Origin: Chiloscyllium plagiosum
Lineage: Eukaryota
Assembly: GCF_004010195.1 (NCBI RefSeq)
Contig: NC_057751.1
Coordinates: forward strand, 2,944,379-3,008,378
Reading direction: 5' to 3'
DNA: 64,000 bases
Position 1 is the stretch's first letter; each line of letters starts with the position of its first letter. The translations under genes were made by a program, and so were the position numbers. The notes under the pieces were generated by a model. That model was not told where the DNA came from, searched no databases, and saw only the letters and a list, made by a program, of their open reading frames with translations. Of the stretch, positions 1 through 64,000 are shown one piece after another.

Positions 1-155
1 CTCTGGTCAGTGCCCTTCTCCGAGGGGTTTGATGGATATGGGCCGGGTGCTGGCAGGTGGGACTAGATCAGGTTGGGATAGCTGGTCGGCATGGACGGGT
101 TGGACCGAAGGGTCTGTTTCCGTGCTGTACATCTCTATGACTCTATGATTCTATG
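1..155 (+). mobile_element. CR1-type LINE 3' end
   Basis: ...ggaccgaagggtctgtttccgtgctgtacatctctatgactctatgattctatg: CR1-like 3' UTR with short tandem tail; related ends near 10900 and 35000. Confidence 0.75.
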
Positions 156-183
156 TCACCGTTGTCGAACTGTTAATGCTGTC

Positions 184-314
184 GAGGTAAAAACAATGAC
201 TGCAGATGCTGGAAACCAGATTCTGGATTAGAGTGGTGCTGGAAGAGCACAGCAGTTCAGGCAACATCCGAGGAGCAGCAAAATCAATATTTCGGGCAAA
301 GGCCCTTTGTCAGG
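184..314 (-). mobile_element. Short Penelope-like terminal fragment (family A), degenerate hammerhead
   Basis: Same sequence family as 2824-2954; flanked by AATGCTGTC (175-183/315-323). Confidence 0.75.
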
Positions 315-1733
315 AATGCTGTCTGCCTTTCAGACACCTGTAACAACTGCTTTATCCACATTGTTGCACAGAATCCTATTCTATCTCTCACCCAGTCAGA
401 CAGTACTATCCTCTCTCATCCATGACAATTTAAAGCCTCATATCACTAGCCGACAGAGAGTGAGGATCCTACTGAGTGGAGACCACTCTTTCTGAGGAAG
501 CTCAAATGCTTGAGGCTTCACAGTTGTATGACTCAACAGATCATTGTCGGTGTTATTGGTGTGAACCAGAAACTGTACTGTTTGTCCTTTTTGGCAAAAT
601 ATGCATGTCTGTCAACAGTGTTCTCCAGAAAGGTTTTGTGTGATGTGAGTCAGATTGTGGGAAGATTCTGAAGGTCCTCCGGGGTTGGCAATTCTGTGTT
701 GGCAACAGTATGGTCAAACCGTTTGTGCTCTTCCCCTCAGGTGCACACCTGGAAGCGGAGTGTCACACAGGACTGGAAGTACACAAGGTCTTGTGTCAGA
801 CTGGGTCAATGTGGCCCCACCTGAGCCAGAGATTGCACATTGAAGTCTCACTCCAGGATTCGATGGCCACAGACACTGTGTTCACAACCTGGCCAAGCAG
901 AATGAGTATTAGTGTGTAAATCCTTCCAACCTGCCTGAGGCAGCAGCTGTGTCAGTGTGTGTGTCGGTGTATGTCTGTGTGCGTGCAGAGGGCAGCGTCC
1001 TGGTCAGCTTAAAGCAGAGGGTGACTGCAGCCCAACAGCCTCTCCATGGTTAAAACCTCCACACGCAGGTTACTGCCCTGGGCTGTACTGAATGCAGATT
1101 GCCCCCTACATTTGGAGGAGCTATCAGAAGGTAGAAGGCTGGGAGCCATGACACAGGTGATGGTCCACATTGACTGAGGACCACGTGCAAACATTTTGTT
1201 TGGCTGCTCTCCATCCACACGTAGGGGAGCTGTATTCTGTCGGAGAGTGCACAGGAGCAAGCCAACAAGATGGAGGCTTCTCCTTCTGGGGTCTGCCATC
1301 TTCCTTTTCAGGGGTTCACAAGCTGCAAGGCTGATTCAACTGTTCACCTGAGGAGCATCATTGTTCCAACAGCCGAACCAAGTGTCATCAAACACAACGG
1401 AGCTAGGAATAATCAGGGGCCAGCTATTTCATTGGAATGCTGAGCCAGCTGACATTGGTTTCGGCCTCAATGCAGGAATTTTACACCGGGATTGCGGCAT
1501 GTCTGGAGGGGCAGAGGGTGAGGGGTTCAAATCAAATCAAGTTCACTGCGAAACAAGGAAGAGATTGAAAGTGATGGTCACCAATAAGATGGGCCAAACA
1601 ACCTGGCACACAGCCACTGTGGAGATTCAGTCAGGCACGGACAAAATAAAATGTTCCCATATTGAGGAAGTCATCCTTGTTCTTATACTAAGTACTTTAT
1701 TCACTCTGTATGCCATTGTGCAACTACTCAATG

Positions 1734-1955
1734 AGGAGAAAGTGAGGACTGCAGATGCTGGCGATCAGAGCTGAAAATGTGTTGCTGGAAAAGCGCAGCA
1801 GGTCAGGCATCGTCCAGGGAACAGGAGAATCGACGTTTCGGGCATAAGCCCTTCTTCAGGAATTCCTGAAGAAGGGCTTATGCCCGAAACGTCAATTCTC
1901 CTGTTCCCTGGATGCTGCCTGACCTGCTGCACTTTTCCAGCAACACATTTTCAGC
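1734..1955. mobile_element. Palindromic Penelope-like end insertion (family A) with 15-bp TSD
   Basis: Inverted arms 1769-1862/1863-1956; TSD TGCAACTACTCAATG at 1719-1733 and 1956-1970. Confidence 0.85.
1866..1893 (+). ncRNA. Minimal hammerhead ribozyme motif
   Basis: CTGAAGA-A-GGGC-TTAT-GCCC-GAAA-CGTC; mirror copy on the - strand at 1832-1859. Confidence 0.7.
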
Positions 1956-2259
1956 TGCAACTACTCAATGCCTGTTCTCTGTCAACTCTATTTATAGGAG
2001 GAAGCAGGCATCAGGTTGAGTCTATTGAAAGTCTTCTCTCAGAAACGAGACCACTGCCTTTTTAGCATCCATCTTCACTGGGGAATTCCTCTGATACCTG
2101 AACTGACAGTTTGTTCCAAAAGATTTATCACTTTGAGTCAAGAAATTCTTCTTTATTACCTGCTTTGAAATCTCATTGACACAGTTTTCCCCCACCAATG
2201 CAAAATCTGCTACAATGTTCAAAGTTGTGTTTTTTTAAACTATTTGCCTAATTGGGTCA

Positions 2260-2515
2260 GAAATCACACGACATCAGGTTAGAGTCCAAAAGGTTTATTT
2301 GAAATCACAAGCTTTCAGAGCGCTGCCCTTTCATCAGGTGCTGTACAGAAGCAAACAGACACAGAATTTATCAGCAGAGAAATCAAAGGATCATACAAAT
2401 AGTGTGAGTGGAGTGTCCAAAGGATGAATAACAAGTCTCTGCAAAATGATCAGATGGTGTGACTGAGTTAACAGCTGGATAGCCAGTGAAGGGATGACCT
2501 GTAATCTGATTACAG
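2260..2515 (-). mobile_element. Penelope-like terminal fragment (family B)
   Basis: aaatcacac..caggtt..gtccaa..ggtttatttg..gctttc..tcatcaggtg family, as at 20925 and 29345. Confidence 0.7.
2306..2340 (-). ncRNA. Minimal hammerhead ribozyme motif (family B)
   Basis: Reverse complement: cac-CTGATGA-A-AGGGC-AGC-GCTCT-GAAA-GCTT-gtg; cac/gtg closes stem I. Confidence 0.7.
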
Positions 2516-2823
2516 ACATTGCTCGACCCCATGTTACAGCTACAACAAAAGGCGTCCAAAAAGCAACATCAACAGAGGAAACAAGACAGAAACTGGAACT
2601 GTTGGAGTCCGGACTTTTCACTCTCACAAGTGCAAAGACACTGGACAGCACAACAGCCTTTAGCATCCTCCCCATTTCAGGTACCTCTCCATCCATGCTT
2701 TTTGTTTGGCAAGTTCCTTACCTGTATCTGCGTGTCCCTCGTCATGTTTTATTCTTCCTTCAGGTCGTAACACTCCCCTTTCACTTGTCAGAACCTCGGG
2801 ACTGCCTCCCTGTTTTGATCTGG

Positions 2824-2954
2824 GTAAAAACAATGACTGCAGGTGCTGGAAACCAGAGTCTAGATTAGAGTGGTGCTGGAAAAGCACAGCAGGTCAGGCA
2901 GCATCTGAGGAGCAGGAAAATCGACGTTTCGGGCAAAAGCCCTTCATCAGGAAT
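2824..2954 (-). mobile_element. Short Penelope-like end insertion (family A) with 16-bp TSD
   Basis: TSD CCCTGTTTTGATCTGG at 2808-2823 and 2970-2985. Confidence 0.85.
2923..2950 (-). ncRNA. Minimal hammerhead ribozyme motif (intact core)
   Basis: Reverse complement: CTGATGA-A-GGGC-TTTT-GCCC-GAAA-CGTC. Confidence 0.72.
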
Positions 2955-3551
2955 AGAGGCTGTTTTGATCCCTGTTTTGATCTGGTTAACTAAAACAAAT
3001 TGAAGTGAACATTTTTTAACCATTGTTGGAATTGATCCTGGAGGGGTTTAATAAAAGAAGGGAGAGTGACCTCTGCTCACGGTCATAATGTGATCGGTGG
3101 AAGTGGTTGTGACATTTCACTTGTGAATCACTAACACTGATAGACACGGCAATGTTAAGGTGGATGAAGTTTGTAATGTTACCCCTACTCCCCACGGCCT
3201 GATTTTCAACAAGATCACTCTGTCTGGAGAATACCCCCAAGAAACCAAGCTGTAGAGAGCAGGAAAAGTATGAGCTGCTTCACCCATCACTATATCGCAG
3301 TGTGAGATCAGTACACACATGCAGTCACACTGCCAGTTTTGCCCAATTATTCATATAGATTGTCCCTTTTTGTTTATTTATAGGCAAATCATTGACAAAG
3401 TGCACATAGGAGAACCACCAGTCTTTTAGAGGTGGCAGGAAACCCAGCCTTCTGCCTGAGAGAGTTTTTGTGGGAGTCAATTGCTGAACTGGGTAACACT
3501 GTGGCATGTGATATGTGCCAGACAGTGGGACTGGGCACTGGGCTGAAGAAT

Positions 3552-3635
3552 TATCCTGAAGAAGGGCTTATGCCCAAAACGTTGATTCTCCTGTTCCTTT
3601 GATGCTGCCTGACCTGCTGCGCTTTTCCAGCAGCC
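3552..3635 (+). mobile_element. Short Penelope-like end fragment (family A), hammerhead GAAA mutated to AAAA
   Basis: atc-CTGAAGAAGGGCTTATGCCC-AAAA-CGTT-gat followed by the family tail. Confidence 0.75.
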
Positions 3636-4819
3636 AACACTTTCCCTGACATCTCCAACGTTGTCATCGATGAAGACTGGAAAGAAAAGACATCGTTTAT
3701 AAAAGAAGTCTGGTCGTGCTCAGGTGGTTCCTTCATTCCTGTACAATCCCACAGTGTTGATAATCCTGAATAGACTTTTGCAGCTCATTGGCACGGTTGG
3801 CCATGTGGTCCAAGCCAGTGGAACCAACTGTAATGCCAGCTTCAGTGCAATACACCCATGGGAATGCCAGAGCAGGGTTACCAACTCAGTTTGCACACAT
3901 TCTTGGAGTTTTCTTCTCGTGAAAGTCCCTCCACTTTCATTTTGGACAACTGGTTCCCCCTTCCAAAAGCTGTTCTTGGACAATAGTATCTGTCTTTGTG
4001 ATGGCACCGGTCAGTTGTTAAATCCCCAATCGTGTTGGTGTCACACTTGGTCCCACAATGTGCTACTGCACCTCAGATTGGTGGCATCACTGACACTGTC
4101 TCTTTCCATCTCCATGTCTTCACTCAACTTCACTCGGTTTCAGCCCGGCTGCTCCTGAATCCCTTGTGGCTTTGTGACCTCTGAACCTGACTATTCCTCC
4201 ACATCCCTGGCTGGTCTCCCACATTGTAAACTCGTGGCTAAACTGGAGATCGTCCGAAACTCTGCAGCACATGTCTGACTTGGCAACAAGTCTCATTGCT
4301 CCATAGCCCCACCACATGAACGCTGACCCACACTCGCCCTTGAACAACTCTCATCCTGATGTTAAATCAAAGCAAAGCCCTGGAGATGACAGAATAAAAG
4401 CAGAAAGTGCTGGAGAAATGTATTAAAAATATTAAGATCATAAAACAAGGAGCAGAATTAAGCCATTTGGCCCATCAAGTCTGCTCCACTATGCTTATGG
4501 CCGATATGTTTCTTCAACCTGTTCTCCTGCCGTTTCCCATCTGGATGGGTGTATGAATAGGAAGGGTTGCGAGGGATATGGGCCAAGTGCTGGCAAGTGG
4601 GATGAGAGGGATGTAGAATATTTGGTTAGCATGGACGAATTGGACCGATGGGTCTGCTTATGTGCTGTACAACTCTATGACTCGAAACCCTTGACCCCTC
4701 ATGAATCAGTCTGTGGAGGGACAAACAGAGGTAACATTTCGAAGCCAGTGTAAATCTCCTTCTGAACTCACCAATATCTGCAGAGCTGTTCCAGCACTTC
4801 TGACACTTTTCAAATCTCC

Positions 4820-5396
4820 CCATGATCTTGCCTTCCCTCTCTATCCCACCCCCACCACCAGAAATATATTTCCCTCCGCTATTCCCCCTGTGACTCCCTT
4901 GTCAGGTCCACGTCCCCCCACCAGCCCACCCTCCTGTGCCAGCACCTTCCCCTGCAGGAACTGCAAAACCTCCACCCACACCTCCCCTCTCACCTCCATC
5001 CAAGGCCCCAAAGGAGCCTTCCACATCTTTCAGAAATTTACCTGCACATCCACACATGTCATTTACTGTATCTGTTGCACCTGATGTGGTCTCCTCTACA
5101 TTGGGAAGAGAGGACGCCTCCTAGCAGATTGTTTCAGAGAACATCTCTGGGACACCCGCACCAATTATCCCCACCGTCCCATGGCTGAACATTTCAACTC
5201 TCCCTCCCACTCTGCCGAGGACATGCAAGTCCTGGGCCTCCTCCATCACCACTCCCTAATCACCCAATGCCTGGAGGAAGAACGCCTCATATTCCACCTT
5301 GCGACCCTCCAACCCCAGGGCATCAATGTTGACTTCACCAGTTTCCTCATCTCCCCTCCCCCCACCTTATCCCAGTCCCAAGCCTCCAACTCGGCA
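4820..5396 (+). mobile_element. Penelope-like retroelement, GIY-YIG endonuclease region
   Basis: One frame: TFPCRNCKT...FTCTSTHVIYCICCT*CGLLYIGKRGRLLADCFREHL...MAEHFNSPSHS...EEERLIFHLATLQPQGINVDF; single in-frame TGA at 5082-5084; runs into the N gap. Confidence 0.9.
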
Positions 5397-5476
5397 NNNN
5401 NNNNNNNNNNNNNNNNNNNNNNNNNNNNNNNNNNNNNNNNNNNNNNNNNNNNNNNNNNNNNNNNNNNNNNNNNNNN
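5397..5476. other. Assembly gap (80 N)
   Basis: Run of n. Confidence 1.
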
Positions 5477-6315
5477 CCAGATCCGCTGAGTTTCGCCAGC
5501 AATTATTATTATTCCACAGTGAGTATCTCCCAGTCAGCTGAGAAATACTCACCAGAAGGTGAAATAGGAAGAAGGACATTGAGTAAAAGCACAGTCCCAC
5601 TGGATAAGAACTTTCTTTTCCCCACTGCTGACCCGGGCCTGGCAGGAAGCAGAGTCTCAAACAGAAATTGCTCAGTGCTGCAGAATTCCCCGTCATCTCC
5701 TGACACTGCGACAAGCAGAACTGAGCAGCGAAATTACAGGGTCACTCAACAAAATCATCAACATTTTGGGGAGAGAGAAAATGAGGACTGCAGACGCTGG
5801 AGATCAGAGTTGAGAGTGTAGTGCTGGAAAAGCACAGCAGGTCAGGCAGCATCTGAGGAGCAGGAAAATCGACATTTCGGGCAGGAGCCCTTCATCAGGA
5901 AGGGCTCCTGCCCGAAATGTTGATTTTCCTGCTCCTCAGATGCTGCCTGACCTGCTGTGCTTTTCCAGCACTACACTCTCAACTCTGATCTCCAGCGTCT
6001 GCAGTCCTCATTTTCTCTCTCCCCAAAATGTTGACGATTTTGTTGAGTGACCCTGTAATTTCGCTGCTCAGTTCTGCTTGTCGCAGTGTCAGGAGATGAC
6101 GGGGAATTCTGCAGCACTGAGCAATTTCTGTTTGAGACTCTGCTTCCTGCCAGGCCCGGGTCAGCAGTGGGGAAAAGAAAGTTCTTATCCAGTGGGACTG
6201 TGCTTTTACTCAATGTCCTTCTTCCTATTTCACCTTCTGGTGAGTATTTCTCAGCTGACTGGGAGATACTCACTGTGGAATAATAATAATTGCTGGCGAA
6301 ACTCAGCGGATCTGG
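5477..6315. repeat. Long inverted repeat: 417-bp arms, 5-nt spacer
   Basis: 5477-5893 is the reverse complement of 5899-6315 with 2 mismatches; centred on a Penelope-like end. Confidence 0.95.
5871..5898 (-). ncRNA. Minimal hammerhead ribozyme motif at the palindrome centre
   Basis: Reverse complement: CTGATGA-A-GGGC-TCCT-GCCC-GAAA-TGTC. Confidence 0.65.
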
Positions 6316-6485
6316 CAGCATTGCTGGAGACAGAAAGCAGAGTTAACATTTCAGGTTCAGTGACCATGAAGAAGGGTCACTCAACCCAGAATGTTAATTC
6401 TGCTTTCTCTCTGCACGGATGCTGCCAGACCTGCTGAGTTTCGCCTGTAATTTCTGTTCTTGTTTCAGATTTCCAGCAACCCCAG
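6285..6485. mobile_element. Older palindromic Penelope-like end pair
   Basis: aaactcagcggatctggcagca..gcagagttaacattt / aatgttaattctgc..tgctgccagacctgctgagttt. Confidence 0.7.
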
Positions 6486-6504
6486 TTCTTGGGGTGGGGT
6501 GGGG

Positions 6505-6770
6505 TGGGGTGGTGGCTCAGTGGTTAGCACTGCTGCTTCACAGCACCAGGGACCTGAGTTCATTTCCAACCTCTGACCACACAGGTCTGTGTGGAGGTTT
6601 GCACAATCTCCCCGTGTCTGTGTGGATTTACTCCTACAACCCAATGATGGGGCCAGATTTCAATTACCCCTAATGGGCTGACTACCATGGGAACTGTAGG
6701 GATTGAGTGGGATGCCCTTCAGAGAGTGGGTGTGGGTCCAGTGGGCTGCTTCCATCCTGTCGGGATGAGA
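6505..6770 (+). mobile_element. tRNA-derived SINE (HE1/V-SINE-like), degenerate
   Basis: gtggctcagtggttagcactgctgc A-box head and V-domain-like body. Confidence 0.8.
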
Positions 6771-6774
6771 TGGT

Positions 6775-7620
6775 TTTATTTTTAAACTTACATGATTTTC
6801 TTTTTAATAAACATTTGAATTAAATCAGAACTGACAATAAAAACAGCTATTAACTTGAGTAGAATGCTGCTTCAAAGTATGGTACTTTCAATATTGGAAG
6901 TTAAAATACAAAATCATACAACATGATGACACGATCTGACAGCAATAAATGCTTCTTTTCAAACATTTTGATTTTGTCTACCTATCCACAGATTTTCCTA
7001 ACTTTCTGCGTATTCCTTCTTCCTATAAATTGAATAATTATTATTTGAATACTAACTAAATTTAAGTGAATCTTGGCAATTAAATGCTGGCAGGTTTTTG
7101 TGAATTGTTCACACCAACTCTAAATACTATGAGTCATTAGCTTGGTTACAATTTGTAATATTTCTGAGAACTTTTAATTTCTCAAGTATCTTCTGTGAAG
7201 GCACAAACACAGTCCCCATCTCCAAATAAGTTATTTTATTATCATGCAAGTCAAACAGATATAGTAGCAATAAGGTCTGGATTCAATTCCTCATTCTGAG
7301 CTACCAAACCCATCCACACTGTAGTGAAATGATCCCAATAGAAGTTCCTTAATCTCCCATAAGACAAGATGAAGGACATAAAAGTCACAAAGAGCCACCT
7401 ACAAAAGTGAATTATAGCAGGTTTCTACACATCCTCTTGATTACATGAGATGCATGATTTGGGAATTAAATGGAGTTGGGGTGAGTAAATGATTTGTTTT
7501 AAGAACATGAAATCTCATCACCATGCTTTCCTGAAAGAAATTGCAAAAGAGAAGCCTTTGCTCAATTTCACTGAAACATAAATACAGGTACTACATTGCA
7601 AGTTTAACTGCAACATAAAT
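6775..7620 (-). mobile_element. Possible old AT-rich L1/Tx1-like LINE 3' fragment
   Basis: Minus-strand remnants such as KQIIYSPQLHLIPKSCISCNQED and LIWRW resemble the C-terminal zinc-knuckle region; T-rich tail at the left. Confidence 0.35.
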
Positions 7621-7699
7621 GCTTAACACTTTCAATGACCATTCCTATGAGATGGTTTTATTTCAGTGTGGGACAATGTTTGATGATTTGTACTGATAG

Positions 7700-7860
7700 G
7701 TGGGTCCATCCAATGAGCTGGCTGCAGTTTGAGTTTGGAACAGAGCAGCGAGTTATTTCCGTGAGTGGAATGAATCATTCAGGATCTGGGACTGACTCCT
7801 GCCTGTTGGCTCTTTAAGGCTGGTTCCGCCCATTTCATTTAAGACAGCAGCCATCTTCAG
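7700..7860 (+). promoter_or_regulatory. Putative anxa4 promoter
   Basis: CCAAT 7710-7714, GC box CCGCCC 7826-7831, TATA-like CATTTAAG 7836-7843 and YY1-like GCCATCTT 7850-7857 directly upstream of a consensus donor; motif inference only. Confidence 0.45.
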
Positions 7861-7927
7861 TGAGGAACTCACTCACTCACACACAAACTCCCAGCTCTCC
7901 AGCCGCCCACAGCAGTCGGAGTTTCAG
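7860..7927 (+). other. anxa4: Putative non-coding exon 1 of anxa4 (5' end approximate)
   Basis: Consensus donor CAG|GTAAGT at 7927/7928 after promoter-like motifs. The ATG exon has its own acceptor, so an upstream non-coding exon is required. Confidence 0.55.
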
Positions 7928-8339
7928 GTAAGTTTTTCACTCCGCTTTTCTCAAAGGGTGAAGTGAGCCGGAGAGTTTCCCCAGTCAGGGGGACAAAGTC
8001 CAGGCAAACTGGCCTTTCTCTCTCAACTGGCCGTGCACTTCATGGGTTGTTTGATCGGAGATTGGTTTTTGAAACACAGCAGTTTGTACTCTCGTTGTGA
8101 TTGGGACAGAAATAGGGCGACTCCCTTGTTGTCTGTGTTACACTTTGCTGCTGTGCACTTGGACTGTGTTGACTTCAAACCTGACATCTTTCCTTCCTTC
8201 CATTTTCACCAGTGAATGTTGAATTTTCTTCTGTCTCTTTCTCTCTCTCTCCCCCTGCTAGTCTTCTCTCCCATTGTATTTTGTAGCATTGCAGGTGAGA
8301 TACACCTGCTGCCCCGTGGAAGTGGGTGTGCGTTTCTAG

Positions 8340-8495
8340 CTTGGCAGGTGGATGCCTGGACTACTCAGTTTCCCCATGTGGTCTGCTCTACATCAGGGAG
8401 GTGCAACACAGTCTGGGTGACTGCTTTGCACAGCACACATGTATCTGGCCACAGCAAAGACCCTCAGCTGCCAATTGCTTGCCCCTTCAACACAG

Positions 8496-8497
<2 letters not shown>
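8340..8497 (+). mobile_element. Penelope-like GIY-YIG fragment
   Basis: [20 protein letters not shown] resembles CGLLYIGETKRRLGDRFAEH. Confidence 0.7.

Positions 8498-8498
<1 letters not shown>

Positions 8499-8525
<27 letters not shown>
8499..8525. repeat. (TG)n microsatellite
   Basis: Direct observation. Confidence 0.95.
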
Positions 8526-8527
<2 letters not shown>

Positions 8528-8697
8528 GGAGAGAAAAGAGCTGACATTTCAAGTCTAACTGACCCTTTGTCAAAGGGTCAGTTAGTCTTAAAACATCAGC
8601 TCTCTTCTCTCCTTACAGATGCTGCCAGACCTGCTGAGATTTTCCAGCACTTTGTCTTTTGGTTTCAGATTCCAGCATCTGCAGTAATTTGCTTTTA
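8523..8697. mobile_element. Palindromic Penelope-like end insertion
   Basis: Inverted arms centred at 8570 (gaccctttg-t-caaagggtc), then the gatgctgccagacctgctgag tail. Confidence 0.75.
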
Positions 8698-10309
8698 TAC
8701 TGTGTGTCCCCTGACCAACACCTGGGTCTGAGACTTGTTGCAGTGCTCCACTTGAGCTCAGCACAAGCTGGGAGGATAGCATCTTGTTTTGGGCTTCAAG
8801 ATCCTGTCGCCATCTGGACTCAAGATTGGGTTCAATTGTTTTAAGGCCTGAACACCTTGTAGAGTGCAGCCAACCTGTTTTGCATCTGCTTACTGTTCCC
8901 ACTAGCAGCTAGTCTCCTTCCCAGGTTCACATTACTCATCCACTATATTTGCCTTCTCTCCTTCTGAGCTCCACATGCACCTGTGCTCTCTCACCTTTAA
9001 CAGCCAGTCCCTGTCTTTAGCATATTTACATCAAACTTTGTTTTAACCACCCAAAATGACATTTCTGAAAGACAAGAAGTTTGCAGCATGATCACAACCT
9101 CCCCAAAGTCAGAGTGGTCAGTTGAGACAGCGAGCGAGTGAGAAAGCTGCATGCCAATATTTAAAACAAAGTTGCATGACTATTATTTGTGACTTATGCC
9201 ATAAAACATGCCAGGGATGTGAATGCTCCCTGTGTTATATTTGTGATAGTGACGGTGGTTTTATACTGATTGAGTATAAAATGAGCAGCTAGCACTTTCC
9301 TATCCCATAGATGCTGGTGAGGAAAACATTGGCTGTTTTCCAAACTGTTGCTAGGTTTATAGAAGGGTCCCTGGACCTGAAACATTAACTCTGCTTTCTC
9401 TGCAGTGTTTCTGCCAGACCTGTTGAGTTTCTCCTGCACTTCCTGTTCTTGTTTCTGCTTCGAACAGCCTTGCAGATGGGAAGGCTTTGTCACCTTGCTA
9501 GTTTGGTCAAGCTTATCGCGATGTTCGGTCTCCTTGGGGCGAGTGAGTTTTGAACAGTCTAAAATGTTAATCAAGCCCCTACTCTTCCTGCTGTGGTTTC
9601 AGCTTCATTCGACATGGTTTCATGCCCAGCTTTCACTGTGTCATGTACTTTTTATTCTTATTGGATGGGTTCTGATTATTCCAGATCAGGAATAGGTTGT
9701 CTTGTATGTTAGCTTCCAGAGTTCCTCACCTTTTCAAAATGCCTTTGATCCACCTGCTCACTGACATGCAGCCCCTGTTGGAAAAGCAGCAGCCCTGAGT
9801 TTACCCTGAGTTGGCTCCCACACCCAGCTATGTGACTGTCCTGCATTTGGTGCCTGTAATCCCTGGTACTGTGTATTTCTCCATTAGTTTCCAGTTTTGT
9901 CAGCACGCTGTGCTGCTGCTCCTGATCCCTCACTGGGGAGCAGCTTCACTGAAGTAAGCTGACCTGTTTCATGGCCCAGTCACCAAGAACCTTGTGCATT
10001 GGCTTTTGCAAATTCCTAGCAGAGAGAAATTTGTTTGTGGGTTTCCAGTCAGTTGCTGACCACTATCAGTGCAGAGCCTCAAACATCACACCACACAGAC
10101 TGTGTACACTTGATGTTGGTGGGGGCCCCTTTTGGGGTGCAGTACAGAGTTGTGGCTGCCCTGTCTTTGGACCAGGAATGCTCTCTGCAGCCAAACATTG
10201 TACTCTTCAGTCTGTTCCTTCACTTTATATGGGCTGCACTGCACGCAAAACAAAACTTCTCACTCTACTGAGGTACATGTGACAAAAATAGATAAATGAA
10301 TCAAATTAA

Positions 10310-10975
10310 AATATCTTATTAAATGCGAGAGGGTTCAGAAAAGATTTACCAGGATGTTGCTGGGTATGGAAGGTTGGAGTTGTAACTATAGGCTGGGGCT
10401 CTTTTTTTTCCACTGGTGCATGGGAGGTTGAGGTGAACTTGTAGAGACTTATAAAATCATGCAGGGTACAGATAAGTGAACGGCAGGTGTCTTCTCTATA
10501 GGTGGGGGATTTCAAGATGAGGGAGCACATTTTAAGGTGAGAGGACAGATGTACAGTAGACCATGAAGGGGCAACATTTTTAGTGGTTTGTGTCTGGAAT
10601 GAACTTCCAGAGAAAGTGGTGAATGCAAGTACAGTTAGAATATTTTAAAGACACTTTGAACAGTAAGTGAACAGCTAAGGCTTGAAGTGGGGGAGTCCAG
10701 AACTACAGGGTGTGGGTTTACAGTGAGATGGGAAAGATTTAAGAAGGACCAAAGGGGTAACTTTCTCATGCAGAGGGTGGTGCATACCTGGAAGGAGCTG
10801 CCAAAGGAAGTGGTGGAGGCTAGTACAATTCCAACATCTAAAAGGCATCTGGATGGGTGTATAAATAGGAAGGGTTTGCAGGGATCTGGGCCAAATGCTA
10901 GCAAATGGGACTAGGTTAGGATATCTGGTCGGCATGGACGAGTTGGACTGAAGGATCTGCTTCTGTGCTGACTCC
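10310..10975 (+). mobile_element. CR1 LINE 3' fragments (two joined pieces)
   Basis: RFKKDQRGNFLMQRVVHTWKELPKEVVEASTIPTSKRHLD is the CR1 ORF2 C-terminus, followed by the CR1 3' UTR. Confidence 0.85.
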
Positions 10976-13549
10976 ATTCCAGCTGCTAGTCACTCCTGGG
11001 CCTTTGATTGCAAAGCTCTTCTCCCTGTGTAGTAATTGATGTTGAAAAAGAAAATTACAAAATGCAGGGAAGATGGCAGTCATTCTTGTCCTGGAGTTTA
11101 TACTGGCCCTCTCTAGGAGGGCTGAGCTGAGATCACAGCAGGGTTTTCTTGGTCAGTATTGTCACAAGTCAGTACAGTGTGTTGTCATCTGTGCGCTGAA
11201 AGTCTGTAGCTGATATTGCAAGGTTTTGTGTGTGAGCTTCGCATCTTCCTTGGCATGATATCTGGTTTGCAGAGTGGTGCCAGTGACTGAGGATTTGGGA
11301 GGAGTGAGGGGTCCCTTGTTTTAGTGGAGGTGCCTGACCATTCATGTCAGCTGCCATCGCACTTGGTCTGTTGCAGGGTCTGTGTGGCTGGAACCTGGCT
11401 TATTCTGTCTTCCTTTAGTTATCCCTCACTTGAAAACTCTGAAGGAATCCTATCGGGCTGGAAAAGATTGTGAAGGATGGAAATCTGGTTTAAGATAATT
11501 CAGTCCACGCTCAGGGGGTGGGGAGTGGAATATAGAATATTTTTAACATGGACTGTTCCATAAACTGGAAACTTTGTTTTTTAAACGCATCATCTACAGG
11601 ACATTGCAAAAAGTATTGACTTGTACTGTCTCTCCCTGACATTGTGTATATTTCCATGTTGTCCTGTTTGGGGATTTATTAGATGTTCTGAGTCAGTAGT
11701 GTACAGCACATTCAGTCTGCACTGATCAAAAACAGCCACTTTGCTATTCCAATCCCAGTCTCCAGCAGTCAGCTCATAGCCTTGTCTGCCTTGGCATTGA
11801 ATGTGTACATCTAAAAACTTACTGAGAATTTCTGCCTGGATCACCCTTACAGCCAACGAATTCCAGATTGCCATCACCCTCAAGTGAAAAGATTGTTCCT
11901 CACCAACCCTGTACCTCCTTTACCCCGTAGCTTCAGTCTATATCCCTGCTCAGGACTCCCTCCACGACAGGGAGAGGTTTCATTGAACTGTCATTGGGAG
12001 ACCCCAGTATTTTGGATCTCGATCGTTGCATGTGATCTTCAGTCAGTCAGACGAGGAGATGCTGAAACATGGTTGGTGTTTCTTGCATAGAAATGTTTTC
12101 AGAAGCTCATGATGTGATTTGAGTCAATTTTTTTGCCTGCAAGGCCAGGTCATGTACAAGTTCACTTGATCACTGAGGCCTTGCTTTGTTTCAAAGCAAC
12201 ATTTAATGCCCTGTCAACGGTTGTTGTCAGGCTTGAGTATTTAATTAGTGCAAATGACATTACTGTATCAGATGACAGAATGCGCAGAGAGGCAAAGCAA
12301 AGCTTCAGACTGAAAGTAGTCTCTAAATCAGTTGCGGAGAAACCAGCACCTTCCAAACATCTCCTCGCTGCGCTGTTATCCATTTACCCCAAATCAGTGA
12401 CTGCATTGACAATGTCTCTCCTTGTCATGGCTGGGAGTGAACCTGAGGACTTGCTGTGTTGCCATGCAGCAACTCTGTTCTCTATTTTCAGAAAATCAGC
12501 CATCATCTGAATGTTGAAGCATGCTCGAAGGGCTGAATAGCCTCCTGCTGGTCTTGTACAGGTTCCTGCGTTGAGGTTATCTCCGTTCTGTTGTCCACAA
12601 CCAAACTGTCTCGTTGCCATTACAACCGTACTCACTGACTTGGACTGATTCCCCCATCGTGTACCATCTCCATTTTTGATGTGGTCAACCTTGTTCTCAA
12701 AACTCTGCACTGTCTCAACTCTCCTGATCTACACCACATCCTCCAAACCCCCTAAACCTTCGGAGCTCTCTATCCTTCTCGTTGGCTTTCCGGTCATCTG
12801 TTTGATGAAATGTAATTACTCTGCAGTAGCTGTGCTTTCAGGTATCTCGTGCAAAGCTTTGCACTTTGCTCCTCTCCATCTCTTAGCTTGTCGACAGCAC
12901 TTTCCCCTTGTTAAAATACCCAGCTCAGGGAGCCGACGTTTGATCAGTTGTCCCAAATCTTCCTTTATGTAAACGCAAGTATCCCACAAGCTGTTTGAGA
13001 ATAGACCTGGGACTGTTTTCTGAATGGAGGAATTCTGGAAAAAGGACACCATTCAGCCCCTTGACTCTTTCCCACCATTCAGCAAGGTCATGACTGATGT
13101 GTTCTGAATTTGCCATCTCTATCTTGTCTTTGCATTTTTAAGCTTTAATTTTGTTAATCAATTCACCTCCAGCTTCAAGACATATATTGATCCCGCCTGG
13201 ACTGCCTTCTGAGGCAGAGGGTTTGCAAATCACAGAGTCACGTCAACTGGACCTGACAGTGTCCATGATTAACAATGGCACCAACCAGGAAATGGACACT
13301 GTGTATTTCCCCCCCCCCCAGGAATAGAAACTTCTCCAAGCTGTGGAGCTATGTGTTCTTGAGCTTGCTGTCGTGGCTCTCTGTTTCCCATTATCTCAAA
13401 CCTGTCATTAAGTGTTGTGAAAATCCTCTCTGGTTTCGCTTTCCATAATGCTCATCAGGTTTCTCCACCCTGAAGCCATGTGCAGTTTATTCTGGGGTAA
13501 TTCCTCATGGAACCAAGGGGCCGTGTGGGAAGGTCAGGAGTGGGTGAGT

Positions 13550-15380
13550 GTCAGGCCGTGCAGCAGCTATTAGAGGGAGCACCCTCGGCCTACCAAACTT
13601 GCAGATGACTTAGCCACTTGGTGTACCAGCAGGAAAGTAAGCCCAGGCAAGTCAGTATCGCCCCAAGTTCAGTGTGGTCTGTTTGCAAACCTCAGAGGCC
13701 TGGGCATGACCTTCCTGCAGCAGAGATCATTGATAGGCAAGCTGACCAATATACACACACCCACTTTCTCAGCAGCATAGGCATGCACCTTCCAGAGATT
13801 GTGGTCAGCACTGCGCCATGGTTCAGCTGGGTAGGAAGGAGGTGAGAAGATACAAGAACAATCACTAATAGGAGATTGCTCCAAGGACAACGGAGTTGTT
13901 TTGGTGATGGTTTGTTTCTTTCCCTGTGCCAGGATCCCAGATGCCCCCCCTCTGCCTATGTTGCCCTGTGTGGGGGAGGGAGGTGTGTGAACAGCCAGAG
14001 GTTGGTAATTCAACATGGTACCCATGAGTTGAGCAAGCCAGAGGATCAGGTCCTCAAAGTATATTTCTGTGCAGGAGAATGCTCAGGAATAATTTTGAGA
14101 TGGTAACCAGTCCTGTGTGCCAGTGAGCACACAGACGTGAACCAGGTGATTGAGCATGTGGCTGGTAAAGTCATGGAGTAAGGAGGGTATCGGGGTTCTG
14201 AGGTCTGACCATGGCTTGTGACTCAGTGGGAGCCTGTACCACAGGGATGGGTTGTAAATTAATAGGACCCAGGTAAACATCCTCACCGAGAATTTGCTGA
14301 TCTTGCTGAGGAGGGTTTAAATCAGGTCGGCAGAAGAATGAGGACCCAAGCAGGAGCTGAGATTCCGTGACAATAACAGGACTCGTGAGCAGGAGGAGAC
14401 AATGCACAAAGTAATGCCAAGTGACAAATGGGCTTATTGATGGAGGATCCACCCTTTTTTTAAAATGGCTTCAATAAAGGCTTCCATTTTGAAAATGTGG
14501 TGTGAACTACGTACTGTGGGTCTGAGTGTGAGCACAGAAATGTGGCAATCAGCTATCTGAGATTGGGCCTGAATATTCAAGATCTACTTGTAGCAAGGAC
14601 ACACAGAAAGGCAAAGGAGTTAGAGTGGAGTGCCAAATCAAGAATAGAATTTGAATCTCTGTATATCTGACAAGATCTTTGAAGAATCATGATGGAGGAT
14701 TTGTTTGGGTAGAGCTAAGTGTCTGAGAGTCACTAAAAGTTTACAAACAATTAACACCAGTTTGAATTCAGAAATTGCAATGTCCAGGTATGTGGAGACT
14801 GGCTGACATCTCCTTTGGAGTCGGATATATTTCACGAGAGAGTGCAGCAGAGGTTCACCAGATCACTCCTTGGGATGGCAAGTTCCCCTCATGAGAAGAG
14901 ATTAAGAAAGCTGGGGCAAATGGTGCTGGAATCGGCACTGAAAATGAGTGTCCATGGACAGAGGGCAATGTGATGATTGGAGTCGCCGTGAGTCTGGTTA
15001 GCTTACTCTGTCTCCCATGGATGTTGCCTGAGCTGGAATGCTTTCTGTTAAGAATGCTTGATCCGCACTCCCCTTGACTGTTTTAAATTGATGGGTCATT
15101 TCCCTGAAACGTGAACTCTTGCAGGATGTGACAGGGTAGATGTAGACAGAAGGTTTCCTCTAGCTGAGTACTCTAGTGTCTCGTGAAGGGACAAGACATC
15201 TGATTGAGATGAGCAGAAATTTCTTCACTAAAGGTGGTGAATCTTTGGAATCGTCTATCACAGAGGCCTGTGGAAGCTAGTTCAAGCTGGCCTCTGGAAG
15301 ACCCTGTCAGGGATATTTAAGGACGTGATCTCACTGGTCCAACTGGCTCAGGGGGCTGAACAGCATACTCCTGTTCCAGT
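13550..15380 (+). mobile_element. Highly degenerate CR1 LINE (ORF1 esterase-like and ORF2 remnants)
   Basis: LIGD / FPCARI / QPEV-type ORF1 remnants near 13870-14030; ORF2 3' remnants and 3' UTR at 14830-15380. Confidence 0.55.
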
Positions 15381-15559
15381 GACCCCTCATTTTGTCTATC
15401 AACAGCTTAGATTTATACATCACCACATAATGAAACATCCTGGTTTTTCATCAGCTATCACCAAACCAAATCTGATACCCAGCCATATTCGGGAGCTGAA
15501 GTTAGGAAAGGAGCAAGGGCTGTATATGTGGCTTTTTTTTTTGAATGTTTTAATAGAAC

Positions 15560-16400
15560 ATGGGTGAGGCTGGCTGGGTCAGCATTTGTTGGTTGTGCCT
15601 CATCACCTTAGAGAAGGTGGTGGTGAGGTGAGTTGCCTTTCTGAGAACCTGCTGCCCGTGGGGTTACACTGTTAGGGAGTGTCGGAGTCTGGAAACCTAT
15701 CACTGTTCAATGCTGAAGGGTGTGCAGCCTGGGTTGGTGGGGTGGGTGGGGGGAGGTGGTGGAGAAACTGTAGCTGATGGCGTTTCTGGCCATCCGCTGC
15801 CCTTTTCCTTCCATATGGAAATGGCCGTGGGTTTGGAAGGTGCAGTCTGAGTAAGTTGGATCAGTTTCTGTAGTGCATCTTGTACACAGTACACGCTGCT
15901 GCAACTGAGCATAGTTGGTGGAGGCACTGGATGTGTGTAGATGTGGTGGCAATCAAGCTGGGGCTGCTTTGTCTGAGATGGTGTCAGCTGCTTGAGTGTT
16001 TTTTTTTTTTTTTGGAGCTGTATCCATTCCAGGCAAGGAAGGGAGTATCCCATTATGTTCGTGGCTTGTTCCTGGGGACAGGATTTGAGGAGTCAGGAGG
16101 TGAGTGAGTGTTGGATTTTTCTGTCTATGGTAGTGTTGTGCATTTCCTGCTTGTGTTCAGCAGGGAGGTGGAGAGATTTGGTAACCCAGAGCCTGGGGTG
16201 TGGTTGCTCAGGGCACAGTCACTAATGGTTCAGCCATGATATCTTGGAGGTCAGTATTAGACTAACACCGCTATAATAGTGAAGGTTCAGGGGCTGAGAG
16301 GATGATTCTAGTATCCTTTCCTTACAGGGCAGGGTTGCTGTCCAAGGTGGTCAGTCTGTTGAAGTCAGGAGGATTGCCATGTTGTCAGCATCTCTAATTC
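15560..16400 (-). mobile_element. Non-LTR retrotransposon 3' end (L2/RTEX-like)
   Basis: Shared end ggccagcatt..ccttgagaaggtggtggtgag (also 36790-37055); minus-strand ORF-end remnants (tgtgtactgtgtacaagatgcactac). Confidence 0.6.
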
Positions 16401-17454
16401 TGGATTGAGCAATGACACATGAGCTCATGAAATTAGCCTGACCCAATCAAAATGAGCAGTTCATCCTGTTTTCAAGTAACTGTGAGCAAAGCTCGATGAA
16501 TGGTTGTAGGTTTTAATCTTCTCTTTAAAACGTGCCAGTTCTGAGCAATGACCATGTGCACTGATCGTGATTTGGCCCCTTCCCTCTCTTGCAGTGATGT
16601 TTTGTTGCATGTTCAGCATTTGCCCTCAGTTATGTGTTGCTGTTCCTGCACTGAATTAGTTGTGGAAGTGGTGGTTATGTATCGAAATAAGGATCTCACT
16701 TGCAAACGACAATGATGCTGGAGCAATTTTGCGGGTAGCTTTTGTCTCCTCGCAGTGAATGTCACTGCTCAGTTTAATACTAAATTCTTTTTGTTTCAGT
16801 CACAGTAATAATTGTTCTTGAAATCCTGCTGTTCACTACATGTCTATACAGACTGCAAGTCTGGAGTCACTGGGGAATTTTAAACAGCTTGACCTTGTTC
16901 CTGGACTGGTAATCCAGAGGTGTAGCCTCCTCTCCAAATTCCAACTCTCTGGAATCTTTCCCAGTAACAACACAGTAACCAGTTTGTGGCAGTAACAGTG
17001 ATCAGGATAATCCACTCCTGTCCACTTTAATTTCTGTTGTTGCTTAGGGAGGGATGCTTGGTGTACTGAGAGGCCAAACGAGTTCATTATGGAAAGGATC
17101 AAGCCATTGGCAATGGTGGGTTGGGTCTGTCTCACTGTGAATGGCAGCTTTGAGGGTCAGTGCCAGGTGAGGGAGATCTGATGACTGGGGAAGTTATGTA
17201 CAGTAAGGGAGTGGGGCAGACTGTGTTCCTAACAGAGGCGTTCAGTTAGCTATTAAACATCACATTCTGTTCATTGTATTCAAATCTCAGATTTTAAACA
17301 AGATTCCCATTGTCCTCCTCATTTGCTTTTCTTGAGGTCAGTCATGTACTGTTAGGAAACACTCCCACTCTCCCAACCATTTGATTACTGAAGTGAAGCT
17401 TCCATTTCTATCGTCCCTCCTGTCTTAAGCCATGGTGCTACTCCTTACAGCCTA

Positions 17455-17784
17455 CAGAATCCCTACAGGGTGGAAACAAGTCCACATCGTCTCCCCTGCA
17501 GAGGAGCCCACCCAGACCCACTTCCCCTCGCCCATTATTCTACATTTACCCCTGACTAATGCACCCAACCTACACAACCCTGAACATCATGGGCAATTTA
17601 GCATGGCCAATTCACCTAACCTGCACATCTTTGGACTGTAGGAGGAAACCGGAGCACCCAGAGGAAACCCACACAGACACGGGGAGAATGTACAAACTCT
17701 GCACACTCGCCCGAGGCAGGAATTGAACCCGTGTCCCTGGTGCTGTGAGGCACCAGTGCTAACCATTGAGCCACTGTGATGCCC
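17455..17784 (-). mobile_element. tRNA-derived SINE (HE1/V-SINE-like)
   Basis: Reverse complement of the SINE at 55004. Confidence 0.88.
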
Positions 17785-19659
17785 AAGTATTTGTGACACC
17801 TGGCCACAGTAGGAGAAGGTGGGAGCCCTTGCAGTGGTTTCCTGCCACACAGCCAGGGATTTTGTGGAGCGTGGATGGTGTGTGTTGAGGTTGAATCCTT
17901 TCATGACCAAAGACACTGATGCATGTGGGTGCAGTCTGGTCATGGCTCAAAGTATGAATCCTGGTCATTTTCTGCATGGTGTTTGAAGGCTGGGAGGGGG
18001 GGGGGCGGGCAGTGGTGGTGATTTGATGGGCAATTTTGGAACTGTATGGTGGTGAAGTGTAGGAGCCTGGATGTGGAGCTCAGTCCAGTGACTAAGATCT
18101 GTGAGGCCACTGTACCTCGCGTTCAGTGACCCCGAGCCTACACATGATGGATGCATCACTGCTGCATCAGACCAAGGCGTTCAGCTCAGTCTGGGTCCAC
18201 CCCTGGAATTTACATGCTGGTCAATCCAAAAACTGCACAGACTCTTATGCCATCACCAAGTGACCCTTCATTACCAATGCATAATGCATGGCACTGACCA
18301 AGCTAGCTCCAAGCATGCCCAGAGAGGGACCAGAGCCAATGACACTGTCTTTATCTGTGTCAATGTGGGTGCACTGACTCTCATAACAAAAGATACCATT
18401 GTGCAAGATGTTTATTCTGTCTTTCCCACCAGGAGGTGGACAGTGAACCAGTAACCAGCTGAGACTGGTAAGGACAATGCTTGTGTGGAGGGGGGACACT
18501 CTCTTGTTTCTATCTGAGCCAGGGCTCCCTGATTGGACCAGATTAACAGCTCCAGTCACCAATCTCCCATGCCACAGGGTCTGCTTGGCCGACCTCGGGA
18601 CAATCACAACATCAGGAGAAGAGGTTGGTTTGCCCTTTCAAGGGCTGGCCATGCTGGGATGGGTTGAATGGCTTCTGCGTTATGCATGTTTCCATGAATT
18701 CTGCTGGGACACATTCAGTTGGTTTAGCTCAGTTTGGCTGGATATCTGGGTCACTATACAGAGTGATGGAAACTGTGTGTGGTTTCCTGTATTGGGCTCA
18801 GGTTACCCTGAAGGGCTCTGCTTCTCAACCTCTCTCCTTGCCTGAGGCATGCTGAGCTCTGGTGTCTGTCTCTCCGTGGTCTGGTATAACTGGCAGCTTT
18901 TAATTTTTCACTGAACTGTGCCTCAACACTGTTCCCCCTCCAACTCAACTCTACTTTCATCCCCTGCATTTTTTTTTTGATGGTTTGCACTGGGCTTTAC
19001 AGGTAGATTAATCAATTGTACAGCACTGACTTTACTGGTGGTGACCAGGAGAGGTGGGGGGGAAGGGGGAAAGATCCCATTGCTGACTTGGTAATGGAGC
19101 AGGGAGATAGTTTTGGTTCTGCTCAATAATGGTTCCACGTATTTTAAATTTAGTTTTAGAGAAGTGTGTAGTTTGGGTTGGCAGAAATGAAAGGAATCCC
19201 AGTGTGCAACTTGCTCGCATTAAGTTCCCGCAAGCAGCAGCATGGTCATCAGCAGACAGCCTGCAACCCAATCCACTGGAAATACCCTTCACTTCATCCT
19301 TAAACCGAAGGTCCAATACATGTTGTCATGTTTTCACAACCTGTGCGCGTCCCCCCAGTGGGGGGGGGGGGGTGGTGTCCCTGGGCTAGCACCCTCCCCA
19401 CCTGACAGGGCGTGGGTCAACCTGTGTTCCCATGACCGTATGGGACTGTCCTGGTTGGTTGTCCGTAACAGGTATATTCTTGACCATGTCATTGAATGCT
19501 TCCCCATGGGTCACGTCAGCAACCCTTGCTGTTCAATGTTGTGGGAACTTGACTATCTGTCTGAAATGAACCTTTTTAACAGCTTTTGTTTTTTGATCTC
19601 CCTTCTCCCTCAGCAGGTCAGGATTTCCCTGAGGACCCGTTTCTGTTCGATCTGTTACC

Positions 19660-19668
19660 ATGGCAGCT
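19660..19668 (+). CDS. anxa4: anxa4 exon 2 coding part (MAA); exon starts at 19614 or 19617
   Basis: Polypyrimidine tract plus cagcag acceptor; Kozak ttaccATGG; ATG GCA GCT|gtaagt; phase 0 joins exon 3. Confidence 0.85.
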
Positions 19669-22600
19669 GTAAGTACTCTGATGCAGACACAACCTTCCTT
19701 CCTTCACCGTCTCTTCAGTTCCCTGCCTGCTTATGAATTGATGAGATGAGGTTTAGTGGAATTGACTGAGATCAATAAGAGAGTCAAAGGTTTCATTGAC
19801 TTGGTTTCTTCCCAGTTAAACTGTAATCACTTGTTTGGGACATTGTGAAATGTTATCAGCAGACAAATCCATTGTTCAAACATGGTACCAGTCAGTGAGC
19901 AGCTCCTGTGATACTGCCTGCTGTTGACTTTATTAATGAAACCTGTTTGTCTCTGTTCTGGGATCAATGAACCCATGCTGTTGTTCAGCAGAGGGTTGGA
20001 CAAGTCAAGGTTTAATGACCCTTTGAGGGGACTATTCCTTGAAGAATTCACTTAGTTTTCCACAGTAAATTTCAATGGTTGTAATGACGTCGTCCCTATT
20101 TCTTAAATCCCTTGGCTTTCGGGCTCAATTGCCCAGTCTCTTGTCATTGGAGAAGTTACTTATCCCAGGGAGCAATAGTGAATCTTCACTGTACTTGGAC
20201 TAATGCAAGTATTTAGTTTTTGTTTAAACATGGAGACTTGAGCGCTCTCGCTCAAATCAATATGTGCCCTTCAAGGAGGGAATGTAATCTGGCTTTCGTG
20301 GCTGAATAGTACCTGAATCTTTTTTCTTTTCCCTGAAATGCCAGGGAAAAAAAAACACTGCAACACAAGTGAGTGTTGGGTGAAAACAGGAGGGCAGTCC
20401 AACTGGAAAAGGCTTTTGCCCCCTGCTCTGTTCCCCAGTTCCTCATGTGTCCATATCTCCTCACAATTGTATTTCAATCTATTTTCCTATCAAGGTTTTC
20501 TGATGAGCTCTGGTTCTCAGTCACACAGATGATAACTGAGCACTGACACTTGCAATAAATCTACTCCCTCACCAGCTGACAACACGAAGGCCCATTTAAT
20601 CTTGCTCTTGTCTTCCTGTCTGTTATCCAATCCTCTATCTGCACAAATGTGAATTGTCTTAAACTCCTCAGATGTCATTGTCCTCATGGATGTGGTACCT
20701 TACTGAATGGCTTTTGGGACTCACTAAATTTAATTTTTTTTTTCCCTGGTATCTCCTACATGGGCTATGGACCCAAAAGAAATCCTGGTACAGTCAACCT
20801 GGTTTTTCCCCATTGTTACACCACATTGAAGAATCCAGATATGGCAGTGGTGTTGTAAGCATGTTGTTCACACTTGGGTAATTGACCATGATGTGGAGGC
20901 GCCGGTGTTGGACTGGGGTGGGTCAAGTTAAAATTCTCTCAACACCAGATTATAGTCCAACAGGTTTATGTGGAAGCACTACCTTTCGGAACGCTGCTCC
21001 TTCATCAAGTGGTTGTGAGCAGTGTTCAGAAAACTAGTGTTTCCACATAAGCCTGTTGGACTATAACCTGGTGCTGTGGTTTTAAACTCCATTGCTCACG
21101 TCAGCTTCCTGATCAGCCCTCCAAGTGTGTTTCATGGCGCTGACCTCACTACAATCTGTGCAGCCAGTAATGAAGCAAGGCCAGGCAATGGATAGAAACC
21201 TGGTGAGTAAACAGGAAAGAAAATACAGGTCAGAATAAATGAGTCTTTCTGACTGGCAGGCAGTGGCTCGTGGGTTACAGTATGGATCCATAGGAGGATG
21301 CCATACTAAAGATTTAGATGAGGGAAGTAAATGTAAGATAGAAAGCTGGGTGGGAGGGTGCAGACATGATGCAGTATCATTTGGACATGGAGTGGGTCAG
21401 TGCATGGCTGATGCTTGTTAACGTGGATAAATGTGAGGTGGTTCACTTGGGTAGCAAAAAATAGAGTCCAATGATTATTTGGCTGTATGCTGAGATGGGG
21501 GAATGTTTAGTGAGCCCGGGGTACTCCAGTCTCTGAAAGGGGCTGTGCAGGTACTGTGGGCAGTGAAGATGCCAAACTGCACATGAGCCTTTGATAGTGA
21601 GAGGGTTTGAGCCGTGCAACAGGAATGTCTGGCTGCACTTGGCGATGCCACTCCTGAAATACTGTGGGGTTTTGGTCTCCGTCTCTGAGGAAGGATGTTC
21701 TGGTGATGGAGGGAGTGCAGCTGGTGGCGGGACTGACTGAGGAGGAGAGACCGAGTTAGTCAGAATTCTGCTGACTGGAGATGAGGAAAGATTGAGCAGA
21801 GGGTGATTTGCCTAGAAATGGTGAAAATTCTGACCGGACCAGTCAGGGTGAACACAGGAAGGATGTTCCGGTGTCTCTTCACCCAGCGAGCACTCCGCCT
21901 GTGGAATTCCCTACTGGAAAGGTGTTGGGGCCAGAACATTGTTATCAAAAAGGAGGCTGCTCCAGCTCTTGGGACTGCAGGGATCCAGGCATATGGGGGC
22001 AGGAGCAGGATTCAGGTGCTGTGCTCGATGATCAGTCATGATCATACTGACGGAGCAGACTGGAGCTCCAGGATGGCCACCATCTGATCCTGTCGATCGG
22101 AATTATTTGGCACTGGCTGAGTACAGTTTGGGATTGCGCCCACTGTATAGGAAGTTGGTGTGGTGTTGGACCAGACTTAGAAAATGCTTACCAGGTTGGG
22201 GACTTTGACCCGTGTGTGTATGTGTGTGTGCCTGTGTATATATGCAGTGCAGAAACAGTTGTGAGTGAAATGGTGATTTGTACTGCCGACCAGTTAAATC
22301 GTTAGTCTCTGGTCTTGTCTGAGACTTGGACTGGGTTGGATTGCATTGTCATGACATTCCAGAGTCTCTTCAATGTGACGTCCCTATGTCTGACCTAGGG
22401 CTGATTTTTGGGCTTTGGTGAGAGCCCAGGTTTCTCTTTCTCTTCCTTGTCTTGACGACCGTTGTCTTTTGTCAGTGCAGTACTGACCTAATGAAGGCTG
22501 TATAACTGAGTCTTTGTGTGGCCTGCACTTGGATGCTGCTGCTCTGGGAGTTTGGTGTGGTGAGGGCAGGGTAAGTTTCATGGTGATCAGCAGTAGTACC

Positions 22601-25600
22601 ATCTCCTGGCCCAGGAGCTGAAACCATCAGCTCTTGTCCCTGACCGTGTTGTCACCTTTATCTCTGTGTGAAGATCAGGGAAGCTGATTAAATTTGCTGC
22701 AATATCCTTTACAAAACCAGTTTCCTCATTTGCTGAACTTGTGCACTTTGACCACAATTGATTCTCTGTCTCTCTGAAATACAAGAACGCTGGATGATCC
22801 AGGCATCAGCCTCGAACTGAGGAAGCAATTCAGGCATCATCTTCTCAACTGATTCCTGTGGAGTTTGGTTTAAGTTTTTGCCTCCTGAAGGCAATTTAAA
22901 AGCTGACCCATTGGTGGAAATACTAAATTTGCAAATTAACTGCTATTGGCTTTTAGCCATCTGTTTCTGAATGTAAAACTTCACTCCTCCCCAAACGTTG
23001 AGTAACGAACCCCTGACATAAGTGATGTGACTTGATTTTATCAAGTCTCAACATTTCTTTGAAAGGCTGTCTCAGAGTTTGCTGTTTTCAAATCACTTTC
23101 TGACCCTTTTAGAAAGAGAGCCTGTCAGTTCACCCAACTGAAAATGTAAACCCTTTATTCTTCAGCTTAATCCAAGCTCCCAAATTAACCTCCACACATT
23201 TTAAGATCAAGTCACAATTAATTTGTTTCTCCTGCTGTATTTGATCTTTGCAGATTTGTACTGGAACCTGTAGCTTACTGTTTAGTGCTGGTGTGGTTCG
23301 GTAGAAAGCAGTAATACCTTTTTGTCTTTAAGACAAAAGAATTGTTTGTCCCTGAAATTAGCCTGCAGTGAAAGCCGCTTGTTTCGTAGCTTCTATTGTC
23401 TGAATTTAGAAATCTAGCTTTTGCCTATAGAGGTGCTTGTTGGTGAGCTGTTGTGATGGGAATGCAGAGGAAGTTGGTTTTAATTTGTTCATGTTCAGCT
23501 TTCCCTCGGAAGGAGTAGTTCACTGAGGCACATGTGGTGAAGATGTTTGGAATTGAATCATTGCACTTGACAGCACTAGGCCATTTGGCCCATCGCATTG
23601 CTACTGGATCCTTAAAAAAGAAAGAGGCCAAAACTCGAATGCTGTTGACTCTATAGGGGACTTTCCTAAACAGTGCTGTGACCAAGGAAGTGTCTTCCTC
23701 ATGTTGTGGAGGGAACATGTAATGTAACCAGGCCAGACCGCCTCAGAACATTTTCACAGTCGCCCAGATCCTAATTTTCCCTGCTTGTTTTTGGCAGACT
23801 TTCAGGTGGATATTCCAGGAGTGATGCACTCGCTCATCAAACCACTTGGCTCCCAGAAACACCAATTTATTTACTCCCCGCTAAAGGAAACGTCAACAAA
23901 AGAAAACAGAATTTAGGATAACAACTATATGAAAACCCAAACCAACAAAATATCCCCCCCCCCCCACCACTTGACAAAGAAGCTGATCAGATTTCCTGCA
24001 ACATCCCCACAAACAGAACCCCCGGCAACAAATAAGTTCAAACCCAGGTTTTTGGAGGGGAGAACTCCGAGAGACTGAGAGGATCAGCCAGTGATCATTG
24101 CTGAAGCCTGGTTCCTCTTTATACTGCAGCAGCTTATCCAGGACCCCGACTAAAACTAAACCAAACTCTCAAAATCCCTCCACTGCGAGAACAGGCTACT
24201 CTACTTTCATTGTACGACAGGTTTTTAGTAAGAAAAACCTAATAGCCTTTTTCCTGGTGGTTGCCTTGGGCAGTATCTGTTAGATCCCTATTCCCAGGCA
24301 AATCTGAACATGTGCCTTCTGCAACCCCACTTTGGGAGGGAGGAGGTGGAGATAAGGAGCAGTGTTATAAACATGACAGCCAATCTACACACAGAATGGA
24401 GTTTACAGATGGCTTAGCATTGAGGTGTGTGTCATGTTTGGTTAATTCTGGTGTGTGCCATGGCATGTTTCCCTACAGAAATGTCTCTTTTTTTTTTTTT
24501 TTGAAAATAAAACACAAATCCCTGCCTGTTCCCTGAACATGGAGCTGCATTGGAACTCGGTGATATCTCAAACTGAGCTGCAGCCCTCCTGTGAGGGAGA
24601 ACCAGTGCATTGCACCTTCCCAAATAAGCAAGGTGTGCCAGCTTGAGTGAATGGGAACTGCTGCTCACTTCTCTGTGCCACCTTGGCTGACCAGTCTGTG
24701 CTAGAACAGGAGTGCCATCTGGGTTGAGTGTTTGACCATTCACAGCTTCCAGCTATGCTTGTTAATGCCAACACCTAGTCCTCCACCAGCTTTGTTGCGT
24801 TGAGCTAACCTGGGAGAGGTTTTAATTTTCAATGCTGTTGTTCATCAGTTTAGTCATGATGCGTTCCCTCATTCTGAAAGAGGAACAAAGTAGAAACTCT
24901 CTGATTAAAACTCAGGCCTGTGTGAGCTATGCCCATTGTTCCTGCAGTGAGACAGAGTGTCAACCAAGTGACACAGAATCGCCAGTCTCTGAACCCTGGC
25001 AACTGGCCACGGGGTAAACGCCAGGCGAACATTGATCTGTTCAAGCCAGCTGATGTGTATTTTGAAGTTATTAACACAGGCTGCCTTTGCTGTTTCTCTG
25101 GGGTGGTTGTGGGGTGGGCCAACCACATTGTGGGTTCACCCTGACTATTTTTATCATGACTGGTTTCAGCATTACATTGCTCTGGTTACCATCGGGAACT
25201 CCCTACAGTTAGAGTACTGAGAGGTTCTGGTATTCACTGGAACAGAGATAGGACCTTGATTCATCCACCCTCGACACTGCACTGACAGTCAGTCAGATTG
25301 CTGGCAGTGCCATCTCATGTCACTGTTGGCACCGGAGCCACCGTTTCACTTGGGCCGGGGAGATCAGAGAACTGGGTCTGTGTAAGTTATAATGTGAGTC
25401 AGGGTCTAGTATGGGTGAAGGGTTCGTGCAGTGGACTGGCCAGTCAAAGGACAAATGGGACCTTTGGAGTAAGCTACCTGCAGTGGCAGGAATTTCAATG
25501 CATTCTTTTTCCCAGGTAAAGGAATTGGACAGGATAGTTCCACATGGGCCCAGAGTAGCTGATTGGGATGAATTAGATAGCTTTTCAATGTTTTGATTTC

Positions 25601-28600
25601 TTTTGGGGAGCATCATTTTTTTTTTTCCCCCCCCTTCATGGAGTCATTTTTGACATGGGAGACCTGGTGTTCGTATCATTACTGGTAATTCCCTGATTTG
25701 GAGACTATATTTCTGGTGATTCCCAACCCATGTTTTGTGAAATTGTACCCATGTTCTTGCTTGCCTGGAATCCCTACAATATAGAAATAGGCCCTTTGGC
25801 CCACCAAGTCCACACTGACCCTCTGACGAGTAAACCACCCAGACCCACCCCCTACCCTATTATCCTATATTTGCCCCTGACTAATATATCTAACCTACAC
25901 ATCCCTAAACACCGTGGGCAATTTAGCACACCCAATTCACCTGACTTGCACATCTTTGGATTGTGGGAGGAAACCCACACAGACATGGGGACACTGTCAA
26001 TTCTACACACAATTGCCTGAGGCTGGAATTGAACCTGGGACCCTGGTGCCGTGAGGCAGCAATGCGAACCATTGATCCACTGTGCTGCCCCACGCCTGTA
26101 TTAACAATGGCTGATCTCCGTGACCTGGCTCTGAAAAGAGGTTTGGCAAATTTGTATTTTGTTTTGCCTACGTGCAGTTTGTTGAGACAAGTAGTGCACT
26201 GGTATTGAGTCAGTGGAATGTAACAGAGGAGACAAGACAGCGCAGGGAACAGCAGTGTGACCCTCCTTGTCAGGTTAGGTTCCTAAACAATGGGAGTTGG
26301 CCAGCAGTGATTGGCCCACTTGCATCCATTGGCATTGGGTGTCAAAGTGAGCCGGTTATGGATGGGAGTCCCACTCTGAGCATATCACCAAGGCTAACAA
26401 TAGTGCCCCAGCATTGCAGGAGTGCTGCACTGTCAGGGGGACCATCCTGAAGCTGAGCAACTACCTCCATCCTCTAGTACAGGAGGGAGAAAGCTGCAGG
26501 ACTCACCTTTTTAAGAAGCACTGCCATTTCTTTCAGCAGGAGCTTCCTCTGAAAGGTCCTGATGCCTTTTGTTGGTGACTGACTGACTGTACTCTGCCAT
26601 GGTGTGACAGACTGCTGGACAAGAATTGACCTTTGTTTTGATGGTCAATAGCGGTGTTTACAACTGCACATATGCTTGGTTGTGAGATATCTTGATGCCT
26701 GTGTGTGTGTTCCTCTCTCTCTTTTTGCTTCCTCTGTGTGTTTGTGGACACAGCAGCAGAAGGCTGCTCTCTCTGGCTGAGTTTAGTTTGATATTTTGAA
26801 CCTAGAGCTGCTGTCCTGAGGGGTAATGAAATGCCAGTTCCTTGTCACCAGCAGCCCACCCTGTAGTGTTCAGCAGCGTCATTTCTGCTTCACTCCTATC
26901 TTAGCACTGAGCAGCGGAGTTGAACCGGAACCCTCCCCCCTCTCCGTCTTGTCGTCATCTTCCCCAGAGAATGACACCAACCTCCCATGCTCTGGTGAAA
27001 TCCGGATCTGCGTTTCTATTCCATCTTTAGTTCCGTGTTCCCAACAGTGTCTCTGTGTCTGTTTACCCAGCCAAGGCTTGTGTCTGTGAACTCCTTCATT
27101 CATAATCATGTCTTCAGCTTTGTTCCTTGGTTGGGTGTGTTCTCTGACATTGCCAGGTTCCTGCTGGGTAATCACCCCCAAGTCTCACATGGCACCTTGG
27201 CACAAGCTAATTCATCTATGCTCTCAGCCATGCTGGTCGGAAGGGGAGGGGAAAGCAGTCAGGGACGTGTAGTTTGAGTCCCACACCATCCTACACCTGC
27301 TGTCCTGTCAGCACGCACCGAGTTTTCAAGATGGACTTGTCACATTGAGACGCTCACGTGATGTTAGAAATTGGAGTCTTGAGACCCCTTGACCAGTCAC
27401 ACGCCATGCAGACAAGAGGAAGCAGGTAGCCTTTTTCAAATAAATGAGTGAAGAACTGACTCTGTGGCAATGGTGACAGCTATTTTTTTTCTTAACAGGT
27501 TGGACATCGTGGCACTGTTCGAGAGTACCCTGGATTCAATTCCCAGGAGGATGCAGCCAAACTGAGAAAGGCGATGAAGGGGCTCGGTTTGTATCTCAAC
27601 CAATCCTTTTTACTTAACAAAGGTGTCATTCTCAGGGTGTCACAGAGCTCTGTGATGTGGGGGGGATGTTATTCTCCCACCTTAGTGACAGTTCACTTCC
27701 ACCCCTCTGTCGCAATGCATGATGGAAACCAGACGTTTTGTAGTGATTTGGGACTAGGTGGACCTCTTTGAGTATAAGGTCATTGATTGGCCCAACTTGA
27801 TAAACCCAATCAGGGAGCCCTGGCTGACCGATATAGGAGATTTAGAGTCTGCTCAGTTCCGGGACTGACGCCAAGCAGGCTGGTCACAGCCAGTGTAGTG
27901 TGCACTGGTAAACAGAGGGTGGCTTACTGACAGGATACCAGCCTGTGTGCAGTTATTTCACTGACCCTTGCTGCAATTTGCTCTCTAGTATTTTCCATCA
28001 GTGTTACAGCACCAGGAGGAGACCATTCAGCCCCTCTCTCCTGTTCTGCCATGTAAAGTCAGTGATTGGTTGATGTTTCACATGCATTCTGAACCCATTA
28101 AACCCTTTTCAAACAAACCATTGGTTAGCGGGTTTGAGAACACTTTGACCATAAGTCACAGGCCATTCAGCCCATTGAGTCATCTCCACTATTGCCCAGC
28201 ACAGCAGCATGTTGGGTTAGCAGAGGATTTTGGATTAAGTGCTTCCTTTCATCCCCCACCTCCCTGCATTCCAACCGGCCTCCTATTTTGAAGGTTCTGA
28301 CCAATCCTTTGAGCTCCATGTGACCCCCCTCCTCTTCAGGTTCTGCATGCAGTCTAGTTCCTGCAGCCAGTTAGCTGATCATTCTAGTGACCCTCTGCAT
28401 GGTCACTGAATCATTTCTGCCAAGGTTGTGACCACCTTGGGACAATAAGGAATGATCATTCCGTCTCCTCCCCTGCCAACACGAGGTCCATCTCTTCCTC
28501 TAAAGGAGGCAGGCAGGCAGACTTGTCAGAGCATATTGAATCGTGTTAGTCTGCCTGAAGGTTCCGTGTCCACAACTTCCTGTGTGGCTGCTAACACTCA

Positions 28601-31600
28601 GTCACTTGTGACAAGGCAGACAGTGTTCCTTTCTCACTCTGACAGATAACCTTCAGATGGCCTTGAACGTCACCTCAAACTTCCTCCCCCCACCCGACAG
28701 CCCTCACTAACAACCACCACACATATCTGCAAACCATGACACTTTCAAAATGCATGTTGTAGGTCCACATTAATAAAAAAAAATTATGAATTTACAATGA
28801 GTCATTTTCTCACATGGCAAAGGGGAACACGTTGTGGTGGTTCAGCCCTGGAAGAAATGCAGATTGGAATGTGGCTCCCTGTTGGAATAATGTGTCCCAG
28901 CCTCCGGGACTGAATGTTTGTGTACTTTGCACACACGATGATGAGTAATCCTTCTGAGTGGTTCTGATTACATCGCATTCGTTATATCGTTTCTGGTTTG
29001 CACTTTCAGAATGTTCATGGACCAATTTGTAAGCCTGTCGCCCAAACTGAACGAGCAGCGTGGGGAAGACATGGGGAATAACTATCTGGCTGTGTGTGTG
29101 TGTGGGACCCAAATTGCAAGGGACCCATATTTTTGAGTCCTACTGCAGAAACCATTTGATGTCACTTCATGAGCAGCTGTTTGTGTTCTCAACCGCTGTG
29201 AGGTGCTAACAGAGTGGCTTGATAGCCTCTTGCTCTGTTGTAATATGTTTGGTGTGAAGGTCACATTCCTTGGTCTGATGACAGTATGCAAGCTTCCCAC
29301 TAACGTGGATCTTCCACGGCCAAACATGCAATATTTCATCTGCAAGTTTAAAAATCACAGCACCAGGTTATAGTCCAACAGGTTTATTTGGCAGCACTAG
29401 CTTTCAGAGCACTGCTCCTTCATCAGAAGGTTGTACCATCAGCGTCGCTCCGAAAGCGAGCGCTTCCAAATAAATCTGTTGGACTATAACCTGGTGTTGT
29501 GTGATTTTTAACTTTGGACACCCCAGTCCAACACCGGCACCTCCAAAAAGTTGAAGATGACACATTTGAGAGCAGGTAATGACCAGCTGGTTTTGAAACT
29601 GTTCTGTTGCTGTGTAGGTACTGATGAGGATGCCATCATTGAGGTCCTGACCAGAAGAACTATTGCCCAGAGGCAGCAGATCAAAGCAGACTTCAAGACT
29701 GCTTTTGGCAGGGTATGGTTTTTTGACTGCAGCTTTGTGAATTCCATGAGAAATGTATGACTGGGTGATGTACACGACAATCCTCTTCATCTGCTGCGGG
29801 TCTCCAGCTAATTACCTGGGGTTGCCACACCATCTGACTGGCTTCAATGTGTTTCAGACTTGGTGGAGCTCTTAGTTATACAAAGGAAATATCTCCATTC
29901 ATAGGCTTGCTTCCAGTGTGAGGTCTCCATTAATCCTTTCTTGCAGGCCAAAGCTACATTGATGATAAAGTCAACACAACAGGCCCATTAGTGCTATTGT
30001 CTATCCTGGGAGATTGGGGACTGTTGGTTTGTCTGCTGACCTGAAGGTTATGCACTGGAGTAGCTGTTGTAGTTTTCTCCCTCTCTCCTATCCCATCGAA
30101 TCCTGTTCACATCCAGTTGAATCCTTGGGCACTTAACAGAAGTATCCCACTGTCCACAGAGCATTTGGACAGAGCTGGGAGATGCCCGTGTGTAACACTT
30201 GCTCCTGTCAAATGCAGAGGAAGTTGTGTTTTAGTCTGTCCTTCACTTCGTAAGGTCAGCTCACTGAGGTTTCAGAGAATCCCCAAGAAACGGAACTGAA
30301 ACTCTGAATTTGAAACATTCTGCAGTCCTAGATGGCTATAGTGGAGAGAGAACCAAATGAGGATGTCTGCAAGGAATGACCTGTTAGAGTAATTAAAGCA
30401 ATGTGGTTAACCACCAGCTCCTGAACTCCTTCACGTACACAGAACCTGTGCATGGTGTTCACACAATCCTCATTGTAACCCCCAACATTTGACCTTTTGT
30501 TACCTTGGCTCTTCCCCCTCATTGTTTTATTATTTTTCCCCCCCCACTTTTAGCTGATACTGGAGTCCATGTGACCATTCACTTCCTGCTGTCTGTGTAC
30601 AGTGTGTTGTGACCAAGTGCAGTCTGTCTCCTTTCACTGATCCTCCCCACTGGATACAGGCCAATCTTCCCATTTCCCACCATTGCATGCTCCCTTTTCA
30701 ATGAACAGCAACCTGTTACTGTTTTGTGTTGTTTTGAACAAAGGGGAATTGTCCCTGGGCTCACGTGCGGGAAGCTGACTTGTTTGTTCATTGCTGTCAG
30801 TTAACAGCCAAGTCCAATGTTTTAATTTTGACATTCTCATCACTTTATTTTTGGGCATGTCAAATGTCTCTGCCTTTTGGCCTGCAGAGTCTGTTTGTTT
30901 GTGCACAACAAGATCAGTTCCTCAGCCCTTGTCACCCCTCATCAGCGCGCTCTCCCTCGCGAACAAGTCCATTTGGCCCATCTAGTCTATGCTGTGAAAA
31001 GTCAACCACCTCTCTAGTCAAAACCCATTTCCCAGAACTCGGTCCATTGCTTTGTCTGCCTTTGGCATTGAGTGTCGATCTCAATCCTTCCCCACTCTGA
31101 GGGTTTCTGTCTCTCCCACCCTGACAGGAAGTGAGCTCCAGGTTTCCACCACCCCTATGGGTGAATGCGGTTTTTCCTCCCATTCCTGGAAAATGACAGG
31201 TTGTGACCTAACTTGGTGGCCCTCTTGCTGATTTTGTATTTAGGCATGACGCTGCCTTGTTTTGATGGCTGCTGATATGGACTTCCGCCAAAAGTGGAAA
31301 GACTTCCTTCTCTAAGTCGACCCTATCAAACCCCCACCCTCCACAGTTTTTAAATGTGTCCAAGTCATCCCTCAGCCTGGTGACTCAGATTGCCAGCCTG
31401 CTCCATCTCTCCTACTCTACATTCTAGTTTGTGCATCACATCTCTTTACCGAAGGCAGTGTGAACTGCAGCTGAGTGATGAGGCAGTATCACCGTGGAGC
31501 CTCTGGATGAGAGACCCTGTACAGCCATTCAGTGTGTCTGTAATTGGGTAGGGTGCGTTTGAGAGATTCTGAACAAGTATCAGAAATAGGAGCTTTGCTC

Positions 31601-34600
31601 CACAAGAGAGACAGAAGGAGAAGCACACACAAAGGAGTGATTCTGATCTCTCTCGGAGATCATAGAGTTCATCATCTCCATGTGCTTTTGGTAATTGCTT
31701 ACCAGTAGCTTTCCATTTATGTCCACAAGTCAATATTGACAGCGCTCTTTTTTTTTGCCCCTCTTTTCGGCTGTTCAGAATGAGCGTCAAGAGGTTTTGA
31801 CGATATTTACAGTAGTCTAACTGACATGCAAACATTCAGAAGCAGTGTTTTGTAGTTAGGACCCTTACACACACACCCTATGTTGTCACTCTCACAAGGA
31901 TACAAAAGGAAATCAATGAGGTGTTATAGGAGCTGAGGGAGCTTCATGTCAACGCCATTTGCTGGAGTCAGATTTGCAGCATTCTGACTGTGTTGGAGAA
32001 AACTAACTGAGGAACTCCCCTGTGTTGATTTTGATCCTTCTCATTCCATCCCTTCACATCACTTTGTCGTGGTGCCCATATTTGGGAGCACTGTCTTTGT
32101 TCAGGATTGTGTGTGTGCGCGCGTGTGTCTTCAGCACTCGTGGACCACTCTGGAACATGGTGTCCAATTTTTCTGTTTAATTTCTATCTTGCTGCAGGAC
32201 CTGATCAGCGACCTGAAGTCAGAAATATCTGGCAATTTTGAGCAGGTTGTGCTTGGCTTGATGATGACACCTGTCATGTACGATGTGCACGAATTAAAAA
32301 AGGCCATCAAGGTATGTGACCTGGTGTGAACATTCAGTAAATATTTAAACATTGTGGGAGGCACATTGTGTGGGTGGGTGCCTGCAGACAAAGGGCATAT
32401 TATTCCCAGTGGGCTCTGACATTTCTGTTGAGATGTCTATAATTCCTATCCAGGCAGTGGAGCTTATCAGGCCGCCATTGAGGCTTGCCAGTATGTTAAT
32501 GTTTACCAGAATCAGTAGTACATAAGCGTTGGGAAAGTAGATTTGTATCTCTTTCTTGGGGTGTGCCTGAAGAGTTGATTCTCCATGTGATGTGGAGACA
32601 GTAGGAGATGGAATTTTGCTTCTGATCACCCTGCGTTTGCTCTTTTTTTTTTTTAAATGGTCAATTTGGAGGGACGGAAGCGTTCTAAGAAATTTAATAC
32701 CATTCTTCGAGGGGTTCAATAAAAAGCCAAATCCATCCCTCCTTGGTGTGATATCTAAAGTCTTTGCTGTATCAAACATGGCTGCCATGTTTTCTGACTG
32801 AGCAGCTGGGATTGATTAATTATTGATCTGTCCAAATCTTCAAAGGTGAGATGAAGTACCCACGATAGGGTAGGGATGGCCCTGTTTTCAAAATTAATCA
32901 AAGCCAGATCTTTCTCCAGTCAAATTTCTGAACTTGTTCAGTATGGAAGTTCCCCTTCCACAAATGGAAACACCTTGGGTTGAAATCTCTGCTTTCTGTA
33001 TTTCTCTTCATCCAAGATATTCACTCTGATGGTGGGCAGCTGCAGGTACTCGGGCCACTGATCAACATTACTCTTGGTGAATAGTAGGACAGTCTGAAGG
33101 GGCTGAATGGCCACTTCCTTTGCTTCTCTTCAGTATGGTTGCTGCTAGTTGTACCAGATCAGACTGAACAGTTTGAGAACCCGACCCCAACAATCAGGGT
33201 CAGGAAAACTGAAGACCCATCTTGTCGGGACAGCTGTGAGACGATGGTATCTCGGTGACATTTTCCCCCCTCCCCCACCCACCATTCGCCCTTCCTTCTC
33301 AGAAGTTGAAGGCCAGCTGATAACTTTCAGACCATCAACTGCCTTCCCTGGGGGTGGTTTACTTCCTGAAGTTTGAGGAGTGCCTTTGCTGTTCAAGATT
33401 GAATAAATTGTTCCTTCTGAGATCCAAGCGTGTTTATCTTGGCCAAAAACCTGTAGTGTGCTTGAAGACTTGTTGGAAAAGTGATTTGAGTTTCTTGGCA
33501 TGGCTGCTGTTGAGTCATGTTTGTGCTGTGGGTGATGCTTACTTCCCCCAGTGGGAGCTAGTGCAGCCTCTGGTTAAAGATTGCTAGCATGTGGTACATT
33601 ACCCTTCCGTTCAGGGCCCTAGACACAAAACAGTCCAATTGATATTTGAAGTTACAATCAGTTGATTGTTAAATAAGAAATGTGGTCTTGCAAGGTTGGA
33701 TCCAACAGGGTTGACTCAACTATTCATCGCCTGTCCTCTAGGTTCAGATGTTGCACTGAATCTTGTTTCTCTCTGGCTGAGGAGTCTTTGATCTGAGTGC
33801 ATGACCAGAAATGGTACATTATCCTACATCACTATTGGGTTCCCTGTCCACACACTCAGCTGGTGGGTTTTCTGCGTGAGAGTTAGCACAGAAACCAGCT
33901 CATTCATCATGCCTGCTCTCGGTTCGAATTTAACCTCCACACCAAATCCAAGCTGTCTCCTGTCCTATTGTCCTGTGAAGCACTGTTGGGAATCATGAAC
34001 CCTGAAAGTCAACTCTGTGAACACACTGTCCTTTCTGAACCGAGCCAAGGCTCCTTCCAACACTGCACCAAAAGAGCAATCCATGAATTCAGTCTGTGCC
34101 ATCATTGTTTGTTGGGTTAAATTGGCTGTTTCACTTAGTGAAGGACCAATCACTGTTCCAGGAGTGATTAATTATACACTGGACTTTGAAACCTAACCCT
34201 GTGTCTCTCTCAGCCATGTTACAGTTGCACTGTTTGAATGGAATCCTTTCCTTTTGTCATGTTATGCTTGCTTTTTAATCTCAGCCTGGGATACCTGCTG
34301 TGATACAGAAGCTGCAAAGGCTATATTCAATTTGAATTGATTCTGAGTGTCTTGGAGTGTCTTCAGGGCTCTTTCTACCTTCCGTCTTGAACTGAACAGT
34401 AAATCCATCATCAGTACAGTTACGTTTCTGAGATCTGAAAGCAAGCTAGGACTAACTAATGCTGTTTTGTCCCTAGGGTGCTGGGACTGATGAAGGCTGC
34501 TTAATTGAAATTCTGGCTTCACGGAACAACGCCGAAATCCGGCAAATCGTGACTGCTTACAAGAAAGGTAAAGTCCTCGTCTTATTCCTCAAGAATGAAA

Positions 34601-37600
34601 CAGCTGTATAGTGTGTGAGAAATATTTCTGTCCTCTTGCCCCCTTCCAAACTTCAGATGAGTTGCCAAATATGTGAACAGTGAGATGCTGTGAAGCGGTC
34701 GAGTGATGCTGATGTATCCGCAACATGTCATCTTTTTGAAGAATTCTTGCACTGAGAATGTAACCAGACTTTAATACACTGTGGGCTATGACCAAGAGCT
34801 TAGTCAGACCTTTACCAGGGAGAGTGAGTAGTGCAGTCAGAGAGGTTTGCCAGAGGAGGTGGGGCAAGGCTGGTACAATTCCAGCATTAGCAAGGCATCT
34901 GGATGGGTATATGAGCAGGAGGAGTTTTGAGGGGTATGGGCCAACTGCTGGCAAATGCTGGGGGGGAAGCGTAAGGTCAGATTGGGATATCTAGTTGGTG
35001 TGGATGAGTTGGACCAAAGGATCTGTTTCTGTGTCATATGACGCTATGAATAGGAGGGCTTTGGGTTGTCGTCATAGATACATTATTTCAATGAATATAA
35101 TTTTGTGAAATTGCAATGTTATAATGGCTGGAGACATGCTGCGTGATGATTTTCTTTTATTTTTTAAAAAAGAAAAGATAGCCAGGTCAGAGAATCTGAG
35201 TGGAACAGTGACGAAATTCAGTTTTTTTGGGGGGGGAAGTAGGTGACTGTGGACTCTGTGGTGTCAATGGGAAGTTGATAATCCTGTTTATGATTGAGTG
35301 AATGTCTAAGGCCATTCACTTCCTTTGTACCTGATGGAAACAAATGTCCTGGTTTATGAGTTAGTTCAGAGGATACCACTGTTGGCCTTCAAAGCCAGTT
35401 TAGCTTATCCTGTGGAAACAATTGAAGAACCAGTCACCTCTTGCAGAAGGGATTCATTGATGCAGCTTTCCAGTCGCAAGAGTTGTTGTAGAAAGCTTCA
35501 AGTTTTTGGAACATGGAGGTTGATGACTGGTTCACATCTGCTTGGCAAAGGATTCATTGTGTGATTATCTTCGTCCATAACAAGGAAGCTGTGAGCAGTG
35601 AGGTGGAACTTGAAGAGTTGAGAGAGTGGGTCAATTCTTTCTGCTCTTAAATCATGGCAACCAGTGGTTTTGTGCTTTTGCTGTGACTGTTTTGAATCTG
35701 GAGAACTGTCTGCTGTATTTAAACTTGATTTGTGAAACAAGCTTCTGTTCAAGAAAATCCAAGCTCTTGTAGAAATGTCACTCAATGACTGATGACCATG
35801 TTAGCTCACTGAAGAAAATCAACCAAACACCTGCTCTGTCAAACAGATTCCATCCTGGGATGGGAGTTATTGAGTTGTGCCATCGTTGAGTTAGGACCGG
35901 GTCTGGGTGAGTGAGGATGAGATGTTGGATTGGAAGATGACCAAAATAGCTCTGGGTTGTAAATTGCAGGATGTGAGAATTTGGGTAAAGCCAGGGCCTT
36001 GCCTCTCTGTCTGCAAATGATGCACTCTGACTAGGTCAGTAACGAATAACCTATTATATACCATCTTCTGGCCGAGATGACGACAGGATTTGAACTCTGG
36101 ATTGATGGTTTTTTTCGATGGCAGCTTCTGAACAGCAGTTGCTTCGTTATTGTTGGCCATCTTTCTTGGACAGGTTGAGTATGCTGGTTGTAGTCTAAGG
36201 GGGGTGGGGGCCTGACATGTTTTCGGTATTTAGTTTGTTTTATCCCTTTGTCCAGCTCCTACTTGAAGTTTTTTTTTTCTTCCCCTTTTGCAGAGTTTGG
36301 CAAGAGTCTTGAAGACGACATCTGTGGGGACACTTCCGCTATGTTCCAAAGAGTGCTGGTGTCCCTGGCAACGGTAAGGAGCAGCCAGCAGAGATCTGCC
36401 TGCCCTTCAGTGAGGCTTCAGAGGTGCTGGATTGGGTAGACCGCGCGCTTTCGCTCACCAACACCAACTTTGTGCTGTGACAAGAAAGCTTCTTCTGTCC
36501 TTGGGATCTGCTTTGACTGAAGCTACAGAAAATCCAGTCGTCATCTTGACAGAAAGAACTGGCCAGTGTTTCCATTGGACGTGAAGCCAGGGTGACCAAG
36601 TGCAGTTTGAACATTGGCAGGGGAGTGAGCAATGTAACATCAGCCCATGTGTAGTGTTGGGGAAGGGCTCCTAAAACCTCATCAGTGATGCGTACAACTC
36701 TGTCTTTTCGGTGCAGTTGTTGTGATGCCTGTTTGTATAAAGAATCTGGAAAGTGATCTGTTTAGTCTGACCCATAAAGTTGTTTGTTTTTTTAATTGGT
36801 TTTGTGGGACTTGGGCGAGGCCATTTGGCCAGCATTGATAACCCATCCCTATTTGCCCCTTGAGAAGGTGGTGGTGAGCTGCCTCCTTGAATTACTGCAG
36901 TCCCCTTGCTGTGGGTTGACCCACAATGCCGGTAGGGAGGGAATCCCAGGATTTTGACCCAACGACTGTGAAGAAACGGCAGTACATTTCCAAGTCAGGT
37001 TGGTGAGTTGGATGGCTTTGTATTTGTGACTGTATCACTGCTGTTCTTCAAAGGCAGGGCCTTGCCTCACTGTCTGCAAATGATGCACTCTGACTAGGTC
37101 AGTAACACTTGACCTGTTGTCTGCCATCCATATTTTCCAGCAAGTTCTTTTTATTGCTCCTAATGACTACAGACGCTAAAGGAAATACTAAAGATTTCTT
37201 CACCTTACACGTATCATATTTTGGTGTTGCTGTTGCGATGTACTGCAAACCTCTGTCCAAGTTTATCTTAATTGTTCCTCTCTCTTGCATCCCAAGTCCC
37301 TTCCATGGGATTATGACTGACTAGTGTTGGGTTAGAACTGCATATTCTTGCCTCTTCACTGCCACCACCCTCTGACGGAGAGAATTCTCAAGCTTGACAA
37401 TCCCCGAGTGAAGTTTCTCTTCCTCACTGTCCAAAGTGATCAACTGTTTTAAGCTGAGCTAAAAGGTGCTCCTGTGTTTTGAAGTTTCCCACCCAGCAGG
37501 AAGGGACCTCTGCTGAGTTTATCAGTGAAACTGCTTGAAAATCTTGTGTCCCAGTGCAATCACCTCTTGGGTTGCAATACTGGAGAGAATCCAGACTCAT

Positions 37601-40600
37601 CAGATTGTTCATTTCTACATAGGACAGCCCCCACCTCCCAACCAGGCCAGTTTTGTGTGTTTGCCATCTGTCACAGGTAAAACCTGGGGGCTAAGACCAG
37701 AGTCAAATATTGTGCAGCATCAGGAATGGGAGAGTGTGGTCCAGTGAGTGGCCACAGCTCTGGTCAGCCTGAAGTTCTGACTGCCAGTGGCTGCAGGTGT
37801 AATTGTCCCAGAGCTGATGTTGGGGTGAATCGCAGCTCTGTGCGTGGACATGAAACTGCACCCTGCCAGAGTCTGGGGTTACCATGTGGTTACTTCCTGT
37901 CTGTGTGACTTCTGAGTGCCAGGAAATGAACCTCTTTTTGTTTTGCACAGTCGGGTACTTGCATCCTGTAACAAGCCATGTGTGCTGCTGACCGAAACTG
38001 TGTTTGCTGTCTCACAGGGAAACCGCAATGAAGGAAATTCTGTGGATGAGCAACGAGCCAGGCAGGATGCACAGGTAACTGGTTAGTTGGGGAAAGCACC
38101 ATGGGCAAATTGGAGTGATTGGAATAGCTGTGTCCAGCCAATCAAGGGGCTGGAATAATGAGGGAAAAGCTTCCAGTTGAGACCCCAGCTCTACAGTTCA
38201 GGAGACTGGGTATTTGTTCTTGGTTTTTTTTTGTTAACACCTCTGCAGATACATTGCCATGACAACCAGTGACTTGTCTTCACTGATGCAATTATTTTTG
38301 GTTCTGATGTTGATCAGACCAGATCCACTTTGGCCATTGCTTCCAGGCGATCAACAACAAAGAACTTTTTAACTCCTGTCAGACTATTGCTGTTGTCAGC
38401 TTTCCCCACCCCTCTGTCTGCGGCCCCTTCTTTGTACGTCATGTGGTCAGGAGTTCACACTCGGTGATACACTGAAACAACACAAATTACATCGGAGTCT
38501 TTAATCTAGACTGATGCTTAACTAGCACAGGAGCAGGAATATTCTCCTCTGTTCCCACCAGGAAGTTGATGATTCTGATTGGAAGATGTTTGGTGTGAAG
38601 CTAGAGTGGTTCATGATCACCTAGCTTGGCTCCTGCTGTAGTGGCTGTTGTTTCTGTTCCTGTCTGTCCTCTGCCTATTATTGAACTCTCCTCCCTCCCA
38701 TGGCCTCTTGTCCTCTTGCAGTTTTCCATAGATTCTTCCTGCTTCCCAAGCTTTGTGGTGGAGGAACTGTTCATGTAGTTCACCCACTGCTGAGGGTCTC
38801 TTGCGCGCGCGCACACACCCCTCTGTGTATCATTTAGGTACGAGGTGAGATTGAACAGACCAACGGGCATGGTGTGGAAATGACCAGGCTGAATCTTGGA
38901 GGGACTGAGCAGATGGCCAGTTTGCTGCTGCTGCTGCTGGGAGCCTGTGGTCAGGTTTGATAGGTGACTGGGTCTGAAGCAGAGCTGGATAACTAGGTCA
39001 ACTGCATCCTCTCTCTCCATGTTTACAAAGCAACATAGTGGGAAGAGACACTTCGTCCCTTCAAGCCTGACTCCACTATGAACACAATCAGTGCTGATGT
39101 TAGCCTGCTCTCAACTCACCTTCCCGCATGTTCCCTCTAGCCCTTTATCCATCTGAAACAACATATCTGTTTCTATCTTGAATCTGTTGGTTGAGTTTTT
39201 TTTGTTGTTTGCTGCCACTGCAGTCTGGGGCAGTGATTGTGTTATGGACTAGGCCAGACCACTCAAACCATCGTTGAGCAGGCAGCCCACACCATAACTT
39301 TTGTCAGTTGTTTTGGTAAGTGTCCAGTCAAAATTAGCTGGAGGAAATTAGGTAGGTTGACTACCAGGTTTTAAAATAGACAGATTTATTCACAAAATTT
39401 ATGCAATGAAACACAGCAGAATAAAGCAGCCCAACAGAACTCAGTTTATCTAAATGAGACTTAATTGTGCTGTGCCAAATTTAGACAACAGTCCCAAGAA
39501 GCAAACCCCCTTAAAAACAATTTTAAAAAATAGAACACATCCTTCTAGTTTGAAGTTGAAAGGGCAGAAAGAGAGAGAGCCTGTTTTCACAGAGCTCACT
39601 GCTGAACTCCCAACCAGTTCTGGGCTGAACTGCCCAGCTCGAGAGTTGACCACTCCCTTTCCATTATACAGGTCACTTCTAAAACATGACCACTTTGGCC
39701 TGAAGTCTCATCTGTTTACAAAAAGGCCTCTGAGTACCCTTTAACCTCTCCACCAAACCAGTCTAATAGGAACCAGGAGCTGTTTACAATCCCTCTGAAA
39801 AACAACAAGGACACAGTGTCCTTGAGAAAAGGAACAGCTTTCAGAAAAAAGGAGCAGCTTTGTGACAATTTCCACAGATTCCCAACCCTCTGAGAAGCAG
39901 TTTCTCCTCATCTCAGTTTTGAACTTTATTCCTCTGACTTGAACAAGAGGTCATAAATAATCTCTCAAGGTGAACTCTGAACAGATGTTTCCCCTTATCA
40001 AACCCTCTTGCATTTTATATACTTCAATCAGATCCCCCCTCATTCTTCTGAACTCGAGTGAGTACAAACCCAAGCTGTTCAAATGCTCCTTGTATGACAT
40101 CCCTTTCATCCTTGGAATCAATCTGATTAACCTTTTCTGAACTGCCTTAGGAACCAGGAGCTGTTTACAACCCCTCTGGAAAAACAACAAGGGCAGCGTC
40201 CTTGAGAAAAGGAACAGCTTTCAGAAAAAAGGGAGCAGCTTTGTGACAATTTCCACAGATTCCCAACCCTCTGAGAGAAGCAGTTTCTCCTCATCTCAGT
40301 TTTGAACTTTATTTCTCTGACTTGAACAAGAGGTCATAGATAATCTCACAAGGGGAAACATCTGTTCAGAGTTCACCTTTATCAAACCCTCTTGCATTTT
40401 ATATACTTCAATCCGATTTCCCCCTCCTTCTTCTGAACTCGAGTGAGTACAAACCCAAGCTGTTCAAATGCTCCTTGTATGACATCCCTTTCATCCTTGG
40501 AATCAATCTGATTAACCTTTTCTGAACTGCCTCCAGTGTCACCACATCCTTCCTCAAGTAAGGAGACCAAAACTGTCCACACTCCCCCAGGTGTGGTCTA

Positions 40601-43600
40601 ACCAATATCTTATATAATTGGAACAACACTTTTTTTATAATCCAGTCCATGGGCAATAAATGCCAGGATTCCATTTACCTTTTCCTACTGTACACTTTTT
40701 TAATGATCAATCATGAGACAAGGGGGTCACTTGCCCATCCTGCATTAGCCAAAGGGCAATTAAGGGCCAGACCCAGAAAGGTGGCTGACTTCCTTGCCAA
40801 AAGGACTTTGGTGAATTCAGGTTGGTTTTTCTGATAATGGACAGTGGATTCATGGTCATGGTTTGACTGTGTTAATTCCAGATAGTGTAGCTGCATCCCC
40901 ACGTGTGATTGATGCACAAAGATGTCCTGATCCTCTGCACTCTCGCTTCCCTCTGCCTCTGTCCTGTTCCCAACAGCTGGATATTGTTCCGAGTTGAATC
41001 TTGTGCTGTGCTGTTTCTTTAACCTATGTTTCCAACCACCCCGCTCCCCCTCTGACATAATCCTCTTTGCAAGGTTTTGATCACAGCAGCTAAGACATTG
41101 GCAGGAGCACTCAGTCCCAAAAGGTCAAAGCACTGTCCATGGTGCGATCAGTCCTGTTTGCTGGCAACTCCACTAGACTCTGCTCCACTGGGAGGTGTTG
41201 TAATGGGATGCAGAGAGCTGTTGCCTTGAGGAATTGTGTACACTGACTGAGTTGGAGTTTAATGTTGTGAACTACAAATTTAATTTATCTACATTTTTGC
41301 TTTTGAAAAGCATGACTGTGGCTCTGATTTCAGCAATGTGGTTGTATTCTGCCTGATGGGAATGACTGCTCGGGGGGGCGTGTTAATTTAATGCAACCAC
41401 CCTGCCCCCAGCCTTGCACTACTTCCTGAAGCAGCAGCACAGAGCAATCAGTACATCTGGAACAGCACTGTGCACCGTGAACACCGATCATGTCAGTAGC
41501 TGACAATCTGGGTTCTGTAGGGTCTGAGTCGACAAGCTGCCTCCCTCCCTTGAGTCCACTGTTCTGTGTCCAATTATCTTGGTATTGGGTGGTTTAAAAC
41601 AGGACCTGAGTGGTGTGTGTGTGTGTGTGTGTGTGTGTCCTCCTTCCCCAGTCAGAATGAGCAGAAATGCTTCATTTTTTTTTCACTCACTCACTCCTGT
41701 CTGACAGTGGCTTCCCACACTTTAACTCGTCCAGTGGGCCCTTCTGAAATGCCAAATGAAATGCCTGTTTTGTTAAGAACAAAACAAAGCCTCCACGTTA
41801 TCGTGAGCACTTCCAAAGCCTGTTCACGAGTGTGTGCCTGACTGTGGGCCTCTTGCTGTCTTCAGAGACATTATTCAGCCATTGTTCTCCAGTGGGTGAC
41901 CTCTGACCAGGAAGGCTAATTCTCTGTACTGTCTCACTGCAATGTGTTTTGTGTTGCTTTTGATTGTAAACCAGGTGCTGTATGAAGCAGGAGAGAAGCA
42001 GTGGGGCACAGATGAAGTTGCTTTCCTGAGTGTTCTGTGTGTCCGGAACCCAGTCCATTTGCGGAGAGGTAAGCCTTTCACTAGCTGGAACGCAAACTTG
42101 CAGATAAGTTGAAGTGTTGTAATTTGAATAGTATTTCAGAGGGACATGGGCATATTGGGCCAGGTGGTGGATCAGGTTCATTGCCAATGTATCACCTCAC
42201 ATTCTTTCACAATGTAAAGATCCCGGAGAGACAGTATTACATCCAAGGTGCAGGATTGCAGGGACCTGGATAAAGATGTGCACATGTCATGGAAGGTGGA
42301 AGGACAAATGGAGAGAGCAGCTAACAAAGCCTACAGGACGTCCTGCATGAAGAGGTATTGGCCATGATATCAATTGGTGCCAATGACACAAGGATCATGT
42401 CCAAACAGAACATAAGGAGTTAGGAAATAAGCTGAAAATGAGGCCTATTAAAGTCGTGAGCTGAGGGTGCTGCAGCTACTGCTGCTGGACAGAGGTTAGG
42501 AGATGTCAGATGGTGTGGGCAGAGGGTTACAGGTTCCTGGGGTACTGGGAGTAGTGTAAAGTGGACAAGTCAGACTAGGGCAGCACTGTGACTGATATAC
42601 TACAGGGGAGGTGGTGGGGGGAGGTTTAGGGAATTGATTAGGGAGGGTTTAAACTAAACTGTCAAGGGGTTGGTGACCTGTGCAATGAGTTGGAGGAAGG
42701 GGAATGACTGACTAAAACAAAAAAACAGCAAAGGGTATAAGAGATGTGCTAGGCAGAGGGATAAAAGGCCAGCATCCAACAAAGCCACATTTCCTAAAGT
42801 GGAAATGGGGCAAGGTATGTATAGATAATTTGAAATAAATTGGATGAATTCATTCTGCAAAAAGATAGGAGATAGGGATTATGGAGATGTTTGCAAGGTG
42901 AGTCGGCATGGGAACCCAACATCCAGGCATTCTCAGTATTTCAGAAGGACGGACACAAAAAGGAAGAGACAGTGTGGTTGGATTACCAGTTAGAGGGGAT
43001 AGCAACACAACATTGTCAGATGGAAAACACTGGAACAGTGTCAAAACTGTGTGAGTAGCATTGAGGAAGTAAGAAACAGCCAAAAACCTGTGTGGGTGAC
43101 ATTGAGACCACCAGTCTGTAGTGAAGTGGGGAATGGCATTAAACAGCAAATCCAAGGTACCTGTGGTAAATTATTAACTTTTTATTGGATGAACCGAGTG
43201 AATCACGATGCTTGAGTGTACACAGGGATAGCTCACTGGGACTGATACAGTGAGGAACCAGCTAGAGAACAGGCTGTCACAGACTGGGGGGGTGATACTG
43301 TGAGAAAGGAGTAATTGGTAATGTAGCTGTAAGACATGCCTTGGGGAGGAATGACTCTAAGTTGATTAGAATTCTTCACTGAGATGGTGGGGGAGGGAGT
43401 TGATACAGAGACTGATTCTGAATCTCTAGGGAAATTAAAATGGTCTGAGGTTTGAGTCAGCAGTGACTGACTGGGAGATGTTCCTGAAAGGAATGACCAC
43501 ACATAGGTAGGCAATAGCAAACCTTCAAAGATGGAATGAGTCAAGCTGAAACTTGGTTCTCTGTGTGGCACAACAGTGTGGAGAGAGCGGTACTTAAACT

Positions 43601-46600
43601 ATGGCAGAGGAGGGATGGGAGACACCGTATTAGAGGCATACCAACTGGGAAAGCATGGACAACTGACAGGACAATGGACAACCGTTTAGATTTCAGCCAC
43701 GGAGGGATTCATTTAAGAAGGGGAAAACAATGCGAGGAAAAAGCCTGTGGGGAACATGTGAACTGATCGACAAGTTCCTGACGCGAAAAACCTCTGTGAA
43801 AGTTAGTGCAGATGTCTCACAGTCCGGGGATTTATCACGGAGAATAAATAAATGGCTGACTAAGTGAATTTGTGCAGGTACATGATTCGTTATCCAAATT
43901 TGGAAATGTTTCTCGTGGAGGGTCATTTTGGCGTAGGAACAGGTGAGCCAACTCCACACCGAGTCAAACCACTGCGATGTGACATGGCAGCACGGCCCAG
44001 CACTGACAGGCATTAATTCTGTGCTATTGACACGTGGGTCTGCTGTTGGTCACCTTTATTTTACTTTGTTGTGAAAATGTCATTTATTCCAAAATCCGAA
44101 AAACAACTGGCCCCAAGGATTTTGGATAAAAGATTGTGTACCTGTACTTCGCCTCCGCCTCCACAAAAGGAGGACATGAGTCACGTCCCAGAAATGACGG
44201 GGAACACAGGGTTTCCTGGGGGAGCGAGGAACTGGAGGCCATCGAGCAGCTGCTGAGAAACAGTCCTGGAGAAATTGATGGGATTGAGGGCTGACCAATC
44301 CCCATGACCTGATCATCCCACAATAGTTCAGGAAACGTTTGTACAAGTAATAGATGTCTTCGTGTTCACCTTCCGAAGATGATTTGGACTCTGGAATAGT
44401 GCAGACAGATTGGAGGGTAGCTAACATAACCCCGCTATTTGCAAAGAGAACACGTGATTGTTGACTAATGAGGCTGATGCTGGTGGTGAGGATAATGCTC
44501 CAGTCCATGGGGAAGGATTTTATAGCAGAGCATTTCGGAGACCGTTTCACAGTCAGCAGGTAAGTCATGCCTGACAAATCAATAGAAGGATTTTGTCGAG
44601 TAGAATTGATCCAGGGCAGCTAGGGGTGGATGTTGTTTATTTGGACTTTTTTTGTAAAGGTTTTGACCAAGTCCCAAGTAAGAGATGAATGGGTAAAATT
44701 TTAAATCCTGTGAGATTGGGAGTAGGGCATAGAGAAGTTACGATATTGGTTAGCAGACAGGAATAAATCAGTCTGTTTCTGAACCACAGGCGTCCCACAG
44801 GGATCAGTGCTCGGTCCATCCCAATTCAGTCTATGCTGACTATCTAGATGGGGGAAGTAAAGGGAAGCTCTCCAGATTTGCAGCTAATAGATTTGGAGGG
44901 TTGGTGTGGATGTATTTGGCTGAAGGGCTTGTTTCCACGCTGAAGGGATTCTTTACGCACTCCCTCACAGCTGGGTGAGAGGGTGAGCTGTGAGGAGGGT
45001 GCAGACATGATGCAGTGTCACTTGGTCAGGCCGAGTGCTTGTTAATGTGGATAAATGTGAGGTGGTTCACTTGGGTAGCAAAAATAGAGAGTCTGATGAT
45101 TATTTGGCTGTATACTGAGATGGGGGAATGTTTAGTGAGCCCGGGGTACTCCAGTCTCTGAAAGGGAGTGTGCAGGTACTGTGGGCAGTGAAGATGCCAA
45201 ACTGCACATGGGCCTTTGATAGTGAGAGGGTTCGATTTCCTGCAACAGGAATGTCTGGCTGCACTTGGCGATGCCACTCCTGAAATACTGTGTGGGGTTT
45301 TGGTCTCGGTCTCTGAGGAAGGATGTTCTGGTGATGGAGGGAGTGCCGCTGGTGGCGGGACTGACCGAGGAGGAGAGACCGAGTTAGTCAGAATTCTGCT
45401 AACTGGAGATGAGGAAAGATTGAGCAGAGGGTGATTTGCCTAGAAATGGTAAATTCTGACCGGACCAGTCTGGGTGAACACAGGAAGGATGTTCCGGTGT
45501 CTCTTCACCCAGAGAGTACTCAGCCTGTGGAATTCCCTACTGGAAAGGTGTTGGGGCCAGAACATTGTTATCAAAAAGGAGGCCGATCCAGCTCTTGGGA
45601 CTGCAGGGCTGCAGAGGTGTGGGATCAGGGGGGATGCAGATTGAGGGTACTGAGCTCTATGCTAGCCATGATAATGAATGGTGGTGCAGGTTTGAGGGGC
45701 CAAATGGCCGATTTCCTTTCCCGAGCTTGCATGCTCCTTTGTTTCCCACGTTAGACCCTCTCGCGTATGAAAGGAGACCAGGAGTATCTGAGTAAGGAGG
45801 TTGTGCTGGAGTTGCAGGGTACACCAGTTGGGCCTCCAACCCAGTTGATTGTGTTTCCACGCAGCTTGTCTCTTCCTGACAACACCAATGTGGTGCTGAC
45901 ATCCAACCAGAGAAGCCTTTTCCTGTTCTCTCTGTTGCTTTTGACCCTTGAATCTTTTCTGATAAGAGGCACTGACAGCAGAGTTTCGCTGGTGTTGATG
46001 AGAATGGGGGATGTGCTGACCCAGGGAATCCTTTGGGAAGTCCTGTCCTGCCAGTTGGGTTATTCTTTCACAGAAACCGGCCAAGGATCTGAAGGCTGTG
46101 ATGCTGCCACTGTGTCCCCGCTGACAGACGATCCCTTCCCTATCTATGGTGTCTGCTCCCCTTTTGTGCTCCTTTTTGGCTGTCCACTGGGTTACACCGA
46201 ATCATAGCCCTGCTTTCCCACTTAATGGATTGTTTTCAGCCCACCTTCCAAAGAGTGTCCCACCCCATCCTATCCCTGTAACCCTGACTTTGCTGTGGCC
46301 AATCCACCGAACCTGCACATCTTAGTATCTGCGCGAAGAAACCCACACATACACAGGGGCAGTGTGCTAACCCCACACAGACACAGTTTCCTGAGGCTGG
46401 AATTGAACCCAGGTCCCTGGTGTGATGAGGCAGCAGTGCTAATTGTAACAAAAATGTCTGGGAAATCTATTTGTCCAGTTTGGCATAGATACTGTTGGAT
46501 GTGCATTACAAATAAATCCAGTCATTAGATTAGATTAGTGTGGAAACAGGCCCTTCGGCCCAACAAGTCCACACCGACCCGCCAAAGCGAAACCCACCCA

Positions 46601-49600
46601 TACCCCTACATTTACCCCTTACCTAACACTACGGGCAATTTTAGCATGGCCAATTCACCTGACCCTGCACATCTTTTGGACTGTGGGAGGAAACCGGAGC
46701 ACCCGGAGGAAACCCACGCAGACACGGGGAGAACATGCAAACTCCACACAGTCAGTCACCTGAGGCGGGAATTGAACCCAGGTCTCCGGCGCTGTGAGGC
46801 AGCAGTGCTAACCACTGTGCCACCGTGCTGCCCATGGTGTTTAAGAGCAGTTAGATGTGTAAAAACAGACATTCCCACAGAAGCTGGGTGTGGAGCCTGC
46901 AGCCTCCAGGGGGTCATGTGTTCAGGGCAGCGATCAGTCATGTGATGGAATCTGTACCTTTCATCTGAAAGGTGCCTCAGTCCAGTCCTGGCTATGTTTG
47001 TGAATTCTGTGCATGAGTCTGTCTGGAGTGGGACATGAACCCACAACCTGCTGACTCTGAGGCCTGAGTGCTGTATACTGGGCCACCGCTGAGTTTTCTG
47101 TATCGAGTGGCAGTTGTTGACTCTGCTGTACTGTGTTCCCATGGCAGCGAAACACTGACTCACTCTCACTCCCGGTGTGAATCTCACATTGTGTCCTTGA
47201 AGGTCTGACCAAATCTGCTGCTTTATCGCAGCCTGTTGGTTAGAAATGGGACTGCATCTTCAAATGTGTTCAAGGAGAACACCACACAGAGCAGCTCTCA
47301 CTGGCTGGGAGGGGCACAAATCCCAAATCTGTGCCTGTTGGCAAAGGGAGCTGGGAGTGGCCAGTCACACACCAACCTCTTCTTTAACTGTCTGAATAGA
47401 AAAGGTTTTGCCAGTTTAAGAGTTTGTTCACATTGTTGCAAAGCTGTATCAGATGCCTTGAGGCAGTCACAGCTCAGCCTTCACATCATGAAGTGTAATT
47501 GAACAAAAATTGCATGTCCAGGTATTGCCTGCAGTCAGAAAGGGGTCTTTTCCACCATACCGTACCAAGGAAGGGATTCATGTTGTTGTGGGGTCCCAAT
47601 GGAACATTAGATTGAGTTTCCTGGGAATATTGACTCTCCATGCCACGTGCACACACGCCTTGGCTTCTCACTGAGCAGTTAGCAGCACCAGCAATGACTG
47701 ACTGACTGTTATAATTTTTGTGATGTTTGTTTGGAGTATCTGTGCCAACGGTGAAACTGTCGTCCTCGCCGGAGTTTCTTGCGGCTTTAGCTGTTGGTTC
47801 TGATTTGGACACGGTACAATGCCACAAGTGACAGTGAGCAGCCGACTCCACTGGCTGGTGCTGGTGAACGTTGGACTGGAAAGGAGATTGGAACTGAGGG
47901 GTAATGCTACGTCAGTAGGCTGTCACTTCATTGGCCTGAGGAGCTCAATGATGATCTGTGTCCCAACTCGCCCACTTATCATTTAAGATACAGACTTTAT
48001 TGTCACTTGTACTCCAGGACCAAAGTGTGGTGAAAAGTGCTACATGTGGCGACACTGCACAATCTTGAGTACAAGGACCAAGGGACAAAAACTGAACAAG
48101 AAGGCAGAAAAGAGAGAGAACCAAGTTTAAAACTTAAACTTTACAGTCACCTGACTATCGGGTTTTTAAGTAAATAAATCAAACTAGAATATCACACTTG
48201 GCAGTTTAAGTGATGGACCATGTGGGGCCTGCACATCCCATCTCCATTGCTTGAGTATCCTCTTCCCCTTCCTGAGTCCATCTCCCCTGCTCTCTCACCG
48301 GGAACCTGCATCACCGTGTTGGGCTGGCCCCTGGGATCTCAGACCGCCAAAGCCCTGATCCAGACACCTCCCTTAACTCCCCCCTGATCGTTGCTCATGG
48401 GCTCTACAGTTGCTGCAAATATCTGGCAAGCCACTTAGTGTTTGAGGGCAGGCATTTCACACACAAGCTTGGACAAGCTGAGCAATTTGATAGGGTTGAA
48501 CTCCCTCCCTGTCACTGTCAGCTTGGAATCTTCTCATTCATATCCTTAAATTCCCCAAGGAGCAACAATGCAGGAGGGAGACACGTGGCTTTGTTTCTTC
48601 CTGGGAATCCTGATCACTCCCTCAGGCTGTCTTTCGGACCTAGTGGGCTGGATTAATTTCTGAAGGAAGGTCCAGAGCTCTTGGCACGCATTCTGCAATG
48701 GGATGGTGGTGAGGGATGGCCTCTCTTTCCCGAGGGATACTGGGGTAAAGGGTGATCCCTCTCCCTGAGCCACTGTCTTATTCCACAATGCTGGATCACG
48801 ATGTAGAAGTGGATTTTAAAAATAGCAACAAGACTGAGACTGAGAGCTAAACAAAGTCAACAAAAATTCAGCACCGCTTGTTCCAACAGCCAATCTGTCG
48901 ATTGACAATAGAACTCCATGCAGACGGCTAAACTTGGAGGTGCTCGCAGCTCTCAATTTCTCTCAAGTTGGTGCTTACAGAGAGAAAGCAGGAATCTTGT
49001 GTGTAAATGTTACTGCTATTAATCAGTAATTATCACTCTAGATTGGTCATCCATTAGACCTGTATGTTGAATTATGATCTGTTACAATTTCTGATGTGTA
49101 CTGTACTGTCTTCACAAACCTTGTGTCACTTGCGTCATCCTATAATCTAGTCCTTGTTGGGAGCTCAGGATTTTGTGGAATGTCCTTATTTAGGCTCAGT
49201 TAATATTCCAGAATTTATGTGGAGCCAACTAATCAAGTTCTGACTAGGTTTACCAAGGTTAAAGAATTTATGTGGACTTGGCCTGTGTCATATCCTGCTG
49301 AGGTCAGTAATGCTTTAGTCTTTGCTTGTGTTTTATAATCGGGGGTTGGCCAGTTTTCCAATCGTGCAACTGTGTTTCCCACAATTCCACAGTGTGGACA
49401 GACACAGACCACTGTTAGTGCCTTTCACATGAACACTACCCCAGAGGGATGGTCCGAAAGGGGGTTTTTGTTCTTGTTTTTTTTTTCTGCACTTGCCATC
49501 CTGAATTGCACTGATATTCAGGACTCTATACCAGCCTAGCTCCTGGTGGGTAGAGGGGGTCCCCAGCACACCCAGCACACCATGATCAACAGTCCTGAAT

Positions 49601-52600
49601 GACCCTTGAGCCTGCAGAGCACTGCCTCCTCCCTGAGGACACTGATCAGCGCAAAATGTGATTTCTTCTTGATTTTTGAATAATCCTCTGCCTGTCTGTG
49701 TCTGAGAGAGACTGGCATCACCATGAGGTGCTGCCACCCTGCCATTGGGACACAGCGTTAGTGTGAGGCCCCAGGAACTGAAGACTGTGTAATGATGCAG
49801 GGTGAGCTGGGGAGAGAAGGCAGGCAGGTAAAGTGCCCACTTCCCTATGTGGAAGGACCAGCACAGTGGCTTCCTGCCTGCTGTGTAGGATTGATGTTAA
49901 TTTGTCGACAGGCATTTCCACTTGCTCATCGTTCGTGTGCTCTCTTCCTGAACAGTCTTTGAAGAATACAAGACCATTGCAAACAAAGACATTGAGAGCA
50001 GCATTAAAGGAGAGATGTCTGGCTCTCTGGAGAGTGCTTTATTAGCAGTCGGTGAGTTAGCGCACCTTTTTGTTTTCTTTCTCCCCCCTCTCTGACTGAC
50101 TGTACTTGCCCTCTGAATGTGCACTTTCTCACAGGACTAATGGCTTTCATCTCTCTCTCTGTCTCTCCCAGTGAAGAACATGAGGAACCGACCAGCATAC
50201 TTTGCTGAGAGGCTGCACAAATCCATGAAGGTAAATAAAGTCGATTCTTTCCGCTGGCATTGCCCAGTTCTACATGGCACAGTACCTTACAGTGCTCCAG
50301 GCTGGTATGCAGTTTAGCCCACTCCACACAGCCCAATGTCGGTTGCAAACCCGCAAGCATTTGATCCCGGAGTTGTGCAACTTGCTTTACTATCTAATTT
50401 TGCAGGAGATTGCCAGCACAGCACAGCAATGATAAACTTTGGACTCCAATCCCTGTCCTTGCAATACCATCCATGTTCCAGGCACTGACCAACTCCCCTA
50501 CACACAAGGACTGTGTGGCTGGGTTGTCCCTGGTTCTGTGAAATGCAGGTTGAATATGAAAGGTGATTGGGTCGATGTGATTACAGGCTGCCTGGACCTT
50601 TGAAGGCACAAGTGCTTCTGCCTAAAAGTGTGCAGCTTATAATGTTTCTGTTGATGGGTTTTCTTCACTAAAACTGAGCTGCTACTGTCAGTGAGAAACT
50701 GTAGTTGTTTCTGCCTGCAGAAAGCATTTCCCATGACCATGGCTCAACTGGCCTTTCCAGCTCGTTGATTTTAACTTATTTTTCCCTGCACACTGCTGAA
50801 GCTGGGTTGGAGTTTGCCAAGTGACAGTCCCTCTGCTGAGGCTCATGTGGGGAGTGTTTAGGAGGGACTCTGTTCAAATGGACACTTTTTGATATAAAAA
50901 TGCATCTTGGCACCAGATGACAACAGCTTCGAAAGGAGTTGACCCCTTGGTATTGGTTAGGTCAAGGGTTCGTGGACGGTGGTAGTGACTACACGGGTCC
51001 AGTGGACAGCTCTCCTCTGGCCAAGTGTGGGTTCAAGTCAGAAAGTTCGGTCTGTTTAACCTCCTTAGTGCAATGCAGAGGGAGCTTCCCTTTGTCAGAG
51101 GTGCAGTGCTGAGGGAGTGCTGCACTCAGTAGGATTCTGAACTCCATCATGATGGGGTTATTGTTGAAGCATGCAGAAAAATAAACCCAAGCCTTATACT
51201 TCCGTAATACCCTTTCACAGTCTCTGTGCTTAAGTTTGAGTTGTAGTCACTGCTGTCCTGACAGACAACTGAATGCAAGATCCTTCAAATGACGTTGGTC
51301 TAATCAGCATATATGATAACTCCTGAATCTTCAATGTAATAACCCAGGATGGTGAGAGATGAGCATTAGAGGCCAGAGCAGGTCTCCAAGTTGACCTCGC
51401 TGACTGTGGCATTCCCTCCAGGATGGCCCTGAAAGGTCAGCTTAGATTCCTGGAGAGTTTCTGTCTGTTTTTCCATCCATCCCCCATCCCCCACATTGAG
51501 CTCAAACTGTCTAACCTGGTGCTGCTTTGATCTTAGGGGATGGGAACAGATGACAATACCTTGATCAGAGTCATGGTCTCTCGCTGTGAAGTGGATATGC
51601 TGGACATCAAAGATGAATTTCACAGGATGTATGGCAAGTCCCTGTATTCTTTCATCAAGGTAAGTGTGTGCTCTGACAAGTCAGTACCTACTTACTGCCA
51701 ATGGATTGAATTCTGGTTTGATTCCAACCTTGGGTGACTGTGCAAACTCCACACAGACATCCTCCCCATTTCTGCATGGGTTTCCTCCGGGTGCTCCGTT
51801 TTCCTCCCACAGTCCAAAGATGTGCAGGTCAGGTGGATTGGCCATCCTCATTGCCTATAGTGTCCAGGGATGTGTAGATTAGGTGCACTTAGTCTGGGGT
51901 AAATGTCGAGTAATAAGGTAGGGGAATGGGTCTGGTTGGGATACTCTTTGGAGGGTAGGTCAGTGGGAGCAATGAATCTGGTTGGTGTAAGGGAGGAAGG
52001 GGAGTTTATTTGAAACGGGAGAACTCTGACTCCTGCGAGTTGTAGGCTGCCCAGACACCAGATGAGGTGGTGTTGCTCTAATTTGCAGTTTGGTACAATG
52101 CGGCAATGGAGGAGGCCAAGGATGGTCATGTCAGAAAGGGAGTTGTTGGGAGAATGAAAATGGGTGGTGACTGGGAGGTCACATTGGCTCCTGCAGGCCT
52201 GGCTGAGATGTTCGGTGAGCCGTTCCCTAGGTTTACATTCACGCTCCCTGATGTAGAGAAGACCACATCAGGAACACTGGATACAGTAAACTAAGTCGGG
52301 GGAGAGGCAGGTGAACCTCTGTCTTACCTGGAAGGACTGTTTGGGGCCCTGCATGGAGGTGAGGGGGGGGGGGGGGTGGTGTACTGGCAGGTTTAGCATC
52401 TTTTCTGTTTGTAGGGGAAGGTACTAGGGTTGTGGGGGTTGCTGAGTGCCACAAACCAAGGATTGGTGAAGGGAACAGTCCTTGCAGAAGGCAGAGAGGG
52501 GAGGGGGGAAGATGTTCTTGGTCATGGGGTCTAGTTGGAGTTGGCCAATGTGTTTAAGGGTGATCGATTTGAATGTGGAGATTGAGGGGGGTGGTAGGTG

Positions 52601-55600
52601 AGCACAAGGGGTCTCTGTCTTTATTACGTTTGGAGGGGGTTCAGAGCATTGGAAGAGGGGCAGTTGGGGGAAGCATATTGTTCAAAATGGGTGTCAGCGA
52701 CCCTCCTTTATGCTGAGCCCAGGTCCCTGCGTTCTCTATTTTCCCCAGCCACACGGAACCAATCTCCAGTGTCAAGCCTGTACAGAATGCTATCCTCTCC
52801 ATCGCAGCCCCTCGCTGCTATTCTAAACTCCAGCATGGAGATGGGCCCAGCCATTCCTGGATTCCAAGCTTCACTCAGTTCTTGCTGTAACGCTAGGCCG
52901 ATCCTTTCTCGGAGCAAAACAGAAATAGCTGGAAAAGCTGAGCAGGTCTGTCACCATTTTGTGGGCACAAATCCAAGTGTCTTGGGTTGAATGATCCTTC
53001 AGAACTGTTGGTAATGAGGAAAACATTTTTTTTTTTTCTCTGCAGAAGATGGGGAGGGGTAAACACTAGGTGAAGCTGGAGAGAGGGTAAAACAATTGGA
53101 CAGCCCAAGAAAAGGTTCCAGATCAGTCTGGGACAATGGGGAGTCTGTAGGAGCAGCCCATGTGATAACAAGGCCTGGTGTGTGAGATGGGGAAAAGGAC
53201 TGGGAAAGATCATCAAACGTGAAAATATCAAGTCCACAAGGCTGCAAAGTTTCCAAGCGGAAGATGAGGTGCTGTTCTTCAAGCTAGTGCTGAGTTTGGG
53301 TGGAGCACTGCAGCAAGCGTGAGACTGTGTGTGCGATGTTGGCCAGGGAGCAGGAAGCTCAGGGTCTGGATTACAGACAGGACGTAGGTGCTCTGTGAAG
53401 TAGTCACGCAGTCTCACCCTGAATCCTTGCAGTTAGGAAGACCAATTGCACACTGTGTGTTCACTGCTGTGGAGTGGAATGTGACTGAGTGAGTGCACAG
53501 TGTTCTTGTAAAATGGTAAGGAGCTGAAGGAAGGCTCTTGTGATTGTAACTCTAACCAAAACCTGTTGGTGGTGAATCATGACCCGTTGAGTATAATATG
53601 CCAAGGCAGTATAGGCCAGAAAGTGAACATTTTGAAGTTGGGTTGACAAGTCAGGAATATCGGTACTAACAGAGTCATCACTGAGTTAACGAAACTTCTC
53701 AGCTTGCACTGGTTCACTTTTTTTTTCAGAGTCCTTCCTTAGATAACCCTCTGGGTGTCATGAAACTTAGCCTGAGACCTGTAACATCACGTGAGCGTGG
53801 TCTTATTGAAAGGAATGTTTATTGATTTCTGGGAGCAAAATAGTGTTTTTGATCTTTTCGGGAGGATGTGGAGTCCGTTTCGGGTTAGCAGTTTGCCATT
53901 GTGGTTGGGAAGCCAGCTGAAATGTTGATCTGGCTGAGTATGGCTGGGCACAGGGAGGCATTTGGCGCAGAACATCAGGCGTGCAGCTTGCAACAGCACA
54001 GGCTCTGAGCTGAGCCAGAAACAGGTGACCTAATTCAGTGTCTGGTAACAGAATCCTGTCCAGGCCAAGGAGAGGGAGACAAAGCCCCAACACTTGCTAT
54101 GGTGTGGCCGCTGGGACTATCTCAACCCTTTTTTTTTTTGTTTTTTTTTGTTTTGCAGAGGACAGTCTGCACATGGGGGGGCAAATGCCAGGTTAGAATG
54201 TGGGTACAAGTGCCAGCCTCAGTGTTTGGAATAGAGGTTTCATGAGGAACATTGTAGAAGAATGTAACCACTGGTTGAAGTTAATAATAGACCATTGAGA
54301 TGACATTTTTTTTAAAAAAAAAAGTCAGTGTGAAGGAATTCAATTCAAGTTTTCAGTGAAGAATGGAATTGGAATTATTAAGGTCTTGATTTCTTTGGTT
54401 GATTTTGTGTTGGAATTGTACAGTTTTCATTCCAGACTTGTCTTGAGGTCTTGTGTTCTGCATTTCAATTTTCCTGGACTGTGGCGTTGTGCACTGTGGT
54501 TTTGTTCATTTTCCATACACTTGGCTGACTTGATGAATTAGGGCTTCCTGAAGAAGGGCTCATGCCCAAAATGTTGTATTATTATTATTATTTTTTCTTT
54601 CCCCCCTGCTCCTTGGATGCTGCCTGACCTGCGTTTTTCAGCTCTGACTTGATGAATTTTCAGACACAGCAGGAATGATCCGTAACCTGTACTGGTTTGG
54701 GTTGGACATGGAAGCTGATGGAATAACCAAGCTGTCAATGAGGCAGATACCCCTCCGTGCTGGATACTGTTCATGTGGACTTGACCAGGTTTTGTCAGGC
54801 TTAACTGCCTAGTGCTGGGGAATCAGTTCGTGTCCCTCATGCTTGCTGAGTGACAATGACAGACTCTTTTTTATTTTTTCTGAGCACGCAACAAAAATGC
54901 TCTTACAAACCCCTTCACTGCCTCATTTTTCCCCATCCCTCCCACTAACATCACCCCCACCCCCTCCGCTCACCATCTGCTAGCCTGGAACATCTCAGGT
55001 CTCACACGGTGGTACAGTGGTTAGCACTGCTGCCTCGTAGCGCCAGAGACCCGGGTTCAATTCCCGCCTCAGGCGACTGACTGACTGTGTGGAGTTTGCA
55101 CGTTCTCCCCGGGTCTGCGTGGGTTTCCTCCGGGTGCTCCTCCCACAGTCCAAAGATGTGCAGGTCAGGTGAATTGGCCATGCTAAATTGTCCGTAGTGT
55201 TAGGTAAGGGGTAAATGTAGGGGTATGGGTGGGTTACGCTTCGGCGGGTCGGTGTGGACTTGTTGGGCTGAAGGGCCTGTTTCCATACTGTAAGTAATCT
55301 AAAATCTAAACTGTATACTCTGCCTCCCACTCTGCCTCCCACTCTGCCTCCCACACCACAGGGCACTAACTGTGAACTCCTCTTTGCAAAAAGATATGTT
55401 CTCCTCCTTCCCCATTCACATAGCTAACCTGACCGAGTTGGGCTGGCTTGCTATGAACATGGGTGAGCAAGTGTCCAAGAACAGTGTGTGTCACTCTGTG
55501 ATCGATTCCTGATATCCCATCAGCCACTGAGCTTGACCCACTTGCACAGTGGCCAGCATCTGTTAGCTTCCAAGGTAACAATGGTGACCAGAAGAAAATG

Positions 55601-56530
55601 ACACTTCTTTTTTTTAAATCCGTGCCACTTTTAGTTTTGTGGGAGGGAATCCATTCAATGTGTGAATTAAAGACGTCATGTGAATTGTTTAGCAGATTTT
55701 GGCACTTTTCAGAGAGCAGCTGGGGGTGGTGTCTGTTTGGTCTCTTTATCACATGTTCCCCTGGTTGAACGGTGATGGCCACGATCACATGGCTGTTTGT
55801 GCGCTCTTACTGTGGGAAGTGGCACTTTGCAGTTCTGCTGAGTCATTTGAAATCATCAAATGCTTGGGTTGTGCACACTGCGGTCTGAATGTAGGCCTTG
55901 CAGTATTTTGAGCTTGGTCTGGAATCTCCAGTCCTGAGAGGACAGCTTTGAATCTTTTGACCACCAGATTGAGGGTGGTGACATTTCTGGGGGACACCTT
56001 GCTTAAATGTGCAGAAAACACTTCACCTGGGCAGCATGGTGACTCTGTGGTTAGCACTGCTGCCTCAAAACACCAGGGACCTGGGTTCGAGTCCACCCTC
56101 TGAGTAGAGTTTGCACATTCTCCCCCTGTCTGTGTGGGTTACCTCCCACATTGTAAAGATGTGTAGGTTAGGTGGATTAGTCATGGGAATTGCAGGGTTG
56201 GGAGAGGTAGTGCTGAGTTGGTGTAGGATCCTCTTTGGGAGGGTCAGTGTGGCCTGGATGGGCTGAATGGCCCGCTTTCACACTGTCAGGATTCTCCAAT
56301 CTCCTGTGTCAACATTGCTGAGTTGGGAACTGTCTGGCTGATTGGTGGATGCACAATACCCTGAAGAAGGATGGTGGGAAGGAGATGGTTCCACTTGGTA
56401 TAGTGTTCATTTATCTGGAACCAACAGACATTGCTGCCAAGCTGGACTGAACCTTTTTTAATCTTGTTTCTAGGGGGATTGCTCTGGTGATTATAAGAAG
56501 ATTCTGCTGGAGCTTAGCGGTGGAGAATAA
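19660..56530 (+). CDS. anxa4: Annexin A4, complete spliced CDS (12 coding exons, 320 aa): join(19660..19668,27499..27586,29618..29712,32198..32311,34477..34567,36294..36373,38018..38074,41975..42068,49956..50051,50172..50230,51537..51659,56474..56530)
   Basis: Manual splicing gives an open 963-nt frame: [320 protein letters not shown]. Four annexin repeats with GxGTD motifs and acidic cap residues. Short N-terminus, [39 protein letters not shown] and [10 protein letters not shown] are ANXA4-type. Exon sizes match the canonical vertebrate annexin structure. Confidence 0.95.
20890..21087. mobile_element. Palindromic Penelope-like end pair (family B)
   Basis: caccagattatagtccaacagg / cctgttggactataacctggtg inverted arms. 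Confidence 0.78.
21150..22085 (+). mobile_element. Degenerate CR1 LINE RT/3' region
   Basis: gtggataaatgtgaggtggttcacttgggtagcaaaaa ([11 protein letters not shown]), [12 protein letters not shown]. Confidence 0.8.
23718..24369. mobile_element. Solo LTR (Gypsy-like, 4-bp TSD)
   Basis: TGTAA...TTATA ends flanked by AACA/AACA; shares ggccagacc head and ggagcag end with 39240-39867. Confidence 0.6.
25770..26092 (-). mobile_element. tRNA-derived SINE (HE1/V-SINE-like)
   Basis: Reverse complement of the SINE family. Confidence 0.85.
27499..27586 (+). CDS. anxa4: anxa4 exon 3 ([30 protein letters not shown])
   Basis: ttttttcttaacag acceptor, G|gtttgt donor, 88 nt. Confidence 0.95.
27739..27960 (+). 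mobile_element. Short LTR-like repeat
   Basis: TG...CA ends; ccaatcagggagccctggct core also in reverse at about 18520-18535. Confidence 0.45.
29345..29546. mobile_element. Palindromic Penelope-like end pair (family B)
   Basis: aaaaatcac..caccaggttatagtccaacagg / ctgttggactataacctggtg..gtgattttt. Confidence 0.82.
29395..29426 (-). ncRNA. Minimal hammerhead ribozyme motif (family B), antisense to anxa4
   Basis: Reverse complement: CTGATGA-A-GGAGC-AGT-GCTCT-GAAA-GCTA-gtg. Confidence 0.65.
29618..29712 (+). CDS. anxa4: anxa4 exon 4 ([32 protein letters not shown])
   Basis: tgtgtag acceptor, AGG|gtatgg donor, 95 nt. Confidence 0.96.
32198..32311 (+). CDS. anxa4: anxa4 exon 5 ([38 protein letters not shown])
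   Basis: ctgcag acceptor, AAG|gtatgt donor, 114 nt. Confidence 0.96.
34477..34567 (+). CDS. anxa4: anxa4 exon 6 ([31 protein letters not shown])
   Basis: ACTAAC branch point 34451-34456, ccctag acceptor, G|gtaaag donor, 91 nt. Confidence 0.96.
34835..35050 (+). mobile_element. CR1 LINE 3' end
   Basis: [15 protein letters not shown] plus CR1 3' UTR. Confidence 0.78.
36294..36373 (+). CDS. anxa4: anxa4 exon 7 ([27 protein letters not shown])
   Basis: Long T tract plus gcag acceptor, ACG|gtaagg donor, 80 nt. Confidence 0.96.
36790..37054 (-). mobile_element. Non-LTR retrotransposon 3' end (L2/RTEX-like)
   Basis: ggccagcattgataacccatccctatttgccccttgagaaggtggtggtgagctgcctccttgaa family end. 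Confidence 0.65.
38018..38074 (+). CDS. anxa4: anxa4 exon 8 ([19 protein letters not shown])
   Basis: ctcacag acceptor, CAG|gtaact donor, 57 nt. Confidence 0.94.
39240..39867. mobile_element. Solo LTR inserted into a CR1 fragment
   Basis: TGTTA...TGACA termini, ATTG/ATTT imperfect TSD; interrupts the CR1 sequence ggggcagtga|tttccacagattc. Confidence 0.65.
39767..40532. repeat. Tandem duplication (381 bp + 385 bp)
   Basis: 39767-40147 and 40148-40532 are near identical and span the LTR/CR1 junction. Confidence 0.95.
39868..40680 (-). mobile_element. CR1 LINE ORF2 C-terminal region
   Basis: [63 protein letters not shown]. Confidence 0.9.
41593..41618. repeat. (GT)n microsatellite
   Basis: Direct observation. 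Confidence 0.95.
41975..42068 (+). CDS. anxa4: anxa4 exon 9 ([32 protein letters not shown])
   Basis: ccag acceptor, G|gtaagc donor, 94 nt; repeat-3 WGTDE motif. Confidence 0.96.
42330..45720 (+). mobile_element. Long degenerate CR1 LINE (ORF1, endonuclease, RT and 3' remnants)
   Basis: IGAND-like ORF1 remnant, [43 protein letters not shown] motifs in order. Confidence 0.75.
46200..46446 (-). mobile_element. tRNA-derived SINE, older copy
   Basis: Reverse complement of the SINE family. Confidence 0.78.
46525..46833 (-). mobile_element. tRNA-derived SINE (HE1/V-SINE-like), young full-length copy
   Basis: Intact A/B boxes, CpGs retained, (AATCT)n tail. Confidence 0.92.
49956..50051 (+). CDS. 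anxa4: anxa4 exon 10 ([33 protein letters not shown])
   Basis: aacag acceptor, G|gtgagt donor, 96 nt. Confidence 0.96.
50172..50230 (+). CDS. anxa4: anxa4 exon 11 ([20 protein letters not shown])
   Basis: CT-rich tract plus cccag acceptor, AAG|gtaaat donor, 59 nt. Confidence 0.96.
51537..51659 (+). CDS. anxa4: anxa4 exon 12 ([41 protein letters not shown])
   Basis: ctaac branch point, tcttag acceptor, AAG|gtaagt donor, 123 nt. Confidence 0.96.
51716..51960 (+). mobile_element. tRNA-derived SINE, 5'-rearranged
   Basis: gggtttcctccgggtgctccgttttcctcccacagtccaaagatgtgcagg body. Confidence 0.8.
52010..52680 (-). mobile_element. Penelope-like GIY-YIG region, degenerate
   Basis: MTILGLLHC...[26 protein letters not shown] remnants. 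Confidence 0.78.
52915..53420 (-). mobile_element. Penelope-like 3' region
   Basis: [10 protein letters not shown]..., [15 protein letters not shown] remnants plus terminal repeat. Confidence 0.72.
54540..54643 (+). mobile_element. Short Penelope-like end insertion (family A) with 15-bp TSD
   Basis: TSD CTGACTTGATGAATT at 54525-54539 and 54644-54658; hammerhead GAAA mutated to AAAA. Confidence 0.8.
55004..55310 (+). mobile_element. tRNA-derived SINE (HE1/V-SINE-like), young full-length copy
   Basis: A box tggtacagtgg, B box gggttcaattccc, CR1-like tail. Confidence 0.92.
55317..55354. repeat. 12-bp tandem repeat (ACTCTGCCTCCC)x3
   Basis: Direct observation. Confidence 0.9.
56029..56300 (+). 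mobile_element. tRNA-derived SINE, older copy
   Basis: gtggttagcactgctgcctca..gggttcgagtcc. Confidence 0.82.
56474..56530 (+). CDS. anxa4: anxa4 exon 13 coding part ([18 protein letters not shown])
   Basis: tttctag acceptor; TAA at 56528-56530. Confidence 0.95.
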   Translation, partial: GDCSGDYKKILLELSGGE

Positions 56531-56926
56531 GGAACCCAGCAGGGCAGTACCATCTCCAAGGGGAAAACCATTGGAAACATGTCCCACCTTTTTGTCACTG
56601 GATGTGTCCCTCGTTGCTGCTTGGTGTTAATCACATGCAGGCTGACAGCTATGCCTCTTGTCTCTCTTACCTTTTGAAGAAATCTAATTCTTTTTGTGAG
56701 ATGAATGTATTTTCTCTTCAGTGCAAATAGAAACAGCTGATGGGCACAGGAGCAACTCTTCATCTGGCTCTGAGACCGAGCTCCAGCCATTCCACCAAGA
56801 ATCAGTTTTCCTCTGGTTTGTAATTGGATCGCTGGAACGTTTTTGCTTCTGTTTTTATTGGTGGGGGAGGGAAGTGGACCAAGCAATCAGTATTGCAACT
56901 GAATCATGCACTCTGTAGCAATGAGA

Positions 56927-56955
56927 AATAAAAGTCAGATTTGTGAACCAATAAA
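56927..56955 (+). terminator. anxa4 polyadenylation signals (two AATAAA)
   Basis: AATAAA at 56927-56932 and 56950-56955, about 400 nt after the stop, followed by a GT-rich tract near 57000. Confidence 0.75.
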
Positions 56956-57079
56956 GAAATGCGTTCTGATGTGAAATGCCTCCGTTGCCATTTCTACAGT
57001 TTTGTGTGTCAGGTTTGGTCATCCTTAGTGCTTTGCAGAAGTGATGGCCTCATGTTATCATTGCTCAACACTGAATCCA

Positions 57080-57370
57080 TGAAGCTCTATGTTCTGGGAA
57101 CATGAACTCTCATCCCACCATAATGGATGGTAGTATTTGAATTATATAATTTTAAAGTAAAACTGCATTTCAGAGTTTAATAATGATCATGAAACCATTG
57201 TGCATTGGCAGGAGAAACCATCTGTCCTTGGAAATCTGTCATCCTGAGCTGGTCTGGGCAATATGTGACTCCAGACCCACAGCCATGTGGTTGATTTTTA
57301 ACTACCCTCTGGGCAATTGGGGATGGGCAATAAATGCTGGCTGAGCCAGTGACACCCTCCTCTCATGGTG
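57080..57370 (+). mobile_element. Old SINE-like element sharing the L2/RTEX-like 3' tail
   Basis: gtgactccagacccacagccatgtggttga..gggatgggcaataaatgctggc; reverse copy near 40715-40890. Confidence 0.55.
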
Positions 57371-59334
57371 CATTTTTATTTAAGAAACACTATAGGTTGA
57401 GAATACATTGCTGGTGAAATGCTGTCTCCCCCAACTGCAGTGAGTGAGGCCGGCTGGCTTTGATTGGTGGTTCTGTCGGTGTGTGTTCCTTGTGGCCATT
57501 CCATTCGGCATCAAGAACCTGGTGGGAAGGAAGCAACTCTCTGGGATGGTGTCATCTTGCTTCAGCACTGAGGTTGGAGATTCTTTTGAAGTCTGAATAC
57601 TGAGCCCAAGATCAGTGAAGAAGAGAATGATGAAAGTAAGTGATGGTACGATTCAATGATCAAAGTGTAGAGTACATCTGAAACAAGAGAATGCTGTGAG
57701 CAGATGGTTTACTGACAAATCACTGGAATTGTCTTAAATGAGTAGCTCTGAGTGGATAATTCATTAAGGATTCATTCCACCTAAAAACCTTGAAGCTATG
57801 TTTGTGAGCTTGTGTTCCACTTTGAAGATGGCAACATGCTGTTTTGTCTTTGCAATCGACCTGGTGTGATTTCCGAGCGCTCTCCAATTGAAATGCTACT
57901 TTCCATTAGACACCGTGCCAAGGCACAGACTGTGTGTGAACCAACTTTGCATGAAAACATTTCTCTGTGATGGAAAACCAAGGCTTGATGTTGTGTTGAT
58001 TTTTAGTGTGGTGTTGGGTCAGAATGTGGGCCATTGTTGGCAGCTGATGACACACAGTTTAAAAGGGCCAGGTGGGTGGGTGGGTGGCAGTGGGATCAGG
58101 AGATACAGCTCCCCTTTCTTTAGCATATGTGAGAAACCAAGCTCACTGATTATTAATTAAAGTCAGTCAAATTCTGAAGCTGTCTTTAATGTGTTCTTGC
58201 AAGCCCAGGTGACCACAAAGTAAGCGCACTTCTGAATAATATTATTGCACACTTATACAGTTTGCTATGAGCCTCTCTGTACCTCCCCCTTTTACCTCAT
58301 TTGTGACAGTTGTATTGCTCCTTGCAGCTGTTAATCAAATCACCTTAACATATCTGCCTGTGGCTAGCATGCAACCCCCCACCCCACCCCCGTCTTATTT
58401 GGTTATCTTGTTCATACAACCTCCCTATGTGCGTGACAATTGCAATGGTCATGTCAATACATCTGTTTCTACCAGTCAACCACCTCCCTTTTTCGGTTAG
58501 TTATTTCTTGGTATACATCCTCATGATTCAGCCTTGTGATTTCAGCAGAAATAATAACATTTGCAAGTGCCTCTCACAGCATATGATGGGCTGAATGGTT
58601 TACTTCCATACTTCAGGGATTTTATATCCATCCTGAAGGTGAATTGTAGCCACACCATCTCTTCTTCCCCTCTTTCCTCCTCCCCCCCCCCCCCCCCCCC
58701 TCTCGGGCAAGCTGTATCTCTGCCTCAGCCATAAGGGCGATTTGCTCCCATTCTGGTTCAGTCACGTGGTTTGGGTGACCAATCATGTGCGCCCCTGGTG
58801 CTGTCTCCATGGTTTGGGTGCCTTCCCCCTCCCCTTGTCCATTGCAGTCAGTGACAAATTCTGGAGTGTCACTGTGTGGGAATGTTGGAACTGAGCTGTG
58901 ATGCTCTCAGGCCGTTTCAAAAACATTTTACCCGTCCTCTTTTAGGGGTGGGCATGGCATCCTGCCCTGTCTAAGCACTCTAAGCAAGAAGCTGCTTTCA
59001 GAGGCTGTGGTTAGGTGAGGCCCTGTTCTCTGACCAGCCAAGCTGGCCTGATGCTGGGTGTGTTGGCATGAGCAAGGAATGCTATATTGGTGGTGTTTAG
59101 CTGCTGTCAACACAGTGATCTAAATTATCCCCAAGTCCTGTCAGGCTGAGGCATGGAGTCTGTGCCAACCTGACTGTCCAAGTCAAAACACACTGACTGA
59201 AAAGGGTTCAAGTCTTTCCAATTCTATTTTCTGTTGGATTTATGGATAACTAGGAGGAATTTGACAGACTGAGCAGATGGACCGGATCAGAGCCAAATGG
59301 AATCCAACACCGTTAGTTGTGAGGTTAAGAGAGG

Positions 59335-59745
59335 TTTAAAAATTAACATACAACACCGGGTTACAGCCCAACAGGTTTGTTTGGAAATACAAGCTTTCCT
59401 CATATTGGCACATTTGGGGTGCAGATATGGTCCCCATGGCTGTTCTGTGTGTCTGGATGAAGAGCTGGTTGTCAAAGGTCAAGTCGTTGTGGTCAAGGAT
59501 AAAGGATGAGTTGTAGGATGGTGCCTGGAGCTTTGGTGGTCAGTGATATTGAGTGCTGAGACTGTTGCAGTGATGCTGTCATGCTGAGGGATGTTTGTGC
59601 ACAGTGCCAAAATGTCCACTGTGATGAGCAATGTTCCTAGCTCAACTGATCTCAAATTTGTACTTGCACATGAATGGTTGGACTGTAACCTGGTGGTGTG
59701 ATGTTTTTAACTTTGTCCATCCTAGTCCAACGCTGGCACCTCCAC
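59335..59745 (-). mobile_element. Penelope-like element: RT fragment between inverted family-B ends
   Basis: Minus strand LITVDI..ALCTNIPQHD, ILDHNDLTFDNQLFIQTHRTAMGTISAP resemble Penelope RT motifs. Confidence 0.75.
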
Positions 59746-59759
59746 AGTGAGGCACTGAG

Positions 59760-60500
59760 CAGGACTAATGGTAAAGGGCAGAACCCTGGGAAGCACAGAA
59801 TATCCTGGAGACCTTGGTGTTCATGTACACCAATGCCTTCAGGTAGGGGATGGGGAGATAGTGGTTAGGAAGGAGTGTCTAACACTGGTCTTGATTACGC
59901 AAGGCAGTGTGTTTCAGAGCCTGGTGGTAACGCTGGACCTGGGCAGCCACAGCTCTAGTAGGGTGTGCAATTCTGGAATTCCATTTTCAGAGGGCTGTGA
60001 TTGAGCTGGAGAGAGTACAGAGGGCGATTGTCCAGAATGTTAGCTGGGCTGGAGAATTTCAGTCATGGAGAGAGATTGGCAAGACTCTGGTTGTGTGTTG
60101 GAGCAGAGTTTTAAGGTGTGGCTGGACAGATGTAGGAGTAGGTGGGGGATCAGAGGGATACAGATGCTTAGGAATTGGGCAGTTAGCTTTAGACAGTGGA
60201 TTTGGATCGGCTCAGGACTGGAGGACCAAAGGACCTGTTTCTGGGCTGTAAATTGTTTGCTCAGAATATTTTGAGACAGAACATGATTTGAGATGTATCA
60301 AATGTATGAGGGGTACAGTCAGGAAAGAACTGATCCCCTTTACTGGAGGAATCGATAAGCAGGAGGATCCACGTTTCAGATCAGGGCAGCGGGCGAAAGG
60401 TGATATGAGGGAAAAGTTTTCATGTAAAGGGTGGTGGGAATGTGGATCTCACCACCTGTCAAGGTGGGAAAAACACAACACGGTAAGCACTAGAAGGAAT
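59760..60500 (+). mobile_element. Degenerate CR1 LINE 3' fragments
   Basis: DLGVHVH, IELERVQR, DMREKF..WWE remnants. Confidence 0.65.
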
Positions 60501-62271
60501 TGGCACACCTGCTCCTGGCACCTCTTCCACAACTTGAAACCAGTCGCTCATCTCATTTAGCCTCAAAGCCACCGTCCTGCTTATTCTCAATAACCCTTCA
60601 ATCCATTTCTGATTTAAAGGTGGCTCTGTCTGTCTGCTCACAATGAATGCAGTCCCTAATAGCTATGTGAAGGAATGCCACAGTTCCCTCAGCCTTCAAG
60701 AAAATATTTCTTGTCAGCTCTGTACAAAACCGGCCACCCTTGTTTAGCAGACGCCTGAGCTCCTGTGTGAGAGGGCCTTAGGTATGGAAACACCGTTTCT
60801 GCATCTACAACAATCTTTTAGACCATCAATTCAATCTCCCCTCTGTGTTTGTAAACTCCAGTGAGTGTTCAATCTCTTTGGAAGTTCCCACTGCCACAGA
60901 AGCAATTCAGTACCTCCCACCACCAGCTGGTGGTAGTGGGTCTCTGCCTGTTGAGATGGGTCCCTCAGCACTACAACAGCAGAGAGCAGAGGACTTGTCC
61001 CTGGCGTTCTGGGCCAATCTTTATCCCTGAACCAATCTGCCTTGGTAAAGGAGGGTGGTTACTTCTCTGTTGGGGTTTGTGAGAGCAGGTGGTCTGTGAA
61101 TTAGCCACAAGGTATGCCATGGTGACCATTTCCCCACACCCTCTGGCACTAGGATAACATCCAGGAAGTGAGCTGAATGTCACTGCCAGTGGGGAATGTA
61201 ATGGGAAAGCTGATTGGTTTTGGACCTACCTGTTTGCACTGCTGTAGGCATAATTCATCCATCTCCACCCGGCCGAAACCTTTGGACTGTGCTAAAACAT
61301 GCCATCCGTGAGGAAACAACTGTTTGCTTGGAAGTGTGAGGAAGGAGCAGGCCGAATGTTTGCTTGCCGAGGTTAAGTACATTTCAATGCGTCCCTCCCA
61401 CCTTCCTGTTGCGTGGCAATGAATGAGAAGGAGGTGGACTCGATGCTGAAGTCCTTCAGCTCCTGCTGATTTCTGCTTCCCGATCATTCCTATTCTGGGA
61501 GGTCAAGACTCATTCACTGGTGTCACTACAACCTACTCGGGGGGGGGGGGGGGGAGAATGGACATGCCATTTCTGCATCTCCAACAGTGACCCCCTTTCA
61601 ACAATCTTTTACACCAGCTCAGAGGTAGGGATGATACCACCATGGCTGCAAAGCTATCCCTGTTCTGAGTCAATTTCCTATTGTGTGCAGACTGTGGCAG
61701 GAAAATCCCATCAAATTACAAAGGCTTTAGTTCCATCGTCTCACATGCCCTGACATTTATACAAATGGAGTCTTTGCAGTCTCCCACTGTTACTAACCGT
61801 GCCTTTCAGTGCAGCAGGTCAAAACACGGATTCATTTCTTGAACCCTGAGGTGATTCCCCTTAAACCCAACCTCTTCACGACACTTTCAGTCAGCTGTGC
61901 TGTGGCAAATGTCCCTTGTCACCTTTTGCCTGTTGAACGCTGTCAAGGTGCAAGAAAGAGGGGAAAAACTACTTCAAACAATCAAAGTTGGGCAAAAGTA
62001 CTCTTCTTACTCCAGCTCTGTCAATCAGCATCCAAGCCCAACTGAGCATGTATTTCATTCACAAGGTTTTGCTGGTTGCTCGTGGAATGAGAAGGAATTA
62101 AAGCTTACATCTATCAGAGAATGATGGTCTCAGCACCAGATGATTTCTTTAGGCTCCCCATTCTTTGCTTGCATCTGTAGTGGGTGCAGACTGAGGGAAA
62201 GCTTCCTCAGGTATGACTGTAACTGTGTGACTGGAACAGACAGCTTGTCTGTTTAAGAGGCAAGTCACAGC

Positions 62272-62455
62272 AAAATACAGCAGATGCTTAAAAACCTGAA
62301 ACAAAAACAAAGTGCTGGGCAAACCCAGCAGGTCTGGCAGTGTCTGTGGAGAGAGAAACGAGAACAGAGAGAGAGTCACAGTAGACTGGAAACATTCACT
62401 ATTTCTCTCTCCACAGATGCTATGAGACCTGCTGAGTTTCTCCAGCACTCTGTGT
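62272..62455. mobile_element. Older palindromic Penelope-like end pair
   Basis: gtgctggg..cagcaggtct..tctgtggagagagaaa / tttctctctccacaga..agacctgctg..ccagcac. Confidence 0.7.
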
Positions 62456-62829
62456 TTTATGCCTGTTGTAGTGATTGGCTCAGTCCAGCATGCTCTAATC
62501 CAATAGTTACAGCACTGACTGATGCTTGATATTTACCTGAGTGTACAAATTGGACTCTATTTTAGTCCTTCACTCAGTTTGTGCTGTTGAAGGGTTATAT
62601 TTGAAGTTTGTGTGTTGCTGTTCCTGATGGAAGAGCCAGTTAGTGCATGATCTTGCATCTTCCAAGTGTTGGGGTGAGTTGGGGGTTCTTTCCAATCCAT
62701 CCCTCCAACACAAAGTCAGGCAACAGCAAAGAGAGACTTTGGGTGTCAGAGGTGAACCCGTGTCATAGGGTACACAAAGTGTCTGTACAAGATCCTGGTC
62801 AGTGTTGGGCCCCTTATCTCAGGAAGGAT

Positions 62830-63800
62830 GTGCTGGGAATTAAATAGCCAGGGGTACCAGACTATTCGGAAGGATAGACAGGAATGCAAGGAAGGTGGTG
62901 TAACTCTGATATTCGAGAACAACATCAGGGCAGTGCTGAGAGATGATATAGGCTCTTTGGAGCATACAGTCAAATCCATTTGGGTGGGAATTAGAAATTC
63001 TGAGAAGAAAAAGTCACTGTTAGGGGTAGTCTATAGGCCACCAAATAATAACATCACATCAGGGCGGGCAATAAACAAAGAAATTACTAATGACTGTAAA
63101 AATAGTAAGGCAATTATCATGGAGGATTTTAATCTACATGTCAATTGGTCAAACCAGCTCAGCCAGGGCAGCTTTGAGGAGGAATTCATTGAGTGTATCT
63201 GTGATAGTTTTCTTGAACAGTATGTAATGGAACCGACGAGGGAGCAACCTATCCTAGATCTGGTCCTGTGTAATAAGACAGGAATAATTAAGAAGGGCCT
63301 GTGCCCGAAACGTCGAATCTCCTGTTCCCTGGATGCTGCCTGACCTGCTGTGCTGTTCCAGCAATAAAGTTTCAACAGGAATAATTAATGACCTTATAGT
63401 TAGGGATCCTCTTGGAAGGAGCGATCACAATATGGTTGAATTTAGAATACAGATGAGGAGTGTAAAGATAAAATCCAATAGCAGGGTCCTGTGCTTAAAC
63501 AAGGGAGACGACAAGAGAATGAGAGAGGACTTGGCTAAAGAAGACTGGAAACAAAGAGTTTATGGTGGGGCAACTGACGAGCAGTGGAGGACTTTCAAAG
63601 CAATTTTTCAACGTGCTCATGAAAATTATATTCCAGTGAAAAGGAAGATCTGTAAGAAAAGGGGTACTCTGCCATGGGTGTCTAAGAAAATAAGGGACAC
63701 TATCAAATTGAAAGAGAAGGCGTACAAAGTGGCCAGAACAGCAGGAAACTAGAAGATTGGGAAAACTTTAAAGGTCAACAGAAAGCCACAAAAGAACTGT
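62830..63800 (+). mobile_element. CR1 LINE ORF2 apurinic-like endonuclease region
   Basis: GYQTIRKDR..GGV..LLGVVYRPPN..IIMEDFNL..PTREQPILDLVL | DPLGRSDHNMVEF. Confidence 0.92.
63292..63374 (+). mobile_element. Penelope-like end fragment nested in CR1 with 14-bp TSD
   Basis: TSD ACAGGAATAATTAA at 63278-63291 and 63375-63388. Confidence 0.88.
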
Positions 63801-63816
63801 AAAGTTTTCCCAATCT

Positions 63817-63914
63817 TGCAAACTCCACACAGTCAGTCGCCTGAGGCGGGAATTGAACCCGGGTCTCTGGCGCTGTGAGACAGCAGTGCTCACCACTGTG
63901 CCACCGTGCCACCC
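63817..63914 (-). mobile_element. tRNA-derived SINE 5' portion
   Basis: Reverse complement of the SINE head (A and B boxes). Confidence 0.85.
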
Positions 63915-64000
63915 ACCGTACCTCCGCTTTTGAGGAGGAGAAGAGGCATTTAGTTATGGGATATGATGAAACGGCCAAGGCACTGAAGAGGTGTTTGTAT

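What the first reader, a model, noticed from the sequence alone, without database searches (positions are those of the whole stretch)
284..63316. Dispersed minimal hammerhead ribozymes carried by at least two Penelope-like end families
Seen: the motif CTGANGA-A-[4-5 bp hairpin]-GAAA-NNTH recurs across the window. Intact cores are at 1832-1859(-), 1866-1893(+), 2309-2337(-), 2923-2950(-), 5871-5898(-) and 29398-29426(-); decayed or truncated ones lie near 290, 3556, 6367, 8570, 9360, 20980, 54548 and 63292. Family A has stem II GGGC-N4-GCCC with variable loops (TTAT, TTTT, TCCT, TCAT) and GAAACGTC. Family B has GGAGC-N3-GCTCC-type stems, GAAAGCTA and a cac/gtg stem I. The unrelated stems around the same core, with loop-only variation, argue for a conserved RNA structure. 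Established: Penelope-like retroelements carry minimal type I hammerheads whose stem III is reduced to a short palindrome (here ACGT, AGCT) and which are thought to cleave as dimers. Inference: this genome is densely seeded with such self-cleaving motifs, invisible to ORF-based annotation.
Basis: partly seen in the sequence, partly recalled or inferred. Interest (0 to 1): 0.78.

Follow-up and report, generated by a model that had tools for sequence, protein, structure and literature searches.

The report
Shark Penelope hammerhead stubs, mostly idle
These small hammerhead-ribozyme motifs are real and occur over 100,000 times in this shark-type genome as the short end-pieces of Penelope-like jumping genes, a known kind of element; most are likely idle relics, but their left edges pile up about 30 bases behind a TATA-like box, which would mean they are copies of the first ~130 bases of the element's RNA.

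Summary
The motif is real: 6 matches in the window against 0 in 200 controls, and 107,627 exact cores of four families genome-wide against 0 for reversed patterns. Each family's motif lies downstream of a GIY-YIG endonuclease frame. It is therefore the known minimal hammerhead of Penelope-like pLTRs (PMC4209133), about ten times more numerous than published vertebrate counts. Families covary in stems I-III. The 'decayed' 8570 site is a separate family with a compensatory U3-A8 core. 'Self-cleaving' is not shown: only 38 of 143 sampled family-A copies are intact, 69 of 132 sit in head-to-head hairpins, and neither copy ends nor RNA read ends pile up at the cut site. Instead, short copies begin 4-8 nt before CUGA, 29-33 nt after a TATA or TATA-like box in four families, and end at two sites about 35 nt apart. 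They are likely cDNAs running from the internal priming sites to the RNA's 5' end. The scan has reported these elements many times on other DNA, this promoter reading included (e1-8159471). Verdict: new members of a known kind, with one testable mechanistic lead.

The parts
186..317 (-). Family A solo pLTR stub with tail. Core 286-313 is decayed (C3 with A8; helix III ATAT). 5' edge at -4. 9-nt TSD.
1735..1956 (.). Family A head-to-head pair, one insertion with a 15-nt TSD. Cores at 1832-1859(-) and 1866-1893(+). Both arms reach -4 and overlap by AT; only the left arm has the tail. Predicted to fold into a ~94-bp hairpin.
2261..2375 (-). Family B copy. Core 2309-2337, cut triplet CUU, stem I CAC/GTG. 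Keeps upstream pLTR with a mutated TATA (GATAAA, near 2367-2372).
2823..2960 (-). Family A solo stub with tail. Core 2923-2950 intact, stem I 2 bp plus U-U. 5' edge at -10. 17-nt TSD.
3554..3644 (+). Family A stub. Core 3556-3583 with G12 mutated to A. 5' edge at -2.
4695..5330 (+). Broken Penelope-like ORF piece: Cys-rich linker and GIY-YIG endonuclease of the family A type.
5477..5774 (.). Likely assembly mirror of 6018-6315, beside the 80-N gap; not a second real copy.
   Evidence: unitig 5988-6354 unbroken, at the depth of neighbouring unique unitigs; arm mismatch 5757/6035, where X5 reads the left-arm letter
5775..6017 (.). Family A head-to-head pair. Core 5871-5898(-) has the helix III palindrome broken; the + arm lacks CUGA.
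6279..6486 (.). Family C inverted pair; both arms lack the CUGA half of the core.
8523..8697 (.). Family F inverted pair. Core 8543-8573(-) carries the family's U3-A8 covariant core; helix III has CpG decay. 10-nt TSD in a TG microsatellite.
9361..9470 (+). Family C stub truncated inside the core.
20894..21088 (.). Family B inverted pair. Core 20980-21008(-) is decayed (U3 with G8; helix III AGGT). Edge near -9.
27499..56527 (+). Host annexin A4 gene, context only. Coding exons found at 27499, 29614, 32195, 34477, 36293, 41972, 51537 and 56474.
29345..29545 (.). Family B inverted pair in an ANXA4 intron. The core 29398-29426 is antisense to the gene; the sense arm lacks CUGA.
51848..52379 (-). 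Second decayed Penelope-like endonuclease piece, in an ANXA4 intron.
54546..54640 (+). Family A stub, sense in the last ANXA4 intron. G12 mutated, palindrome and 3' stem I lost. 15-nt TSD.
59334..59398 (-).
62269..62460 (.).
63290..63378 (+). Family A (CTGT loop) stub starting at +3, with no CUG. Inserted into a LINE endonuclease frame with a 14-nt TSD.

Best explanation
The motifs are minimal hammerhead cores in the pseudo-LTR ends of several Neptune-type Penelope-like retrotransposon families, and the dispersed copies are likely dead, separately inserted cDNA stubs that would run from the element's internal priming sites back to the 5' end of its RNA. Shown: in long copies the motif lies downstream of RT and GIY-YIG frames and is followed by a tail and then the ORF start. 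Shown: short copies end at two 3' positions about 35 nt apart, carry 9-17-nt TSDs, and begin 4-8 nt before CUGA, 29-33 nt after a TATA or TATA-like box. Inferred: the upstream pLTR is a Pol II promoter that starts the RNA just before the hammerhead. Inferred: the protein nicks the target and primes at one or both internal sites, as for the anole element. In the 5' pLTR it would run off the RNA end after about 95-130 nt and give a solo stub; if both strands prime, it would give a head-to-head pair with the tail on one arm. Inferred: catalysis is kept under selection in the active lineages (as dimer or protein-assisted cleavage of element RNA), while the templates that were copied were mostly uncut and the inserted copies decay neutrally.
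For: PLE link: family A; B; C; F. Selection at family level: 0 of 22 core, stem II and helix III/C17 positions differ among four A subfamily majorities, against 23 of 62 flank positions (Fisher p=5e-4). Stems differ between families but pair. U3-A8 in 94 of the first 100 listed F cores, G8 in none. Copy decay: 38 of 143 intact; CpG 17%. 5' edges: A 36 of 132 at -6..-3 against 7 at -20..-7 (p=2e-17); F 11 of 30 at -4; B mode -8; C 24 of 30 at -9..0. TATAAA lies 30-32 nt (B), about 29 nt (C) and 31-33 nt (F) before the edge; TTTAT/CTTAT 31-33 nt (A). RNA reads from many loci leave the reference at the -4 base (221 reads). 3' ends 66 short and 66 tailed, as for the two RT start sites in PMC11167929.
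Against: No transcription start was observed: one search found no place where many molecules begin. Family A has only a weak TATA-like word. The family C edge is blurred (6 of 24 short copies run to -7..-9). D. virilis Penelope has a TATA-less internal promoter, with an intron before the hammerhead (PMC2377424, PMC4209133). Full-length A copies extend 15-175 nt upstream of -4, so longer templates or strand jumps also exist. Copy-level core mismatch (22 of 848) was somewhat lower than flank mismatch (28 of 591); selection on the alignment and an A-rich core may explain this. Neptune assignment rests on motifs, not on a tree.
Confidence: 0.68

Rival explanations
1. Same elements, but the 5' pile-up is not the RNA start. 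Reverse transcriptase stalls at or just beyond the hammerhead fold, or joins the target through ATT microhomology at the endonuclease's preferred cut.
For: The anole enzyme prefers 5'-ATT-3' (PMC11167929), and some family A TSDs end in ATT shared with the element's ATTC. The edge coincides with the start of stem I in families A, C and F. Junctions are visibly driven by microhomology.
Against: Families B, C and F have no ATT at the edge. In B the edge is at -8, beyond the 3-bp stem I, and follows the TATA box rather than the ribozyme. The left edge is sharp, with a tail only to the right.
Confidence: 0.2
2. One reading: many dispersed copies self-cleave, as dimers, in host transcripts.
For: At least 107,627 exact cores. 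The region is transcribed on both strands as a passenger (1,701 reads laid). Same-strand copies lie 586 nt apart at 2337(-) and 2950(-), although their palindromes differ (AGCU, ACGU). Such motifs cleave weakly as dimers in vitro (PMC4209133).
Against: Of 132 A copies, 4 begin at +27..+29 (p=0.08). Among inverted junctions lacking the core in one arm (498 genome-wide; first 100 counted by eye), 11 start at +28, 12 at +30 and 43 at +20..22. No read ends at the cut site (one 3'-type library, about 2% read). About half the copies fold back (-182 kcal/mol for 1735-1956). The hammerhead dimer was never the lowest-energy fold in 7 of 7 cases. No intact sense copy lies within the ANXA4 coding span.
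Confidence: 0.08
3. The short units are a non-autonomous element of their own (retrozyme or hairpin mini-element) that spreads as a unit.
For: Uniform size, very high copy number, TSDs. Animal retrozymes derive from pLTRs (bioRxiv 10.64898/2026.07.22.740005).
Against: No hammerhead-bearing tandem array in the window. Junctions differ from pair to pair. Stubs lack the upstream promoter region and match the long elements subfamily by subfamily.
Confidence: 0.04

Closest known systems
[quoted passage not shown]
   Same: Core; extra base after A9; G10.1-C11.1 pair; palindromic 15.2-16.2; short helix I; mostly solo copies from truncated PLEs; pairs on opposite strands. The U3-A8 core variant was reported in Schistosoma mansoni.
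   Different: At least 107,627 exact cores here against about 4,000 (coelacanth) and 9,000 (Xenopus), by other descriptors. Stem II is 4-5 bp. Stem I is only 2 bp plus U-U in the largest subfamilies. No cartilaginous fish is named in the parts read; supplements were not seen.
Poseidon element PAc of Anolis carolinensis, Frangieh et al. 2024 (PMC11167929; parts 1-2 of 4 read)
   Same: Hammerhead in the pLTR; two internal RT start sites giving the optional tail; both strands primed; uncut RNA as the main template; no RNA-seq ends at the cut site.
   Different: Neptune-type linker here. The ORF start lies after the tail rather than inside the ribozyme. The parts read do not relate 5' ends of genomic copies to a promoter.
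EN+ PLE insertion units with inverted 5'-truncated pLTR, 30-40 bp tail and TSD (PMC8557442, PMC3846280; passages read)
   Same: Head-to-head arms, one-sided tail, TSD, trouble for short-read assembly. A TATA plus Inr-like pair was noted in an Adineta pLTR.
   Different: Here the unit is usually only 95-250 bp, and its inner edge sits at a fixed distance from the TATA box in four families.
Animal non-LTR retrozymes (bioRxiv 10.64898/2026.07.22.740005; part 1 of 5 and passages read)
   Same: Non-coding, pLTR-derived, type I hammerhead; reported in one chondrichthyan.
   Different: Defined by same-strand tandem units; the copies here are solo or inverted.

Membership tests
min-HHR of metazoan PLEs | Core CUGANGA...GAAA-NN-UH (or the covariant U3-A8) | tested here: met
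min-HHR of metazoan PLEs | Unpaired base after A9 and G10.1-C11.1 closing helix II | tested here: met
   offset 1 in all family hits; GGGC/GCCC, GGAGC/GCTCC, GGGTC/GACCC, GGGTC/GACTC
min-HHR of metazoan PLEs | Palindromic helix III allowing a dimer | tested here: met
   ACGT (A, C, D, E, F) and AGCT (B)
min-HHR of metazoan PLEs | Short helix I of 4-5 bp | tested here: inconclusive
   4 bp in C, F and A-CTGT; 3 bp in B and E; 2 bp plus U-U in A-TTAT and A-TTTT
min-HHR of metazoan PLEs | Located in the pLTR, sense to the ORF | tested here: met
   downstream of EN and upstream of the ORF start
min-HHR of metazoan PLEs | Self-cleavage after H17 as dimer or with protein | not testable with these tools
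   indirect traces looked for and not found
EN+ Penelope-like element | RT followed by a C-terminal GIY-YIG endonuclease; DKG motif | tested here: met
   RVT_1 E=0.006 and GIY-YIG E=0.001, both below Pfam cut-offs; KPADKGG and YIDD read in L070 and L071; homologs carry PF00078 and PF01541
EN+ Penelope-like element | pLTR, inverted 5'-truncated copy, optional 30-40 bp tail | tested here: met
Neptune clade | CX2-5CxxC linker before GIY-YIG (shared with Nematis, PMC8557442) | tested here: met
   CHRRNCKTC in family A, CNRRRCNTC in F, CQRCNTC in C; not seen for B
Neptune clade | RT phylogeny grouping with Neptune references | not tested
   no reference set was on hand
Non-LTR retrozyme | Same-strand tandem units, each with a hammerhead | tested here: not met
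   no such array in the window; sampled copies are solo or inverted
Non-LTR retrozyme | Abundant circular RNA | not testable with these tools
   only poly(A) reads and contigs were laid

The most novel reading that the evidence does not exclude
In these elements the hammerhead is the first ~35 nt of a TATA-driven transcript. The commonest product of retrotransposition is a strong-stop-like cDNA (internal priming site to cap) that is integrated directly, singly or as two fused head-to-head. This would explain how one genome gathered hundreds of thousands of promoterless ribozyme stubs, why pLTRs must be rebuilt by partial tandems, and it would cast the ribozyme as a device that removes the cap end of the element's own RNA.
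Probability: 0.5. Interest if true: 0.55.

Novelty: new member of a known kind. Interest (0 to 1): 0.33.

Why it matters
The motif class, its dimer model and its spread as solo copies are published, so the finding as written is ordinary. Two things are worth keeping. First, the scale: over 100,000 exact cores, roughly tenfold above published vertebrate counts, none seen by Rfam. Second, the fixed 5' edge at TATA+30 in four families, which gives a concrete, testable step for the poorly understood Penelope cycle and says the templates were mostly uncut. The role of PLE hammerheads is stated to be unclear in PMC8557442.

Tried and rejected
Rfam E-value scan: no hammerhead family; the miRNA hits are below gathering scores and fall on the inverted pairs. 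Pfam on the window's own EN pieces: no hit; only longer genomic copies gave weak RVT_1 and GIY-YIG hits. Long 'open frames' listed were mostly N gaps. One search used one reference shifted by 1 nt and was redone; the numbers quoted come. Cut-site trace in copy ends, a lead from earlier notes: not confirmed. In one search the +28 class (11 of 100 by eye, 5 without microhomology, 8 more ambiguous) is no larger than +30 (12), and stem I complementarity itself creates microhomology there. A 3' splice site as the edge: AG/G occurs near -17 in some A subfamilies, but few copies end there. No DPE match was seen by eye at +28..+32 from the proposed start. RNA runs: no RNA holder was listed; X22 laid 0 reads, so it gave no test; X21 is a single-cell poly(A) library with about 2% read, weak for start or cut sites. 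Nearest-neighbour energies ignore tertiary contacts, so says little about activity. Lunse et al. (PMC5785218) is not held; it is known here only through PMC6765202. Literature searches with no relevant hit: Penelope+shark+hammerhead+ribozyme (one review), hammerhead ribozyme+Chondrichthyes, Penelope-like+hammerhead+TATA box+truncated copies (0 papers), Penelope-like+strong-stop+reverse transcription (one unrelated paper). Supplements of all papers and Repbase/Dfam were not seen and may already hold shark examples.
Full report
Observation. All six cores named as intact are at the stated places. In 906,792 non-N bases (the window, 200 kb beside it, and 700 kb from arbitrary places on 40 contigs) a looser descriptor gives 79 hits, 49 with a palindromic helix III, against 1-7 and 0-3 in five shuffles. 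Positions below count from C3 of CUGA as 0; the predicted cut falls between +27 and +28 in family A. Only 2309(-) and 2923(-) are solo copies with core, palindrome and some stem I. The other four lack stem I or the palindrome, or sit in head-to-head pairs. Rfam has no model that catches them.

Scale. The genome has 3.56 Gb. Exact patterns give 87,506 family A, 18,482 family B, 335 family C and 1,304 family F cores, with reversed-pattern controls all 0. Extrapolating would give roughly 190,000 descriptor-grade motifs. The closest named homologs of the element protein and of the host gene are from sharks and rays. Cervera and De la Pena reported about 4,000 and 9,000 such motifs in coelacanth and Xenopus (PMC4209133).

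What carries them. In long family A copies the motif lies about 200-320 nt after a GIY-YIG frame on the same strand (75 nt in one). The ORF shows DKG, YIDD, a CX4CxxC linker and GIY-YIG, which fits Neptune or Nematis by motif (PMC8557442). In 3 of 30 loci picked by the ORF's N-terminal part, the order is upstream pLTR, hammerhead, tail, ORF start. Families B, C and F follow their own endonuclease frames. Two more families (D, E) appeared in the sample with 2-3 copies each and were not linked to an ORF.

Structure is conserved between lineages, not among copies. Stem II reads GGGC/GCCC, GGAGC/GCTCC, GGGTC/GACCC or GGGTC/GACTC. Stem I reads TC/GA (ATTC/GAAT in one subfamily), CAC/GTG, AGTT/AACT or AGCT/AGCT. 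Helix III is ACGT or AGCT. Among four A subfamily majorities (n=26, 68, 10, 36; 14 copies unassigned) 0 of 22 core, stem II and helix III/C17 positions differ, against 3 of 5 N7/loop positions and 23 of 62 flank positions. The site near 8570 belongs to family F, whose core has U3 with A8: 94 of the first 100 listed matches, 6 with C3-A8 and none with G8 (counted by eye). The same covariation was reported in Schistosoma (PMC4209133). Among copies found by a downstream anchor, only 38 of 143 keep core, stem II and palindrome. CpG sites mismatch at 17%, non-CpG core at 2.6% (biased low by the selection) and flank at 4.7%.

Anatomy of the stubs. Of 143 family A ends, 11 were dropped for touching gaps or locus ends. 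Of the remaining 132, 66 end at +74..98 and 66 at +111..128. This is the optional tail that matches two internal RT start sites in the anole element (PMC11167929). 69 have an inverted partner. TSDs of 9-17 nt flank six window insertions (13 tried; 3 gave only 7-8 nt matches, 4 none). The pair 1735-1956 is one insertion with a 15-nt TSD and the tail on one arm, as described for PLEs (PMC8557442, PMC3846280). The 5' ends are not random: 20 lie at or before -21, 7 at -20..-7, 36 at -6..-3 (18 at -4), 47 at -2..+10, 4 at +27..29 and 18 elsewhere. RNA reads from many loci leave the long reference at exactly -4 (221 reads).

A likely cause. In long copies the -4 base is an A in YYANWYY for A (TCATTCC, TTATTCC) and C (TCAGTTC); the Inr and TATA consensus and their spacing are recalled knowledge. 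TATAAA starts at -40 or -38 in B, near -33 in C and at -35 or -37 in F, and TTTAT/CTTAT at -37 or -35 in A. Among exact-core copies, B has 17 of 37 at -9..0 (mode -8), 17 long and 3 between. C has 24 of 30 at -9..0, a blurred edge. F has 23 of 30 at -6..+1 (11 at -4). The edge stays 29-33 nt from the box while its distance to the ribozyme changes from 4 to 8 nt. I infer that it is the transcription start and that the stubs are run-off cDNAs. This was noted, before the look-up showed that an earlier agent had reached the same reading on this genome. It is not shown: no start site was seen in reads, and D. virilis Penelope uses an internal TATA-less promoter (PMC2377424). I found no paper stating it; supplements were not seen.

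Do they cut? Not shown. Copy ends at +27..29 are 4 of the 22 between +11 and +50 (p=0.08). Genome-wide, 498 junctions join a full arm to an arm starting beyond about +20. Of the first 100, counted by eye, 43 start at +20..22, 11 at +28, 8 are ambiguous, 12 start at +30 and 26 elsewhere, mostly at microhomologies. In run X21, 1,701 reads covered the motif equally on both strands, 96% ran on into unrelated flank, and no place had many starts or ends. The 1735-1956 transcript is predicted to fold into one long hairpin. The window holds an annexin A4 gene on + from at least 27499 to 56527. Within that span the 29398 core is antisense and the one sense copy (54548) is broken. The gene's 5' extent is unknown, so copies left of 27499 may or may not be intronic. 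Published minimal PLE hammerheads are inactive as monomers and weak as dimers (PMC4209133), or need the element's protein (PMC11167929).

Artefact. The 417-bp inverted repeat begins at the N gap. A unitig runs unbroken over 5988-6354 in three of four runs laid (none in X6), at the depth of neighbouring unique unitigs in X1 and X3, and one arm difference matches the letter read in another individual. 5477-5774 is therefore likely a mirror made by the assembler; the inner pair is real in kind.

Verdict. The claim of widespread self-cleavage is unsupported. New members of a known kind; interest 0.33. The promoter-anchored stub mechanism is the part worth testing (probability 0.5, interest 0.55 if true). 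Papers seen: PMC4209133 and PMC11167929 parts 1-2 of 4; bioRxiv 10.64898/2026.07.22.740005 part 1 of 5 and passages; PMC8557442, PMC3846280, PMC2377424 and PMC6765202 passages; Lunse et al. not read.

Noticed in passing
window 27499-56527 (+): Annexin A4 gene; eight coding exon matches at 89-100% identity to a shark protein. Exons for about residues 160-177 and 210-261 were not found at the thresholds used.
   Followed up: partly
window 5397-6315: An 80-N gap followed by a near-perfect mirror of 5899-6315, likely an assembly artefact caused by the head-to-head pair.
   Followed up: yes
window 62756-63752 (+): LINE-type endonuclease/RT piece (PF14529) interrupted by the 63290 stub.
   Followed up: partly
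window 6502-6649, 17477-17788, 25775-26090, 46280-46839, 51757-51956, 55005-55307, 56024-56302, 63817-63915: A dispersed ~300-bp repeat family; it resembles the shark SINE HE1/V-SINE (label recalled, not tested).
   Followed up: no
window 39767-40532: Two 385-bp tandem units, 93% alike, with a 30-bp perfect inverted repeat between 39967 and 40379.
   Followed up: no
window 21353-22045 and 44994-45675: A 700-bp direct repeat, 89% alike; probably a LINE 3' piece.
   Followed up: no
L121:9729-9762(-), L084:877-910(-), L093:9735(+): Family E hammerhead with a 7-bp stem II and TATAAA 50 nt before CUGA; its one short-looking copy begins near -21, again about 30 nt after the box.
   Followed up: partly
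L167, hammerhead to ORF start: One reading frame stays open from inside the hammerhead through the tail into the ORF's first ATG; not so in L156 and L165.
   Followed up: no
L165:1228-1652 joined to 1013-1034 (run X20 contigs): Several contigs join ORF 5' sequence to the -4 edge (table 5c); they could be stubs inserted into older elements, or template jumps.
   Followed up: no
L037:1528(-): Chimeric inverted junction: a family A arm fused head-to-head to a family B core, which suggests that two families' cDNAs can meet at one target.
   Followed up: no
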